Of a stretch of 50,148 nucleotides of DNA, positions 1-50,148 are shown in pieces. A program made the position numbers and the translations under genes. The stretch spans positions 1 through 50,148 of the IMG/VR virus record IMGVR_UViG_3300025030_001570. One strand, written 5' to 3'. The first letter of the stretch is position 1, and every line of letters begins with the position of its first letter. The notes beneath the pieces were generated by a model. That model did not search any database. It saw only the letters and a program-made list of their open reading frames with translations, and had not been told where the DNA came from. The DNA comes from a virus (taxonomy: Duplodnaviria; Caudoviricetes).

Positions 1-149
1 TATTAGTCTTGATTATAATTATTTATCTATTTACTCAAATATCGGGCATAGAACACCTATGCACCGATGTGATTGGGGGTGAATGTGTCTAATTTTCAAG
101 AAGAGGCGAAAGTGGAAGTTACTTTATTGAATCAGTATCTGAAACCCTT
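1..149. repeat. Terminal direct repeat / circular-assembly overlap, left copy
   Basis: Bases 1-149 match 50000-50148 except T23 vs C50022, implying a unit genome of 49,999 bp. Confidence 0.95.
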
Positions 150-360
150 ACTTGGTAAAAGGGTGGAAGTTGATTATTTACAATCTATTGACTGGTTTAA
201 TAAAAGTGGCAAAGAACGTGGATGGTTGGTAGAAAAAGAAGGTATCTACTACTTATTCAAAAATAGAAATAGCACAAAGGCCAAATCTGTTACGTTTGGT
301 TTATATGACGGATTTGCTTCAACTATAACAATTAAACCAGAAGGAATAAGGATAGTTTGA
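85..360 (+). CDS. Hypothetical early protein
   Basis: ORF 73..360; GTG at 85 follows SD-like GGGGGTGA and overlaps the stop of the junction-spanning ORF. Confidence 0.7.
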   Translation: MSNFQEEAKVEVTLLNQYLKPLLGKRVEVDYLQSIDWFNKSGKERGWLVEKEGIYYLFKNRNSTKAKSVTFGLYDGFASTITIKPEGIRIV

Positions 361-473
361 TGTGTGAAGTCTGCAAAAGACGATGTAATCTAAAATGTCA
401 GTGTGGAAAAGTATTATGTCACCAACATTTTATTTTACCTTGTTACAAACAACACAAAAGGAATAAGAAATGA
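360..473 (+). CDS. Small Cys/His zinc-finger protein (AN1/B-box-like), 37 aa
   Basis: Manual translation MCEVCKRRCNLKCQCGKVLCHQHFILPCYKQHKRNKK; overlaps both neighbours (TGATG, ATGA). Confidence 0.6.
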   Translation: MCEVCKRRCNLKCQCGKVLCHQHFILPCYKQHKRNKK

Positions 474-760
474 GAAATAAAAAAGGAATCTGTGCTTACT
501 CTAAATGTAAAGAACACGAAGCATATTTCGATGGTCAGCAAGAATGTTGGAAGTCAATCAAAAACTGGGAACAAGAATTTGATGAAAAGTTTACTGAGCA
601 AAAAGAAGTCAAAAGAGTTATAGAGATTAAACCGTGGTTTTCTACTTTTCAATACCCCGTTATAACTTTTTTGAAGCCAGATCAAGACGGAGAATTGGGA
701 GAAGAAATTAAATCTTTCATTAGAGAAAAATTAAATACAGTTGGAGGTAAGTGTGTCTGA
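470..760 (+). CDS. Hypothetical protein
   Basis: 96-aa ORF with ATGA coupling to the upstream ORF. Confidence 0.7.
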   Translation: MRNKKGICAYSKCKEHEAYFDGQQECWKSIKNWEQEFDEKFTEQKEVKRVIEIKPWFSTFQYPVITFLKPDQDGELGEEIKSFIREKLNTVGGKCV

Positions 761-798
761 AGTATGTGTGGAGTATGTTGGAGGGAAGTGCATTTAAT

Positions 799-882
799 AT
801 GAAACTAACTATATTTTTGGCTGCGGCAGTTATTATTACTTTAGCTGCGTGGAAGGTAGGCGAGATCATAAGTTCACTTTAG
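799..882 (+). CDS. Small single-pass membrane peptide, 27 aa
   Basis: MKLTIFLAAAVIITLAAWKVGEIISSL; GGAGG upstream. Confidence 0.5.
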   Translation: MKLTIFLAAAVIITLAAWKVGEIISSL

Positions 883-893
883 AAAGGGGGTCA

Positions 894-1019
894 ATGTATT
901 TAATGTTATTGGGAATCTTAATTGGCATTATATTAGCGACTATCGTTAATTACTTTTTGTTCAAACACTTTGATAAAAAGATTAAAAATATTACAGATAA
1001 AACTATCTGGGAAAAATAG
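894..1019 (+). CDS. Small single-pass membrane protein, 41 aa
   Basis: MYLMLLGILIGIILATIVNYFLFKHFDKKIK...; AGGGGG SD directly upstream. Confidence 0.6.
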   Translation: MYLMLLGILIGIILATIVNYFLFKHFDKKIKNITDKTIWEK

Positions 1020-1033
1020 AAAGGGGGTGAACC

Positions 1034-1240
1034 ATGAAAAACTTACTGTCCATCAACAATATAATTATCGCTGGCATTGCTTTAGTTATATTGCTCTCTG
1101 GAGTGAGACTGTATCAGTTAAACGCCAGGAATATAACTTGGTGTTTGACTCACTCTTACAGTTGTGATATTGCAAGACTGGAGAGTGTAAAAGGAGAGCT
1201 CGAGAAGGTAAATGAAATCAATTTACCGACTGCTAAATAG
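1034..1240 (+). CDS. Small membrane-anchored protein
   Basis: N-terminal hydrophobic helix IIIAGIALVILLSGV; SD AAGGGGGTGA. Confidence 0.7.
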   Translation: MKNLLSINNIIIAGIALVILLSGVRLYQLNARNITWCLTHSYSCDIARLESVKGELEKVNEINLPTAK

Positions 1241-1327
1241 AAGAAGCGAGAGAGGTCATTTTCTAATTGCTTCTGGAATATGTGTAACAACAATTCTGGG
1301 AGTAACTAAAAGATTAGTAAATAAGTA

Positions 1328-1356
1328 TTGACAAATGTGTGTATGTGTGAAATAAT
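1328..1356 (+). promoter_or_regulatory. Sigma70-type promoter
   Basis: TTGACA (1328-1333), 17-nt spacer, AATAAT; preceded by a hairpin at about 1266-1305. Confidence 0.6.
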
Positions 1357-1376
1357 GTATATTGGAGGTGGTAAGT

Positions 1377-1580
1377 ATGACTGAACAACAGCTTAAAAAC
1401 TATCTACACTCACAAAGCAAGGCCCTTGACACTATTTTTAGTAGTGAGGGTGCAAGAAAAAGCAGAATAAAAAAGGTTCTACAACATCTACAAGATGAAT
1501 TTGGCAACGGTTATATAAAGGTAGAGTATGTGGAAAGAGACAAAAAGGACTGGGAAGGTGGGTTTGAATACCCTGAATAG
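1377..1580 (+). CDS. Hypothetical protein
   Basis: ORF 1362..1580; ATG at 1377 follows GGAGGTG. Confidence 0.65.
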   Translation: MTEQQLKNYLHSQSKALDTIFSSEGARKSRIKKVLQHLQDEFGNGYIKVEYVERDKKDWEGGFEYPE

Positions 1581-1582
1581 CT

Positions 1583-2359
1583 ATGTGGGAACAAACTAAT
1601 TACCTAGAAACTAAATTGCACGAATACTTTAAAAAAACCTATACAGAAAGGAAAAGAGACAAACTTTCGGCCTCTGATACAGGCTGTGTACTACATAGGC
1701 AATTAAAACTTTGGAATGTGGAACCAGACCGCCCTTTAACTTTCGATCAGATGTTAATTTTTGACTTCGGCAATATGGTTCACTGGTTCTTGCAGGAGAG
1801 GTTGAAAGACGCAGATATATTGGAGATGAAAGAGGTTGAACTAGAAGATGAGTTAACCATTGGACATGCTGACGCACTAGTCAAAGAAGATGGTCTGCTT
1901 GTACCTTATGAGTTTAAAAGCACAAAAGACTATTCAATAGACAGAATAGTCAAGGAAGGCCAGCCGCAGGAGCAACACATAAAACAACTGATTGGTGGTT
2001 ATATGAGACTGCTTAAAAAGCAGAACATTAAGAATTTAGCTAACTTCGGCAAGATAGTATATTTAGCTAAGTGCTTTGATGACTCGCACCGAAATATATT
2101 ATATAAAGGCAAAGAATTAGGAGAGGGTAAAACCATTTTAAGATTTGTAGAGTTCAAGGGAGAGTATGATCCTAAGCTGGCTGAGTATGTGGAAGAAGAA
2201 AACAAAAAGATTATGGCAAACGTGAAAGCAAAAACTCCCCTGCCGTGCAGTGAGTGGAATAAAGTTTATCATAAAGATACACGTTGGAATCAATATATTA
2301 GCTGGTGTTCTAAAACATCAGAAGAAAATCAAAGGAGGTTAAATGAAATTCAGGGATAA
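1583..2359 (+). CDS. PD-(D/E)XK nuclease, Cas4/RecB-like exonuclease
   Basis: LSASDTGC, FDFGNMVH, GHADAL...EFKS and QL..YM motifs; C-terminal Cys pair. Confidence 0.8.
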   Translation: MWEQTNYLETKLHEYFKKTYTERKRDKLSASDTGCVLHRQLKLWNVEPDRPLTFDQMLIFDFGNMVHWFLQERLKDADILEMKEVELEDELTIGHADALVKEDGLLVPYEFKSTKDYSIDRIVKEGQPQEQHIKQLIGGYMRLLKKQNIKNLANFGKIVYLAKCFDDSHRNILYKGKELGEGKTILRFVEFKGEYDPKLAEYVEEENKKIMANVKAKTPLPCSEWNKVYHKDTRWNQYISWCSKTSEENQRRLNEIQG

Positions 2360-2576
2360 AAAAGATGTGCCGCTTTTAGATTGGGAGGTAAAAGCTGAAA
2401 ATCCATGTGATAGATGCGGAAACCAATCCCACCATTATAATTCCTTATACTTTCCGTATAAAGGTGTACGTATATACTTATGTGATATTTGCTTCTTAGG
2501 TATAGCTTTAGGATTAAAATTCGATATAGAAAAAGTTATTAAAAAGGAGACAAATGATAATTTGCTCAATACATGA
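2343..2576 (+). CDS. Zn-ribbon hypothetical protein
   Basis: CDRC...CDIC. Confidence 0.6.
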   Translation: MKFRDKKDVPLLDWEVKAENPCDRCGNQSHHYNSLYFPYKGVRIYLCDICFLGIALGLKFDIEKVIKKETNDNLLNT

Positions 2577-2961
2577 GGGTAAAGAACTAAACAAAGTAAC
2601 TAAAAACAAAGGCATCCCATACCATTGGATTAAAGATGCAGAAAGCGAAACAGGCTTTTCTATGTGCTATGGGGGGGATAAACCCATAACCAAAGAGTCT
2701 GTGCCACAAGCCCAAGTTAAAGCCCCAGACCCAGATAAGATGACCAAAGAAGAGTGGGCGCAAAAAGATAAAACAAAAAATGAGATTATTGCTCGAATGA
2801 GTGTAGGGAAAGAGTTTATTAGTCAAGCGATGAGTCCAACCCAAGCAGCTCAGGAAGGCCACATGCTTGAATGGATACATTTTTATTTAACAGGCGAAAT
2901 TACTGACAATCTTATAAACGAAGACGCAGTTGCTGAGCTGATTGAGGAGGAAGATGCCTAA
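2554..2961 (+). CDS. Hypothetical protein
   Basis: 135-aa ORF with AAGGAG SD. Confidence 0.7.
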   Translation: MIICSIHEGKELNKVTKNKGIPYHWIKDAESETGFSMCYGGDKPITKESVPQAQVKAPDPDKMTKEEWAQKDKTKNEIIARMSVGKEFISQAMSPTQAAQEGHMLEWIHFYLTGEITDNLINEDAVAELIEEEDA

Positions 2962-3166
2962 ATATTATGGGATTAGACGTTTGTCTGAAAGATTAGCCGA
3001 TGAAGGCTTGCCATCTACTCGTATCTGGATATATAAGATGATTAAGAAAGGTAAATTAACCTTGCCGAAACATGCTTTTAGCAACTCTCGGTATGCTTTA
3101 ACCGAGGATATTATATCCGATATAGTAAATTCTCTAAAAACTAAAGGGGAGTGGCCGATTAAATGA
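2954..3166 (+). CDS. Helix-turn-helix DNA-binding protein (excisionase/MerR-like)
   Basis: YYGIRRLSERL...TRIWIYKMIKKGKL pattern; ATG after GAGGAGG. Confidence 0.55.
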   Translation: MPKYYGIRRLSERLADEGLPSTRIWIYKMIKKGKLTLPKHAFSNSRYALTEDIISDIVNSLKTKGEWPIK

Positions 3167-3534
3167 AACCCGTCTACGATTCTATTCTAAGAATAGGCAG
3201 TCAGGATTTAGTTCCAATCGGGGATCATTACCGCTTTGTAATAGCCGAGACCATGCCGCACACAGGCTGTAAGTTTAAGTTCTCCATAAGAGAACGGATC
3301 ATTCAGGAAATGATAAAGAGGGGTAAGAGATTAGAAGTTAGGTTCGCTGAACACCCTGATCTTGAGTTTAACCTTAATCCTCTTCAGTGGAGAAATTTAG
3401 GGGAAAAGAAATATGAAGTCAAACTGTTTAAGAACAATCCAATGCCTGTGTTTTATTACTATGTTGGGTTTAACAATCAATTAGTTAACAAGCCTGATAC
3501 CAAACAAGCCGAAGGGCAAGGTGCTTTTATATAA
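3163..3534 (+). CDS. Hypothetical protein
   Basis: 123-aa ORF coupled to the upstream gene. Confidence 0.65.
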   Translation: MKPVYDSILRIGSQDLVPIGDHYRFVIAETMPHTGCKFKFSIRERIIQEMIKRGKRLEVRFAEHPDLEFNLNPLQWRNLGEKKYEVKLFKNNPMPVFYYYVGFNNQLVNKPDTKQAEGQGAFI

Positions 3535-3638
3535 TATGAAAAATAAAACAAGATTCAACTTAAATAATAAAGACTGGCTTAAGGTAGATAAAATCACCAT
3601 AGCCAAAATCACTGGCAGATATGATTGGTGGGAGGCTA

Positions 3639-4256
3639 ATGATAAAGAAGAAGAAAATTAAAATTCAGATAGTTAGTTGGTTAAATGGAAGTGTATTATT
3701 TGAATACGAAAGTAATGATAATACTATTAAACAAACCCTAGAAAAAGCGGTCAGTAAGAATGCTAACCTGGGGGGTGCTAACCTGCGGAATGCTGACCTG
3801 TGGGATGCTGACCTGCGGGGTGCTGACCTGCGGAATGCTGACCTGTGGGATGCTGACCTGCGGGGTGCTAACCTGGGGGGTGCTAACCTGCGGAATGCTG
3901 ACCTGTGGGATGCTGACCTGCGGGGTGCTAACCTGGGGGGTGCTAACCTGCGGAATGCTGACCTGTGGGGTGCTAACCTGCGGGGTGCTAAAAACATAAG
4001 TAGCGACCAAACCGATTACTGGTGGCACATACATCACGAAACATTATATGAGTATCTAACTGAACCTATAAGAGCCAGAATTAACTATATTAAAAAGGAA
4101 AAACCAAAAAAAGAGGTTGAGTTAAGACTAAAACTATTGAAGCCTGTTTTGGGTAAAATTCCTACTACGGAAAAAGGTTGGGAAGCACTGCATCAAAGGG
4201 AATGTAAAGATTGTAGTTGGAATTCAAAACAACAGACAATTTTCCCTAAAAAATAA
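3639..4256 (+). CDS. Pentapeptide-repeat protein
   Basis: About 15 A(D/N)Lxx repeats; likely start at ATG 3639 after GGAGG. Confidence 0.9.
   Translation: MIKKKKIKIQIVSWLNGSVLFEYESNDNTIKQTLEKAVSKNANLGGANLRNADLWDADLRGADLRNADLWDADLRGANLGGANLRNADLWDADLRGANLGGANLRNADLWGANLRGAKNISSDQTDYWWHIHHETLYEYLTEPIRARINYIKKEKPKKEVELRLKLLKPVLGKIPTTEKGWEALHQRECKDCSWNSKQQTIFPKK
3762..3989 (+). repeat. 15-bp coding tandem repeat (GCTRACCTGNGGRRT)
   Basis: Directly visible; encodes the pentapeptide units. Confidence 0.9.
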
Positions 4257-4257
4257 T

Positions 4258-4368
4258 ATGAAATTAGGAACTCAACATACATTAGAAACGAAACTAAGAA
4301 TTTCTAAATCAAGAATGGAACACGGTAAATCTAGGACTCCAACATATCGTTCGTGGGGAGGAAGTTAA
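4258..4368 (+). pseudogene. Truncated homing-endonuclease remnant (NUMOD3-like plus start of an HNH-associated segment)
   Basis: MKLGTQHTLETKLRISKSRMEHGKSRTPTYRSWGGS* stops where such proteins normally continue. Confidence 0.5.
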
Positions 4369-4380
4369 AAGAAAATTAGA

Positions 4381-5400
4381 ATGAAATATGTCGACCTTTT
4401 CGCTGGAATTGGAGGATTCAGACTTGGAATTGAAAGGGCTTTTGAAAAGAAAGCGGAACGAGTATGGAAAGAAAGTTCGCAAAGAGTACGAAGCAAAGCG
4501 ATTGCAGGTGAGCCTCAAGGAACTTCGAGATTGGACTATAGTGGAACAGAAACACAGCAACACGATTTCAGGAGTCCAGATAGACAATTTACTTGTGTTT
4601 ATACCAACGAATGGGATAAATATGCAGCACAAATATATGAAAAAAACTTCAAAACCAAAGTCGATACAAGAGACATTACTACCGTTAGAACAGACGAAAT
4701 CCCCGACCACGACCTCTTATGTGCGGGATTTCCTTGCCAAGCATTTAGTGTCGCTGGAAAGCGTAGAGGATTTGACGACACCAGAGGGACTCTATTTTTT
4801 GACATCGCTAGGATTCTCAAGGACAAAAGACCCAGATATTTTCTACTCGAAAACGTCAAAGGTTTACTTTCTCACGACTCCGGAAAAACTTTCCAGACAA
4901 TACTTGGGGTTCTCTCCGATTTGGGGTATGAGTATCAATGGCAGGTTCTTAACAGCAAAGACTTCGGGGTCCCCCAGAATAGGGAAAGAGTGTTCATTAT
5001 CGGACATCTTAGAGGAACAAGTCGACCAGAAGTATTTCCTATCGGAGGAAGTGGTAAGTCGAATGATAACCAAATTACGAGTAATGCCATTGACACAAAC
5101 TACTGGAAAGGTATTGACAACCACGGCCAAAGGACAATGATTTCGGATTCATTACACGGATTCGGTCACGGTTGGCAAGGATACCATAATAAGAAAGCGG
5201 TAAAAATGGGATTGATAAGACGCTTAACCCCAACCGAGTGTGAAAGATTACAAGGCTTTCCGGATGGCTGGACTGAGGGAGTTAGTGACACACAAAGGTA
5301 TAAAATGTTAGGAAACGCTGTAACTGTAAATGTGGTAGAAGAAGTAATTAAAAGAATGTTTTTAGAAACCACTAAGGCTTTGTTGGAGGGTTTAGAATGA
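4381..5400 (+). CDS. DNA (cytosine-5)-methyltransferase
   Basis: Motif I DLFAGIGG, IV GFPCQ, VI ENVKG, VIII QNRER, IX RRLTPTECERLQGFP, X YKMLGNAV. Confidence 0.95.
   Translation: MKYVDLFAGIGGFRLGIERAFEKKAERVWKESSQRVRSKAIAGEPQGTSRLDYSGTETQQHDFRSPDRQFTCVYTNEWDKYAAQIYEKNFKTKVDTRDITTVRTDEIPDHDLLCAGFPCQAFSVAGKRRGFDDTRGTLFFDIARILKDKRPRYFLLENVKGLLSHDSGKTFQTILGVLSDLGYEYQWQVLNSKDFGVPQNRERVFIIGHLRGTSRPEVFPIGGSGKSNDNQITSNAIDTNYWKGIDNHGQRTMISDSLHGFGHGWQGYHNKKAVKMGLIRRLTPTECERLQGFPDGWTEGVSDTQRYKMLGNAVTVNVVEEVIKRMFLETTKALLEGLE
4388..5140 (+). CDS. Overprinted +1-frame polypeptide inside the MTase gene, probable second MTase subunit
   Basis: 250 codons open; contains SNTISGVQIDNLL and SLSDILEEQVDQKYFLS, resembling C5-MTase variable-region segments. 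Confidence 0.65.
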   Translation: MSTFSLELEDSDLELKGLLKRKRNEYGKKVRKEYEAKRLQVSLKELRDWTIVEQKHSNTISGVQIDNLLVFIPTNGINMQHKYMKKTSKPKSIQETLLPLEQTKSPTTTSYVRDFLAKHLVSLESVEDLTTPEGLYFLTSLGFSRTKDPDIFYSKTSKVYFLTTPEKLSRQYLGFSPIWGMSINGRFLTAKTSGSPRIGKECSLSDILEEQVDQKYFLSEEVVSRMITKLRVMPLTQTTGKVLTTTAKGQ

Positions 5401-5564
5401 AACCAAATATATGGGTAACAAAAAAATCTAGTGTTAGTTTAAGAAACAAAATCACTAATGATTGGGGTAAAAGATGTCCTAAATTTTTTACTTTATGTCA
5501 TGTTTGTATGGCACATTTAGCCGTAGATATTCTGACTGACCTGTATAAATTTGCTGACGAATAG
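5397..5564 (+). CDS. Small Cys-containing hypothetical protein, 55 aa
   Basis: ATGA overlap with the MTase stop; WGKRCP...CHVC. Confidence 0.55.
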   Translation: MKPNIWVTKKSSVSLRNKITNDWGKRCPKFFTLCHVCMAHLAVDILTDLYKFADE

Positions 5565-5587
5565 TATAATGTATTAGCACCTTATTC

Positions 5588-5766
5588 ATGGGGGCTGGGA
5601 GTTCATCTCCTTTCATTGAGCAAACAACGCTTATTGGGCAGGTAAGCGACTCATTTTCACTGCATTCTTCCAGCCTCCGTCATTATTTGCTTACTTAAAC
5701 AGCTTATAATTTGCATCAGTGGTAGGCAGGGACAGGCTTATCACTGCTGGAGCTTATATTAGCTCA
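5588..5766 (+). ncRNA. Candidate structured RNA or leader
   Basis: Stems 5590-5601/5667-5678, 5628-5634/5642-5648 and 5717-5727/5736-5746 with G-U pairs; downstream of TATAAT at 5565. Confidence 0.4.
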
Positions 5767-5783
5767 AGTCTATTAGTACTAAG

Positions 5784-6299
5784 GTGAACCTGGCAAGATG
5801 GGTGGTCCTATTGTCAGTCCTACTGGGTTTGCTATTTGCTCTAACAGGATTAGCGGAGAGTTGGCATAAAGAAAAGAACGAGAAAGAAGAGATAAAAGTT
5901 AAGCTAGAGCAAATACAAAAACAGTATGAACAACTAAAGATATCTAAGACGGCATCCTCGCCAAAGAAAGTAGCCGCCACTACTACGTCAAAACCCCAAA
6001 CAAAACAAGCGGTTGTCATTCCTGTGGACAAACAAGTTATTGCTGATTATATAAGGAGCAAATTCAAGTCTGAATACGCCGTTAGAATTGCAGTCTGTGA
6101 GTCAGGTTTAAATCCTCAAGCAACAGGTAGTGCCCTTGAGCGTGGTATCTTCCAAATTCACCCAGTACATGCCGTAAGTATGACAAAGGCAGGCTTTACT
6201 TGGGCCTCTATGTACAACTGGAAAAGTAATGTTGACTACGCTTATCTTCTTTATTCTTGGCATGGCTGGTCGCCGTGGAGCTGTAGGAATTATGTCTAA
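5784..6299 (+). CDS. Membrane-anchored lytic transglycosylase (SLT/lysozyme-like)
   Basis: N-terminal TM, coiled coil, IAVCESG catalytic Glu, GIFQI, GWSPWSC. Confidence 0.8.
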   Translation: MNLARWVVLLSVLLGLLFALTGLAESWHKEKNEKEEIKVKLEQIQKQYEQLKISKTASSPKKVAATTTSKPQTKQAVVIPVDKQVIADYIRSKFKSEYAVRIAVCESGLNPQATGSALERGIFQIHPVHAVSMTKAGFTWASMYNWKSNVDYAYLLYSWHGWSPWSCRNYV

Positions 6300-6325
6300 A
6301 GGAGTATAATTTATAAGAGGGCATT

Positions 6326-6496
6326 ATGAAAGACTTTGTCGCTTTGTTTGTCCTAGTCACCGCCGCCGCTGTCATTACAGGAGCGGTTTGGAGCATGGTT
6401 ACTTTTCTTTTAATCACCGACTTTCTGGTGGGCATAGTGGTAGCAGTGATGTTTATTATTCTTGGCGTAGTTACTTGGTTTGTTTGGTATGAATGA
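6326..6496 (+). CDS. Two-TM membrane protein, 56 aa
   Basis: MKDFVALFVLVTAAAVITGAVWSMVTFLLITDFLVGIVVAVMFIILGVVTWFVWYE; GAGG upstream. Confidence 0.6.
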   Translation: MKDFVALFVLVTAAAVITGAVWSMVTFLLITDFLVGIVVAVMFIILGVVTWFVWYE

Positions 6497-6571
6497 ATTT
6501 ATTTACTCGATAAGAATGTTTATTTTAAGATTAGAGGCCAGATTATCTAATTGGTTATATAAGAAGTTAGG

Positions 6572-6850
6572 ATGAGTAATCGTTATTATGTTAGAGGGGT
6601 TAACGCTGAAAGAGAAGCTAAGAGGATATTAGAAAATGAATGGGGATGTGAAGTCTTTAGAACAGCGGGAAGCCATTCCAGAGCGGATTTAATAGCGGTG
6701 ATGAAGCTTGGAGAAGGCGGCTTTTACACAAGATTGATACAGATTAAGACTTGCAAGGAGAAGGATTTAAACAAGTATCGAAAGGAGAAAGAGGAAGATG
6801 TTGAACTATGGATCAAGATTCTAAACAAGGGCTGGGAAATAATAATATGA
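6572..6850 (+). CDS. Holliday-junction resolvase, Hjc-type
   Basis: G...ERE.K..L...G..VFRTAGS...ADLIA...LIQIK PD-(D/E)XK pattern. Confidence 0.75.
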   Translation: MSNRYYVRGVNAEREAKRILENEWGCEVFRTAGSHSRADLIAVMKLGEGGFYTRLIQIKTCKEKDLNKYRKEKEEDVELWIKILNKGWEIII

Positions 6851-7084
6851 CAGATAAAAACAGGTGGGCATATATGTGTATTATTAAAGACTGCAAAGAG
6901 AGGATAGTAGTGGTTGATCCAGAAGTTTCCAAAGCGTGGTGCAGTAGGCACCTCCCACCGCTTTAATATGTCATTAAAGGCTGACCTTTCAGTCAGGCAA
7001 TTAGGCCATAGATTATAACTTTTACTCTGGTACTGCAACCTAATTGTCTGATTGAGAGATTAGTAGAAAGGAAGGGAGTATGAG

Positions 7085-7279
7085 ATGGTCAACGTCATCT
7101 TGGTTACCGACACGGGTTTCCTGTTCTGCTTCCTTCCCGTCAAGAACATCGAAGATGCCGACAGGCAAGTGAAGCAAAGACCGAAAGGGAAGATACTCGT
7201 CTTTGAGGTAACTGTTGGGGACCGCACTGTCGAAGCACAAGACATACTGATAGCGTACGCAGGGGAGGTGTGTCATTGA
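7085..7279 (+). CDS. Hypothetical protein
   Basis: 64-aa ORF after purine-rich SD GAAGGGAG. Confidence 0.55.
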   Translation: MVNVILVTDTGFLFCFLPVKNIEDADRQVKQRPKGKILVFEVTVGDRTVEAQDILIAYAGEVCH

Positions 7280-7553
7280 CTCGGCAGAGTTCATCCAAAG
7301 ACTTGCACACGTTGCGATTCACTACCTTGTCTTACTGGACGAACCTTTGGTGGGGGATTCTCTGGTACCAGTTTCTCTACTGTCTCGTAGTCTCTGGGAC
7401 TGTTACATTGATCTTATCGAGGGATTCCCAGAGACAAAAGGTGAGGCTGATTTTATCATCGAAACCGTTAGAGATTACAAACGAGGAAAAATCAGCGTTG
7501 AACGAGCCTTCCAACGGATCGAGGAGAGCGTGAAATGGACTACTCATAAATAG
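7275..7553 (+). CDS. Hypothetical helical protein, possible ATT start
   Basis: Frame of ORF 7347..7553 extends back to ATT at 7275, just after GGAGGTG; ends at a hairpin. Confidence 0.45.
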   Translation: MDSAEFIQRLAHVAIHYLVLLDEPLVGDSLVPVSLLSRSLWDCYIDLIEGFPETKGEADFIIETVRDYKRGKISVERAFQRIEESVKWTTHK

Positions 7554-7696
7554 CCAAACCTCCCTTTGGCTAGGTGGTTGGATTGTTCAAAGCAGGTGTC
7601 GTCTTGCTGAGAAAGTCTGACCACCGAGACAATTACTAGGGCAGGAATAAGGGCGTACCGACCTCCAGTCGCCGCACCCCTACCTTATTCTTGCCC
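7551..7696 (+). other. Cluster of three hairpins (terminator or structured RNA)
   Basis: 7551-7558/7565-7572; 7573-7583/7615-7625; 7639-7652/7683-7696. Confidence 0.55.
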
Positions 7697-7706
7697 CTCA
7701 TTTAAT

Positions 7707-7958
7707 ATGAAAAATTATACTGTCAAGGTTATAACCTCAAAAGGTAATAGCAGACTGTCAACCAAGAGTATTCGTAGGTTTCTCACTTATATACGCACGA
7801 TTAACTGGGATAGGAACCTGAAAAAGGTCTATCTTAAAGTCTATTATGGTAAGCAAAAGGATGTATTTGGCAAACTATCCCAATTTCATAACGAAGGTTG
7901 GTACACTAAGGAAAATGAATTTTGGCAAGCGTTCACGGCGTTTAATGAGGTTAGTTAA
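7707..7958 (+). CDS. Hypothetical basic protein
   Basis: 83-aa ORF, last + strand gene before the convergent late region. Confidence 0.65.
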   Translation: MKNYTVKVITSKGNSRLSTKSIRRFLTYIRTINWDRNLKKVYLKVYYGKQKDVFGKLSQFHNEGWYTKENEFWQAFTAFNEVS

Positions 7959-8007
7959 CCCATAGTAATAAACATTGAAAATATATTAGAAATTTCTTTG
8001 GAGAGTT

Positions 8008-9741
8008 TTAGAAACCGCCTAAAGAACCTTGTTCTCCAGCGAATTGATCTAATGTGCTAGGAGCAGTAGGTTGAGCTTGAGGCAACTGTTGGGGTGTCCC
8101 ACCTGCTGCTGCTCCTGTCCATTCCCCTGGGCCTGGGATCGGAGCATTCTGTAGTAATTGTTTTAATACATCTAGTTTAGTTTTCGCTGTAGTACTAGTA
8201 TCAGATAAACTAGGAATATATTGGCTTGCAAGTTCAAAGTCTTTATCGGAGATTCTAGCTCCTTGATAAGCCCTAAGAACATTAAGTTTAAGAATCTTAT
8301 ATTTCTGACCTAGTGCAATCACCTCGTTTGGTACGCCAGCACCACCTAAACGATCTAATTGAAAGTCATATAGTCTACCTTTTGCGGGGCCGTAACCCAA
8401 TTTATCAGCACCCTCAATCTGACTCATTGTAAAGTTTGCTTTGTTTATAAATTCTTCACTTGAACTTGCTGCTTGAGTTTTCTTTTGGTCTGCGTTTATT
8501 AACTGATAAATTGATTTATATACATTTAAATTCTGTGGGTCTGCCAACATTGCCATAATCAACTGTTCTTTAGTTAATCCCAATGGAGAAGCTTCAGCCT
8601 GTTGGGTAGGAGTTTCAGAGGGTAGTGCCTCTGCTCCACCTATCCCACTTACTCCAGGTACTCCACTAGGTTGTTCTGGGGGAGGAGTTGTGGTTTCTGT
8701 TGGAGTACTAGTCGCTGTCGGTAACAGAGATGGCAATCTAGTTCCTGCTTGGGCTGCCGCCACACCTGCTACTCTAGGTATTCTTGATAAGGCCTCTGCC
8801 CCAACTTGGGCCCCTCGTCCCGCAATATCTGCTCCTGTTTGAACTGCTCCCATTCCAGGCAAGTTGACACCAATTAAAGGAAGTCTTAAACTGGATTGAG
8901 CTGCTTTAGTTAATGCTGGAGCTCCTGCAAAAAGGTTGGCTTGTTGTGAAAGTAACTGTCCTGCTTCTTCAGATAAATCATTAATAGCATCTCTTAACCC
9001 TCCATAGAACCCTCGATTAACAATAGCTTTAGGTGATGTTCCAGCTAATTGTTTACCAGCCTCGACACGTAGTATATCTAAAGCCTTACCAGGAATTTTA
9101 TTATTTATTACCTTTTGTTCTAGTTGCTGTATAAGTTGATTCTTAGGTGCTAAAAATGGTTCATCAGTAAAACCAGATAATGACTTTTCTATAAATGTTC
9201 TTACTGTAGGAGCATCAGCACTTTTCTTTGAAATTAACTTCCCTACTGCTTTATTCAAAGTATCAACAGTAGGTTGTAAAACTTCTCTTTTTGCTTGAGC
9301 CGCTCCAGGCTTAGTAAATGCTTGTATAGTTTTTAGGACATCAGCTTCTTTAGTCGCAGCTCCTATTCCTTTACCTACAGTTCCAGGTTTTATACCTGTA
9401 GAAAATTTCTGTAAACCAATTCCTGTTTTACCTAAAGCCGATATTGCCTTTCCAGCTACTACTGGAGCTAGCCCACCAAGAGCAGCTTCCGTTGCAAGAC
9501 CAGGAAGATTAAAACCCTCACCTCTTGGTCTTCTAAATAGAAATTGTTCTAATAATTCGCCACCGCCAGCACCCGCTGCACCACCAAGAGGCCCACCACC
9601 TAAAAAACCACCGATACCACCAATTAGAGGCAACACATTAAACCTTTCAAGAAAACCTTGCTGTGGTGGTTGTGCAACCTGACCTAAAGGTGTCTGTTCT
9701 TGCATTGCTAGTATCTGTTGTAGTTCAGTTAATGTCGCCAT
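8008..9741 (-). CDS. Probable internal virion / DNA-ejection protein
   Basis: 577 aa, Gly/Ala/Gln-rich and helical, Gly-zipper GGIGGFLGGGPLGGAAGAGGG; distal end of the structural operon. Confidence 0.6.
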   Translation of the reverse strand: MATLTELQQILAMQEQTPLGQVAQPPQQGFLERFNVLPLIGGIGGFLGGGPLGGAAGAGGGELLEQFLFRRPRGEGFNLPGLATEAALGGLAPVVAGKAISALGKTGIGLQKFSTGIKPGTVGKGIGAATKEADVLKTIQAFTKPGAAQAKREVLQPTVDTLNKAVGKLISKKSADAPTVRTFIEKSLSGFTDEPFLAPKNQLIQQLEQKVINNKIPGKALDILRVEAGKQLAGTSPKAIVNRGFYGGLRDAINDLSEEAGQLLSQQANLFAGAPALTKAAQSSLRLPLIGVNLPGMGAVQTGADIAGRGAQVGAEALSRIPRVAGVAAAQAGTRLPSLLPTATSTPTETTTPPPEQPSGVPGVSGIGGAEALPSETPTQQAEASPLGLTKEQLIMAMLADPQNLNVYKSIYQLINADQKKTQAASSSEEFINKANFTMSQIEGADKLGYGPAKGRLYDFQLDRLGGAGVPNEVIALGQKYKILKLNVLRAYQGARISDKDFELASQYIPSLSDTSTTAKTKLDVLKQLLQNAPIPGPGEWTGAAAGGTPQQLPQAQPTAPSTLDQFAGEQGSLGGF

Positions 9742-9743
9742 AG

Positions 9744-10628
9744 CTATCTCGGACTCTGTCCGTATAATCCTCCAGTAATATTTATTGGGCCTAATCCTCC
9801 TGGTATATTCAGTGCAGATGTACCAGTTTTAACAAACTCACTTCCTGCTCCTGTACCTACTAATGGTTTACCTGTACCTCCTAATTTAGTTACTAAATCG
9901 GCGTGTAATTTCCAGAGTTGTCCTACTGTTTTAGCGTCTGTGATACCTGATTTCTGTAAAGTATCAATTTGTTTCCAGACATCAAACTCAGTTCCACCCC
10001 TAGCTCGTATAGTTGAGTTTATCTTATTCCAAATTTCTTTGGCAGTAAGCTGTTTCTCTCCACCCCCCGTTTTAGTACCAGCTTGCCCACTCATTAAAGC
10101 AGTTAAAATATCTAATGGATTACTTCCCTGACTAGCTGCCGCTTGTCTTCGTTGCAAGTCAAGCTGTTGCATCTGCATAAACTCATTCAACCTATCCAAA
10201 TATGATTGTCGTGCTAATTCTGATTGACTCTGAGCTTGGGTGGCGGCGGCTTGGAAACTTCTAGTACCAGCCCCCACAATGTCCTCAATTCCACCCATTC
10301 TCTGACCAAGCAATCCTGCTTGGGCGATAGCGGGGGCGGCTGTCGCACTGCCCCTTTCAGCTGCCATTCTCAATCTCTCAAAAGGGTTACGAATATCAGC
10401 AAATTGAGCAGCGGCTTGGGAAGGGGCGGCTACCAAATTAGATACACTCTGGCTAAACTGATTAAGTACGTCTTGATTCTCATTGAACAATGTATTTACC
10501 CGTTTCTTGAGGGTATCTTCTATCGTTGGCATACCAGCAGCAAAACCAGCCGCTCGTTGAGAAGCAACCTGTGATTGCTGTCTTAGTGCCTGTATGTCTT
10601 GTGGTAAGTCTGTTCCTACGTTAGCCAT
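9744..10628 (-). CDS. Probable internal virion / ejection protein
   Basis: Ala/Gln-rich helical; position. Confidence 0.55.
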   Translation of the reverse strand: MANVGTDLPQDIQALRQQSQVASQRAAGFAAGMPTIEDTLKKRVNTLFNENQDVLNQFSQSVSNLVAAPSQAAAQFADIRNPFERLRMAAERGSATAAPAIAQAGLLGQRMGGIEDIVGAGTRSFQAAATQAQSQSELARQSYLDRLNEFMQMQQLDLQRRQAAASQGSNPLDILTALMSGQAGTKTGGGEKQLTAKEIWNKINSTIRARGGTEFDVWKQIDTLQKSGITDAKTVGQLWKLHADLVTKLGGTGKPLVGTGAGSEFVKTGTSALNIPGGLGPINITGGLYGQSPR

Positions 10629-10637
10629 ATATATATA

Positions 10638-11558
10638 TTATAATCCTATGCTTCTGCTTGGTTCAAACAATGCTGGCGTTCTCGGTGCAAACTGCGTTGG
10701 GTTAAATTGCTGAAGCAAACCTAAGTTACGCTGTTGCTGCTCTGCCGCAGTACCAAAAGGAAACCTTTGAGCAAAGGTGAGTAACTTTGGCAAAGCTTGT
10801 TGAGCAAATCCCTGTTTGATTAAACTTGTAGTAATATCTTCTGTGCCTGTAATTCTGCTCTGCTCAAGCTCCGCCTTCTGTCTTTCCATTTGCTCGGCTG
10901 CTGTTTCAAACTGTCTACCTCGTTCAGCCTCGGCCACACCAAGTTTCCTTCGAGAGATACCGCTAAAGAGTTCATTACTAGCTGCTAGCCCCTCCAAAGC
11001 AGCGTCTTTAGCTTGTTGGTAGACTATATTGGCTCTGCCAGCAAGCCCTCTGGTTGTGCCTTTTAGTTCATCTATAAGTTTATTACGAGTGTCAAAAGAT
11101 TCTAACTTAGTTCCCACATCAGAAAGAAACTCATTCAAGACTCTTTCATATTCTGGCTGTACCATCTCCCTTGCTGCTTTCTGACTTGATTCAGTTAATC
11201 CCTTATCAATGGCTAGTGGGTCGTTAACAAATAACTTTTTATATAAATCAGTTTGTTGTTGGACAAACTTCTTAGCATTATCAACTATTGAATTCTCTAC
11301 CGTCTGTGGGGTAGAAACCTTTGGTGCGGTGGCGGTTGTGGTTCTGGCTGTTGCAGCAGTGCCAACTTTTGTCGGTGTGCCACCAGCGTAGGGAGTTAGC
11401 ACACTCTTATACTGAGCTGGTGCAGAAGCCACGGATGTGGGAGCAAAAGAAATAATCCTTACGCCTGGGTTTTTGGCAGCGAAAGTAGTCTGCCAATCAG
11501 GACGGTTACTACCCCACCAGTACGTTCCTTTGTTTGTTTGAACACGATAGACGGCCAT
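10638..11558 (-). CDS. Probable internal virion / ejection protein
   Basis: Helical, Ala/Gln-rich C-terminal half; position. Confidence 0.55.
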   Translation of the reverse strand: MAVYRVQTNKGTYWWGSNRPDWQTTFAAKNPGVRIISFAPTSVASAPAQYKSVLTPYAGGTPTKVGTAATARTTTATAPKVSTPQTVENSIVDNAKKFVQQQTDLYKKLFVNDPLAIDKGLTESSQKAAREMVQPEYERVLNEFLSDVGTKLESFDTRNKLIDELKGTTRGLAGRANIVYQQAKDAALEGLAASNELFSGISRRKLGVAEAERGRQFETAAEQMERQKAELEQSRITGTEDITTSLIKQGFAQQALPKLLTFAQRFPFGTAAEQQQRNLGLLQQFNPTQFAPRTPALFEPSRSIGL

Positions 11559-11576
11559 TGTGCTTTAAGTATAACA

Positions 11577-12392
11577 TTACTCAGGCAGTTTGTAGTTTGT
11601 TAATTGGTACTTAAATTTGAAATCGGTTGCAGAACAAGTAGCAGGAAAGAAAGCAGCTCCGTTAGCTATTCTTGACACCCTAAACCTAATCTTACTGTTG
11701 TCTATATAAACTTCTGTTGAAGTAGCACACTGACCAGGCCCAAAGCCAGAGGGTGCTGGCGTATAGTTGATACCACCACGTTCCGAGTCATTATATAAAA
11801 TGAAGTGAGCTGCATAGCTTAATTTATGAGTAACATCACTAGTAGCAGTGTCCTCCTCAACACTCTCAGTTGGGCCAAGTTGCCCCATACTAATGGTAAC
11901 ATCTCCCTGTTGTACTATGTTCAACATCTGAAATCCAGAAGTAACAGATAAGAGGCGGTCTATAGCTGTTCTGACATCTATATCTGTCTCAGACAGTTTA
12001 AGTCCTACTTTATCTTTATCCAACTTAGAACCAACATTAGGTGTTGGTGTAGCAGGATCAACAAAAGCCACATAAACTAATTGATTGGCGGAATCACAGC
12101 TAAGCTGTATGTTTGAGGCGTTGCTGGTAATCTTCCCATAGACAGAGTTCTCAAAGCCAGATGTATTTAATGGGTTGAGATCGTACTGAGGAAAATATTT
12201 ACTGTTGTTTAGTATGTAACCCACCACAGTGATTGGATAACCAAACGGATGATTTATTGTTTGGCTAGTTCCACTTATCTTACCAGCCTTCCAGATTTTA
12301 GGGTGAATATAGTCACTACTAAAAGATACATCTCTGTCCCTAGCAGAGGTAACATCAATATTAGGCTTGGATACCTTAATACCAAAACTCAT
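11577..12392 (-). CDS. Tail-associated structural protein
   Basis: GIKVSKPNIDV...FSSDY module, repeated internally (GLKLSETDIDV). Confidence 0.55.
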   Translation of the reverse strand: MSFGIKVSKPNIDVTSARDRDVSFSSDYIHPKIWKAGKISGTSQTINHPFGYPITVVGYILNNSKYFPQYDLNPLNTSGFENSVYGKITSNASNIQLSCDSANQLVYVAFVDPATPTPNVGSKLDKDKVGLKLSETDIDVRTAIDRLLSVTSGFQMLNIVQQGDVTISMGQLGPTESVEEDTATSDVTHKLSYAAHFILYNDSERGGINYTPAPSGFGPGQCATSTEVYIDNSKIRFRVSRIANGAAFFPATCSATDFKFKYQLTNYKLPE

Positions 12393-12790
12393 TGTAACTC
12401 CTCATCAATATATATCTTGCATAAAATCTTTAAAGTATAATCTGATCCTTGTACTGTAACCCAACCTATTCTAGAAGTAAGCGCATTAGTAGTAATGGTA
12501 TCAACAATACCTTTTGTTGGATTTGTTAAGCTATCATCACTAATACCTGGTACTCGGAAAAATCTGCCTGCTGTATCCTCACAGGTTATCTCATAGGCTG
12601 GATTATACCCTAGATTGTGGGTGAAAGTAACAGTATTGTTAAAATCACCAGCCGTAATAGTAACTGTGGTAGGAAAAGAAATAAACTTTTTTTGCTTTAG
12701 AGTATAGTATTCTGAGTAGAATACTAATGATCTTTCAGGAGCATTAGTTGCATCTTGATCTGGTAAAGATATCTTGATTCCTGTAGCCAT
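12389..12790 (-). CDS. Tail-associated structural protein, paralogue of 11577..12392
   Basis: GIKISLPDQDA...FYSEY...HNLGYNPAY. Confidence 0.55.
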   Translation of the reverse strand: MATGIKISLPDQDATNAPERSLVFYSEYYTLKQKKFISFPTTVTITAGDFNNTVTFTHNLGYNPAYEITCEDTAGRFFRVPGISDDSLTNPTKGIVDTITTNALTSRIGWVTVQGSDYTLKILCKIYIDEELQ

Positions 12791-13035
12791 CAATCAAAGT
12801 TACCTATAATAACTCTATTAACATCGTTTCTATCCTTCACCAATATCCGCCCCTTCACTGTGTCAATAGAGATTAGACTGCCTTTAAAACTTTCAGTTCT
12901 AGCCCCGAAGTCATCAGCACTCTGAAACTCTGGTATCGGTATGGTCTTAAAAAGACTGCGGTTCAAACCCATATCAAGATAGGTCTTTCTTAAATTCCGT
13001 AATGTTTGAATTGCTTCATCGTCTAGTAAACTCAT
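12790..13035 (-). CDS. Small tail-associated protein
   Basis: 81 aa ending RILVKD.NDVNRVIIG; coupled on both sides. Confidence 0.55.
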   Translation of the reverse strand: MSLLDDEAIQTLRNLRKTYLDMGLNRSLFKTIPIPEFQSADDFGARTESFKGSLISIDTVKGRILVKDRNDVNRVIIGNFD

Positions 13036-14531
13036 CGTTCGACCTTTCCGCCAGAATAAAACAGGCTAAGTTTCTCCAGTAAAAAACTGGCTCCCGTTCC
13101 ACTCTCAGTTGCTTCAAAATCTATACCTCTAAGCTCCCTCTCGTGAACTGGGAAAGCTTGGGAAATTGGCCTGAAGTCCTTATCGTCTGGGTGGGGCTGT
13201 CTTATTCTCCTATACCCGATGGATAAATTCTGTCCGCCTTGAGTGTATTCTTCCATCCTCTCACCGCTCACGGTAGCCTCTGGTGCAATAGGATAATATG
13301 TTTTAGTTCGCAGTCTGAATGGTATAGCACTACCATCAAAATCAGTACCAGTCTCAAGCTGATAAACGTGACCGTCAGAGAAGCCAGCATATATCTTGTG
13401 GGCATTGCTTTCCACCCAAGGTGCCGTAACCGTAATTGAATGGGCAAGGCTCATCAACGACCAGTTGTCCAGCGTTATATCATACACTAACACACAATCA
13501 GTAATGGCTGGCAGATCGGTAAATAAGTTTGTTGAAGTATTACCGACATAAAATTTAACAAACCTGGCATTATCAGTCCAAGCTGTCACGTTAGCGTAGT
13601 TGCTGGATGAGATGGCCTCAACCACATCCCAGATCGGTTCACTGATTAGTTCTGCTGTAACCCCATTGTATCGCCAAATACCTGTCGGGTGGAAGTAGAA
13701 AGTGAAGTCTTTAAGATTAACGAGTGACCGGTGGGAAGTAGTACCTGGTACTTGCTTAACCTGTTCTGTCGAAGCCCCATCCCATCTATGTAAAGAGTTC
13801 TGTTTAAAGATAAGCAGTCTGCCAGAGTTATCACCTAAGCCCTTAATGAAATCGCCATCGTTGCTGTTGATGTCAAAGTAATTAGAGCCAACCCAAAAGT
13901 ATTGTCCTGTACCAGTATTAGTCACATTTTCGGTTAAGGTTATTTGAGTTTCACTATCAATCGAAGAGACAATATATTTCTTAGCATTATTGCCAGAAGT
14001 GATAAAGAACTCATCGCCAACTTTTATACCCCTAGTCTTAAAGACTGAACCAGCCGAGGTAACCACCGCACTAGAAGCTGTGGTGGCTAAATCTACTCCC
14101 GACTCAAAACCCCAAGTGATAGTCCAAGCCCCATTAGCGTCTTGGGTAGGTACGTTTGAAACCCAAACACGGGAAGGAAAAGCTGTCCTACCGTTGGCAA
14201 TAAGAATAGTAATATCGCCTAGATACATTTTATTCTGAAATACTTTAGGGTAAGTGCCGATTGGTGAATCGGTTACGTTAGCGGTTAATGACCAGGAGCT
14301 GCCGTTATATGTTCTATTAAGGTCTGTGCCATTACACCAAAACTGGTAGTCTAAGAACTCTTCGTGGTAAGTATATGTATCAGCAGTTAAGTATTTGCCA
14401 ACCCCACTTTGCAATTCCCAATTATCATTGCCTGAATTCCAGACCCAGAAGTGGCGGTTTTTAAGTGCCACTAGTTTCTCAGTACCCGTAGAAGTATTTA
14501 ATGCCCCAAGTCCATATATGCTATCAGCCAT
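13032..14531 (-). CDS. Tail nozzle / stabilisation protein (beta-propeller), main part
   Basis: Beta-rich; LLIFKQNSLHRWDG, GIWRYNG, IPFRLRTK; downstream of the adaptor. Confidence 0.65.
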   Translation of the reverse strand: MADSIYGLGALNTSTGTEKLVALKNRHFWVWNSGNDNWELQSGVGKYLTADTYTYHEEFLDYQFWCNGTDLNRTYNGSSWSLTANVTDSPIGTYPKVFQNKMYLGDITILIANGRTAFPSRVWVSNVPTQDANGAWTITWGFESGVDLATTASSAVVTSAGSVFKTRGIKVGDEFFITSGNNAKKYIVSSIDSETQITLTENVTNTGTGQYFWVGSNYFDINSNDGDFIKGLGDNSGRLLIFKQNSLHRWDGASTEQVKQVPGTTSHRSLVNLKDFTFYFHPTGIWRYNGVTAELISEPIWDVVEAISSSNYANVTAWTDNARFVKFYVGNTSTNLFTDLPAITDCVLVYDITLDNWSLMSLAHSITVTAPWVESNAHKIYAGFSDGHVYQLETGTDFDGSAIPFRLRTKTYYPIAPEATVSGERMEEYTQGGQNLSIGYRRIRQPHPDDKDFRPISQAFPVHERELRGIDFEATESGTGASFLLEKLSLFYSGGKVER

Positions 14532-14545
14532 ACTTATAGTATAAC

Positions 14546-14800
14546 CTAAGCCGTAGTTGTTGAGCTAGAGCTGGTGGTGGTGGAACTAGTTGAAGTAGAG
14601 GTGGAAGTAGTAGTTGCACCAGCAGTGGGTACATTGTTACCTTTTTGTGTGTAGCCTTTAACTTTCTGCACTCCTCCGATTCTGGAGAAGTCAGCATTGA
14701 TGGCTAGTGAGACTTCATTTTCCTGACCTAAAAACTTAGTGGTCTTTCGCTGTATACCACCCACAAAGCTGTTGATTGGAAACACTTTTTCTTCAGCCAT
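14546..14800 (-). CDS. Nozzle N-terminal fragment with a Ser/Thr tail
   Basis: SFVGG...ENE...NADF...GGVQKVKG resembles nozzle N-termini; ends in a 21-aa S/T tract. Confidence 0.6.
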   Translation of the reverse strand: MAEEKVFPINSFVGGIQRKTTKFLGQENEVSLAINADFSRIGGVQKVKGYTQKGNNVPTAGATTTSTSTSTSSTTTSSSSTTTA

Positions 14801-16015
14801 TTAAAAATAGTTCTCCCTTTGGGTATCGGAATATGCATCTTCACGGCTACCAAAAAGCTTAGCTCTGCCTCTGTGCCCCCGCCACTTGAGAAACTCTGCT
14901 TCACCAACCTCACGGCGTTGCAGTCTCTTTAACATCTCTATTCCCTGTAAGTATTGGTTGTGGTATGTCTCAGCAGTAGTAAAGTTTTCCTTACTCTTAT
15001 AATATTGAGAGAGAGAATAGTTAACTAATATCTCTGGCAAAGGTACTGGCGTGGTATCGCCGAAACTGTCAAGAGTAGCCATCTCTTTATAATACCTAAC
15101 GGTGAAAACAAGACTTGAGGTTTCTGGTACTGGATGAACGCCAAAGTATCCTTTAGCTGAATCGCCATCTGGCGGAAGCAGAGTGTAATACTTCAAGGTA
15201 TCATCATCAGGCATTGTAGCGTCATCAATTCTAAGCTGGTCAAACTCTGGCAAAGGAACAAAATGCAGTCGGTAATTTAATTGAGTGTCATCAAAAAGCA
15301 AGGCTTCCATTCTAGCAAAGTCGCTTGGCAAAGCGTAGTTATATTGGGAAGCAGTCGTTACTGTAGACGTAGTTTCTGTTAAAAGAAACCACCAGCGGTC
15401 ATAGTTAGCTTCTATTCTATCATGGCAATCGTTGAAGTATTTAATTATTTGCTCATCTGATAAGGCTTGATGGTCTGGTATCCCTGCAAACTGTCTAACC
15501 TCGGCTATCAAATAACCAACGCTGGTTCTACCTAAACCTGTGCCAGCCAGCTCATCTGAGTACGAAGAGTATGTGCCAGAAGCCGCATTGTAGAACCGCC
15601 ATTTATAGGTATCGGTTGAGATACCAGCCGCTACGCTAACGATAGTAAAACCATCTGGTGCATCAATATCTATATCAATTAAACCTTCAACAATAAGCGC
15701 ATAAGCACCAGCACTAGGTTTTCTTTCAAGAGAGATTTGATTATATAAACTACGAAAGATAGCAGTACCAGAAGAATGAGCAAACTTAGTCGTACCGCTT
15801 AAGGTTACTGTATTGTTGCCTGTAATAGAAGCAACTCTAACTAGTTCTGTTTGCTCCTCACCTGGGTTGCCTAAAGATAGATAATCATTGGCAGCTATAT
15901 CGTCATTGGAAGCTACAGTAAGAGAAGAAGCCGCTGCCGCAGAATTAGCAGTAAGGTTAGTAACCTCTTCACGAGAAACATCTGGATTTTTTATAGAAAG
16001 TCTAATACCAGCCAT
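14801..16015 (-). CDS. Head-tail adaptor / tail tubular A-like protein with extra N-terminal domain
   Basis: IIKYFND...WWFL...YALPSDF...GVHPVP...VRYY pattern; start moved to MAGIRL, after TGCTATACT. Confidence 0.65.
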   Translation of the reverse strand: MAGIRLSIKNPDVSREEVTNLTANSAAAASSLTVASNDDIAANDYLSLGNPGEEQTELVRVASITGNNTVTLSGTTKFAHSSGTAIFRSLYNQISLERKPSAGAYALIVEGLIDIDIDAPDGFTIVSVAAGISTDTYKWRFYNAASGTYSSYSDELAGTGLGRTSVGYLIAEVRQFAGIPDHQALSDEQIIKYFNDCHDRIEANYDRWWFLLTETTSTVTTASQYNYALPSDFARMEALLFDDTQLNYRLHFVPLPEFDQLRIDDATMPDDDTLKYYTLLPPDGDSAKGYFGVHPVPETSSLVFTVRYYKEMATLDSFGDTTPVPLPEILVNYSLSQYYKSKENFTTAETYHNQYLQGIEMLKRLQRREVGEAEFLKWRGHRGRAKLFGSREDAYSDTQRENYF

Positions 16016-16096
16016 GCTTAAAGTATAGCATAGTAACCCACCCTTACCCGTTGTCTTAAAATGCCTCAGCAAAAGAAGACAACACGCCGTAAAAGA

Positions 16097-16294
16097 TTAT
16101 TTCTTATCTACACCCGCTCTGAGGAATACACCAGCAAGACCAGCAATAATCACTTCTACTGCACTAACAACTTGCGGATCTACTTGGTCAACTACCACAC
16201 CGAACTGTTTACCCAGTTCAATAAGGACTAGAAGGGCAACAGCAAGATAGGTTCTATTGCCTTTACCTGGTACGGAACTAACTAAATTATTTAT
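16097..16294 (-). CDS. Holin-like two-TM protein, ATA start
   Basis: (I)NNLVSSVPGKGNRTYLAVALLVLIELGKQFGVVVDQVDPQVVSAVEVIIAGLAGVFLRAGVDKK; SD AGGGGGTGA 5 nt before ATA; next to the endolysin. Confidence 0.65.
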   Translation of the reverse strand: MNNLVSSVPGKGNRTYLAVALLVLIELGKQFGVVVDQVDPQVVSAVEVIIAGLAGVFLRAGVDKK

Positions 16295-16368
16295 TTAAAT
16301 CACCCCCTTTCTAAATAAGTTTAGGGCTTTCCCTGGAGAGTACTTGCGCTTTAAACGCCGATATTGTT

Positions 16369-17244
16369 TCATTGCTTTCCGAAAAGCTTTTGTCTTAGCC
16401 ATCTTGATAACTCATCTACCCAGTCTGGTGCTGGTTCTATTGGCTCGCTGTCAGTATAAATTAGGTCTGTAAGCCTTTGAATCGCCTTTAAACGAGTCTT
16501 TTGGTCAGAGTTAGGTTCCAGCCCCAATGCCGCATCTACTTGATGGCTTTCCTCTAGTAACTGAGCCAACATTCCTGTCTTTTCCAAGAAGTCTTTTTTA
16601 ACAAGCTCGTAAGTGTTTCTAACTTCCTTCAAGTCTGCGTCTATCGTCCCAACTTTTTTTTCCAACTCAGCAATCTGAGCCAGGGCGGTAATGAGTTTAG
16701 CGTTGGTCGCTCTATAATCTTTTAAGTACCGCACGGCACTAGCGTTCCATTGTTGGGCTGATAAAGTAACTGGTTTGCCGTTTTTACCTTTGAATAATCC
16801 TGATGTATCAGTAAACACGTCTAAGCCTCCGCTCTTGGTATTATAATACTTTTGGAAGTTTGGGAAAGTGGTAGGAGTTCCTTTGTATCTAAACTCGCAA
16901 TGGGCATGTGCTCCAGTACTGTTTCCAGAGTTTCCAGTGCTTGCAAATGGGTAGTTAACGACTCCAGTCCCTTGCGAGGCACTGCCACATAGGTGTGCGA
17001 TGAGGATTTCCCAAGACCCACCAACCCCAATTTTGATAAAATTTCCGTAATCTCTTGTGGTGAGAGTGCCCGTGTTTTTCCAATTCTGTGTACAACCATA
17101 CTTTTGGACTCGGCTAATAAGTTGATATGCCAGCGGAGCATACGCCTTCGTACCAATAGGGGTAGCCACATCATAGCCTTTGTGAGAGCTAGAGTAGCCT
17201 CGACTAATCTTATGAGTGCCTTTAAATAAAAGGATGGTAGCCAT
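16369..17244 (-). CDS. Endolysin, M23 peptidase with C-terminal coiled coil
   Basis: HKGYD, YGN, GNSGNSTGAHAH (HxxxD and HxH Zn ligands). Confidence 0.85.
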   Translation of the reverse strand: MATILLFKGTHKISRGYSSSHKGYDVATPIGTKAYAPLAYQLISRVQKYGCTQNWKNTGTLTTRDYGNFIKIGVGGSWEILIAHLCGSASQGTGVVNYPFASTGNSGNSTGAHAHCEFRYKGTPTTFPNFQKYYNTKSGGLDVFTDTSGLFKGKNGKPVTLSAQQWNASAVRYLKDYRATNAKLITALAQIAELEKKVGTIDADLKEVRNTYELVKKDFLEKTGMLAQLLEESHQVDAALGLEPNSDQKTRLKAIQRLTDLIYTDSEPIEPAPDWVDELSRWLRQKLFGKQ

Positions 17245-17245
17245 T

Positions 17246-17464
17246 TCATTTGTTTGGTGTTACTTTACCATTTAACGCTTTAAAGTAAGTTACTAGCTCA
17301 CTAGTAACTTGAGTATTCTTCCTGATACTTTCAACAAGTTCTCTATTAGTTCTATCTGTTTTATCCAAGTGTTGAGTAAGCCAACGAATTATCCACGAAA
17401 GAATAGTCACCACCGCTAAAGCTATTAATATTCCCCCACCCTGCACAAGCTGCTCTGTTGACAT
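17246..17464 (-). CDS. Holin-like single-TM protein
   Basis: N-terminal TM then coiled coil; AAGGAGGT upstream; directly before the endolysin. Confidence 0.6.
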   Translation of the reverse strand: MSTEQLVQGGGILIALAVVTILSWIIRWLTQHLDKTDRTNRELVESIRKNTQVTSELVTYFKALNGKVTPNK

Positions 17465-17493
17465 TACTACATACCTCCTTGTATAATTAAATT

Positions 17494-17928
17494 ATGTCTT
17501 GGATTGTATTTTCCCATCATAAAAAAGGTTATATCGCTGTATCTATGCCAAATCACCCTTTTGCTAGAAAAGGAGGGAGTGTTTTGGAGCATCGCCTTGT
17601 AATGGAGAAAAAAATTGGTAGATATCTTACACCTATTGAAAGAGTCCATCATATAGATGGAGATACTATTAATAATCATCCTGATAATCTTGAACTTTTT
17701 GACAACCCCTCTAAACACAATGCCCATCCCCATAATAGGTATCAAGGTTGGTTTCCTAAAGGAGTTGCCCCTTGGAATAAAACTTTTACCACGAAAGTTT
17801 GTGAAATTTGCCAAAAAGTTTATGAGCTGTCGCCAAGAGCATCGGAAAAAAGAAGAACTTGTTCCAAAAAATGTTTTGGAAAATTTATGTCTCATAAAAT
17901 GAGAGGCAACCTTTTTGCTAAAAAGTAA
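17494..17928 (+). mobile_element. Free-standing HNH homing endonuclease, antisense to the late operon
   Basis: EHRLVME...VHHIDGD..NN.PDNL; FPKG..PWNK; C-terminal CEIC...CSKKC. Confidence 0.85.
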
Positions 17929-17975
17929 AACACCTGCTTGGATTATAGTTTGTTCTGTCATATATTTAGTATAAC

Positions 17976-18848
17976 TTAATCTGCATATTCAAAGTAGCCC
18001 ACAAGCCAAACATCACTATCATCAATACCTGCGGTAACTTTATATTCAAAAATCTGATTTGTGTCTACTGGCACAATAAATGAAAATCGATGATAAGCTG
18101 AATCAGTTAAAGTGCTCATTGCAATTGTTCCATCATCCGTAGCAGCACTTCCATTTTTTCTAACATAAAAATATAGATTCGGGGCGCCTGCCGTATCTTT
18201 AAACCAACCACGACAAGCAATTGCATAGGTATTAGCCGAAGTATTGGCAGTAACATCAATATCGGTAAAGTTTGTATTAAGTCCGTTAGTAAGGATTTGC
18301 GCAGCATCGTCTAAAGGAACAAACCTTGTCGCTCTGTAATTATTTTCTCCTACCGTAGTTTGGTCTGAGGCGTTTTTATTGATTACATTCTTAGCTGTCC
18401 CAGCAGCGTTCTTTATTTGATAAGGAGTATTGTTTGGGAGCAACACACCATTGTCTTTTAGAAGTACACCGTCTACAGTTACCCCTGCTCCAGAAGTTTT
18501 CTCCGCTATTGAATTGGTAGTATGAGCACCAGCCGTAGTATGTTCTACTTGGAACTGTGTCCATATATTAGAAATTGTGGTGGCTACACTACTATACCAA
18601 TTAGCACCGCCAGTAATATTCTTCAACATCTGAAGGATTTGACCAACACGATTGAGCATACTGGTGGCGGTAGCTCCTGGAGAGGCTTCTGTGCCAGCCG
18701 CAAAAGTATCCCGTAAGTCCTCACCAATAGCGTTTATTTCTAAATTGGGATTATTATGTCCAGTAGCTGTGTGGGCATCAGTCGACAATGTTTTAGTTGG
18801 ATCAAAGGTAGTCTTTTGTGCGGGATCGCTTGCCGGATAATTTGCCAT
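17976..18848 (-). CDS. Tail fibre / spike protein
   Basis: N-terminal MANYP...HNNPNLEINAI attachment-like segment; beta-rich C-terminus ending VWLVGYF. Confidence 0.6.
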   Translation of the reverse strand: MANYPASDPAQKTTFDPTKTLSTDAHTATGHNNPNLEINAIGEDLRDTFAAGTEASPGATATSMLNRVGQILQMLKNITGGANWYSSVATTISNIWTQFQVEHTTAGAHTTNSIAEKTSGAGVTVDGVLLKDNGVLLPNNTPYQIKNAAGTAKNVINKNASDQTTVGENNYRATRFVPLDDAAQILTNGLNTNFTDIDVTANTSANTYAIACRGWFKDTAGAPNLYFYVRKNGSAATDDGTIAMSTLTDSAYHRFSFIVPVDTNQIFEYKVTAGIDDSDVWLVGYFEYAD

Positions 18849-18867
18849 CTTATATTTATTATAACAG

Positions 18868-19074
18868 TTAAGGATAAACTATTTCTTTTATCTTTCCTCC
18901 GATTGGTTTATCTTGATTGGTTTCGTTATCACTCATAGTTGCTGTAGTGTCATCCATTAAAGCCGTAGTATCATCCATTAAGGTAGGCGTAAAAGCACTA
19001 GTAGCAGAAGGAAAAGCGTTTATGTTTCCACCTTCGGGTTTGTCCGATAATATATTACCAGTCTTTTTACCCAT
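18868..19074 (-). CDS. Small probable virion protein with internal repeats
   Basis: MDDTTA twice and DKPxGG twice; own upstream promoter motif. Confidence 0.55.
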   Translation of the reverse strand: MGKKTGNILSDKPEGGNINAFPSATSAFTPTLMDDTTALMDDTTATMSDNETNQDKPIGGKIKEIVYP

Positions 19075-19077
19075 ACA

Positions 19078-21651
19078 TTAAGTATAACTTAATTCTTCTA
19101 TCACGTTTCCTATAGATATATCTGATTTTACAAAGCCGCCAAAGAACTCTCCGATCACATTACCTAGAGTCTCTAATATATAGAATGGCGTGGTCGTAGA
19201 GCTAGTACTAGTACTAGTTGAACTAGTAGATGTAGACGTTGAAGTTGATGTTGTACTACTGGTTGAGCTACTACTAGTCGCTGTTGTCGAAGTTGAGCTA
19301 CTGGAACTGCTACTGCTGGTGGTGCTACTTGTTGACGTGCTAGTGGATGTACTAGAACTGGTACTCGTGCTGGAACTAGTCGAGCTGGTAGTGGAACTGG
19401 TCGAAGAACTGGAGCTAGTACTGCTCGATGTTGACGTGCTAGTTGAAGTAGAACTAGATGTACTGGTGCTAGATGAACTGGTCACAGTAGTCGATGTTGA
19501 ACTGCTAGTAGAAGACGAGCTTGAAGTTGAAGAGCTGGTTGAACTAGAAGTAGCTGACGTAGACGAGCTAGAAGAACTAGTTGAAGACGACGTGGACGAA
19601 CTAGTTGAAGTTGAAGTTGAAGAAGTTACACCAGATGTAGTGGTGGAACTAGAGCTAGTTGAACTACTACTGGTTGAAGTACTTGTCGATGTAGAGCTGG
19701 ACGTACTAGAGCTGGTAGAACTACTGGTTGAGGAGCTGGTAACCGATGTACTAGTGCTGGTACTTGAAGACGTAGAGCTTGAGGTGGAGGAGCTAGTACT
19801 GGTTGACGAAGATGTTGAAGAAGATGTTGAGGTAGTACTACTGCTCGTTGAGCTGGATGTGGAACTACTGGTTGAAGAGCTAGTACTACTGCTAGTACTG
19901 CTAGATGTACTGCTGGATGATGTAGAAGTACTGCTAGACGTACTAGTAGAGGTGCTAGAACTTGTGGCTGAAGTAGATGTACTCGTACTCGAAGAAGTAG
20001 AAGATGAGGTAGAACTACTGGTACTTGTGCTAGACGAAGTAGATGTACTGGTGGATGTTGCGGAAGTTGAGGTTGAAGTGGAACTTGATGTACTACTGCT
20101 TGAACTTGATGAGGTACTGGTACTAGATGAAGTCGATGAACTAGTTGATGAAGATGTAGACGAACTCGTAACTGATGTACTTGTAGATGTTGATGAAGAA
20201 GTGCTACTACTGGTACTACTGGACGTGGACGTAGATGTAGAAGTCGAGCTGCTGGTACTCGAACTTGACGTAGAAGAACTTGTGCTAGTTGATGTAGACG
20301 ATGAACTACTAGTTGAAGTGGAGGTTGTCGTTGTTCCACCGAAAGTTACTCCCCACAAATCTGTTTTCAAAGATATAGATACTGATGGAGCTGTGGTTGT
20401 TGAGCTAGAACTTGTGCTACTTGAACTCGTGCTGGTTGAAGTCGAGGTAGAAGTAGACGAGCTAGTTGACGAGCTGGTACTGGAACTAGTAGATGTAGTG
20501 GTGGTGCTTGTTGAAGTGGTTGTTCCACCTGCTGTATAGGTGGCATAGATGGAGTATTTATTACTTAAATTACTTAAAGTGTTAGGATTTGTAGGACTTG
20601 TATAATTATTATCACTTTCATATTTAATTTCCCCACTTGATCCACTATCTCTATAAATTTGTGAAGCGTTTGTACCACCAACTACTACCCAGGGGACATA
20701 GTCAGTAGCATTAGAAACAGATGGTGGTACAGACATCGTGGAAACAAGCCAAGAAGGCCCACCACTTCCTTGTGCTAACGGGTCTACAATCGAACCAATA
20801 CCATTAGTTAAGATAGTCCAAGTTGTCGGCCCTGCATCCGTAACAAAACCTTTCATTCTTGAACCACCCGTATTATCGTGAGCATAAACAGATACACTAT
20901 CCACAGTACCTGCCGATGAAGTTGTATTATTAACAAAACTTCCCAAGGCGTTATTAGCAGGCCAATTTCCAGCAGCAGCTCCTGCTGTTGTGTATCCAAT
21001 TGTCAATCCCGCAGCGTGTCTTATTGGATAAACCGCTTTATCTAAGAACTCTTGAGGGATAGTAACTGAGAGTATGCCGTTTTCAATGTTTAATTCTCCC
21101 CAAACCCAACTTCCAACACTATCAATTATTTTCGGTCTAAAAATATGGCCGACTTTTCCACATTTGTATTCTTTTCCGCCAACATAATTGACTTTATTTT
21201 CGGAAGCATACACAGCATAAGAACCAACTACATTTTCTGGTCTAGTTGTACCTTGGTCTATTTCTTCTTGAGTTAATTCTGGTTGATAGAAGAAATCCAA
21301 TCCTTTGGTCTCTAAGGTAAATTCAATCTTATTAGTAAGGGGTTTTTCTTTGAGGATAACTTCAAACTCAAAAGCACCTTCGGGATGTTCTTCATTCGAG
21401 GGTATATTATAGAAGTGGGCTTCGGTCTTTTCTCCTTGCCAAAGGATTTTATCTGCTTCTGTTGTTATTGTCGGGGATACCTCATTAGTAATTAATCTAG
21501 CGGATAAATTGACTTCATTATCCCATCTTTGAATCTTGACTTGGGGGTAGAAGTCTGATTGTTTTGAGTCACCAATCTCAATCGCTATACGGTCTTTTGG
21601 ATTGTCTTTCGGTATTGCAAAATATGTACCCCCAGATTTGGTGTAAATCAT
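19078..21651 (-). CDS. Ser/Thr-rich (mucin-like) virion fibre protein, 857 aa
   Basis: Globular N-terminal domains followed by S/T tracts of about 43 and 380 aa. Confidence 0.8.
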   Translation of the reverse strand: MIYTKSGGTYFAIPKDNPKDRIAIEIGDSKQSDFYPQVKIQRWDNEVNLSARLITNEVSPTITTEADKILWQGEKTEAHFYNIPSNEEHPEGAFEFEVILKEKPLTNKIEFTLETKGLDFFYQPELTQEEIDQGTTRPENVVGSYAVYASENKVNYVGGKEYKCGKVGHIFRPKIIDSVGSWVWGELNIENGILSVTIPQEFLDKAVYPIRHAAGLTIGYTTAGAAAGNWPANNALGSFVNNTTSSAGTVDSVSVYAHDNTGGSRMKGFVTDAGPTTWTILTNGIGSIVDPLAQGSGGPSWLVSTMSVPPSVSNATDYVPWVVVGGTNASQIYRDSGSSGEIKYESDNNYTSPTNPNTLSNLSNKYSIYATYTAGGTTTSTSTTTTSTSSSTSSSTSSSTSTSTSTSTSSSSTSSSSTTTAPSVSISLKTDLWGVTFGGTTTTSTSTSSSSSTSTSTSSSTSSSSTSSSTSTSTSTSSSTSSSTSSSTSTSTSVTSSSTSSSTSSSTSSSTSTSSSSSSSTSSSTSTSTSATSTSTSTSSSTSTSSSTSSSTSSSTSTSTSATSSSTSTSTSSSTSTSSSSTSSSTSSSTSSSTSSSTSSSTSSSTTSTSSSTSSSTSTSSSTSSSTSSSTSTSTSVTSSSTSSSTSSSTSSSTSTSTSTSSSSTSSSSTTTSGVTSSTSTSTSSSTSSSTSSSSSSTSATSSSTSSSTSSSSSTSSSTSTTVTSSSSTSTSSSTSTSTSTSSSTSSSSSTSSTTSSTSSSTSTSSSTSTSTSTSSTTSSSSSSSSTSTTATSSSSTSSTTSTSTSTSTSSTSTSTSSTTTPFYILETLGNVIGEFFGGFVKSDISIGNVIEELSYT

Positions 21652-24600
21652 ACCGCCTCCTGATAAATTCTTGCCGAAACTATATTGTTTACATCATAGT
21701 AATCACTCAACCCAGTTGTTTTGATGCCACTTAAAGTAAAATCTGTATTCGCTCCCGTTGTACTATCGCTATCCAAAGTTTCCCAAGTAGTTGTAGTTCG
21801 GTTATATATCTGTAAGTAAACCGTAGAAGCAGATGGTGCTCTATCGGTCTGGCCGTCCCAATTAAGAGTAATTGAATCTGTGCTGTTTGAATGTTTATCT
21901 TTAAATAAAAAGAGAGCAAATTGGTCAGTAGCGGTTTGATTTACCCTGACGCTATCGTCTGTGGCTACATCTATATAGTCTTGAGCACTAAATGCAGTTT
22001 CTAGGTCATTATCATTACTTGGTAAACTAAGCTCATCTCCTCTTGTATATTCTTGTTCTGGTATTAGTGCTGTTGTAGTTGAACTAGAAGAAGTTGAACT
22101 ACTACTGGTAGACGTGCTAGTACTGGTAGAAGTACTACTTGATGTTGATGTGCTAGTACTGGTACTAGTAGAGCTTGTTGTTGATGAGCTGGTAATACTA
22201 GTGGAAGTACTAGTCGATGAGCTAGTGCTTGAGCTTGTTGAACTGGAGGTCGATGTAGATGTAGATGAGCTGGTTGAACTACTTGTAGAACTTGAAGTCG
22301 CACTAGTACTAGTCGAGGTGCTAGAACTTGTGGAGGAGCTAGTACTGGAACTGGTGCTAGTGGAACTTGAAGTACTAGAAGTTGTACTGCTCGTACTTGA
22401 AGATGTAGATGAGCTTGTGCTACTACTGGTTGAACTAGATGTGCTAGATGACGTTGAGCTGCTAGTTGTAGTAACCGATGTCGATGTACTAGTACTTGAA
22501 GAAGTAGAAGATGACGTTGATGAACTTGTACTTGTACTGGTCGAGGTACTAGAAGAGGTGCTAGTTGACGAACTTGTAGTTACTCCTAACGCCGTGGTTG
22601 TAGAGCTGGAAGAAGTAGAACTAGACGAAGTAGAACTAGACGTTGAGGTGCTAGTCGAACTAGAGGTGGAACTACTAGAACTAGTAGACGTGCTTGTGGA
22701 ACTAGAGGTTCCACTAGTTGAGGTCGAGGTGGAACTAGACGTACTACTTGAGGTAGAGCTACTAGTTGAAGTTGAAGAGCTAGTACTCGTACTAGAACTT
22801 GTGCTACTTGATGTAACAGACGTTGATGTAGACGTAGAGCTAGAGGTCGAACTGCTCGTAGACGTAGATGTTGACGTACTAGAACTCGTAGCACTTGTGC
22901 TGGTAGACGTACTGGATGATGTCGAGCTGGATGTACTCGATGACGTGCTGGTGCTTGTACTCGAACTTGTCGAGCTACTAGTAGAACTAGAAGTAACACT
23001 AGTAGACGTGGATGTGGATGAGCTTGTTGAGCTGCTAGTCGACGTACTTGTGCTAGTTGAACTACTTGTTGCCGAGGTACTAGTACTGGTACTTGAGGAA
23101 GTTGATGAGCTGGTCGACGAAGAAGTCGAAGTACTCGAACTGGTGCTACTACTAGTAACCGATGTTGAGGTTGAAGTCGAACTACTAGTGCTGCTACTAG
23201 TACTAGAGGATGTCGATGTAGAACTAGAGCTACTAGTGCTTGAACTGGTACTAGAGCTAGTTACTGATGTGCTAGTACTGGTTGAAGAACTAGTGGAGCT
23301 ACTGGTGCTACTGCTCGTTGAGGTTGAAGTAGACGAGCTGGTTGAAGATGTGGTTGAGGAAGTAGTAACGCTGGTTGATGTTGATGTCGAGCTACTAGTA
23401 CTACTAGAGGTACTTGAACTGGTAGAGGTAGAACTGCTCGTGGCCGAGGTAGAAGTAGATGTACTGGAGCTAGTTGAACTAGACGTAGAGGAACTGGTAC
23501 TTGTAGAACTGGATGTGCTACTGGTCGTTGATGATGTACTAGAGCTGGTGCTAGACGAAGTCGAACTACTGGTGCTAGTACTGGTGCTAGTTGACGTACT
23601 GCTAGAGCTGGATGTAGCAGAGGTAGACGTTGAAGTAGAGGAGCTTGTGCTACTACTGGTTGAACTACTTGTAGACGAGGACGTGGCACTGGTGCTAGTA
23701 GAAGTAGATGAGCTGGTACTACTGCTTGTCGATGAGCTTGTAGACGATGAAGTCGTGGACGAGCTAGTACTAGTCGATGTTGAGGTGGAAGTGGACGTAC
23801 TCGTCGATGTGGAAGTAGATGTAGATGTAGTACCCGCCGCCGCTGTTATCTTCACCTCGGCATAGTTAATTATATTTGATTCACTAACATTGTTATTAAA
23901 CAAACAGATATATAGATAACCGCTGGCGTCTATAAAATTTGTTAAGTTAGTTAACAAAATACCGTGAAAGTACCAAGCTGCTGTCTTGACAGAACGTTCT
24001 AACTCAATCCAAACGCTATTAGTGGAATCCCAGATCGCCAGCCACTCTTTTCCCGTGCCAGCGGAGTAGCCCAAAACTTTAACTGCAATTTGGTTTATAT
24101 TGGCTTCTGTCTCCGAAATGGCAAACCTGCACCAAAAGACCGAGTTGTCACCCGCTCCTGGATCAAGCAACGTCCAAAGATTAGCGTCATCGGCTTCTAT
24201 CAGATCATATTGGGCGGAACTAGCCTCAGCGTCATTGGCATAGCCAGCAATACCTGTCCTTAAATTAGGGGTGCCTGTGGCCGTACCATCAGAGGTCAAA
24301 GTATCAAGCTCTAATCCGACTATTGGATCGCCAAATCTGGGCGGTGGGTCGGTCGGTGCGGAAACATCAACTTCAAAATCTCTGGCAACGTGGGTAGAAC
24401 TTGGGTTATTTATCCCGACGAAATTATAGGTAGAAGTAGACCCAGAACCCTGTGTCCTGTATTCCACCAACGCCCATATGTTTGAGAACCAAACATCAGG
24501 AGCGGCATCTGGAGTAGTTACCCCAATTTGCCCATTATCTAAGTCAGTAGTTGTCCATTGACCACCAGAATCAGGCAACCTATAAGCTGTTAATTTATAT

Positions 24601-25538
24601 TGTTTATTAAGGGCAGTATCATCGTTAGTATTAAACGAAGCACTAGCAATGGCGGTTGTAGTCCCCTGCAATCTAGTACCGCTGGCCGCTTTCTTGATGA
24701 CGGGGGCATAACTACAACTGGTAGCAGTCTCCCCCCTGACTCTAACCCCAACCTGTACTAAAGTAATTGGATCGCCAGCGGTTATGCCAGCAGTGGAACT
24801 ACTCTCCATATTGTATTCGGCGAACTGGGCATTAGTATCAACCTCGATATAATCCGCATCATTTGGAGGCACTTCCTCAATGTCCGAGAACAAACCCGCC
24901 GTAGCCGCATTATCCCCAGCGGAGTCTGGATGTATATGGACTATTTTTCCTTCGCCTGGGAAATCCGTTTGATGATCGTTGGTACTGTCATTAACAGCAA
25001 TATCATCAAAATAGGCATCCATCGTAGCGGAGTCAAAAACTCCAATACGGATACCCCGCATATTATTGCCGTTTTGGTGTGCGAACGTTCCACCAGCAAA
25101 AAAATCGCCATCAATAGCCGCCCAGCCAGCCCCAGCCTCGTGCGACCACTCAATCCTATACCAAGTGTCTAAACTAAGGGCTGGAGAATCAGAACCGACT
25201 TGAGCTAAAGTTTCATTCCAAAACTCTAAAGTCCCATTTGAATTAACTCGGATATTCGTTCCTCCACCAGCCAACGAGTCAAAGAAGTAACCAATGGTTG
25301 TTAGTCCTGCAGGGAAAGAGGTGAAGCGGACGTACATTCTAGCAAAGGCGGGAGTACTATCAGTTGGTCTATAAGCGTGCGAGATATATGCCGTAGTACT
25401 GGAAACATTACAGCGCAGAGAGGCAGCACCACTTCGTTTAATTGTTGTGTTTATTGTCGGAGAATTAACAACAGCATCAAATTCCACTCCCGCTGTTACT
25501 GATTGTAGCTCTATACCGCTCGACCAAAGCCTAGCCAT
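21648..25538 (-). CDS. Giant Ser/Thr-rich (mucin-like) virion fibre protein, 1296 aa
   Basis: Beta-sandwich/lectin-like N-terminal domains, an S/T tract of about 590 aa, and a C-terminal domain of about 140 aa. Confidence 0.8.
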   Translation of the reverse strand: MARLWSSGIELQSVTAGVEFDAVVNSPTINTTIKRSGAASLRCNVSSTTAYISHAYRPTDSTPAFARMYVRFTSFPAGLTTIGYFFDSLAGGGTNIRVNSNGTLEFWNETLAQVGSDSPALSLDTWYRIEWSHEAGAGWAAIDGDFFAGGTFAHQNGNNMRGIRIGVFDSATMDAYFDDIAVNDSTNDHQTDFPGEGKIVHIHPDSAGDNAATAGLFSDIEEVPPNDADYIEVDTNAQFAEYNMESSSTAGITAGDPITLVQVGVRVRGETATSCSYAPVIKKAASGTRLQGTTTAIASASFNTNDDTALNKQYKLTAYRLPDSGGQWTTTDLDNGQIGVTTPDAAPDVWFSNIWALVEYRTQGSGSTSTYNFVGINNPSSTHVARDFEVDVSAPTDPPPRFGDPIVGLELDTLTSDGTATGTPNLRTGIAGYANDAEASSAQYDLIEADDANLWTLLDPGAGDNSVFWCRFAISETEANINQIAVKVLGYSAGTGKEWLAIWDSTNSVWIELERSVKTAAWYFHGILLTNLTNFIDASGYLYICLFNNNVSESNIINYAEVKITAAAGTTSTSTSTSTSTSTSTSTSTSTSSSTTSSSTSSSTSSSTSSSTSTSTSATSSSTSSSTSSSTSSSTSTSTSATSSSSSTSTSTSTSTSSSTSSSTSSSTSSTTSSTSSSTSTSSSTSSSTSSSTSTSTSATSSSTSTSSSTSSSTSSSTSTSTSVTTSSTTSSTSSSTSTSTSSSTSSSTSSSTSTSTSVTSSSTSSSTSSSSSTSTSSSTSSSTSSSTSTSTSVTSSSTSSSTSTSSSTSSSTSSSTSTSTSATSSSTSTSTSTSSSTSSSTSTSTSVTSSSTSSSTSSSTSTSTSSSTSSSTSSSTSTSTSATSSSTSTSTSTSSSTSSSTSTSTSVTSSSTSSSTSTSSSTSTSSSTSSSTSSSTSTSTSGTSSSTSTSTSSSSSTSSSTSTSTSSSTSSSSTSSSSTTTALGVTTSSSTSTSSSTSTSTSTSSSTSSSTSSSTSTSTSVTTTSSSTSSSTSSSTSSSTSSSTSSSTSSTTSSTSSSTSTSSSTSSSTSSSTSTSTSATSSSTSSSTSSSTSTSTSSSTSSSTSSSTSTSTSITSSSTTSSTSTSTSTSTSSSTSTSTSTSTSSSSTSSSSTTTALIPEQEYTRGDELSLPSNDNDLETAFSAQDYIDVATDDSVRVNQTATDQFALFLFKDKHSNSTDSITLNWDGQTDRAPSASTVYLQIYNRTTTTWETLDSDSTTGANTDFTLSGIKTTGLSDYYDVNNIVSARIYQEAV

Positions 25539-25541
25539 AAA

Positions 25542-25970
25542 TTAAATAAATTTTGATAAAATATCTCCAGTAGTATCCGAATTTATATCGATTACCCAAA
25601 CCTTCTCAGGGTACAACGTATCGGAAAGCCATCGCCTTAAACGTGCTTCAAGTTCTGTATAAGAATATTCTTGTTCGTCTGCCCATAAAATCTGAAAAGC
25701 TGGAAATAGTGTTGAATCGGTAGATAACACAGTAATCTTATCTTTGATGGCCTTAGGAATTTTCCTGCCAACTATAATATATGTTTTGACTTTAATTTCA
25801 GGGCTTATCCCTTTGAGAATAAAGTCACCTAATTCTTGGTTCTTAATCTCTACAAGACTATTAACTGTATCAACAATATTCTGGATTTTAACCCCATTAC
25901 TGTTAGTAACAGAATTGTCAATAATTATTCCAATAGCATAGCTTGGCCGTTCATCACGATTAAAAGACAT
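25542..25970 (-). CDS. Hypothetical protein
   Basis: 142-aa ORF with promoter motif and AAAGGA SD. Confidence 0.65.
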   Translation of the reverse strand: MSFNRDERPSYAIGIIIDNSVTNSNGVKIQNIVDTVNSLVEIKNQELGDFILKGISPEIKVKTYIIVGRKIPKAIKDKITVLSTDSTLFPAFQILWADEQEYSYTELEARLRRWLSDTLYPEKVWVIDINSDTTGDILSKFI

Positions 25971-26012
25971 AATATATTCCTTTCTTTAAGTATAACTTAG
26001 TAGGGGTTATAT

Positions 26013-27194
26013 CTAGTTTGAGGCTTTGAGGTTGTTATAGAGAGCTAACGCATCAGGATCGTTAATCTCTAAATCACCTATAAATACCTTACCATCTACT
26101 TCTTTCAATTCAAACTCACGGGTAAACGATAAGTGCTTGCCGTAGAGTTCATCGTTTTTTATATCCCAAGCACGCCTTATATGAGGGCTACCCTTTTTAT
26201 CTGGCCGACAACTACCATCACAATCTGGTTCTTTACCAGTACCTATTAGATCATCAAAGGTTCTTTTTTGGTTGGTTACAATATATTCCCGATGGGGTCT
26301 GGCTTCTTCCATAGCCTCATCGTAAAGTTTCTTCCAAAGAGCTTTAGCCTCTGGTTTATTTTGGTAATAAGTCATTAAGGTAGGAATAGTGTACCTATCG
26401 CCACTAATAATGTAAGTAGCGATGAAGTAGTTGTGGATTAAGTTGAGGGAGTTATAGTTGTATCCCCTGCCGAACATCGAATGGTACATATGAGTTTTCA
26501 TATCAACCATACAACCCTCTCCAAGCATCCAAGATGCTATACAAAAAGATAATTCTCCGCCACCATACTCCCTTAAATAAGGGTTATAACCACCAATCTT
26601 AAAATACTCATCTCTTTTGATCGCAAAGTAAGCGTGTCCTAAAGCACCGATATAAAATGGTTGAGTGTTGTCAAAGACTCTCATATTCGTCCAAGTGCCA
26701 TAAATTCCCTTCTCCCCAAACTTTATTGAATACTGCACGCCCTGGCGGATATTTGGACTCCCCCAATAATCCATAGTGGAATGAACATGGCTAACAGAAT
26801 ATTTCTCCAATGTATCTATCAGATTGGTAATTGAGTCTGGTTCTACTTGAATATGGGCATCAGCAAATACTAAATACTTGGCAGTTGCTACATTTCTTAC
26901 AGCCCAATCCCTAGCCGAGACGTTGCCAATCCAGGGGTAATAATATACATAAACATAACCTCTAGCTACCAATCCTCGCAAGGCGGGTTCGCCAAAACGA
27001 TTCTCAATAAAATAACGTGAAGAATAATCAGTACTGCCATTATCAATAATTAGTATCCGCCAAGAATAAGGAGAAGCTTCTAACGCAAAAATTAGACTGT
27101 GAATAGTCGAAGTCAAATCGTGAGATTCATTTCTTGTTCCTATAATAACCTCTAAATCAACTTCTTCGTGAGGGTTAAACTTTTCCTGTGTCAA
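26013..27194 (-). CDS. GT-A glycosyltransferase with polypeptide-GalNAc-transferase (GT27)-like motifs
   Basis: VII..RNE...TIHS, IIDNGSTD, G..SAR, VFADAH (DxH), YFAIKRDEYFKIGGY...YGGGE...W..G...YH. Confidence 0.8.
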   Translation of the reverse strand: MTQEKFNPHEEVDLEVIIGTRNESHDLTSTIHSLIFALEASPYSWRILIIDNGSTDYSSRYFIENRFGEPALRGLVARGYVYVYYYPWIGNVSARDWAVRNVATAKYLVFADAHIQVEPDSITNLIDTLEKYSVSHVHSTMDYWGSPNIRQGVQYSIKFGEKGIYGTWTNMRVFDNTQPFYIGALGHAYFAIKRDEYFKIGGYNPYLREYGGGELSFCIASWMLGEGCMVDMKTHMYHSMFGRGYNYNSLNLIHNYFIATYIISGDRYTIPTLMTYYQNKPEAKALWKKLYDEAMEEARPHREYIVTNQKRTFDDLIGTGKEPDCDGSCRPDKKGSPHIRRAWDIKNDELYGKHLSFTREFELKEVDGKVFIGDLEINDPDALALYNNLKASN

Positions 27195-27555
27195 ATGGCC
27201 TCTCCTTTGTTTTATCGTAGATTTTAGTCATCGCCTCAATCAGTATCGAATCCTTCTTCATCTTAAATGAATGAGCAAAGTACGGTGGTATTTTAATCGG
27301 ACTCATTCTAAACATATCAAAAGTGGTCTTTTCCTTAGTCTTTACATCAATAATGGTTACCTCCGCCTCTCCTTTAGCCAGATAAAAATACTCGTCAGCG
27401 GCAGTACTGTAGTGGTTGCCAAGAATTGAATCCTCTTTAACATGAAGAACTTTAATGTTATGGATTGATATATTCAGATCACTAAAGAATTCTACTAAGT
27501 CTCTTCTTTTATCTGAACCAACAAAGGTTACATAAGAGAAATCAGTTTGTTCCAT
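27175..27555 (-). CDS. Cupin sugar isomerase/epimerase (FdtA/WxcM/RmlC-like)
   Basis: DKRR, GNHY...EYFYLAKG, IPPYFAHSF. Confidence 0.75.
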   Translation of the reverse strand: MEQTDFSYVTFVGSDKRRDLVEFFSDLNISIHNIKVLHVKEDSILGNHYSTAADEYFYLAKGEAEVTIIDVKTKEKTTFDMFRMSPIKIPPYFAHSFKMKKDSILIEAMTKIYDKTKERPFDTGKV

Positions 27556-28201
27556 AATATCTTTGTACCTCTTCTAATACATACGGCATAGCTAACTGGT
27601 TTAGGTGGATAGCATCCTGGAAGTATTCACCTTTGACTGTCCCATCTTCATTCAACAGTTTATTAAAAATCGTTATTACAGGTATGGTATTCTCCTCCGC
27701 CAGCTTACTTAATCTGGCATTAAACATCTTAGTTACCTCCAGCCTTTCTTGCCAAGTTCCAAAGGCCGGAAAATCGAGATGGTCACTGTCTAAAGTTGGT
27801 GTGACGTGCCAGGCTATTGGAGAGTACTTTATGTCCTTTATTTCCAAGAAGACTGAGAAATAGCGGTCAACACATTCATTGACCACATCTTCTACACTTC
27901 TTTCCTGTAACCTAGCTTGTTTAAGCAAGTGCAGTCGACAATCTATCTCGCCAAAAACCAACATTACCCTGCTATTCTTAGGCAACTTCTCAACAGCCGC
28001 AAACAACTTTTCTCTCCCTTGAGTAGTCGAGCCTTCTTTAACTAGATTGTACGCTGTAGTAGGGCCAACAATTAACGCTTTAAATATCGGTATCCTGTTG
28101 ATACACCATCGAGGATACTGTCTTTCTTTCTGCCAATTCCGTAATCTTGACTTGCCACCAAAGAAATGGGCGTGGCTATCACCGATACAGTAAATTTTCA
28201 T
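27542..28201 (-). CDS. SGNH/GDSL-family hydrolase or acetyltransferase
   Basis: IGDSH, FGEID, DAIH blocks. Confidence 0.8.
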   Translation of the reverse strand: MKIYCIGDSHAHFFGGKSRLRNWQKERQYPRWCINRIPIFKALIVGPTTAYNLVKEGSTTQGREKLFAAVEKLPKNSRVMLVFGEIDCRLHLLKQARLQERSVEDVVNECVDRYFSVFLEIKDIKYSPIAWHVTPTLDSDHLDFPAFGTWQERLEVTKMFNARLSKLAEENTIPVITIFNKLLNEDGTVKGEYFQDAIHLNQLAMPYVLEEVQRYYGTN

Positions 28202-29153
28202 TGTCCACCATTATCTTAATTAACTCTTGAAACTTAACTTTAGGTTCATAACCAAGCAGTTTCTTAGCTTTTGAGTAATCTCCCAGTAAAGTGGTAGTTT
28301 CGGCTGGTCTCATAAAGTTTTTATCCTGTTCTACATAGTCTTTCCAGTTCAAACCAAGATAATTAAAAGTCTCGGTCACAAACTCCTCTATGGTATGATT
28401 CTCGCCTGTAGCGATTATAAAGTCATCTGGAGTAGAGTACTGCATAATCTTCCAAATCCAGTAGACATATTCCTTAGCGTAACCAAAGTCACGTTTCTCA
28501 TCTAAATTACCTAAATACAATTTATTCTGCAAGCCTTTCTTTATCCGTACAGCGGCTTTAACTACCTTCTTGCTGAGAAACTGATCTCCTCTTCTTGGAC
28601 TTTCATGGTTAAATAATATCCCATTATATATCTTCATTCCGTAACCTCTACGAAAACACCTACCAAGATAAAAAGCGTAGGCTTTAGCACAGCCGTAAGG
28701 ACTGCGGGGATTAAAAGGTGTTTCTTCGTTCTGTGGTACTTCTTTGACTTCACCGTACATCTCACTGGAACTGGCCTGATATATCTTTGCATCTGGACAG
28801 GCATTACGAGCTGCCTCAATGAGTCTAGCAAACCCTAAACCTGTAACCTCACCAGTATAAACTGGTACATCATAGCTAACCCTTACTTGGCTTTGAGCCG
28901 CAAGGTTATATATCTCATCGGGTTTTACTTTTTTAAGTATCTGCTCAAGACTACTTTGTTCCAGTAGATCACCATAATGAAGAAAGAGCTTACGATTAAA
29001 AATGGCTTCTTGGTCAATTAGATGTTGGATTCTATCAGTGCCACTACTGCTACTTCTACGGATAATCCCATGAACCTCGTATTCTTTTTCAATTAACAAT
29101 TCAGCTAAATAACTCCCGTCTTGTCCGTTTACGCCAGTAATTAAAGCTTTCAT
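28179..29153 (-). CDS. gmd: GDP-mannose 4,6-dehydratase
   Basis: ALITGVNGQDGSYLAE, YNLAAQS.V, YQASSSEMYG, SPYGCAK, LFNHESPRRG. Confidence 0.95.
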   Translation of the reverse strand: MKALITGVNGQDGSYLAELLIEKEYEVHGIIRRSSSSGTDRIQHLIDQEAIFNRKLFLHYGDLLEQSSLEQILKKVKPDEIYNLAAQSQVRVSYDVPVYTGEVTGLGFARLIEAARNACPDAKIYQASSSEMYGEVKEVPQNEETPFNPRSPYGCAKAYAFYLGRCFRRGYGMKIYNGILFNHESPRRGDQFLSKKVVKAAVRIKKGLQNKLYLGNLDEKRDFGYAKEYVYWIWKIMQYSTPDDFIIATGENHTIEEFVTETFNYLGLNWKDYVEQDKNFMRPAETTTLLGDYSKAKKLLGYEPKVKFQELIKIMVDNENLLYR

Positions 29154-29803
29154 AATAGACTCGCAATCTCCTCTGGTAGAGGTTTATCTAATAGTGCTGG
29201 CTTACCTACACCATAAGTATATCCTTGCAGATCATCTTTTCTAAACGAGTGCGGTTTAACCAACGCTAGATGATAAAATCGAGGTGCTATTTTCCTAACC
29301 TTTGGATTGTGTTTCCAGTATAAAGGCACACCATTGGTGTAGATCATATCTTTAGGCCAGGGATGACGGTAGGTAATACCATCATTCCTATAGAATTTAG
29401 TAAACCATTTATTCCACCAACTGCCATCGTGATTCTCTTTGTCTATCACTTGGTAAGGGTTCACTGCTAGACCAGGGGAGTCATCTAATTCGTGCATAAC
29501 CGAATCTAAATCATAAGGATTCCAGTAATCGTCATCATCCAAAAAGAGAATCCACTCGGTTCTTGTCATATCGGCTAGTTTCTGCCTTTCAGCCGTCAGC
29601 ATACCTTGATCTGGTACATCCTCATAAAATATCTTAATCTTTGGATTATTCAGGGCTTTTATAGCTTCCTCTGTTCCATCGGTAGATTTCTTGGAAATAG
29701 TTACAAACATCTCACTCATCAATAAAGAAGCCGATTTAAGAACAGGAACGATAAAAGGCATTCCGTTTTTGACTATGGTATGACTTGTGATGGTCAGTCT
29801 CAT
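29150..29803 (-). CDS. Glycosyltransferase, GT2/GT-A
   Basis: IVKN, STDGT, WILFLDDDD. Confidence 0.8.
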   Translation of the reverse strand: MRLTITSHTIVKNGMPFIVPVLKSASLLMSEMFVTISKKSTDGTEEAIKALNNPKIKIFYEDVPDQGMLTAERQKLADMTRTEWILFLDDDDYWNPYDLDSVMHELDDSPGLAVNPYQVIDKENHDGSWWNKWFTKFYRNDGITYRHPWPKDMIYTNGVPLYWKHNPKVRKIAPRFYHLALVKPHSFRKDDLQGYTYGVGKPALLDKPLPEEIASLL

Positions 29804-30429
29804 ATCGCTCTCCTCGCCATTCCTATTAAATGGTTCCCAATCACTTTAATTGTGCAATTGCCGAAAATCTTTGTTAGCAAGTGTGTCAGCATATTACTGT
29901 CGTACTTCCTAACGTGTTCATCAGTCTCGTCCGGCCCTGATATATTATTCGGCACAGCTACATATAGATGACCACCATCGTTGAGGCGGTTAAACGATAA
30001 TCTTACGACATCTTCATCTCGCCACAAATGCTCAAGAGTATGGTTGATGGCAACGAAATCAAACTTTTGTTCTAACTTATCCATATCGTAAATATCCATA
30101 GCCAACCCATCTATACCGTATTCCTTTTTCATTCTTTCTATAGCAACGGGAGATATATCAATACCAAATACCTCACAAGTATCTTTTACCCCGTATAAAA
30201 GTCTGCCATTCCCACAACCTACATCTAGGACTGATTTAGCCCCAAATTCTTTAATCCTCCACCAAGCCCATTGCATTGAGTACTTCTCTACTTTACGACT
30301 TGGTCTATTCCAAAGACCATCCCAGTATTCGGTTGTGTTTGCTCTATCTGCCACCGCCTTTAACCACGCTGGCTTATCAGCGTGCCTCCAAGTTTTCCAG
30401 ACATCGTTCCAATACTTCTCGTCATTCAT
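29800..30429 (-). CDS. Class I SAM-dependent methyltransferase
   Basis: VLDVGCGNG, GIDIS, HTLEH. Confidence 0.9.
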   Translation of the reverse strand: MNDEKYWNDVWKTWRHADKPAWLKAVADRANTTEYWDGLWNRPSRKVEKYSMQWAWWRIKEFGAKSVLDVGCGNGRLLYGVKDTCEVFGIDISPVAIERMKKEYGIDGLAMDIYDMDKLEQKFDFVAINHTLEHLWRDEDVVRLSFNRLNDGGHLYVAVPNNISGPDETDEHVRKYDSNMLTHLLTKIFGNCTIKVIGNHLIGMARRAI

Positions 30430-30935
30430 TTCTTCCTCGCTACTAGCGTAATGTTCGGTAAAGCATATTTCTCTGTTGGGGAGATTCTTACACGGGAGCG
30501 TGTCTTTTTCATATCTACAATCTCAAAACCTACTTGGGGTAAAATTTCTCTAAACTTATCTTCATACCACCCATCTTTATGGTAAGCCCAATCATCTTCC
30601 CCTTGCGAACCATAAGCGTGCCTAACCAACCAATATTTGTCATTGCGGTTCCAGTCCTCTATAATTCCTTCAAAGTCTGGTACTTCAAGTAGTAACAACC
30701 CACCAACCTTTAACCAAGAGTGCCATTGTTTTAGCACTTTAATTGCCTCATCCCTACCGAAATGCTCAAGCAAATGTCGTGCGTGGACTTCCTCAACGTC
30801 AGAATACGTTAGAGTTCTGAAGTCCGCTATAAGATCAGGATGGTAGCGTTCTTCTACATCGATATTTAGAAATTCTGTAATATATCTTTTTCCACTTCCC
30901 ACATTGATTTTCACTTTTTCCTCCATAATTGCCAT
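30426..30935 (-). CDS. SAM-dependent methyltransferase (glycan-cluster type)
   Basis: INVGSG, LNID, HLLEH, LKVGG.L...VPD. Confidence 0.85.
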   Translation of the reverse strand: MAIMEEKVKINVGSGKRYITEFLNIDVEERYHPDLIADFRTLTYSDVEEVHARHLLEHFGRDEAIKVLKQWHSWLKVGGLLLLEVPDFEGIIEDWNRNDKYWLVRHAYGSQGEDDWAYHKDGWYEDKFREILPQVGFEIVDMKKTRSRVRISPTEKYALPNITLVARKK

Positions 30936-31474
30936 TTGTTGTCGTAAACCTTATTGTGAGTCTTTTCAAGGATAGCTACTGCAAGTGGGTATTTTTCATT
31001 GAAGTTGGGTATCCTATGAAACTGAATCATTATCTCGTAAACACCCCTCAAAAGATTGTTCTCGTTTAGGTCTTCTAGTATTGCAAACTCCGCCCCTTCA
31101 CAATTTATTTCAAGTATGTCTACCTTCCTGTCCTTTAAGAAACCACTTAACTTAACAACATCAACCTCGATAGAATTATCCGATCTGGCCCATTCCCTGT
31201 AAAAAGAACTGCCTTCTTTGTTGACATAAAGAGTTCTTTTTCCTACCTCCTCCCCAAGTGCGTAAGGCAAAACTTTAACCCTCATGTTGGTCTCAAACCT
31301 TTTTCTGCAGACCTCGTAAAAGTCAGGCACTGGTTCAAAAATGATAATATAAGGATTCCATTGGTCAAGTAGATATTGGGAATAATCGCCTTTGTAGCCA
31401 CCGCAATCTACGACTAGAGAACCTGATCTTAAAGGTTTATGTAGTTTAACTATATCCTCAATTCTGGTTTTCAT
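30911..31474 (-). CDS. FkbM-family methyltransferase
   Basis: VVDCGGYKG, FEPVP, INCEGAEF, IQFH; likely start MKTRIED. Confidence 0.85.
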   Translation of the reverse strand: MKTRIEDIVKLHKPLRSGSLVVDCGGYKGDYSQYLLDQWNPYIIIFEPVPDFYEVCRKRFETNMRVKVLPYALGEEVGKRTLYVNKEGSSFYREWARSDNSIEVDVVKLSGFLKDRKVDILEINCEGAEFAILEDLNENNLLRGVYEIMIQFHRIPNFNEKYPLAVAILEKTHNKVYDNKWQLWRKK

Positions 31475-31475
31475 A

Positions 31476-32162
31476 TCACCTAAACCCCCTAAAATACTGG
31501 TGATATATCCTGTATTCTTCCCTAATCTTGCGGTAGGAAAAATAACCGTGCTTATCATAAAATTGTTGCTTGGCTATATCTGAAGTAGTGTGCCACTCTG
31601 ATATACTTTGATTGCTTTTATTTCTGGTTACACCAACCAAATGGGCAATAGTTATCTTTTTACTGGTTGCCGACTTCAATCCATTTAACTTCATTCTCCA
31701 AGCTAAATCTAAGTCATCACAGCTCCACAAAAACCTTTCATCAAATAACCCAATCTCCCTAAACAAGCTAGTTTTGAAGAAGCCACAGGGGCCGTAAAAA
31801 TGCTCCACTACTCCTTTTTCTTTATCTGTCAGTCGTACTGCATTTAAGAACTTTTCAAAATCTGCTGTCTCAACATAACCAGGAGACACCGCATTGTAGG
31901 TTTGCAGTTTCTCAACTACATCTTCCAACCAACCTTCTACAAACCATAGATCATCATTTAGCACTCCGACAGCAAAAGTTCCTCCTTTGTAAGCATCTAT
32001 TAGAATTGGGTTGATTGCGGAAGCTCCAAAGTTCTCTCCTTGTAGAATATGTAGCTTTAGGTTGGTGAATTTCTCGGTTGTTGGCTTAAATCCAGACAAG
32101 AACTCATCCAAGATGTTTTGGTGTTTAGACTGTACAATTACCTCAAGTTTGGTTTGGTACAT
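31476..32162 (-). CDS. Glycosyltransferase, GT2/GT-A
   Basis: LNDD, WLE, IGLFDERF...DDLDLAWR, HLVG; likely start MYQTK. Confidence 0.85.
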   Translation of the reverse strand: MYQTKLEVIVQSKHQNILDEFLSGFKPTTEKFTNLKLHILQGENFGASAINPILIDAYKGGTFAVGVLNDDLWFVEGWLEDVVEKLQTYNAVSPGYVETADFEKFLNAVRLTDKEKGVVEHFYGPCGFFKTSLFREIGLFDERFLWSCDDLDLAWRMKLNGLKSATSKKITIAHLVGVTRNKSNQSISEWHTTSDIAKQQFYDKHGYFSYRKIREEYRIYHQYFRGFR

Positions 32163-32823
32163 ATTTTCTATACTCCTCTGGAATCGGAATCCCACAATGC
32201 CCAGGTTCGTGGAATCGGTAATCGTGTTTCCAAATTCCAGTTCTCAACTCCCCCAAATGAAGAAATGGGTGTTTAACTCCCTGATATTTTCGTGAATTTA
32301 AACGGTGTTTATTGTAAGCAATCACCTCATGTCCATAATTACCTTCCCAAGTTAGTTCGGGCATATTTCTAAATAACCTAATCGGGTGAAAATTTCTATG
32401 GTGATATGGATCAAGAATATGATCTCCCTCTAAATGGTAGAAGTAAACAGAATAAACAAAACGATCTGGAGGTGGTTCTAGGTCAAGTATGTCTCGCATA
32501 GTCAAATCAGGGAAGATTTCATCATCATCAATTTTTAGTATCCATTCAGACTTAGTTTCAATTCTCAATTTATTTAGCAGTTCAGTTAAAGCTGTATTTT
32601 TCTCATTATCTATCCAAGTTCTACCTAAATGCTGAACATCAAATCGGTCATATTCTAAAAATGGGTAAGAAGTTTTAATCTCCTTTAGTATTTCCATTGT
32701 TCTATCAGTTGATCCTGTATCTATTACACGAGCTTCATTAATAAAAGGCAGAACAGCCTTTAAAACAAAAGGCAAGAGATATTCTGCCTCGTAAGTTAAT
32801 AAGTTAATTGCTAAGGATTGCAT
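32143..32823 (-). CDS. Glycosyltransferase, GT2/GT-A
   Basis: IDTGSTDRT, WILKIDDDE, RLFRN, HE. Confidence 0.85.
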   Translation of the reverse strand: MQSLAINLLTYEAEYLLPFVLKAVLPFINEARVIDTGSTDRTMEILKEIKTSYPFLEYDRFDVQHLGRTWIDNEKNTALTELLNKLRIETKSEWILKIDDDEIFPDLTMRDILDLEPPPDRFVYSVYFYHLEGDHILDPYHHRNFHPIRLFRNMPELTWEGNYGHEVIAYNKHRLNSRKYQGVKHPFLHLGELRTGIWKHDYRFHEPGHCGIPIPEEYRKYVPNQT

Positions 32824-33509
32824 ACTTCTCCATTGGTTAGGGTTTTGGATAAATCTGGGGTTTCTTTGAAGTTGTACCCCTGACCAAAGGCTGTATCAAC
32901 TGCTAATGAGTTTAGCTCCTTAGTAACTACCAAATAACCCTTATTGTAAGCAGCCTCAACCCACTTACTACCCGCTATTCGGTGGTTAATAAATGGGCCT
33001 ATCTCCTCAAAAGACTCTCGCTTCATCATCCATGAGTTAGAACCAGCCTTTAAGTTAAGCAGATAGTTTTCTCCCTTAAACTCTTGTACTCCTCGCCAGT
33101 ATCTTTCATTTCGATGCTGTCGATCTGTTCGTAGTGGCGTAACCAGATACTTCTTATCTGGAAAGGCATCTAAGATAGAGACGCACCATTGTACCCACCC
33201 AGGCTTATATTCAATATCATTATCGGAGATATGGATGTAGTCGCCTTGTGATAGTTTTATTGCTTGATTTCTGGCGTAGCCAAAATAGTAGTTCTTATTG
33301 TTTCTAACATAGTGGTGGATATGACCTGCGGCGGTCTGATCTAACAGCCAACGAGAGTCATCAATGTTATCGCCATTATCAACTACAATAATCTCACACG
33401 GAGTATCCTTTGTAGTTTCAATCAAAGAGTTAATACATCTACGTAGTGTCTCTGATCTAAATTCATTCTGTGCCCAATGAGTAACGATAATACTAATGGT
33501 AGATTTCAT
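32811..33509 (-). CDS. Glycosyltransferase, GT2/GT-A
   Basis: ISIIV, EIIVVDNG, GYARNQAI, SDND. Confidence 0.85.
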   Translation of the reverse strand: MKSTISIIVTHWAQNEFRSETLRRCINSLIETTKDTPCEIIVVDNGDNIDDSRWLLDQTAAGHIHHYVRNNKNYYFGYARNQAIKLSQGDYIHISDNDIEYKPGWVQWCVSILDAFPDKKYLVTPLRTDRQHRNERYWRGVQEFKGENYLLNLKAGSNSWMMKRESFEEIGPFINHRIAGSKWVEAAYNKGYLVVTKELNSLAVDTAFGQGYNFKETPDLSKTLTNGEVCNP

Positions 33510-34440
33510 TTAAAATCTTTTTTTGTGCCTCTAAATAAAGCCTTTTATCAAACTCGCCGTATTTCATCCAACCTTTTAGCCTATTTACTGGATAGACAGG
33601 CCCACCAACCTTCTTCTTTCTCCAAGCTATTTCGTGGGGTAAATACCTTTCGGCCACTTTTCTAAGCGTATATTTACCGTATTCAACATTGTGTATCTTG
33701 GCGGTAAGCGGTAAATCCAGCATATAGTTATCTATATCCATATTGTCTTGATACGGCCTCAAATTAGTAATACCAAAGTACTTAGCTATCCCATTACTCA
33801 TATCATCCATATCTGGTCTCATCAGTAATATATCTACCTTACATATTGCTCTCATTATATCTTCACCGCTATCAGCAAAAACCTTAATTATTTCCTCTTC
33901 TTTCTTGCCAGTCAATTTAGCATAGCTTTCTACTATACCAGGCAACACTTTATCTATAGCTGGCTGGTAATCATCAAAAGCCTCATAAGCAAATATGCTA
34001 TATAGGTAAGCCATTATAAGCTGACGGCCATAACCAAACATTGTCTCATCAGGGCCATCTCCCAATATTAACTTGGTAACTCCCATCCTTTTTAGATACT
34101 CATACATCACATAGAGAGGAAATATATTAAAATGGGGAATTGGTCTACCAATCGCTTTTACGGCAATCGAAAAATACTCATCAAACTTATCATGGTCTAA
34201 TTCAATGATATAATGTTTTAGATTCAGATGCTCTGCCACTAATGAAGAGTACTGAATCTCATTGTGCTTATCGCCCCCTGGCAATCTCACACTAACCACA
34301 AACGCTGGCTTGGTCAGAGCCGCTAAGAGGCTACTATCAACCCCACCAGATAAAGCAAGAGGTAGACCCTCATACTTTTTTGCTTCTTCTAATAACAAGC
34401 TTTCTAACTCATCTGCTAAAATATCAATTTCTTCCTTCAT
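33493..34440 (-). CDS. Asparagine-synthase-family synthetase domain only (probable sugar amidotransferase)
   Basis: LSGGVDSS PP-loop, GDGPDE..FGY, KYTLR...YLP..IAWRKK; no N-terminal Cys glutaminase domain. Confidence 0.8.
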   Translation of the reverse strand: MKEEIDILADELESLLLEEAKKYEGLPLALSGGVDSSLLAALTKPAFVVSVRLPGGDKHNEIQYSSLVAEHLNLKHYIIELDHDKFDEYFSIAVKAIGRPIPHFNIFPLYVMYEYLKRMGVTKLILGDGPDETMFGYGRQLIMAYLYSIFAYEAFDDYQPAIDKVLPGIVESYAKLTGKKEEEIIKVFADSGEDIMRAICKVDILLMRPDMDDMSNGIAKYFGITNLRPYQDNMDIDNYMLDLPLTAKIHNVEYGKYTLRKVAERYLPHEIAWRKKKVGGPVYPVNRLKGWMKYGEFDKRLYLEAQKKILNEIYH

Positions 34441-35194
34441 TCAACCTCCTTATAGTCTCCAGATATTCCGTCTGGCCGTTATACTTTTTTACACCATCAA
34501 TTAAATTATTCAAATCCTTAGGCAAACACGAACCACTAATCTTCCGATTACCTTCGTGGATAAAAGAATGATCCGACTCAATTCTTGGGTCTTCAGTTAG
34601 CATTGTTCTCAGGTCATCGTAGTCAATATGATAGATGTTGCAAATATCATATACTTCATTAAGAAAGGTAAGTTTAGAATAAAAATAAGCGTTCTCTACC
34701 AACTTTAACAGCTCTGCTGTTCTTGCCTGGGTTTGAAATACTTTAACATTGTAAAGAAGAGTCTCCCAAAGGTCAGCTACTTCACTAGTATCGATTGGAG
34801 TCCCACCAACTACCGCCCAATGAATCCTACTTAGATCATTAAATGGGTGATTGGGGAAATCACTAGGGCCGTATTCAGGCATAAATACAATCCGTTTATT
34901 AAACTTCTCCTTAGCCCAATCGGTAAACCCTACCCAAACAGTCGATCGGACAATATTTATCTTTGCCTTTGATTTACTTATTATTTCCTCAACGATTGAG
35001 GTATCACAACTACCATCATCGTTGCTTGGGGTTGGAACACAAAGGAAGAGATAATCAGCCTCTAAGGCTTCTGTAGACTTCATGCCCTTTGGTGGGTCAT
35101 AAACAAACGAGGAACGTATAATATATTTTAAAGCCTTACCAACTTTTCCAAAACCAGCAATTCCTATGTTGTGTGTTTTTTTAGATACTCCCAT
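34424..35194 (-). CDS. UDP-glucose/GDP-mannose 6-dehydrogenase family (short form)
   Basis: GFGKVG, CVPTP, RSTV, AELLK..EN, DPRI, GSCLPKD. Confidence 0.85.
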   Translation of the reverse strand: MGVSKKTHNIGIAGFGKVGKALKYIIRSSFVYDPPKGMKSTEALEADYLFLCVPTPSNDDGSCDTSIVEEIISKSKAKINIVRSTVWVGFTDWAKEKFNKRIVFMPEYGPSDFPNHPFNDLSRIHWAVVGGTPIDTSEVADLWETLLYNVKVFQTQARTAELLKLVENAYFYSKLTFLNEVYDICNIYHIDYDDLRTMLTEDPRIESDHSFIHEGNRKISGSCLPKDLNNLIDGVKKYNGQTEYLETIRRLNEGRN

Positions 35195-36045
35195 ACTTGT
35201 TTAATCCCGTCTTCAAATTTAACCTCTGCCTCCCAACCAAGAAGACTCTTAGCTTTTTTAGACTTTATAGCCTCCTTCATTGTCTGACCTGATCGTTGTG
35301 CTATATGAGTTATCGGTGAATCTGACTGAGTTGCTTCCTTAATCATCCTTGCCATATCATTAGCCGAGATACTCTCTTCAGTAGATAAATTTATATCAAG
35401 TTTAGTTAATTCAGGCTTGCTGACTAACCTAGATACAGCTTCAACTAAATCTGATATATGGGTTAATGTTCTTGTTTGGTTTCCGCTACCATGAACAGTT
35501 ATTGGCTTACCGCTCATCGCTTGGCGGAAAAAGACCTTAACCCCCAAAACCTCTCGCATACCTGGTTCTCCATAGGTAGTGGGAAATCTCATATTCACAT
35601 ATTTGAGGTCATGGGTAAAGTGGAACATCTTAATAATCAACTCTCCGATGTACTTTGAATAGGCATAAATCTCGTTAGGATTTGGCGGAGATTCTTCGGT
35701 TGTCTCTGAAAACTTCTCAAAATCCTGATCTCCATAGACACAGCAAGTTGAGGCATAAAGCAACCTTTTTTTATGTTTAGCACAAAACTCGGCCACATTC
35801 CAAGTACCCTCGATATTAGTCGTAAAAGTCTCTTTAGGATGGTCTTTGGCGTAATTCAGATCAGCAATAGCCGCCAAATGAATTACTTGATCCGCTATCT
35901 TTATATTCTGATCTAAGGCTTCTCTATCCGATAAATCATTACCGACTAAACGATCAAAAACTATAGTCTCATACCCTTCTTTAAGAAGTTTCGCTAAAAT
36001 GTTCCTCCCAATAAACCCCATACCACCTGTCAAAAGTATCTTCAC
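35164..36045 (-). CDS. NAD-dependent nucleotide-sugar epimerase/dehydratase
   Basis: TGGMGFIG, HLAA, YAYSK (YxxxK), G.G.QTR. Confidence 0.9.
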   Translation of the reverse strand: MKILLTGGMGFIGRNILAKLLKEGYETIVFDRLVGNDLSDREALDQNIKIADQVIHLAAIADLNYAKDHPKETFTTNIEGTWNVAEFCAKHKKRLLYASTCCVYGDQDFEKFSETTEESPPNPNEIYAYSKYIGELIIKMFHFTHDLKYVNMRFPTTYGEPGMREVLGVKVFFRQAMSGKPITVHGSGNQTRTLTHISDLVEAVSRLVSKPELTKLDINLSTEESISANDMARMIKEATQSDSPITHIAQRSGQTMKEAIKSKKAKSLLGWEAEVKFEDGIKQVWEYLKKHTT

Positions 36046-36707
36046 ATCACACCACCTTCCAATCTAGCCAATAAAGGCGTATCGGTTGTATTTACATCTA
36101 CTGTTTCAGAAGCCTCAAAGCTCTTTAGTAAAGGCACACTAAATAGAGTTACTGCTTGAAAATGTTTAGTTAACACTTCATAGAATTCTCCTGCTGGTGC
36201 TTCGTAGCAATGCTGTTCATTTCTTGGATGGTCGTCCCGAATGTCTGGTGAGTTACGATTCGGTGTAGAGATATAACCAATAGTACCCTCCTTGAAGAAT
36301 CTCTTGATATTGTTCAGAGCATCATCCCACCTCTCTCTTGGTAAATGTTCTATTACCTCTAACATCACCACAATATCGAAAGTGGCTATTGGGCGGTTAG
36401 GCGGGTTGAGGACATCAAAAACATCGAATTTAAGTCGAGGGGATTCAAACAAGGCTTTGCCGAAATCAATCAATTCCTGCTCCACATCAACGGCCCATAC
36501 TCCCAAAGATCGATGAGAAAGAATATTACTGCCCACCCCGAAACTACTGCCAATATCGACAAAGGCCTTGCCCTGATGTTTACTGACCAATGCTTCGTAA
36601 ATCTTCCTCTGCTCATTGGGAATAACGTATTTATGGGTTTCCCACCTTCTCATTGACCAGGTTATACCAGGATATGTTTTAGGTTCGTTCTGTTGGTATT
36701 CGCCCAT
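36042..36707 (-). CDS. Class I SAM-dependent methyltransferase
   Basis: VDIGSSFG, EVIEH, ISTPN. Confidence 0.85.
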   Translation of the reverse strand: MGEYQQNEPKTYPGITWSMRRWETHKYVIPNEQRKIYEALVSKHQGKAFVDIGSSFGVGSNILSHRSLGVWAVDVEQELIDFGKALFESPRLKFDVFDVLNPPNRPIATFDIVVMLEVIEHLPRERWDDALNNIKRFFKEGTIGYISTPNRNSPDIRDDHPRNEQHCYEAPAGEFYEVLTKHFQAVTLFSVPLLKSFEASETVDVNTTDTPLLARLEGGVM

Positions 36708-37986
36708 TTATAACTCCTTCTATAGCTGGAATAAACTGATTCTTAGCTATCCAATCGTAATTAAACTTCTTCCTAACGGTAGTAAAAGCTCTCATTACTC
36801 TATTACTATTCAAATCCGATAATATGATCTTGGCAATATCCTTAAAATAACCTTCTTCTCCATCATCGCCATATTGAGTTTCATTCACTAAGCGACTTCT
36901 AAACCTAAAGTTAAAAGAACCTTCAGGGCCTAAGAAGTCTATCATTGGCTTAAAGTCTTCATTCAAGATCAGCAAATTCTTGGTAGCTGCGGCTTCTAAT
37001 AAAATTAGCGGTGCGTTTTCGGAGAAACTAGGAAAGATAAACAGATTAGCAATCTGGAATAGTTCCACAACTACTTGATGCGATACTCCCTGTTCATACT
37101 TTGGTAGGTCGTAAAATGAGGTAAAGATTACTTCTGTTCGATCAAGGTTTTTCTGGGCGGCCAGCTGTAAGAAATTCTCAATGGTTTCCTTTTCCCTTTG
37201 GGCATTGGCATGAGCATTAGGAATTATCAATTTAACCTTTTGCCCTAGCTCTTTGAGATAACCCATCACGGAGATTACTTTTCTCACGGCCTTACCATCA
37301 TCTCCCATTCTGGTTGAACTGACAGGGTAAACACAGATAATATCCGCCTCAAATAAGCCATAAGCGTCAATTAGTTCTCTAGTTAATGGGGATAGATTAT
37401 ACATTTCCCTTAAATCCATAGGATTAAAAACTACTTTTACGTCTTTAGGCCATATACCATACATTTCTCCTGCCGCCACCTGTTCTGAGTAATTCATATA
37501 AATTAGTTTAGAGTTTTGGGGATGGGGTAGACCGAATAATTCATTCCACGGATCGGATAAATTAGCCCTTTGACTCGGAGCAGAGTGTATCTGATGAAGC
37601 ATAGGCAAGGTTTCCAGCCGTGCCTGTTTGAGTGCCACATTGTAGATTAAATAAGAGTTAATGAAACATATATCGTGGGTAATAAGACAATCTAGATCTG
37701 CAAATTCTTTCTCAAATACTTCTTTGGTTTTATCAACATTGGCTTGAAAATCATCTGGTACTGGCGAGCCCGTCTGTCCATAAGGTTCCAAAACCCATTG
37801 AGGTACAACTGCCCGCAATTCTACCCCCTCTGGAACTTTGTCCTGATCCATAAAGTTAGTCAGACCAAAAAGGATGGGCTGATAGCCATTCCTTTTAAGC
37901 ATCTGCAACTGTTGGAGAACCACAGTTACCAATGAATAAGCTGGATCTAAATTAGAAAATGTACTTAATATACCTATTTTTTTCAT
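36679..37986 (-). CDS. Glycosyltransferase, GT4/GT-B
   Basis: FIFPSFSENAPLILLEAA (EX7E), VFNP. Confidence 0.85.
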   Translation of the reverse strand: MKKIGILSTFSNLDPAYSLVTVVLQQLQMLKRNGYQPILFGLTNFMDQDKVPEGVELRAVVPQWVLEPYGQTGSPVPDDFQANVDKTKEVFEKEFADLDCLITHDICFINSYLIYNVALKQARLETLPMLHQIHSAPSQRANLSDPWNELFGLPHPQNSKLIYMNYSEQVAAGEMYGIWPKDVKVVFNPMDLREMYNLSPLTRELIDAYGLFEADIICVYPVSSTRMGDDGKAVRKVISVMGYLKELGQKVKLIIPNAHANAQREKETIENFLQLAAQKNLDRTEVIFTSFYDLPKYEQGVSHQVVVELFQIANLFIFPSFSENAPLILLEAAATKNLLILNEDFKPMIDFLGPEGSFNFRFRSRLVNETQYGDDGEEGYFKDIAKIILSDLNSNRVMRAFTTVRKKFNYDWIAKNQFIPAIEGVINGRIPTERT

Positions 37987-38273
37987 TCTAATTCTTCTAG
38001 TTTTCCTTCTGATTCACCTTCTCCATAAAAGAAGTTTGGATTAGATACTTCTTTACCAATTCTAACATCGTATTCTCTTTTAACCTTTGCGTTGCTAATA
38101 GCCTTCTTAACTCTAGCCTCCCCAATCCTTTTGGCGGTTTCAATCATCATATCTTGAGCAGATTTGATTTTAGGTTCCGCCTTCTGTACTTTAATATCTG
38201 ATTTTTCTTCTTTTTCAGAAGGTATAAACTCGGCTACCAGATCTTCAAATGTCTTTTCAGCCAGTGAGATCAT
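37983..38273 (-). CDS. Hypothetical protein
   Basis: 96-aa ORF overlapping both neighbours. Confidence 0.6.
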   Translation of the reverse strand: MISLAEKTFEDLVAEFIPSEKEEKSDIKVQKAEPKIKSAQDMMIETAKRIGEARVKKAISNAKVKREYDVRIGKEVSNPNFFYGEGESEGKLEELE

Positions 38274-38697
38274 TTGGGTGTTTCACTCCTGTGTGTAAAC
38301 CAAGTTGATTCATACCACGAAAGCTCTGACCGCAGCGTTTACAACGAATTTCTCCTGCCTCTTTCTTGACTTCTTCTGCTGGTGGCATCATTTCTTTTAC
38401 CGCCTTACTAACCACATTTTTCTCACTTAAAAACTCATATCTATCAAGAAGAATATTGGCAATATAGTCTTCAAACTCTGCCGCTTGACCACGAAGCAAA
38501 GTAAATTCCAGTGTACGACCAGTAGTACGGTAAGTACCAGCGGCATTATCCCATATAGGGTTCCCCGTTGCATCTAAAGCGGCTTCGGCGATTGGATAGT
38601 CGACAACATCTTCAGTATCCCGTTCGACTGGTCTGTTCTGAGAATCCCTAACTGCATAATTTGTAAACCGCTTTGGGTTTATCAGTACCTTTGACAT
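38257..38697 (-). CDS. Protein with C-terminal C2H2 zinc finger
   Basis: CKRC...F.....L..HTGVKH. Confidence 0.7.
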   Translation of the reverse strand: MSKVLINPKRFTNYAVRDSQNRPVERDTEDVVDYPIAEAALDATGNPIWDNAAGTYRTTGRTLEFTLLRGQAAEFEDYIANILLDRYEFLSEKNVVSKAVKEMMPPAEEVKKEAGEIRCKRCGQSFRGMNQLGLHTGVKHPNDLTG

Positions 38698-38957
38698 TAG
38701 CCTCCTTTCTGGGTTTCAATAGCCCTAAATATCCTACCTTTTAATGATCTCATATGGTAGTAATATTTCTTAGGTTCTACCGCAATCTTATCTGTATTAA
38801 ACATATCAACTAATTCCCCGATCTTGGAATCATTAACGAAAATGAAATTGTACCTGCCTGGAATATCTGTAGGCTGAATATCTTTCAATTTGAAATCTAA
38901 AGTTTCGAGGGTAGAAGCTAAGATTAAATCTGCGGTAACGAAATTTTCATTTTTCAT
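38697..38957 (-). CDS. Small phage protein, DUF5659-like (recalled, unverified)
   Basis: TADLILASTL...FIF...VEPKKYY...LKGRI pattern. Confidence 0.5.
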   Translation of the reverse strand: MKNENFVTADLILASTLETLDFKLKDIQPTDIPGRYNFIFVNDSKIGELVDMFNTDKIAVEPKKYYYHMRSLKGRIFRAIETQKGG

Positions 38958-38975
38958 ACTTAATTATCTCTTTTA

Positions 38976-39377
38976 CTATCTCTGAACTACTAAGTAACCA
39001 TCAATAGTACCAACACCAATGACGGTCTCAATTCTAGCCCGTGCGTATTTGGCGGGGAGACCTACAGTAGTATTAGTGTTCCCATCCAAAGCATCACTTG
39101 TAACCACCTGATAGGCTGTAGAAGCCGCCGACGTGGTTACACTATCCACCTTTAACCATGGGCCAGAAGAAGTCATTGCGACCTCAAGCTGAACTACCCC
39201 TGCATTAACACCTACTCCAGTTTCCACAAAAAGAGAAACTGATCGGGCGTTTCTAATATCAATAGCGGGAGAAGTTGTTTCATCAGTAGAGGCGTTATCA
39301 AAGACTTTATGGGCTTCCCACTCTCTTTGAACGGAACCTGGTTGAGATTCGGAACTAGTAACGTCTACATCGGCCAT
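38976..39377 (-). CDS. Probable virion structural protein (beta-sandwich)
   Basis: Beta-rich, VQLEV...W...KYARAR; in the head module. Confidence 0.55.
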   Translation of the reverse strand: MADVDVTSSESQPGSVQREWEAHKVFDNASTDETTSPAIDIRNARSVSLFVETGVGVNAGVVQLEVAMTSSGPWLKVDSVTTSAASTAYQVVTSDALDGNTNTTVGLPAKYARARIETVIGVGTIDGYLVVQR

Positions 39378-39408
39378 ATATTTAGTATAACATAACTGCT
39401 AACTTGCT

Positions 39409-39732
39409 TTAACCTGTGGTTGTGCTGGAAGATGAAGTGGATGAACTACTTGTACTTGAAGATGTAGAAGTAGAACTAGAAGTACTAGATGAAGTACTAG
39501 ATGACGAAGATGTAGTAGAACTTGTAGTAGTAGTAACCAAAGAACTATATTTCCACCCAGAGGTTGTACCATCTGTGTTTATATAAAGACGGTTGTTAGT
39601 TGTATCAAGAAATAGATCACCAGTTTCAGTATCATCACTGGAAGTAATGAAGGTGTTAGGATGTCCCGCACCGCTTCGGATGTTTCCTGCTAAACTGCTG
39701 TAATGTGTATCTTGTCTATCAAATCCTGCCAT
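39409..39732 (-). CDS. Capsid decoration-like protein with a 40-aa Ser/Thr tail
   Basis: GAGHP...GDLFLDTTNNRLYIN..GT...W domain followed by an S/T tract. Confidence 0.7.
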   Translation of the reverse strand: MAGFDRQDTHYSSLAGNIRSGAGHPNTFITSSDDTETGDLFLDTTNNRLYINTDGTTSGWKYSSLVTTTTSSTTSSSSSTSSSTSSSTSTSSSTSSSSTSSSSTTTG

Positions 39733-39739
39733 ATTACTC

Positions 39740-39943
39740 CTAAGTTAAACTAATGTATCTCCAAGTGTGGGCAGTACCGCCCACGTTTACCCAAATTCTT
39801 TCGTTAGTCCCATCATACGTTACTGCACCAACAATATGCTCAGTCGGCTCAGTAAGAGTGGTGCGAGGAACCCCTGCGATCCTTCTCACCGTTCCCGCTA
39901 AGTTACTAACGTGTGTATCTGTTCTAAAATGCTTACTTGCCAT
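39740..39943 (-). CDS. Capsid decoration-like protein, tail-less paralogue
   Basis: Start MASKHF; aligns by eye with 39409..39732. Confidence 0.65.
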   Translation of the reverse strand: MASKHFRTDTHVSNLAGTVRRIAGVPRTTLTEPTEHIVGAVTYDGTNERIWVNVGGTAHTWRYISLT

Positions 39944-40028
39944 ATTATTCCTTCTACTAAAAATGGGAGCCATCCAGGAGCCTACGAGTACGCTCCGTGC
40001 TCCCACATTAGCTATAGCACAATATTAT

Positions 40029-40949
40029 TTAGCTAGAGTACGCTCCGCCATCACCCTTTGATCCCCATGAGGATCTCCAGTCACTCCAACCGAAGCTAAA
40101 TCTTTCTCTAACTTTCCAAAGTGCTGCATCTGAGTCAAAACTGTTATCTTGTTTAAATTGAGGTCTCACTCTCCAATTCCAAGTAATTAAATGATCGCCT
40201 TTGCTGCCGAGTAAAAACCAAGCAGTAGTACTGGTTATAAACTCCCATTCAACTATGCTAAATTTACCTGCGTAGACATTAACATCATTGTCAGCTGTAC
40301 CACTTCTTAGATTGCTGCCAACAATTATCTGTGCTGTCTTACCAAGATCGATTGGAACAAGCAATGTCTTGGGAGTGGTCATTATCCTTTGACCTTTGTC
40401 ATCAAGCTGTTTTCTAAAAGCAATTCTAGCTGTTTCAAGGTTTGTTTCAGTTAAAGTAATACCAGTTGCAGAAGCGTTACTTTGAGCCGTTCCACCATCT
40501 ACTCTGGTATGCGAAGTTGAAGCAAGTGGCTTTCCATCTCCGTAAGAAGTATTTGCTGTAGTAAAGGCGTTATTGTAAACACTGGCTCCGTAAAATTCTT
40601 CAGTCCTTCTGGTAGATCTTGCCAATGCTTCAGGAAGTCTCCTGATGGTATTCTTTTGGTCATCTTCAACTAACTCTTGTGAAATCTTAATACCCTTAGT
40701 ATATTTCTTGTGGGTATATGTAGTTTTAAATATTTGTAAAGCGTCTTCGTAGTCCAATGCTCCGAGTTCTGAAGTCTCAGTCAATAGACCTAATCCAGTT
40801 ATACCAGAGTCTTCCTCAATGTTTCGGTCAGAAGTCTGGTCATTGAAGACATTTGGTCGTACTGCTGGTTCCAGCTCGTATCGGTCATAGAAGACCGTTC
40901 GTATTGCTGGATCTAATGTGTCTGCAAAGTTACCTCGGATCATTGCCAT
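40029..40949 (-). CDS. Major capsid protein (HK97 fold, Mu gpT-like family)
   Basis: 306 aa; S.R..EE...G.G...E, ISQELVEDD, GDGKPL.S.SH, AWFL, RERFSFGWSDWR. Confidence 0.85.
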   Translation of the reverse strand: MAMIRGNFADTLDPAIRTVFYDRYELEPAVRPNVFNDQTSDRNIEEDSGITGLGLLTETSELGALDYEDALQIFKTTYTHKKYTKGIKISQELVEDDQKNTIRRLPEALARSTRRTEEFYGASVYNNAFTTANTSYGDGKPLASTSHTRVDGGTAQSNASATGITLTETNLETARIAFRKQLDDKGQRIMTTPKTLLVPIDLGKTAQIIVGSNLRSGTADNDVNVYAGKFSIVEWEFITSTTAWFLLGSKGDHLITWNWRVRPQFKQDNSFDSDAALWKVRERFSFGWSDWRSSWGSKGDGGAYSS

Positions 40950-40957
40950 AATTTATA

Positions 40958-41512
40958 TTAAGCCGCCTCGATACCACTGGTATCTTGCGTGCCTCCTCCT
41001 GACTGTGCCCAAAATGATTCTGCTATTTGGAAAAGCCCTTTAGAGGCATCTCCATCACCATCTGGATCAATTTCTATTAAACGTACTGTGTCTACAACGG
41101 TGTCACTTCCAGTTGTAAGATCAACATCATTTTCATCATTAACTGGGAAGTACATAAACAGTTTTGCTACAGTAACATCCGCATCACCATCATTGTAGAA
41201 AAGATAATTAGGTAAAGCTGGAATATAGTGAACCTTGAGATTCTTAGTTGCGTCTGAAACATTACTAGAAGCCATTGTCCAAGTATCAGTGGTTCCTGAG
41301 TCTGGAGCTACAGGAGCACCATCTTTGGTAGTAACACTAGTTACAACCCCAAGAACCAAATCACCCGCCGTAACAAGAGAGGCTTGACCTGCGTTGTTAA
41401 TACGAATTAAGTCCCCTACTGAGAAAACCACTGAGGCCGCACCAACTAGATTCTTATTTACTGGTGCTTGATTTGAACCGTCTATATTCTTTCTGTAACT
41501 AAATCCTGCCAT
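40958..41512 (-). CDS. Capsid cement / auxiliary protein
   Basis: MAGF start after GGAG; F.VGD.I...G, GVV; lies between scaffold and MCP. Confidence 0.65.
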   Translation of the reverse strand: MAGFSYRKNIDGSNQAPVNKNLVGAASVVFSVGDLIRINNAGQASLVTAGDLVLGVVTSVTTKDGAPVAPDSGTTDTWTMASSNVSDATKNLKVHYIPALPNYLFYNDGDADVTVAKLFMYFPVNDENDVDLTTGSDTVVDTVRLIEIDPDGDGDASKGLFQIAESFWAQSGGGTQDTSGIEAA

Positions 41513-41606
41513 AAAGTTCTCCGTAATAAAAATGCAGAACCGAAGTTCTACATTTTCATTTTTCATATTGTCTTATTTTAAGTATAACACACTGTCAATA
41601 GGGGTT

Positions 41607-42365
41607 CTACTCAGGATGTTTTTTCAGGGCATCTTTAATCTTATCTTCATTAACACCAAGCTTCTTAGCCCAATCTTTCTGCTCGATAGATAAATCAACA
41701 GTTCCTTCTTCTAAACTAGATGAACCACCCCCCTGACTTGGTATCTGACTTTGCAGGTTGGTCATAGTCTGAGCCGCCCCTTCCGCTCTGGCATTACCCA
41801 AAGCCTTATCTGGGAATGCTCTCTGATAAGCCGTATCAAGTTGAGCTGGTAACAAATCCAGCGGTGAACTCCTAACATCAATACCAATTTTAGTTAGTTG
41901 CTCGCCAATCTTTTTGTGAGTTTCCAATGCCTCAGTTTCATTTATATTATACCGCTTATCAAATTCTTCAATAGCTTTCAATCTTAACATCTGTTCCATT
42001 TCCGACAATCTCGGATCGGTTACTGATTGTGGCTGTTCTGCCTGTTTATTATCCTGCACTTGTCCTCCTCCGTATTTTTGCTCAACTAATTTCTGAATAT
42101 CTGGATCAGAATAAACCGCATTGAGAAGAGCGTTGGCATTTGACATAAAAGTCTCCATCTGACCTAGTTTATCACCTTGCTCCCCCAATTTCTTCTGCAA
42201 CTCATCATAAGATTTTGCCAATTCCTCTTGGTTCTTAAATTTATCCGTGGTGTCTTTTTCACCACTAGCGGTTTCAGTCTTGGAATCCTTTACTTCTGCG
42301 GTTGTATTTTCTGAAGAAGTCTGAGAAGTATTCTCATCTTTTTTTACATCTTTTGCTTCTGCCAT
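41607..42365 (-). CDS. Capsid scaffolding protein
   Basis: Acidic coiled coil, KFKN.EELAKSY.EL.KKLG, C-terminal LS.EQK.WAKKLGV. Confidence 0.75.
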   Translation of the reverse strand: MAEAKDVKKDENTSQTSSENTTAEVKDSKTETASGEKDTTDKFKNQEELAKSYDELQKKLGEQGDKLGQMETFMSNANALLNAVYSDPDIQKLVEQKYGGGQVQDNKQAEQPQSVTDPRLSEMEQMLRLKAIEEFDKRYNINETEALETHKKIGEQLTKIGIDVRSSPLDLLPAQLDTAYQRAFPDKALGNARAEGAAQTMTNLQSQIPSQGGGSSSLEEGTVDLSIEQKDWAKKLGVNEDKIKDALKKHPE

Positions 42366-42428
42366 TTTTTCTGCCGCCTCCTTTGGTCGGCTGTGGGCTG
42401 ATTGGCTAAATCAGTTGTCCTCAATATG

Positions 42429-42470
42429 AGTATAACACAATACTTGACAAATAAACAAAAATGATATAGT
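42429..42470. promoter_or_regulatory. Divergent promoter pair between the scaffold operon (-) and the terminase operon (+)
   Basis: - strand TGTTATACT at 42429-42437; + strand TTGACA at 42444 and TGATATAGT at 42462-42470. Confidence 0.55.
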
Positions 42471-42480
42471 TTTAGTTAAA

Positions 42481-42759
42481 GTGATACAGAAGCCGTCAAT
42501 GACGCATCCGTGGCGACAGTACGCTAACCGCCCTAAACCCAATGGGGAGATAAAAAAGTCCCTGAAACCCCTCAAAATGTTCCTTGCTGAAATCACAGAA
42601 ACTTGGTCAAAACAGGAATTGGCCGTTAGATACAATGGCCGATTTGACCGCTATTCTTTCACCCAATTACCAGATAAGATAATCGCCAACTGGATCAACC
42701 ACTTATTGAGGAGGTACATCGATGTCAATTCCGAAGAAGAGACCTTTGATGAAATTTGA
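42481..42759 (+). CDS. Hypothetical protein
   Basis: 92-aa ORF. Confidence 0.55.
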   Translation: MIQKPSMTHPWRQYANRPKPNGEIKKSLKPLKMFLAEITETWSKQELAVRYNGRFDRYSFTQLPDKIIANWINHLLRRYIDVNSEEETFDEI

Positions 42760-43279
42760 GATAAAACAGGAAGAAAAGAGGAAATTCCACGAAAAAGCCG
42801 AGGAAATTCTTACTACGGGGGATGAATCAAGAAAAAAAGGCTTAAAAGCCGTTGCCGAACTAGAAAAACAAAAGATTAAGACCGAAACCGACAAATTAGC
42901 TGAACGCTTTGAAAAATCAGCAAAAAAACGCAAATTTGACGATCTTGGGTATTTAAAATCCCTAAGAGAAGCCGCCCAAGACTATATTTTAACTATTGAC
43001 CCAACCGATTACCCAAATTGGCAACTCAAGCTGTATATAACCAAAGGAGATCCAATTCTGGTAGGCAAAAGATGGTTTAAAACACAAAGAGGGCTTTTGG
43101 CAATATTGATTTCACCTAAAAACGATCACTACGCCAAAGGAATGACCGCTACATTCGATCCAACCGTTGATGTAATGGGGGCAAGAGGGCTAGGAATAGC
43201 TATTGAAGACACTTTAGATTTTTTTACAGGTAAAATGACAGCAAAAGAACCTAAATTATGGACATCAGACAAGAATTGA
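42722..43279 (+). CDS. Hypothetical protein upstream of TerL
   Basis: 185-aa ORF with GGAGGT SD; overlaps the TerL start. Confidence 0.7.
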   Translation: MSIPKKRPLMKFEIKQEEKRKFHEKAEEILTTGDESRKKGLKAVAELEKQKIKTETDKLAERFEKSAKKRKFDDLGYLKSLREAAQDYILTIDPTDYPNWQLKLYITKGDPILVGKRWFKTQRGLLAILISPKNDHYAKGMTATFDPTVDVMGARGLGIAIEDTLDFFTGKMTAKEPKLWTSDKN

Positions 43280-44745
43280 TTGAAGGAATAAATACTGGAA
43301 AAGCTCTTAATCGTGATTTAAACAGAAGTTACTACAAATATGATTTCTATGGCTTCAGCAAGGAAGTTGTTGGCTGGAAAGACATCTACGAGCCACTCCA
43401 TAAGCCACTTTGCAACTTTATAACCGATAATGTTAAGAAGAAACAACTCCTAATTGAACTTCCCAGAGGTACTTTTAAAAGTTCTATCGTTACCATCGGC
43501 TACTCTTTGTGGAAAATAGCCAATAATCCCAATATCCGTATCTTAATTGTTAATGCCACCTATCCAATGGTAACCAAGTTTATCTCCCAGACACAGGATA
43601 ATCTGAAAAAGAATCCCCGAATCCTGCAAATCTATGGTGAGCTGGCTAAAGATGCCGAAATCTGGAATGAAAATACTATCAAATTGAAAACAGATAAAAG
43701 TTTTGAGACCAAAGAACCGACAGTTTTCGGTTATGGAATGACTGGAAATCTAGTTTCTACCCATTTCGATCTAATAATTCTGGATGACTTGGTAAACTGG
43801 GATAACACCACCACCAGAGACCAAATCCAAAAGGTAATCAGCTTCTACAGAACCACTCTTGACCTTCTTGAACCCAAAGGAGAACTTATTATAATTGGTA
43901 CGCCATACAACTACTCTGATTTATACTCTTGGATTGAAGATCCTGAAAACAATATCTTAGACAAGTTTGCCGTTTTCAAGAAAGCAGCCTACGAAGGAGA
44001 CTGGAAAGAGGGTAACTTACTTTTCCCCGAAAGATTAAGCTGGAATAGACTGGAGGAGTTGAGAGTATTGGAAGGCCCTTCCCACTGGAGTTCCCAATAT
44101 ATGCTTGAACCAGTCCTAGATGAAGATGCAATTTTTAAATATGACTTCAAGTATTACGAAGAAGAAGATTTAAAAGGTGTAGAAGTCCTAACCTTTATGA
44201 CTGTAGACCCTGCTATATCCGCCTCAAAAGACGCTGACAAAACTGCTTTCGTGGTTATCTCAGTTGATAAGGAAAATAACTGGTACATCAGAGATATACG
44301 GACTGGCAGGTATGGAGTGATGGAACTGATCCGTGAGCTTTTCTATATGGATGAGAAATGGAAGCCAATATCAATAGGGATTGAGGTGGTTGCCTATCAA
44401 AAAGCATTGTCTACTTTCATTCAAGAAGAAGTTAAAAGGGGCAGAAAAGCACCTTTGCCGATCAAGGAACTTAAACCAGAAACAAGTCGAACTACTGGTT
44501 TGTCTGAACCCAAACAGTATCGTATTCAATCGCTTGAACCAAGATACGCCAGCGGTAAAATCTACCATCTCAAAACACTAAGAGAAACGGCTGATCTTGA
44601 AGATCAGCTAAGAAGGTTTCCAAGAACACCACATGACGATATTATTGACGCTTTAGCCTACATGGAACAATTAGCTTTTCAGCCAAGAATAAAAGATAGG
44701 CGGGGCGAGTTTGAGTCTCAGACAGGAAAGAAATGGCTGTACTAA
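43258..44745 (+). CDS. terL: Terminase large subunit
   Basis: PRGTFKS Walker A, LIILDD Walker B, IGTP, VDPA nuclease Asp, HDDIIDALAY. Confidence 0.95.
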   Translation: MDIRQELIEGINTGKALNRDLNRSYYKYDFYGFSKEVVGWKDIYEPLHKPLCNFITDNVKKKQLLIELPRGTFKSSIVTIGYSLWKIANNPNIRILIVNATYPMVTKFISQTQDNLKKNPRILQIYGELAKDAEIWNENTIKLKTDKSFETKEPTVFGYGMTGNLVSTHFDLIILDDLVNWDNTTTRDQIQKVISFYRTTLDLLEPKGELIIIGTPYNYSDLYSWIEDPENNILDKFAVFKKAAYEGDWKEGNLLFPERLSWNRLEELRVLEGPSHWSSQYMLEPVLDEDAIFKYDFKYYEEEDLKGVEVLTFMTVDPAISASKDADKTAFVVISVDKENNWYIRDIRTGRYGVMELIRELFYMDEKWKPISIGIEVVAYQKALSTFIQEEVKRGRKAPLPIKELKPETSRTTGLSEPKQYRIQSLEPRYASGKIYHLKTLRETADLEDQLRRFPRTPHDDIIDALAYMEQLAFQPRIKDRRGEFESQTGKKWLY

Positions 44746-44760
44746 TGTTATACTTAAAAT

Positions 44761-46944
44761 ATGGCTGATTTAATAGAAGGAAATCCAAACGCCGAGATCA
44801 GAGCGGCGTATAAGCCTAGTGAAAAAGAACACGGTCTTTTAAGATTTGTCTATCAACGATATTCAGACATGAAAGCGACTAGGAGTAAGTTTGAACCGAT
44901 ATGGGATAGGCACGAAAAACAATGGGAAGCCTGGCGACCACCAAAGAATATCAACGATTGGCAAAGCAATATAGTCCCACCTTTTACTACATCTATTGTA
45001 GAAGCAGAACTTTCCGAACTTATCGATCAAACATTACGCCCTAAGGCATCAGCACGAGGCCCAGAAGATAAGCCAAAAGCCACTGTTATCAATCACGTTA
45101 TGGAGTACACCTGGGAAGTTGGAGATGGTGATATTGAACTATATAAAGCCATCAAAGATGCTTTAGTTCTTGGTACTGGAATCGTTCAGGAATACTACTG
45201 GAAAGATGCTAGGCAAGTAAGAGTGTTGGTTAAATATGATCCCGAAAAGGGAGTTGAGGAGTACGAAGAGAAAGAGATCAACGATTTTGATGATGTATAT
45301 ATGGAAGCGGTTAAATTGCAAGATTTCTTTATTGATGAGAGCGCAAGAAGTATTAACCGTGGCCCATACAAAGCTAATGACTGTATCAGAAGATATATCT
45401 TGGACTTTGAGAAATTCAAAACTGTCTACAAGGGAAAAATATTTGATCCGCTTGATAATGCTAAATATGTTAAACCAGGCGGTGACACCAACTACTACGA
45501 GTTCTATCAGCCGCCAAAAGGTATCAATCAAAAAGAAATCGAAGTTCTTTGGTATTGGAGTAGAAACCCAGACAAATTGGTTATTACAGCCAATGACGTA
45601 GTTTTGCGTAATTCACCAAACCCATACAACCACAAACAGCTTCCTTTTGCCCAAGCGTTAGACGTTATGAGACCTCATCAATTCTATCACAAGGGTGAGC
45701 CAGAACTGCTTGAGTCAATCCAAGACGAGTTAACTACTATAAGGAGGCAGAGGATCGACAGATCACATCTTGATATAGATAAGGTATTCTTAGTCTCAAA
45801 TAGAGAGGTTCTCACCGATCAGGATTTAATTACCGCACCGCATAAACCAATTTATGTTGATGATCCTATGGGATCAATAAAACCTTTGGAATACTCGGCA
45901 ACACCTCAGTCTGCGTATCTCGAAGAAGATAGACTGAAAGAAGATGGGGAAAGAGTTACTGGTATGGATGTACGAAGCCAGTCAGTTAGAGCCTCTGGGT
46001 CTGCCACTGAAGCTGCCATACTAAAGGAAGCGACTTTGAGACGTTTACGACTGAAGATATGGTTATTATCCAGAACCCTCTTAATGGAACAATCAAGACT
46101 AAGGGTTGCCAATATAATCCAGCATTATAGCCAGCCAAAACTACAATCTATCCTCGGTGCTAAAGAACCAGAATTGGCAAACGCCATTGCCGCTGGAAAT
46201 GTCAGATCGATAAACGGCCAGCAGTTTATTGAACAGCCAAGAACAATCAGAACCACTAATATCGAGCTGACAAGAGTTGGTGAGGGCGGTATCGAAGAAC
46301 GTGATAATAAGGGGGAAAACTTCTTTGATGTACTACCTGAAGATGTTATTCCAATCAAAGGTGCTTTTGATCTTAAACTATCTGCTGAACCAACCTTTCC
46401 TGTTTCCAAGCCGCTACTTCAGCAAAAGGTTAATGAACTATTCCAGCATCCAATTATTCAGGCGGCCGTCCAGCAAGGCTTACTTGATCTAAAAAAGACT
46501 GCTTCCAAGATGCTGGAGATAAATGACTTTGATCCAGATGACTTTGAAGTTAGGGAAGAACCAGAAGCGGCTATCGATCCAGAACAGATGATTAGGATGG
46601 CAATGACTGAAAATGAACAAATGATGGAGGGTGATGAAATGCCTGGGACACCATTTGCCACATCAGACCATACGGAAATACATTTGAACTTTATGGGTAG
46701 TGAAGACTTCAAAAAAGCCTTCCGAACTAACCCAGGTATAGTCAATCTATTTGTCAGACATATCTTGTTTGAAGAGGCGGCTCAGCAAGAGAGACAGAAT
46801 CAACCAGCAGGACAACCTGGAACACCAACTCCCCCTGGCGGTGCGGGAAGCACGGCTGGAGGGGTTGGTGCTTCAGAAGCAGCTGCCGCCAATGCTCCCA
46901 GAGCAGTTGGCGAAACAGGTATGACTGAAGGCATCGCTGGATAA
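44761..46944 (+). CDS. Portal protein (P22-like size)
   Basis: 727 aa right after TerL; KDALVLGTG, FFID, NPY.H..LPF, G..E.L..IQDE, TATE-like SATEA. Confidence 0.85.
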   Translation: MADLIEGNPNAEIRAAYKPSEKEHGLLRFVYQRYSDMKATRSKFEPIWDRHEKQWEAWRPPKNINDWQSNIVPPFTTSIVEAELSELIDQTLRPKASARGPEDKPKATVINHVMEYTWEVGDGDIELYKAIKDALVLGTGIVQEYYWKDARQVRVLVKYDPEKGVEEYEEKEINDFDDVYMEAVKLQDFFIDESARSINRGPYKANDCIRRYILDFEKFKTVYKGKIFDPLDNAKYVKPGGDTNYYEFYQPPKGINQKEIEVLWYWSRNPDKLVITANDVVLRNSPNPYNHKQLPFAQALDVMRPHQFYHKGEPELLESIQDELTTIRRQRIDRSHLDIDKVFLVSNREVLTDQDLITAPHKPIYVDDPMGSIKPLEYSATPQSAYLEEDRLKEDGERVTGMDVRSQSVRASGSATEAAILKEATLRRLRLKIWLLSRTLLMEQSRLRVANIIQHYSQPKLQSILGAKEPELANAIAAGNVRSINGQQFIEQPRTIRTTNIELTRVGEGGIEERDNKGENFFDVLPEDVIPIKGAFDLKLSAEPTFPVSKPLLQQKVNELFQHPIIQAAVQQGLLDLKKTASKMLEINDFDPDDFEVREEPEAAIDPEQMIRMAMTENEQMMEGDEMPGTPFATSDHTEIHLNFMGSEDFKKAFRTNPGIVNLFVRHILFEEAAQQERQNQPAGQPGTPTPPGGAGSTAGGVGASEAAAANAPRAVGETGMTEGIAG

Positions 46945-46959
46945 AATGTAAAATGCAGT

Positions 46960-47241
46960 ATGGCAAAGAATAAATGGTCTGATAAAGTCAGCGGTATAAA
47001 AATAACCCTAGATGACCTAGAGGCTCTTTCCACGCTTTACGGTTCTCCGTATTTTCCTTTGATGAGCAGAATCGCTAATAAGATGGTAACGATGTGGAAA
47101 GATCAATCTTTTAAGCTGGACGAACTTGATCCTCATTTTCATCTCAAACACCAGCGATTCGTAGAAAGATCTCTTGGAATAAAAATGTTTTTAAGATTTA
47201 TTGAGGAATCCAGCAAAAAGCTGGAAAAGGAGGATGAATGA
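46960..47241 (+). CDS. Hypothetical protein after portal
   Basis: 93-aa helical ORF. Confidence 0.65.
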   Translation: MAKNKWSDKVSGIKITLDDLEALSTLYGSPYFPLMSRIANKMVTMWKDQSFKLDELDPHFHLKHQRFVERSLGIKMFLRFIEESSKKLEKEDE

Positions 47242-47381
47242 AACAATGCATTGATTGCGGCAATAGAGTTAAAAGTAAGTACAGCAGATGTCACCAATGC
47301 CGCCATCGTGAAGAAGCTAAACTACTGCGTTCCCCCTATCGGGAGAGAGGCTTAAACGCCAAGTCTCTCTTCAATCATTGA
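47238..47381 (+). CDS. Small Zn-ribbon protein, 47 aa
   Basis: MKQCIDCG...RCHQC; ATGA overlap; GGAGG SD. Confidence 0.55.
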   Translation: MKQCIDCGNRVKSKYSRCHQCRHREEAKLLRSPYRERGLNAKSLFNH

Positions 47382-47397
47382 GTTATACTTATAGTAT

Positions 47398-47529
47398 ATG
47401 GTTCACACAGGTTCTTACAAAGGTAAGGCCAGCCGTAAAGTTCCCAAGAAGAAGAGAGGAACTAAGGCTGGTCACATGATGGCCGAAAAGCAGATGCGTA
47501 AGATGATGAAACGCAGAATGCACAAATAG
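47398..47529 (+). CDS. Small highly basic protein, 43 aa
   Basis: MVHTGSYKGKASRKVPKKKRGTKAGHMMAEKQMRKMMKRRMHK; preceded by GTTATACT. Confidence 0.55.
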   Translation: MVHTGSYKGKASRKVPKKKRGTKAGHMMAEKQMRKMMKRRMHK

Positions 47530-47538
47530 GAGGATTGT

Positions 47539-47661
47539 ATTCCCTTTAAATCAACCCGTCAAAGACGTTTCATGTTTGCAAAACACCCCGCCATTGCCAA
47601 GCGATGGGCTAAAAAGTATGGATCAAAGATCGTGCCTAAGAAAAAGAAGAAAAGGGTCTGA
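47539..47661 (+). CDS. Small basic phage protein (PFKS..QRRFMFAKHP type), ATT start
   Basis: (I)PFKSTRQRRFMFAKHPAIAKRWAKKYGSKIVPKKKKKRV; SD AGGAGG; resembles small phage proteins that begin MPFKS. Confidence 0.6.
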   Translation: MPFKSTRQRRFMFAKHPAIAKRWAKKYGSKIVPKKKKKRV

Positions 47662-47662
47662 C

Positions 47663-47710
47663 ATACTACATGTAGTGGTTGACACTACTCTAAAACACAA
47701 CATCTTGTGT
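47663..47710. promoter_or_regulatory. Tandem NrdR-box-like palindromes
   Basis: ATACTACATGTAGTGG (47663-47678) and ACACAACATCTTGTGT (47695-47710), centres 32 bp apart. Confidence 0.6.
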
Positions 47711-47861
47711 CAAGATAGAACTTTATCCTAATACATCAATCAATCACTTTTAAAAATCCGCCGTTTTATTTTTTATGCACTATAATATCTCCTAAGAGGT
47801 AGAGAGTAAGAAAGCCTTTAAGACCAAAAACTAGAATATAGACCCCCGTGAGGGGGTTGTT

Positions 47862-48101
47862 TTATTCAGAACAACCACAAGTAAATATTTTATGTTTCTT
47901 ACACAGAGTTTTCCTAAACGCAACTTTATTAATAGGAAGCTGGGCTTCCCCCGACTCCACTAAAACATCTTCTTTGTTTTGTTTCTTATCAGGAACAATA
48001 CTCTTTTTTACGTGTTTGTTTCTCCTGTACCGCATCTTATGAGCAGGGTTACAAAAACGCACGCCAGCTATTTGATTACTGCACCAATCACAAAATATCA
48101 T
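47862..48101 (-). CDS. Cys/His-rich Zn-binding protein
   Basis: MIFCDWC...RFCNPAHK..., C-terminal CKKH...CGC. Confidence 0.55.
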   Translation of the reverse strand: MIFCDWCSNQIAGVRFCNPAHKMRYRRNKHVKKSIVPDKKQNKEDVLVESGEAQLPINKVAFRKTLCKKHKIFTCGCSE

Positions 48102-48279
48102 GTTTGTTACTCGTAGGTAACTATAGAGTATAAATACGTTACTGTCAAGTAACAAATAATTGAAAAATATTGAGTATTTTGGTGAGGGTGTTTACCTCTT
48201 ATAAAATAAATTACAAAAGGGTGTATGGGGGGGTATAAGCCCCACACGTCGCACAATATGCATTGTACGATGTATCAAT

Positions 48280-48756
48280 TTATCTTGTCTTCTCAATTCT
48301 TTTTAGAAGTTCTTGGTTACTCTCTTGTATCAATCTAAGCTCTTCTTTAAGCTCATCTATATCCTTGTTATGGTAGCCTTGATCTAAGTTAAGGTTAGCT
48401 TGCAGTCTCTTTTGGGCTGGGAATCTATCCCTAAGCTCATTTATCAATCTAATAGCAGCGACAGCGTGTCCGGCATTGGCTTGGTCATAGTTTTGCTCTG
48501 CGGCTTCAATTAGCTTGCGTAGAGAAGTATCAGTAAACTTACTTCCCAATCCTACAGCCTCCAACTCCTTCTCTACTTGTCTTATTACTTGAGGTTTTCT
48601 GAGGTTTTCCATTGCTATGTGAGCAGCTACATCATCATTCTTTGGGTTATACGCTTTAATTGCACTTTTAGTTCCATTACCTTTACTTCTCACATATTCC
48701 CTTGCAAAAATAGTTTGTTTCAAGGTTGGTTTAGTTATTTTCTTTTGCTTCACCAT
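48280..48756 (-). CDS. terS: Terminase small subunit
   Basis: TLKQ..FAREY....GNGTKSA..AY.......A..IA.ENLRKP HTH pattern. Confidence 0.8.
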   Translation of the reverse strand: MVKQKKITKPTLKQTIFAREYVRSKGNGTKSAIKAYNPKNDDVAAHIAMENLRKPQVIRQVEKELEAVGLGSKFTDTSLRKLIEAAEQNYDQANAGHAVAAIRLINELRDRFPAQKRLQANLNLDQGYHNKDIDELKEELRLIQESNQELLKRIEKTR

Positions 48757-48913
48757 TCTAACCTAAATTATAACATATTTTTTGGTTAGCTTCAGCTGTG
48801 AAGCCCTGAAATGGCCTATGCGGCGTTTTTATTAGCTTGGGGCACATTATATACCTTGTTAAATTGTGTTATCTATTGTTATCCTATAGCAAAAAGTCTT
48901 TGTTAAAAAACAC

Positions 48914-48942
48914 TTGACAATTAGTTATCTATTGTATACAAT
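48914..48942 (+). promoter_or_regulatory. Strong sigma70-type early promoter
   Basis: TTGACA, 17-nt spacer, TACAAT. Confidence 0.75.
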
Positions 48943-49125
48943 TGTATTGTAGTATTGAGAGATTAAAAGAACCTTAAAACCTTTACTCTTTGATCGCTGG
49001 TCTGAAGCAAGTCTGGTTGACTTGTAAGAGCTGAAGATCAACTCTTCAAGCGTTTAAGATCAGCGACTAGAGAATAACGCACTTTAATAGCTTTATACAG
49101 GACTAGCAGAAACGGAGATTAAAAT

Positions 49126-49323
49126 ATGCAAAAAGATTATCACGCACGCATATTAACAGCAGTTAAACCAAAGGAGTGGATTAAGTTTAGTGATATTACC
49201 AAGAGATTAAAATTAAACTCTTATGGTAGCACTTCAACGCATTACTACAGAGCTTGGCTGGATTTGTTAGCAAGTGGCAGATTTCAAGAGTCAATTGATG
49301 GAACTTTTAGGATCAACCAATAA
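49126..49323 (+). CDS. Small winged-helix-like early protein
   Basis: 65 aa; GGAG SD; flanked by an inverted repeat. Confidence 0.6.
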   Translation: MQKDYHARILTAVKPKEWIKFSDITKRLKLNSYGSTSTHYYRAWLDLLASGRFQESIDGTFRINQ

Positions 49324-49470
49324 TTATAAACCGCTAGTCTTGTATCAAGTTATTAAAATTGCTGGGTGCTTTTGAGTATAAAACGTTAAATGGGGGCAAT
49401 CTAAGCTCGGCCTCACAGCCCAGTACTGCACTTTAAAAGTTAAATACTGGTTAGAGTAGAAAGACAACAT

Positions 49471-49890
49471 ATGAGAAACTATGGTGGACAAGGTTGGGAA
49501 GGTAGTAAATACCAAAAAACTGAGAACTTAGACGTTGTTGAAATTGCCAAGCTAGTAAAGAAAGAAGCACAAGCTAAATTTCCAACAATAACAATTAGTG
49601 TCAGTACACAAAAGTTTGCAGGTGGGTGTTCAATAGAAGTCAGAATCAACAATGTGGATTTTGAAATCTATTCCCCAGAATTCAAAGAATACAATAAAGG
49701 GTCAAGAGATCACTTTTTCGAAGGCGAATGGTACAACGAAAAAGCAAAAGAGGTTTTGCAACAACTAAAATCCATTGTCAATCAATACCGCTATAACGAT
49801 AGTAATGGAATGATTGACTACTTCGACACCAATTTCTATTCGGGTGTTGATTATGCCTACAAGTTGCAACAAAGCCAATTAGCAAGCTAA
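49471..49890 (+). CDS. Early protein, LPD29-like polyvalent-protein domain (recalled, unverified)
   Basis: IAKLVKK....KFP...ISV....FAGG.SI.V...Y.Y..S.GMIDYFDTNFY. Confidence 0.55.
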   Translation: MRNYGGQGWEGSKYQKTENLDVVEIAKLVKKEAQAKFPTITISVSTQKFAGGCSIEVRINNVDFEIYSPEFKEYNKGSRDHFFEGEWYNEKAKEVLQQLKSIVNQYRYNDSNGMIDYFDTNFYSGVDYAYKLQQSQLAS

Positions 49891-49974
49891 ATCTTACGGG
49901 TGCTGATACTCGTAAGATTGTCAGCACCAATTATTATTAAATCTCTAGCCAGTATTTAGTTTTTAAAGGAAGCT

Positions 49975-50091
49975 ATGAACAAACTAAACGTCTTAACAAT
50001 ATTAGTCTTGATTATAATTATCTATCTATTTACTCAAATATCGGGCATAGAACACCTATGCACCGATGTGATTGGGGGTGAATGTGTCTAA
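49975..50091 (+). CDS. Small membrane peptide spanning the terminal repeat, 38 aa
   Basis: MNKLNVLTILVLIIIIYLFTQISGIEHLCTDVIGGECV; AAAGGA SD. Confidence 0.55.
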   Translation: MNKLNVLTILVLIIIIYLFTQISGIEHLCTDVIGGECV

Positions 50092-50148
50092 TTTTCAAGA
50101 AGAGGCGAAAGTGGAAGTTACTTTATTGAATCAGTATCTGAAACCCTT
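50000..50148. repeat. Terminal direct repeat / circular-assembly overlap, right copy
   Basis: 148 of 149 bases identical to 1-149. Confidence 0.95.

Follow-up and report, generated by a model that had tools for sequence, protein, structure and literature searches.

A predicted O-glycosylation system for the virion proteins of an uncultured SU10-like podophage

What use might a phage have for late proteins with long, nearly pure Ser/Thr tracts, encoded on the same strand as a block of genes related to those of glycan synthesis? The question is raised by a stretch of DNA of 50,148 nt, which is referred to in its entirety as the window. A direct terminal repeat at both ends (1..149, with a second copy at 50000-50148; the copies, of repeat family D7, are 99% identical) indicates that the window spans an entire genome, 49,999 bp in length. 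The source virus, which is uncultured, is an SU10-like podophage, as judged by its large terminase and SU10-type portal (43258..46944, plus strand; PF17289 and PF23899). Its tail module starts with an SU10-type adaptor (14801..16072, minus strand; PF24175, E 6e-18), and its major capsid protein is HK97-like (40029..40949, minus strand; PF25209, E 1.5e-18; phrog_371/133) and, by sequence, lacks an S/T tail.

The initial annotation of this DNA took the tracts to be acceptors and the neighbouring enzymes to be the machinery that glycosylates the virion. Homology to enzymes of CAZy family GT27 and a co-occurrence survey, both described below, lend support to this proposal, as far as sequence comparison can. 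The annotation had also put the combined share of enzymes and tracts at close to a third of the genome, a fair estimate: the enzyme block takes up 11,974 nt and the tracts take up 3,285 nt, or 24.0% and 6.6% of 49,999, which add up to 30.5%.

Ser/Thr tracts and the proteins that carry them

Tracts were defined by a Ser/Thr content of at least 80% in 15-aa windows. Four late proteins, all encoded by continuous ORFs on the minus strand, contain a total of 1,095 tract residues, 96% of them Ser or Thr (678 S and 376 T, the 41 others being mostly A, V, and G). The same four had been named initially, with tract lengths (about 590, 43 + 380, 40, and 21 aa) close to those found here (587, 53 + 386, 44, and 25 aa).

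Two of the proteins are fibres. The first, of 1296 aa (21648..25538), has one tract of 587 aa (aa 570-1156; window 22071-23831), preceded by a globular N-terminal part of 569 aa, whose first ~360 aa match phrog_14065, and followed by a C-terminal domain of 140 aa that is 64% identical to the corresponding domain of an S/T protein in another viral contig (L014). The second, of 857 aa (19078..21651), has tracts of 53 aa (aa 373-425; window 20377-20535) and 386 aa (aa 436-821; window 19189-20346), set between an N-terminal part of 372 aa and a C-terminal peptide of 36 aa. If densely glycosylated and stretched out as single chains, the stalks would measure about 150 and 95 nm.

The other two are small. 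The 107-aa protein (39409..39732), a candidate for a small glycosylated fibril, has a globular N-terminal portion of ~62 aa and a tail of 44 aa (aa 63-106; window 39415-39546). Three homologues were found among six candidates, both of the complete ones with S/T tails, and tailed orthologues lie upstream of the GT4-like gene described below in most of 42 viral contigs. A structure atlas gave a weak match of this protein to a fibre trimerisation-like fold. Beside it is encoded what appears by eye to be a paralogue, an 88-aa protein (39740..40006, minus strand) with no S/T tail, whose orthologue is conserved in one relative (G001). The 84-aa protein (14546..14800), its gene situated between those for the adaptor and a 499-aa tail protein, consists of an N-terminal 58 aa and a tail of 25 aa (aa 59-83; window 14552-14626), and all four of its orthologues have S/T tails (24-35 aa). 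From gene position, the 107-aa protein may belong to the head and the 84-aa protein to the nozzle. Tracts are thus carried by varied globular domains and differ in length, their composition being what is kept.

All six Ser codons and all four Thr codons occur in the tracts, with a usage similar to that elsewhere in the late genes, and Tandem Repeats Finder detects only weak, short arrays. The Ser/Thr composition is therefore maintained at the level of protein, and the tracts stem neither from a DNA repeat nor from faulty assembly. Comparable tracts are present in independent metagenome contigs.

The enzyme block

Between the capsid and fibre genes, within the structural operon and on its strand (minus), are 16 ORFs (26013-37986), which overlap by 4-83 nt at 15 of 15 junctions. 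The initial annotation had described a same-strand block of mostly overlapping genes, but its count of 15 genes was one short, its own list summing to 16. By the Kyte-Doolittle scale, no block enzyme (0/16) contains a 19-aa window hydrophobic enough to score 1.6, and Pfam and NCBIfam searches found no flippase, polymerase, or lipid-carrier transferase families among them; all are predicted to be soluble, with no membrane protein in the set.

The first gene of the block encodes a GT4-like glycosyltransferase of GT-B fold (36679..37986; PF00534 below cut-off; phrog_2170). It is the most conserved enzyme of the clade, with 344 homologues at E ≤ 1e-5. Its AF2 model (pLDDT 89.7) has MshA, BshA, and sucrose-phosphate synthase as top Foldseek matches, and the fold, as modelled, is a generic GT-B. 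The last gene of the block (26013..27194) is taken up in the next section. Three more glycosyltransferases belong to GT2: one of GT-A type at 32811..33509 (PF00535, E 6.6e-21; best PDB sequence match chondroitin synthase, E 1.5e-9), one at 32143..32823 (PF00535, E 1.2e-5, above cut-off), and one at 29150..29803 (PF00535), the best named relatives of which, by weak matches, are SunS-type peptide glycosyltransferases (TIGR04195 SunS, E 5.7e-7, 28.7 bits against a cut-off of 350; PDB 7msk, 7msp, and 7msn, E 0.003-0.018). Six glycosyltransferases had been claimed. Four (26013, 29150, 32143, and 32811) stand as GT-A/GT2 enzymes above the Pfam cut-off and one (36679) as GT-B/GT4-like by fold, but the sixth, a 239-aa protein (31476..32195), is only a possible glycosyltransferase, with a weak PHROG match (phrog_22332, E 2.8e-4) and no match in Pfam or PDB.

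Similarly, three of the four methyltransferases are solid: two SAM-dependent enzymes, at 36042..36707 (PF13649/PF08241; conserved beside the GT4-like gene in relatives, 37-42% by tblastn) and 29800..30429 (PF13847, E 7e-16), and one of the FkbM family at 30911..31558 (PF05050; TIGR01444 above cut-off). The fourth (30426..30935) is a probable methyltransferase by a match below cut-off (PF13489, E 1.4e-4), conserved at 45-50% identity to relatives.

Gmd, GDP-mannose 4,6-dehydratase (28179..29153; PF16363, E 1.6e-122), passes the NCBIfam equivalog cut-off (TIGR01472, 419.5 bits against 415), and the SDR-type NDP-sugar epimerase/dehydratase (35164..36045; PF01370, E 6e-49) is equally solid. The nucleotide-sugar dehydrogenase (34424..35194; PF00984 and PF03721; TIGR03026, E 3e-33, below cut-off) is present as a short form of 256 aa. 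The AsnB-like amidotransferase (33493..34440; PF00733, E 7e-28), a candidate for amidation of a uronic acid, retains the synthetase domain but not the glutaminase domain; a full-length form of 515 aa occurs in a relative (L010). The proposed SGNH enzyme (27542..28201) and cupin (27175..27555) are recovered as weak matches, below the curated cut-offs. The former resembles SGNH/GDSL hydrolases or acyltransferases (PF13472, Lipase_GDSL_2; PF00657, Lipase_GDSL), and the latter is a small soluble, WbuC-like protein (TIGR04366, E 3e-4) with no TM helix. PF14667 scored above its Pfam cut-off with 27175..27555 (29.6 against 28.7 bits), yet this family was set aside.

A GT27-like enzyme and its occurrence with tracts

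Polypeptide GalNAc-transferases (ppGalNAc-Ts; CAZy GT27) start mucin O-glycosylation in animals. The 393-aa product of 26013..27194 (minus strand), a gene with a single 142-aa ORF between it and the fibre genes, is, by profile and modelled fold, a homologue of their catalytic domain, a resemblance missed in the initial annotation. With the single sequence, a PDB search matches GalNAc-T10 and GalNAc-T7 only, at E about 1e-3. With a profile of 48 members of the GT27-like family, 15 distinct ppGalNAc-T sequences rank first (E 1.3e-38 to 7.6e-33), followed by Toxoplasma GalNAc-T3 (9e-30), chondroitin synthase (7e-28), and ordinary GT2 enzymes (1e-19 or weaker). The DxH motif of the family, its GGxE stretch, and a later His are all paired in the alignment with those of the animal enzymes, and among close family members D112, H114, E214, and H238 do not vary. 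The AF2 model (pLDDT 91.8) gives a consistent result: all 31 of the Foldseek matches listed (ranks 1-46, with further chains omitted) are ppGalNAc-Ts, with E from 1.4e-16 to 2.3e-13 and identity of 16-20%. Where animal enzymes carry a ricin-type lectin domain, the phage enzyme has a C-terminal stretch of ~130 aa.

In six of seven other viral contigs that hold a homologue of the gene, an ORF with an S/T tract begins downstream, no more than ~50 nt away or just past the junction of a circular contig. One contig with a homologue (L017) has no tract in the 13.4 kb available, where terminase is the only structural gene. In Tunturi_4, a cultured phage of Tunturiibacter, a distant GT27-like enzyme (24% identity) is encoded between terminase and portal, and the first 52 kb of the phage genome contain no dense S/T tract, so the GT27-like fold is not always paired with mucin-like tracts. 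A literature search found no paper describing such a pairing.

The initial annotation had proposed that phage contigs be searched for co-occurrence of tracts and glycosyltransferases. Viral contigs were chosen by the GT4-like gene and then screened for S/T-tract ORFs, which were found in 42 of 42 (within 10 kb in 40 and elsewhere in the contig in 2), although the contigs share synteny and may represent one clade, so that the counts are not independent and common descent may account for them. The occurrence of tracts and glycosyltransferases independently of one another, which would speak against a connection, was not seen in going from the GT4-like gene to the tracts. The GT27-like gene was found in 16 of the 42 loci. 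Where 4.9 kb or more is available downstream of the GT4-like gene (15 contigs), it was recovered every time, in the locus in 13 and elsewhere in the contig in 2. Among control loci, which are mostly bacterial Gmd loci unmatched to the viral set, 1 of 33 (287,528 nt) has a tract, in a frame antisense to an annotated gene. Three relatives that share only the capsid have no S/T tract in the loci examined and no glycosyltransferase family among the scanned ORFs of at least 110 aa downstream of the capsid gene.

Possible targets of the enzymes, and known systems

The phage's own enzymes probably carry out, in the cytoplasm of the host, O-glycosylation of accessory proteins of the virion, to judge from the sequence. 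From this point I infer the role of the tracts as substrate, the identity of the sugars, the order of steps, the site of the small proteins on the particle, and the purpose of the coat. Late in infection, the structural operon would yield the two long fibres along with the pair of small, tailed proteins, with the Ser/Thr tracts as acceptors. The soluble GT27-like enzyme (26013-27194) would begin each chain, using a nucleotide sugar to add the first residue to Ser/Thr hydroxyls in the way that animal ppGalNAc-Ts act on mucins, and the GT4-like and GT2 enzymes would extend the chain. Gmd, the SDR enzyme, the sugar dehydrogenase, and the AsnB-like enzyme may supply unusual donors (for instance, a 6-deoxyhexose, a uronic acid, or the corresponding amide), and the methyltransferases and SGNH enzyme may decorate the glycan. 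The particle would thereby acquire a glycan fuzz, and its stalks would be stiff, hydrated, and resistant to proteases.

Mixed use of the block, which is rather unlikely, would leave the tracts to the GT27-like enzyme, possibly joined by the GT4-like enzyme and by one or two of the GT2s, and would have the variable genes (Gmd, cupin, SGNH, and some methyltransferases and glycosyltransferases) remodel the surface polysaccharide or LPS of the host. The minimal module that recurs in relatives (a small S/T protein, the GT4-like enzyme, a methyltransferase, and the GT27-like enzyme) fits such a division. So does the history of Gmd, which is not universal in the clade (tblastn at E ≤ 1e-5 finds it in 0 of 7 viral loci, L012-L018) and whose closest cellular relative, 67% identical, lies on a MAG contig, consistent with recent uptake. 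Variable sugar-supply genes are expected as well, however, if the virion glycan differs between phages; moreover, the 16 genes form a single late operon, each overlapping the next, and no membrane or export component was found.

Phage sugar-biosynthesis genes, Gmd-type included, are often read as modifiers of the host surface, and one may ask if the entire block acts exclusively on the host or on other targets outside the virion (such as the cell envelope, DNA, or a small molecule), the tracts being unrelated to it and either unmodified flexible spacers or modified by the host. I consider this improbable. The link between enzymes and tracts is drawn from sequence, and Tunturi_4 has its distant homologue without tracts, as noted, but the nearest relatives of known structure to the key enzyme modify Ser/Thr in mucin-type tracts, its gene adjoins tract-bearing genes in six of seven other contigs, and the co-occurrence is without exception in the 42 contigs. 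Near-pure stretches of 386-587 aa far exceed ordinary linkers, and no lipid-carrier or export genes were found, nor a hydroxymethylase, thymidylate-synthase-like enzyme, or DNA polymerase that might prepare DNA for glycosylation. Finally, it is very unlikely that the tracts are otherwise modified (phosphorylated or cross-linked) or are themselves an adhesive surface, accompanied by glycosyltransferases through clade inheritance with no functional link, since, even if shared synteny would permit a merely historical linkage, no kinase or other modifying family was found in the late region, and the linkage outlasts rearrangement (in relative G002 the glycosyltransferase genes are beside lysis genes, >8 kb from the nearest tract gene).

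Glycosylation of virion accessory proteins, the preferred reading, has several partial precedents. Giant viruses have glycosylated surface fibrils made with virus-encoded sugar pathways. They resemble the phage, at the level of general description rather than of enzymes or acceptors, in having a virus-encoded cluster for nucleotide-sugar synthesis and glycosyl transfer and decorated surface fibrils, and differ in being viruses of eukaryotic hosts. The serine-rich repeat adhesins of streptococci and staphylococci have long Ser-rich tracts, glycosylated in the cytoplasm by soluble GtfA/GtfB encoded alongside, and the phage shares the very long tracts and the soluble glycosyltransferases beside the genes of the presumed substrates. 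The adhesins, however, use an accessory Sec system, no genes for which were found in the phage, and their initiating enzyme is GT-B, in contrast to the GT-A/GT27-like candidate initiator here; the GT4-like enzyme of the phage has a generic GT-B fold, with no GtfA among the Foldseek matches listed. Glycocin enzymes of the SunS type are, like the GT2 at 29150-29803 that weakly matches them (by NCBIfam and PDB titles), soluble GT2s, and they glycosylate peptides, but their substrates are short bacteriocin peptides.

In mycobacteriophages (Che8, Corndog, and Myrna), the phage's own glycosyltransferases, encoded beside an O-methyltransferase, are reported to modify capsid and tail-tube proteins, the acceptors being the C-termini of the subunits (PMC11600133, PMC12619734, citing Freeman et al. 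2023). The arrangement of glycosyltransferase genes next to methyltransferase genes is similar, as is the targeting of structural proteins, shown there and proposed here. In contrast, the present phage has a capsid protein without a tract and no tail tube, the tracts proposed as acceptors, up to 587 aa long, belong to accessory fibres and small proteins, and its block is predicted also to make its own nucleotide sugars. A tblastn search with three of its glycosyltransferases against 50,697 phage records matched no mycobacteriophage; the GT27-like enzyme gave one distant match and the other two none.

The eukaryotic ppGalNAc-Ts share with the phage enzyme a homologous catalytic domain (profile E 1e-38, and fold), including the DxH, the third His, and the Gal/GalNAc-T motif, and the phage's presumed acceptors, as long, nearly pure Ser/Thr tracts, recall the tandem repeats of mucins, although the phage tracts lack proline, a typical residue in the PTS repeats of mucins. 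The animal enzymes have a signal/membrane anchor and the lectin domain, whereas the phage enzyme has neither, its C-terminal stretch being unrelated. They work in the Golgi, and the phage enzyme would work in the bacterial cytoplasm, where, if the preferred reading is true, it would be part of a self-contained system of protein O-glycosylation devoted to the phage's own particle.

The genome and its Ser/Thr tracts

The first 149 bases of the window recur at positions 50000-50148 with 99% identity. This terminal repeat, taken together with the virus record, shows the window to be complete: a terminally redundant genome of 49,999 bp. Pfam families found in it include a large terminase, an HK97-like capsid protein, an M23 peptidase, and a portal and adaptor of the SU10 type (PF23899, E 2e-19, and PF24175, E 6e-18, both better than the cut-off), which mark the phage as an SU10-like podophage. 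The late genes lie on the minus strand, between roughly 42.4 and 8.0 kb. Among 50,697 phage records, the capsid protein matches at no better than 36% identity, and no deposited phage is close.

Three features of the genome lie apart from the matter of glycosylation. A small-terminase-like gene (48280-48756; PF03592, E 1.6e-8) is encoded on the minus strand, 3.5 kb away from the large terminase gene, which is on the plus strand. An HNH endonuclease gene (17494-17928, plus strand) sits within the late operon but on the opposite strand, between a holin-like gene and a gene for a 290-aa fibre-like protein; in relatives, HNH genes appear at other positions, within the glycan block. Finally, a pentapeptide-repeat protein (3621-4256, plus strand), encoded by a 15-nt tandem array (3761-3991), lies directly upstream of the gene for a C5 cytosine DNA methylase (4381-5400, plus strand; PF00145, E 1.4e-91), and the two are possibly an anti-restriction pair.

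The initial annotation had drawn attention to four late proteins with nearly pure Ser/Thr tracts. The tracts are real. By a fixed criterion (at least 80% Ser plus Thr in 15-residue windows) they cover 587 residues of the 1296-aa fibre (22071-23831), 53 and 386 residues of the 857-aa fibre (19189-20535), 44 residues of a 107-aa protein (39415-39546), and 25 residues of an 84-aa protein (14552-14626), all encoded on the minus strand. Their 1,095 residues consist of 678 Ser, 376 Thr, and 41 others. All six Ser codons and all four Thr codons are in use, in proportions like those of other late genes, and Tandem Repeats Finder detects only short, weak arrays. The mixed codon use and the weakness of the arrays therefore indicate that the composition is kept at the level of protein. 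The same observations, along with the occurrence of tracts in independent contigs, rule out a DNA tandem repeat or an assembly artefact as their origin.

Every tract and sub-tract closes with the same small motif, in which a single Thr stands between two runs of Ser and the second run is followed by three Thr and a residue of Ala, Gly, or Pro. Relatives keep this motif too, and it could mark a module boundary or act as a signal that stops glycosylation or sets its register. A frequent layout of tract proteins is a globular N-terminal part, the Ser/Thr tract, and a C-terminal peptide of 16-36 amino acids rich in hydrophobic residues, as encoded in the window at 19078-19188 and in the Ser/Thr ORFs of six loci from other contigs (L012, L014, L015, L016, L018, and L088). 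The peptide might serve as the protein's anchor on the particle, leaving the globular part to point outward.

The N-terminal domain of the 1296-aa fibre, used as a query, found no matches in viral contigs. About 360 amino acids of it are common (30-34% identity) to the so-called minor tail proteins of Streptomyces siphophages, which lack a Ser/Thr tract and whose genes lie between those for capsid and head-tail adaptor. One protein with this domain, gp13 of Streptomyces phage Hiyaa (L092, 4001-7333), lacks a Ser/Thr tract, and the annotation of the 9-kb stretch around its gene lists a methyltransferase but no glycosyltransferase; this single case is compatible with a link between tract and glycosyltransferase. 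Only three homologues of the 107-aa protein were found, and a profile search with the 84-aa family returned only the four contigs already known, with no members that lack the tail.

The enzyme block and its GT27-like enzyme

Between the capsid and fibre genes, at 26013-37986 (minus strand), lies a block of 16 ORFs in which all 15 junctions overlap. Together with the tracts it takes up 30.5% of the genome. Gmd, whose score clears the equivalog cut-off of NCBIfam, is a solid assignment. So are four glycosyltransferases of the GT-A/GT2 type, three methyltransferases, a synthetase domain of the AsnB type, an SDR sugar epimerase/dehydratase, and a nucleotide-sugar dehydrogenase of short form. A GT-B enzyme falls below the Pfam cut-off and is confirmed by its fold. 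An SGNH enzyme and a cupin are weak assignments. Six glycosyltransferases and four methyltransferases had been listed initially; five and three of them stand, while the sixth glycosyltransferase (at 31476) and the fourth methyltransferase are weak matches, so that the late operon contains five to six of the former and three to four of the latter. Scans for promoters and terminators gave sites no more numerous than in shuffled sequence.

The enzyme of greatest interest is the product of the last gene of the block (26013-27194), a GT2-family protein of 393 aa separated from the fibre genes by a single 142-aa ORF. A search of PDB sequences with the protein alone found only human GalNAc-T10 and GalNAc-T7 (E about 1e-3). 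Among 1.84 billion representative proteins, it has 325 relatives at E ≤ 1e-3 and only 7 at E ≤ 1e-30. A profile was made from 48 relatives, all of 263-427 aa, so that no canonical animal enzyme was included. Against the PDB, this profile gave polypeptide GalNAc-transferases (ppGalNAc-Ts) as the top 15 distinct sequences (E 1.3e-38 to 7.6e-33), followed by Toxoplasma GalNAc-T3 (9e-30), chondroitin synthase (7e-28), which trails the ppGalNAc-Ts by about 10 orders of magnitude, and ordinary GT2 enzymes (1e-19 or weaker).

The residues expected of such an enzyme are in place. D112 and H114 of the DxH motif are invariant in a narrow alignment of the close family, and in the broader alignment of 48 members H114 is invariant and D112 nearly so; the motif aligns with the DSH of GalNAc-T10 and PGANT9. 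A GGxE stretch (210-214, with E214) and H238 are likewise invariant in the narrow alignment, H238 nearly so in the broader one, and these align with the WGGE stretch and the His of the animal enzymes (the Gal/GalNAc-T motif and third His). I take the aligned DxH and His residues to be metal ligands. The AlphaFold model (pLDDT 91.8) has a GT-A fold, and all 31 of the Foldseek matches listed (within ranks 1-46, setting aside further chains of the same entries) are ppGalNAc-Ts. Pfam finds no ricin or lectin family in the protein, and the PDB alignments stop at about profile position 260; the C-terminal 130 or so residues, which stand in place of the lectin domain, are helical in the model, with a small beta unit. 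There is no type II membrane anchor, the highest 19-residue hydropathy being 0.98. The protein is thus homologous to the catalytic domain of GT27 enzymes without being a canonical member of the family. Judged from sequence and model, it is a candidate for the enzyme that initiates glycosylation.

As a single query, the GT27-like protein found no matches in bacterial genomes, and a wide alignment of its family contains no stretch of sufficient conservation for scanning contigs. Three close relatives (P0007, P0010, and P0013) are 667-709 aa long, with the match split into N- and C-terminal parts around an insert of about 300 aa that could be an intein or some other inserted domain.

The GT4-like enzyme (36679-37986) belongs to a family of 344 clusters at E ≤ 1e-5, the best 120 of which show 46-100% identity (E 2e-114 or better), their longest contigs being mostly no more than 51 kb, with one of 136 kb. 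Its predicted fold is that of a generic retaining GT-B enzyme (MshA, BshA, sucrose-phosphate synthase), which says nothing about the acceptor, and a fold so generic to GT4 does not support a GtfA-like role. The best named relatives of the GT2 enzyme at 29150 are peptide glycosyltransferases of the SunS type, a weak match. Relatives of Gmd are spread over many phyla and point to no host. The closest cellular Gmd (67% identical) is encoded on a 7.2-kb contig from a MAG labelled Coxiella sp. (L019; MGOZ01000025.1), where it is followed by cupin and SDR genes that also match those of the window. This contig may come from the lineage that acted as donor, or it may be a piece of phage that was binned with the MAG.

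Co-occurrence with tracts and alternative targets

If the enzymes act on the tracts, then the two should be found together in other phages, a check suggested in the initial annotation. In a close relative whose capsid protein is 82% identical, the block is kept, Ser/Thr tails are present on the orthologues of the 107-aa and 84-aa proteins, and the fibre tract is about 517 aa long. The narrow GT27-like alignment brings in 7 other viral contigs (32-74% identity). An ORF with a Ser/Thr tract directly follows the GT27-like gene in 6 of them, and the globular parts of these proteins differ from contig to contig. The seventh (L017) is a 13.4-kb fragment with terminase as its only structural gene, and it does not bear on the pairing either way; about 1 kb downstream of its GT27-like gene are opposite-strand genes (3510-4972, minus strand) that by eye seem to encode an enzyme of the ThiF/E1 type and a JAB-type peptidase.

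The GT4-like alignment gives a larger sample. At least one frame with a Ser/Thr tract is present in 40 of the 42 loci fetched, usually as one to three small tailed proteins encoded just upstream of the GT4-like gene. Elsewhere in their contigs, one of the two exceptions has four tract-bearing ORFs 8-20 kb away, while in the other a tract protein of 731 aa is encoded next to the GT27-like gene, and so tracts accompany the GT4-like enzyme in all 42 contigs. The GT27-like gene itself is present in 16 of the 42 loci. Where at least 4.9 kb of downstream sequence is available (15 loci, a count that leaves aside three with 3.7-4.8 kb), it is in the locus in 13 cases and elsewhere in the contig in 2. 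The recurring minimal unit is a small Ser/Thr protein, the GT4-like enzyme, a methyltransferase, and the GT27-like enzyme.

Control loci, which were not matched to the GT4-like contigs, yielded a tract in 1 of 33 (287,528 nt), in a frame opposite an annotated gene. Three relatives in capsid only (34-36% identity) have no tract in the loci fetched and no glycosyltransferase family among the scanned ORFs of at least 110 aa downstream of the capsid gene. The co-occurrence was scored in one direction, contigs being chosen by enzyme and then searched for tracts, and the counts are not independent because gene order is common to the contigs, which may belong to a single clade.

The only relative of the GT27-like enzyme in a deposited phage is gp2 of Tunturiibacter phage Tunturi_4 (L046, 1567-2565; 24% identity, E 1e-16). 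It has the DxH motif, and its gene lies between those for the large terminase and portal. There is no dense Ser/Thr tract in the first 52 kb of the roughly 88-kb Tunturi_4 genome, which makes it, over that stretch, a counter-example to the pairing of such enzymes with tracts. Tunturi_4 is a cultured soil phage and offers a tractable means to study the function of GT27-like enzymes in phages.

What else might the block modify? Its use could be split between the virion and other targets, and in favor of this possibility, a tblastn search with Gmd came up empty in all seven of the viral loci examined; the co-occurrence of tracts with the GT4-like and GT27-like genes speaks for the virion. Hydropathy shows no membrane helix in any of the 16 block enzymes, and Pfam and NCBIfam families reveal no flippase, polymerase, lipid-carrier transferase, or export gene; the block is therefore not a self-contained pathway for surface polysaccharide. 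Glycosylation of DNA can be set aside: enzymes that would prepare DNA for it (a hydroxymethylase, a thymidylate-synthase-like enzyme, a DNA polymerase) were looked for and not found, and apart from the cytosine C5 methylase no enzyme that modifies DNA came to light.

The reading best supported is the one first proposed, a phage-encoded mucin-like system for glycosylating the virion, with the GT27-like enzyme and the co-occurrence as its evidence. From sequences and predicted structures, I consider it probable that the block and the tracts constitute such a system.

Implications and comparison with known systems

A fuller picture can be drawn, tentatively, and it is rather doubtful that all of it will hold. 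In the cytoplasm of bacteria, a widespread clade of uncultured SU10-like podophages would make glycoproteins that are truly of the mucin type: a soluble enzyme of the GT27 type that has no lectin domain would start O-glycans on tracts hundreds of residues long, and a phage pathway would add methylated chains containing deoxy sugars and uronates, giving "hairy" virions whose bottle-brush stalks would measure about 100-150 nm. If so, a mucin-initiating family thought to be eukaryotic would have a place in the world of bacterial viruses, and the direction in which the family travelled would become a question.

Other consequences would follow from the main reading, if it is right. How mucin-type O-glycosylation arose is a question on which it would bear. 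The enzyme, soluble and compact at 393 aa, would be a polypeptide O-glycosyltransferase that comes with its own encoded acceptors, useful for producing mucin-like materials in bacteria. Sequence would also be read differently for what it says about the surface chemistry of environmental phages and the length of their fibres.

Phages that glycosylate their own particles with enzymes they encode are so far known only among some actinobacteriophages, where the sites are short and C-terminal, on capsid and tail-tube proteins. The system proposed here would be new in scale (tracts of up to 587 residues, with 30% of the genome given to enzymes and tracts), in enzyme (a relative of the animal mucin-initiating transferases), and in acceptors (accessory fibres in place of the subunits of capsid and tail tube). 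A full-text search, judged by titles and the openings of abstracts, found no published description of a GT27 enzyme or polypeptide GalNAc-transferase in a phage, nor of mucin-like O-glycosylated virions, and the word "phage" is absent from a review of viral O-glycosylation (PMC11139210).

Unlike the loci of streptococcal serine-rich repeat proteins, in which a GtfA-GtfB pair and the accessory Sec genes SecA2/SecY2 accompany the substrate, the late region of the window contains no Sec family, and there is no GtfA among the Foldseek matches listed. The window's enzyme resembles GT27 enzymes in its DxH, its Gal/GalNAc-T motif, its third His, and in having GT27s as its closest solved relatives. 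It differs from them in lacking a ricin-type lectin domain and a type II anchor, and as a phage protein it is made in the bacterial cytoplasm.

The nearest parallel in phages is with mycobacteriophages, whose own glycosyltransferases, encoded next to an O-methyltransferase, modify capsid and tail-tube proteins, according to passages in three papers (PMC11600133, PMC12619734, PMC13313380) that cite Freeman et al. (2023). In a similar way, going by the relevant passage of the first of these (PMC11600133), the glycosyltransferases and methyltransferases of the window's phage sit among structural genes. Three of the window's glycosyltransferases, compared by tblastn with a phage collection, found no match in mycobacteriophages, and so, at the sensitivity of tblastn, no homology to the glycosyltransferases of Che8, Corndog, and Myrna. 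The mycobacteriophage acceptors are the C-termini of capsid and tail-tube proteins, whereas the capsid protein of the window has no tract, a podophage has no tail tube, and the putative acceptors are accessory proteins. The window's phage and the mycobacteriophages thus differ in enzyme families, in acceptors, and in scale.

What the first reader, a model, noticed from the sequence alone, without database searches (positions are those of the whole stretch)
26013..27194. Polypeptide-GalNAc-transferase (GT27)-like enzyme next to the mucin-like genes
Seen: VIIGTRNE..LTSTIHSL, ILIIDNGS, GNVSAR...ATAKYLVFADAH and YFAIKRDEYFKIGGYNPYLREYGGGELSFCIASWMLG...HMYH. Known: eukaryotic ppGalNAc-Ts, which initiate mucin-type O-glycosylation, have VII.FHNE..LLRT.HS, a DxH metal motif (FLDAH) rather than DxD, and the Gal/GalNAc-T motif LFAI.R.YF..IG.YD.GM..WGGEN.E.S.R.W.CGG...VGH. 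The other GT-A enzymes here use DxD-type motifs. Inferred: this is the initiating peptide-O-HexNAc transferase, lacking the ricin lectin domain. It is the last enzyme gene of the cluster, one small ORF upstream of its putative substrates.
Basis: partly seen in the sequence, partly recalled or inferred. Interest (0 to 1): 0.85.

Follow-up and report, generated by a model that had tools for sequence, protein, structure and literature searches.

The report
Phage mucin-type glycosyltransferase beside poly-Ser/Thr fibres
A 50-kb bacteriophage encodes an enzyme that most resembles the animal enzymes that start mucin-type sugar coating of proteins, placed directly upstream of giant virion proteins made almost only of serine and threonine, which suggests that this phage builds its own sugar-coated fibres.

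Summary
By sequence, profile and predicted fold, its closest solved relatives are eukaryotic polypeptide GalNAc-transferases (GT27). VIA-align gives Z 26.5 and 24.8 for GT27, against 17.9 or less for ordinary GT-A enzymes. The DxH motif (D112, H114) and the C-terminal metal-binding His (H238) are invariant in the family. It is not a full GT27. It has no lectin domain and no membrane anchor, and YGGGE replaces WGGEN in a fixed register. That leaves a Glu at the position where inverting relatives hold their catalytic base, so the stereochemistry is open. The window is a complete podophage genome, and about 12 kb of it is a sugar-synthesis cluster. The gene is the last of that cluster. Downstream lie a 142-aa ORF and two virion-type proteins with Ser/Thr tracts of 596 and 448 residues. 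Relatives of the enzyme occur in 32 other viral contigs. Long Ser/Thr tracts accompany the enzyme in 26 of 34 records, against 2 of 12 related phage records without it. Priming of these tracts is the best-supported reading, but it is inferred and not shown. I found no published phage example.

The parts
26013..27194 (-). GT27/GT60-like DxH glycosyltransferase, 393 aa. Catalytic GT-A domain about residues 14-250, then a helical region and a small Cys-containing beta region. No lectin domain and no membrane anchor.
25542..25970 (-). 142-aa ORF of unknown function between the enzyme gene and the Ser/Thr-tract genes. Other loci hold a small ORF in this position, but no sequence similarity was detected.
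21648..25538 (-). 1296-aa putative substrate and virion fibre. It has an N-terminal ConA-like jelly-roll domain plus a second beta domain (about residues 1-362), a Ser/Thr tract at residues 565-1160 (95.6% Ser+Thr) and a C-terminal domain of 136 aa.
   Evidence: (phrog_14065, E 6e-62).
19078..21651 (-). 857-aa second putative substrate, with Ser/Thr tracts at residues 371-427 and 435-825. Its start overlaps the stop of the 1296-aa gene by 4 nt.
39409..39732 (-). 107-aa ORF close downstream of the major capsid gene, with a C-terminal tail of about 45 Ser/Thr residues. A possible third substrate.
27175..28201 (-). Two ORFs: a WbuC-like cupin (27175-27555) and an SGNH/GDSL-like protein (27542-28201). 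Likely sugar-tailoring genes.
28179..29153 (-). GDP-mannose 4,6-dehydratase.
   Evidence: PF16363, E 1.6e-122; TIGR01472, 419.5 bits against a cut-off of 415.
29150..33509 (-). Four GT-A-like ORFs with DxD-type motifs (29150-29803, 31476-32195, 32143-32823, 32811-33509) and three methyltransferases (29800-30429, 30426-30935, 30911-31558).
33493..37986 (-). Five ORFs: an asparagine-synthase-like amidotransferase domain (33493-34440), a nucleotide-sugar dehydrogenase-like protein (34424-35194), an SDR epimerase/dehydratase (35164-36045), a methyltransferase (36042-36707) and a GT-B (GT1/GT4-like) glycosyltransferase (36679-37986).

Best explanation
The gene encodes a soluble, cytoplasmic, metal-dependent GT-A glycosyltransferase. 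It belongs to a mostly viral clade that sits with the polypeptide O-HexNAc transferases (GT27, and by the DxH signature GT60) and not with ordinary GT2 enzymes. I propose that during infection it takes a host UDP-sugar and transfers the first sugar to Ser/Thr hydroxyls of the long Ser/Thr tracts. These tracts lie in the phage's own fibre-type virion proteins (1296 aa and 857 aa, perhaps also the 107-aa protein next to the capsid gene). The other five glycosyltransferases and the tailoring enzymes of the 12-kb cluster would then extend and modify the glycan. They include a GDP-mannose dehydratase, an SDR, a dehydrogenase, an amidotransferase, four methyltransferases, an SGNH-like protein and a cupin. 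The result would be a densely glycosylated, extended stalk between the N-terminal ConA-like domain and the C-terminal domain. Shown here: the homology and fold, the conserved metal-binding residues, the gene order and the co-occurrence. Inferred: the peptide acceptor, the priming role, the donor sugar and the anomeric outcome.
For: Sequence. phmmer against the PDB listed 10 sequences at E<=1. Seven are ppGalNAc-Ts and three are ArnC; the best is T10 at E 0.0013. The profile of 32 homologues listed 38 sequences at E<=1, led by TgGalNAc-T3 (9.4e-9), PGANT9, T10 and T1. These matches run over residues 9-252 and include DxH, the GGE motif and the C-terminal His. A wider profile of 109 sequences gave 16 top rows that are all GT27 (E 1.6e-51 to 2.3e-39). 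K4CP followed at 2e-37 and generic GT2 at 7e-22 or weaker.

Fold. The model has pLDDT 91.5. All 30 Foldseek rows shown (ranks 1-45) are ppGalNAc-Ts, with E 1.6e-16 to 5.5e-14. VIA-align gives Z 26.5 (308 residues aligned, rmsd 3.5) and 24.8 (291, 3.4) for GT27. The next rows are K4CP and WrtF at 17.9.

Signature residues. D112, H114 and H238 are invariant in A1. Among 168 homologues they are present in 163, 163 and 164. Passages of PMC7185993 say the DxD-to-DxH replacement is confined to GT27 and GT60, both polypeptide Ser/Thr O-glycosyltransferases.

Context. The window is a complete phage record with capsid, portal, terminase and SU10-type adaptor genes.

Synteny. There are 32 other viral loci. 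In 14 of them a Ser/Thr-tract ORF lies downstream on the same strand. It starts 34-47 bp after the enzyme gene in 4 loci (33-38% identity). It starts 380-600 bp after it in 4 distant loci (23-25% identity, contigs of 34-109 kb). In the loci scanned with Pfam the enzyme gene is the last of a comparable sugar cluster.

Co-occurrence. Long tracts occur in 26 of 34 enzyme-positive records, against 2 of 12 adaptor-related records without the enzyme. Both of those 2 are incomplete records. Fisher p = 4.5e-4, not corrected for relatedness.

Substrate family. None of 78 homologues of the fibre's N-terminal domain carries a tract.

Selection on the tract. It uses all six Ser and four Thr codons and shows only weak DNA repeats. 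So the composition is kept at the protein level.
Against: No biochemical evidence exists for any step.

The Gal/GalNAc-T motif differs in a fixed register. Y210 stands for the Trp, G213 for the Glu and E214 for the Asn of WGGEN. Position 214 is acidic in 159 of 168 homologues. It is the xED-Asp position, which is the catalytic base of the inverting clade-5 relatives GT7 and GT2-CHS (passages of PMC7185993). The enzyme could therefore be inverting and could act on a sugar.

K4CP, a sugar-acceptor polymerase, is the next-best relative.

The cluster holds five other glycosyltransferases that could prime instead. They include a GT-B enzyme and an ORF with a weak SunS-like match (28.7 bits against a cut-off of 350).

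Adjacency is not universal. In the complete record G003 the enzyme gene lies about 13 kb from the tract genes. Five enzyme-positive records show no tract; four of them are 19-40% complete and one is a 77%-complete provirus with a weak homologue. Record G002 has a tract but no detected enzyme and is 78% complete.

More distant relatives lack the link. Tunturi_4 gp2 and 4 of 5 MAG loci have no long tract nearby.

The tracts lack the prolines that animal ppGalNAc-Ts favour near their sites (passage of PMC6994419).
Confidence: 0.55

Rival explanations
1. The enzyme works in the same virion-glycan pathway but extends the glycan. It would act as a GT7/K4CP-like, possibly inverting, transferase that adds a Gal/GalNAc-type sugar to a sugar already on the protein. 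Another enzyme of the cluster would prime Ser/Thr. Candidates are the GT-B enzyme 36679-37986, by analogy with GtfA/GtfB of the serine-rich-repeat adhesins (recalled), and the weakly SunS-like GT-A 29150-29803.
For: Glu at the xED-Asp position is acidic in 159 of 168 homologues. K4CP is the next-best fold and profile match. PF02709, the domain shared with beta4-galactosyltransferases, is found in 35 of 109 distant homologues. Five other glycosyltransferases lie in the cluster.
Against: DxH plus the C-terminal His is the GT27/GT60 signature and not that of GT7 or GT2-CHS. GT27 stands 7-9 Z units above K4CP, and beta4GalT7 scores only Z 11.8. The gene keeps its place next to the tract genes even in the small cluster of L029 (GT-B, methyltransferase, this enzyme). 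In L033 it is the only glycosyltransferase that Pfam recognised at E<=1e-5 within 7.8 kb upstream.
Confidence: 0.27
2. The 12-kb cluster, this enzyme included, does not modify virion proteins. It would instead modify a host surface polysaccharide (exclusion or serotype conversion) or the phage DNA. The Ser/Thr tracts would be unglycosylated flexible linkers that share a lineage with the cluster.
For: Phage glycosyltransferases are known to modify DNA and host O-antigens (passage of PMC12619734). The co-occurrence counts are not corrected for relatedness. More distant homologues occur without tracts.
Against: No flippase, polymerase, lipid-carrier priming enzyme or oligosaccharyltransferase turned up among the ORFs of 100 aa or more that I scanned, and no hydroxymethyl-pyrimidine enzyme either. 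The cluster sits inside the structural module, between the capsid and adaptor genes. The enzyme-tract linkage recurs in contigs of very different size and at 23-74% enzyme identity. None of 78 fibre homologues outside these phages has a tract.
Confidence: 0.1
3. The enzyme glycosylates a different protein or peptide, such as the capsid, portal-proximal proteins or a host protein. Its place beside the tract genes would be an effect of module order.
For: In Tunturiibacter phage Tunturi_4 a homologue (24% identity, with DxH and the C-terminal His present) lies between the terminase and portal genes. None of the eight downstream proteins I translated (gp4-gp7, gp9-gp12) has a tract. Single distant family members are fused to PqqD or FHA domains.
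Against: In the window's own subfamily the gene abuts the tract genes or has them in the same record.
Confidence: 0.08

Closest known systems
Eukaryotic UDP-GalNAc:polypeptide alpha-N-acetylgalactosaminyltransferases (CAZy GT27; e.g. mouse T1 8v9q, T. gondii GalNAc-T3 8uhv, human T2 4d0t)
   Same: GT-A catalytic domain with subdomains A and B. A DxH motif plus a C-terminal His for Mn2+. A Gal/GalNAc-T-type motif with identical spacing to its flanking conserved residues. Best profile and fold matches. Genes for dense Ser/Thr acceptor tracts lie next to it.
   Different: 17-20% identity. No ricin lectin domain, stem or membrane anchor. YGGGE replaces WGGEN, so Tyr stands for the mobile catalytic Trp, Gly for Glu and Glu for Asn. 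It would work in the bacterial cytoplasm and not the Golgi. The acceptor tracts lack proline. Donor sugar and stereochemistry are unknown.
GT60 polypeptide alpha-GlcNAc-transferases (Dictyostelium Gnt1 and pp-GlcNAcT, T. cruzi OGNT; names recalled, the family relation from PMC7185993)
   Same: The DxH motif. No lectin domain. Some members are cytoplasmic (recalled). Grouped with GT27 as polypeptide O-glycosyltransferases.
   Different: Pfam reported no family beyond PF00535 and PF13506 for the window protein. No GT60-type family is among the 13 families found in 109 homologues. No solved GT60 structure appeared among the fold matches, so the comparison is incomplete.
Mycobacteriophage virion O-glycosylation (Che8 gp108-110, Corndog gp38; Freeman et al. 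2023, seen only as cited in PMC12363180 and PMC12619734)
   Same: Phage-encoded glycosyltransferases that glycosylate the phage's own structural proteins.
   Different: The enzymes are unrelated. Che8 gp110 matches PF01755 (GT25) and scores hhalign probability 0.2% against this family. gp108 is a DxD GT2 fused to a methyltransferase. According to those citing passages the targets are the C-termini of capsid and tail-tube subunits, not tracts of hundreds of residues.
E. coli K4 chondroitin polymerase GalNAc-transferase domain and GT7 beta4-Gal/GalNAc-transferases
   Same: The same GT-A clade 5. A shared GGE-acid motif, with an acidic residue at the catalytic-base position. K4CP is the second-best structural and profile match.
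   Different: They use DxD and not DxH, invert the anomeric configuration and act on sugar acceptors. Their Z scores are 7-15 units lower.
Serine-rich-repeat adhesin glycosylation of Gram-positive bacteria (GtfA/GtfB priming; recalled)
   Same: Very long Ser-rich tracts with little or no proline, glycosylated in the cytoplasm by a dedicated gene cluster placed beside the substrate gene.
   Different: There the primer is a GT-B (GT4) O-GlcNAc transferase and the substrates are exported cell-wall adhesins, not virion proteins.

Membership tests
GT27 (ppGalNAc-T) | GT-A catalytic domain most similar to solved GT27 structures | tested here: met
   VIA-align Z 26.5 and 24.8 against 17.9 for the next family. 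All 30 Foldseek rows shown are GT27.
GT27 (ppGalNAc-T) | DxH metal motif in place of DxD | tested here: met
   D112-A113-H114 is invariant in 32 homologues and aligns to the DSH of TgGalNAc-T3 and PGANT9.
GT27 (ppGalNAc-T) | Third metal ligand, the conserved C-terminal His (His344 in mouse T1) | tested here: met
   H238 is invariant and aligns to the His of 'VGH'/'VYH'. The metal-site geometry was not checked because no coordinates were available.
GT27 (ppGalNAc-T) | Gal/GalNAc-T motif WGGEN, including the mobile catalytic Trp (W331 of human T2) | tested here: not met
   YGGGE stands in the same register: Y for W, G for E, E for N. The spacing to the flanking conserved residues is identical.
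GT27 (ppGalNAc-T) | C-terminal ricin-type lectin domain | tested here: not met
   The protein is 393 aa with no PF00652 match. A passage of PMC6994419 reports that a lectin-less snail enzyme stayed active on peptides.
GT27 (ppGalNAc-T) | Type II membrane topology (cytoplasmic tail, transmembrane region, stem) | tested here: not met
   The first strand of the GT-A domain starts at residue 14 and no hydrophobic N-terminal segment precedes it.
GT27 (ppGalNAc-T) | Retaining transfer of alpha-GalNAc from UDP-GalNAc to Ser/Thr of a polypeptide | not testable with these tools
   This needs an enzyme assay and product NMR. The Glu at the xED-Asp position leaves the stereochemistry open.
GT60 (polypeptide alpha-GlcNAc-T) | DxH motif without a lectin domain, and a match to a GT60 family model | tested here: inconclusive
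   DxH is present and the lectin domain is absent. Pfam reported no family beyond PF00535 and PF13506. No solved GT60 chain was seen among the matches.
GT2 in the broad sense (Pfam PF00535) | Match to PF00535 above the gathering score | tested here: met
   48.8 bits against a cut-off of 23.3, covering residues 16-155 only. The family model also covers GT27 enzymes, so this match does not discriminate.
GT7 / GT2-CHS (beta4-Gal/GalNAc-T, chondroitin polymerase) | DxD motif with an xED-Asp catalytic base | tested here: inconclusive
   An acidic residue sits at the base position (E214; E or D in 159 of 168), but the metal motif is DxH and not DxD. PF02709 does not match the window protein, although it matches 35 of 109 distant homologues.

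The most novel reading that the evidence does not exclude
Tailed phages carry their own mucin-type O-glycosylation system. A lectin-less, cytoplasmic relative of the animal and protist polypeptide GalNAc/GlcNAc-transferases primes Ser/Thr tracts hundreds of residues long in virion fibres. A phage-encoded pathway of about 15 genes then builds a methylated, deoxy-sugar-containing glycan on them, giving bottle-brush stalks on the virion. The mostly viral DxH clade combines the GT27/GT60 metal site with the acidic base position of GT7 and GT2-CHS. It would then be a prokaryotic-virus branch near the split from which the eukaryotic mucin-initiating enzymes arose.
Probability: 0.4. Interest if true: 0.85.

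Novelty: new variant of a known kind. Interest (0 to 1): 0.72.

Why it matters
Mucin-type O-glycosylation and its initiating enzymes are treated as a eukaryotic trait. The only experimentally shown phage virion O-glycosylation, in mycobacteriophages, uses unrelated enzymes and short C-terminal sites. A phage lineage that spends about a quarter of a 50-kb genome on glycan synthesis would be a new kind of virion surface chemistry. It pairs a GT27/GT60-like enzyme with roughly a thousand Ser/Thr acceptor positions in three virion-module proteins. Possible roles include host recognition, resistance to proteases and shielding. The system would also offer a small, soluble, lectin-free polypeptide glycosyltransferase for glycoengineering in bacteria. 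It would add a data point on how the retaining GT27/GT60 enzymes diverged from inverting GT7-like ones. The claim can be tested directly with recombinant protein and tract peptides.

Tried and rejected
1. Complex prediction of the enzyme (with alignment A1), residues 551-600 of the 1296-aa protein and Mn gave no verdict: score 0.00, controls not run. It counts neither for nor against binding.
2. A genome-contig scan with A1 found no relative in the species genomes. The patterns it used were narrow. A second scan with the distant subfamily A6 found 5 MAG loci; one has a long Ser/Thr ORF and one a 38-residue tract.
3. PHROGs gave no match for the enzyme. NCBIfam gave only far sub-threshold hits such as EpsD at 22.5 bits against a cut-off of 370. 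PADLOC was not run.
4. tblastn against the phage collection gave one record, Tunturi_4, at 24% identity.
5. BFVD gave only generic GT-A proteins of uncultured phages and giant viruses, best E 1.6e-13 at 9-18% identity. That is weaker than the PDB matches to GT27.
6. The small 142-aa ORF as a conserved partner: no similarity in any locus and no family. I dropped this idea.
7. A terminase-based control set gave only one locus. The nine-sequence adaptor alignment A3 and the mixed alignment A5 were too divergent for pattern scans. The smaller alignments A4 and A6 were used instead.
8. The 'control' columns of the WSN pattern search equal the opposite-strand counts by symmetry of the pattern, so they carry no information.
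9. The promoter and terminator scan of 18.5-28.5 kb showed no excess over shuffles: 17 against 21.3 and 6 against 6.5. So it gives no evidence on operon boundaries.
10. No tRNA was found and the host was not identified.
11. Literature searches listed no paper on a phage GT27-like enzyme or on poly-Ser/Thr phage fibres. The library lacks most subscription journals. Freeman et al. 2023 was not held, so its details are known here only through citing passages.
Full report
OBSERVATION. The ORF at 26013-27194 on the minus strand is real. It is 393 aa with a TTG start, and its N-terminus aligns from residue 1 with its homologues. The side claims also hold:
- The four other GT-A-like ORFs of the cluster have DxD-type motifs: DDDD, DDDE, DND and NDD.
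- There is no ricin domain.
- The gene is the last of the sugar cluster.
- A 142-aa ORF separates it from two proteins with extreme Ser/Thr tracts.

The 1296-aa protein has a tract at residues 565-1160 with 370 Ser, 200 Thr and 1 Pro in 596 residues. The 857-aa protein has tracts of 57 and 391 residues. The tracts use all six Ser and all four Thr codons. Tandem Repeats Finder reports only short, weak DNA repeats of 2-4 copies at 64-100% match. So the composition is kept at the protein level and is not left over from recent slippage. Long ORFs on the opposite strand or in other frames inside the tracts (for example 22114-23865 on the plus strand) are by-products of the repeat.

WHAT THE ENZYME IS. 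Pfam sees only PF00535, over residues 16-155 (E 9.8e-13). That model also covers GT27 enzymes, so it does not discriminate.
- Against the sequences of solved structures, the single protein listed 10 sequences at E<=1. Seven are ppGalNAc-transferases and three are ArnC; the best E is 0.0013.
- The 5.8-billion-protein collection returned 34 proteins at E<=0.001. I aligned the window protein with 31 of the 33 others, leaving out a 276-aa fragment and a 667-aa fusion (A1).
- The A1 profile listed 38 PDB sequences at E<=1. T. gondii GalNAc-T3, Drosophila PGANT9, human T10 and mouse T1 lead at E 9e-9 to 7e-8. Their matches run over residues 9-252. K4CP and TarP at similar E-values match only the N-terminal nucleotide-binding half.
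- An exhaustive phmmer search of 1.84 billion cluster representatives gave 325 proteins at E<=1e-3, 55 at <=1e-10 and 7 at <=1e-30.
- A profile of the window protein plus 108 of these listed 56 PDB sequences at E<=0.001. Its 16 top rows are all GT27 (E 1.6e-51 to 2.3e-39). K4CP follows at 2e-37 and generic GT2 at 7e-22 or weaker. One member of that set carries a ricin domain and may itself be a eukaryotic GT27, which inflates these E-values somewhat.

The AlphaFold model is confident, with pLDDT 91.5 and pTM 0.90. All 30 Foldseek rows shown (ranks 1-45) are ppGalNAc-Ts, at E 1.6e-16 to 5.5e-14, TM 0.47-0.57 normalised to the query and 17-20% identity. VIA-align compared the model with 48,161 representative chains without relying on Foldseek. 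It gives mouse T1 Z 26.5 (308 residues aligned, rmsd 3.5) and TgGalNAc-T3 Z 24.8 (291, 3.4). K4CP and WrtF follow at 17.9, and ordinary GT-A enzymes score 17 or less.

RESIDUES. D112, A113, H114 and H238 are invariant in A1. Among 168 homologues of 250-1000 aa, D112 is kept in 163, H114 in 163 and H238 in 164. HMMER aligns these residues to the DxH motif and to the His of 'VGH' in GT27. Passages of Taujale et al. 2020 (PMC7185993) make three relevant points:
- The DxD-to-DxH change is confined to GT27 and GT60.
- The Asp of the xED motif is the catalytic base of inverting GT-A enzymes.

The phage motif YGGGE aligns without gaps to WGGEN or WGGEQ, and the spacing to the conserved residues on both sides is identical. 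So Y210 stands for the mobile catalytic Trp, which is W331 of human T2 according to a passage of PMC6994419. G213 stands for the Glu, and E214 for the Asn, which is the xED-Asp position. Position 214 is E or D in 159 of 168 homologues. The family thus joins the GT27/GT60 metal site to an acidic residue where the inverting relatives have their base. I cannot tell from sequence whether it retains or inverts. This is the main reason not to file it as a GT27. The identification of E334 and N335 of human T2 with the E and N of WGGEN is from memory.

CONTEXT. The window is a whole virus record of 50,148 bases, which the tool lists as 100% complete by CheckV's estimate. It encodes a terminase, an SU10-type portal, a major capsid protein, an SU10-type adaptor and an M23 peptidase. 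Between the capsid-proximal genes and the adaptor lie 15 sugar-related genes on the minus strand (27175-37986), and then this enzyme. They are a GDP-mannose 4,6-dehydratase (TIGR01472, 419.5 bits against a cut-off of 415), an SDR, a nucleotide-sugar dehydrogenase-like protein, an Asn-synthase-like amidotransferase domain, four methyltransferases, an SGNH-like protein, a cupin, four DxD GT-A-like proteins and one GT-B. The cluster plus the enzyme gene spans 11,974 bp, or 24% of the genome. Among the ORFs scanned I found no flippase, polymerase, lipid-carrier priming enzyme or oligosaccharyltransferase, and no hydroxymethyl-pyrimidine enzyme. That fits stepwise cytoplasmic glycosylation of proteins better than surface-polysaccharide or DNA modification.

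THE PUTATIVE SUBSTRATES. The first 363 residues of the 1296-aa protein match phrog_14065, a family of unknown function (E 6e-62). A search with residues 1-564 found 78 homologues of 712-2268 aa, several of them in Streptomyces genomes. None of the 78 has a Ser/Thr tract of 30 residues or more. The predicted N-terminal part (pLDDT 87) is a ConA-like jelly roll. It scores Z 18.3 to Cip1 and 17.7 to a glucuronan lyase. It also matches lectin domains of sialidases, the phage J-1 Dit CBM2 (14.7), a mycobacteriophage Douge baseplate chain (13.4) and the TM4 gp23 receptor-binding domain (13.3). This is a common fold, so it points only to a carbohydrate-binding or depolymerase-type virion fibre.

The domains are shuffled among relatives. 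The C-terminal domain of the 1296-aa protein recurs at the end of the tract protein next to the enzyme gene in L004 and L006. The N-terminus of the 857-aa protein recurs in L006 and L011. A third candidate substrate is the 107-aa ORF 39409-39732, downstream of the capsid gene, with a Ser/Thr tail of about 45 residues.

COMPARATIVE TEST. A scan of IMG/VR with A1 found 32 loci on 32 contigs, at 23-74% identity to the window protein.
- Nineteen loci contain an ORF with at least 80 residues inside windows of 70% or more Ser+Thr.
- In 14 loci the tract ORF is downstream on the same strand. It starts 34-47 bp after the enzyme gene in L003, L004, L006 and L007. It starts 380-600 bp after it in L028, L029, L031 and L033; in L029 and L033 one small ORF lies between, as in the window.
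- I scanned 66 ORFs from seven loci with Pfam. The enzyme gene is again the last gene of a cluster of epimerases, Asn-synthase-like proteins, dehydrogenases, methyltransferases, GT2 and GT-B enzymes. In L029 the cluster shrinks to GT-B, methyltransferase and this enzyme.

For the 18 enzyme-positive records without a same-strand downstream tract ORF, I searched the whole record for 20 consecutive WSN codons. Thirteen have matches, from 16 to 630 per record. The five without are 19-40% complete, or in one case a 77%-complete provirus with a weak homologue.

As a comparison set I fetched relatives of the adaptor gene, 18 loci in all, and screened them with an A1 HMM. Twelve records lack the enzyme:
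- Nine of them (G005-G013) have no tract in the whole record. One of these is 100% complete and one 86%.
- G002 (78% complete) has a tract but no detected enzyme.
- G004 begins inside a tract gene.
- G001 is a 6-kb fragment with only a 44-residue tract.

In the complete record G003 the enzyme gene lies about 13 kb from the tract genes.

Counting long tracts (at least 80 residues in an ORF, or at least 100 pattern matches) gives 26 of 34 enzyme-positive records against 2 of 12 enzyme-negative ones. Fisher p is 4.5e-4. Among the 15 records that the tools listed as at least 75% complete, the split is 10 of 11 against 1 of 4 (p 0.03). These tests ignore relatedness and are descriptive only. The link weakens at greater distance. 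Of five MAG loci with subfamily A6 relatives, one has a long tract ORF. Tunturi_4 gp2 lies between terminase and portal, and none of the eight downstream proteins I translated (gp4-gp7, gp9-gp12) has a tract.

MECHANISM PROPOSED. The enzyme binds a UDP-sugar through Mn2+ held by D112, H114 and H238. It transfers the sugar to Ser/Thr hydroxyls of the unfolded tracts in the host cytoplasm. The other glycosyltransferases and tailoring enzymes then extend the glycan, which probably holds a 6-deoxyhexose from GDP-mannose, a uronamide and O-methyl groups. The result would be a stiff glycosylated stalk between the ConA-like N-terminal domains and the C-terminal domain. My estimates are:
- about 0.9 that the protein belongs to the GT27/GT60-side clade;
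- about 0.7 that it acts somewhere on the tract proteins;
- 0.55 that it is the primer.

The donor and the anomeric outcome are open.

COMPARISON AND NOVELTY. The known phage virion O-glycosylation system is that of mycobacteriophages Che8, Corndog and Myrna. I know it here only from passages of PMC12363180 and PMC12619734 that cite Freeman et al. 2023, which was not held. It uses unrelated enzymes. Che8 gp110 matches GT25 (PF01755) and scores hhalign probability 0.2% against A1. gp108 is a DxD GT2 fused to a methyltransferase. Seven full-text searches listed no paper on a phage GT27-like enzyme or on poly-Ser/Thr phage fibres. The library omits most subscription journals and I read no supplementary files, so I cannot exclude prior description. 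The ESM Atlas places the protein nearest to clusters made almost wholly of viral GT2-annotated proteins. I rate this a new variant of a known kind: a polypeptide-O-glycosyltransferase-like enzyme in a new setting and with an altered catalytic motif.

LIMITS. There is no biochemistry. The host is unknown (no tRNA). No coordinates were available to check the active-site geometry. The complex prediction gave no verdict. The co-occurrence counts rest on fragmentary metagenomic records.

Noticed in passing
window 39409-39732 (-): A 107-aa ORF downstream of the major capsid gene ends in a tail of about 45 Ser/Thr residues. It may be a small glycosylated head-decoration protein. An 85%-identical N-terminal part occurs in the closest relative (L034).
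   Followed up: partly
window 26013-37986: The window is a complete 50,148-bp phage record, and 24% of it (11,974 bp, 16 genes) is devoted to sugar synthesis and transfer. That is an unusually large share for a phage of this size.
   Followed up: partly
window 26567-26569 (codon 210 of the enzyme): The database cluster representative listed as the window's own protein (P0001) differs from the window translation at residue 210, Tyr to Asp. This is the position equivalent to the catalytic Trp of GT27. I did not determine whether it is a natural variant or a sequencing difference.
   Followed up: no
window 21648-25538 (-), residues 1-362: The N-terminal ConA-like domain belongs to a wide family: 78 proteins of 712-2268 aa, including Streptomyces chromosomal proteins. 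None of them has a Ser/Thr tract. The family has no functional annotation (phrog_14065).
   Followed up: partly
L002 13694-17271: In the closest relative (enzyme 74% identical) the N-terminal fibre domain occurs twice, in separate ORFs. The Ser/Thr tract (572 aa, 89% Ser+Thr) is an ORF of its own. This could be a real split or frameshifts from assembling a repeat.
   Followed up: no
L059 1567-2565 (Tunturiibacter phage Tunturi_4 gp2): An isolated siphophage of an acidobacterial host carries a DxH homologue (FLDNH, YAGEE, H..R.Y) between its terminase and portal genes. It offers a cultivable system for testing what this enzyme family modifies.
   Followed up: partly
distant homologues in alignment A2: Single members of the wider DxH family are fused to a PqqD domain (a peptide-recognition element of RiPP pathways), an FHA domain, sulfotransferase domains or a ricin lectin. 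This hints at peptide or protein acceptors elsewhere in the family.
   Followed up: no
window 29150-29803 (-): The best NCBIfam match of this 217-aa DxD GT-A protein is the SunS family of peptide S-glycosyltransferases, far below threshold (28.7 bits against 350). It is an alternative candidate for a protein-directed step.
   Followed up: no
window 3621-5400 (+): A pentapeptide-repeat protein (3621-4256) lies next to a C5 cytosine DNA methyltransferase (4381-5400) in the early region. Both are possible anti-defence genes.
   Followed up: no
L058 1-657 (Thorarchaeota MAG contig): An ORF of 219 residues, open at the locus start and made almost wholly of Ser/Thr, lies about 7 kb upstream of a distant DxH homologue on a contig binned to an archaeal MAG. 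I did not check whether that contig is viral.
   Followed up: no
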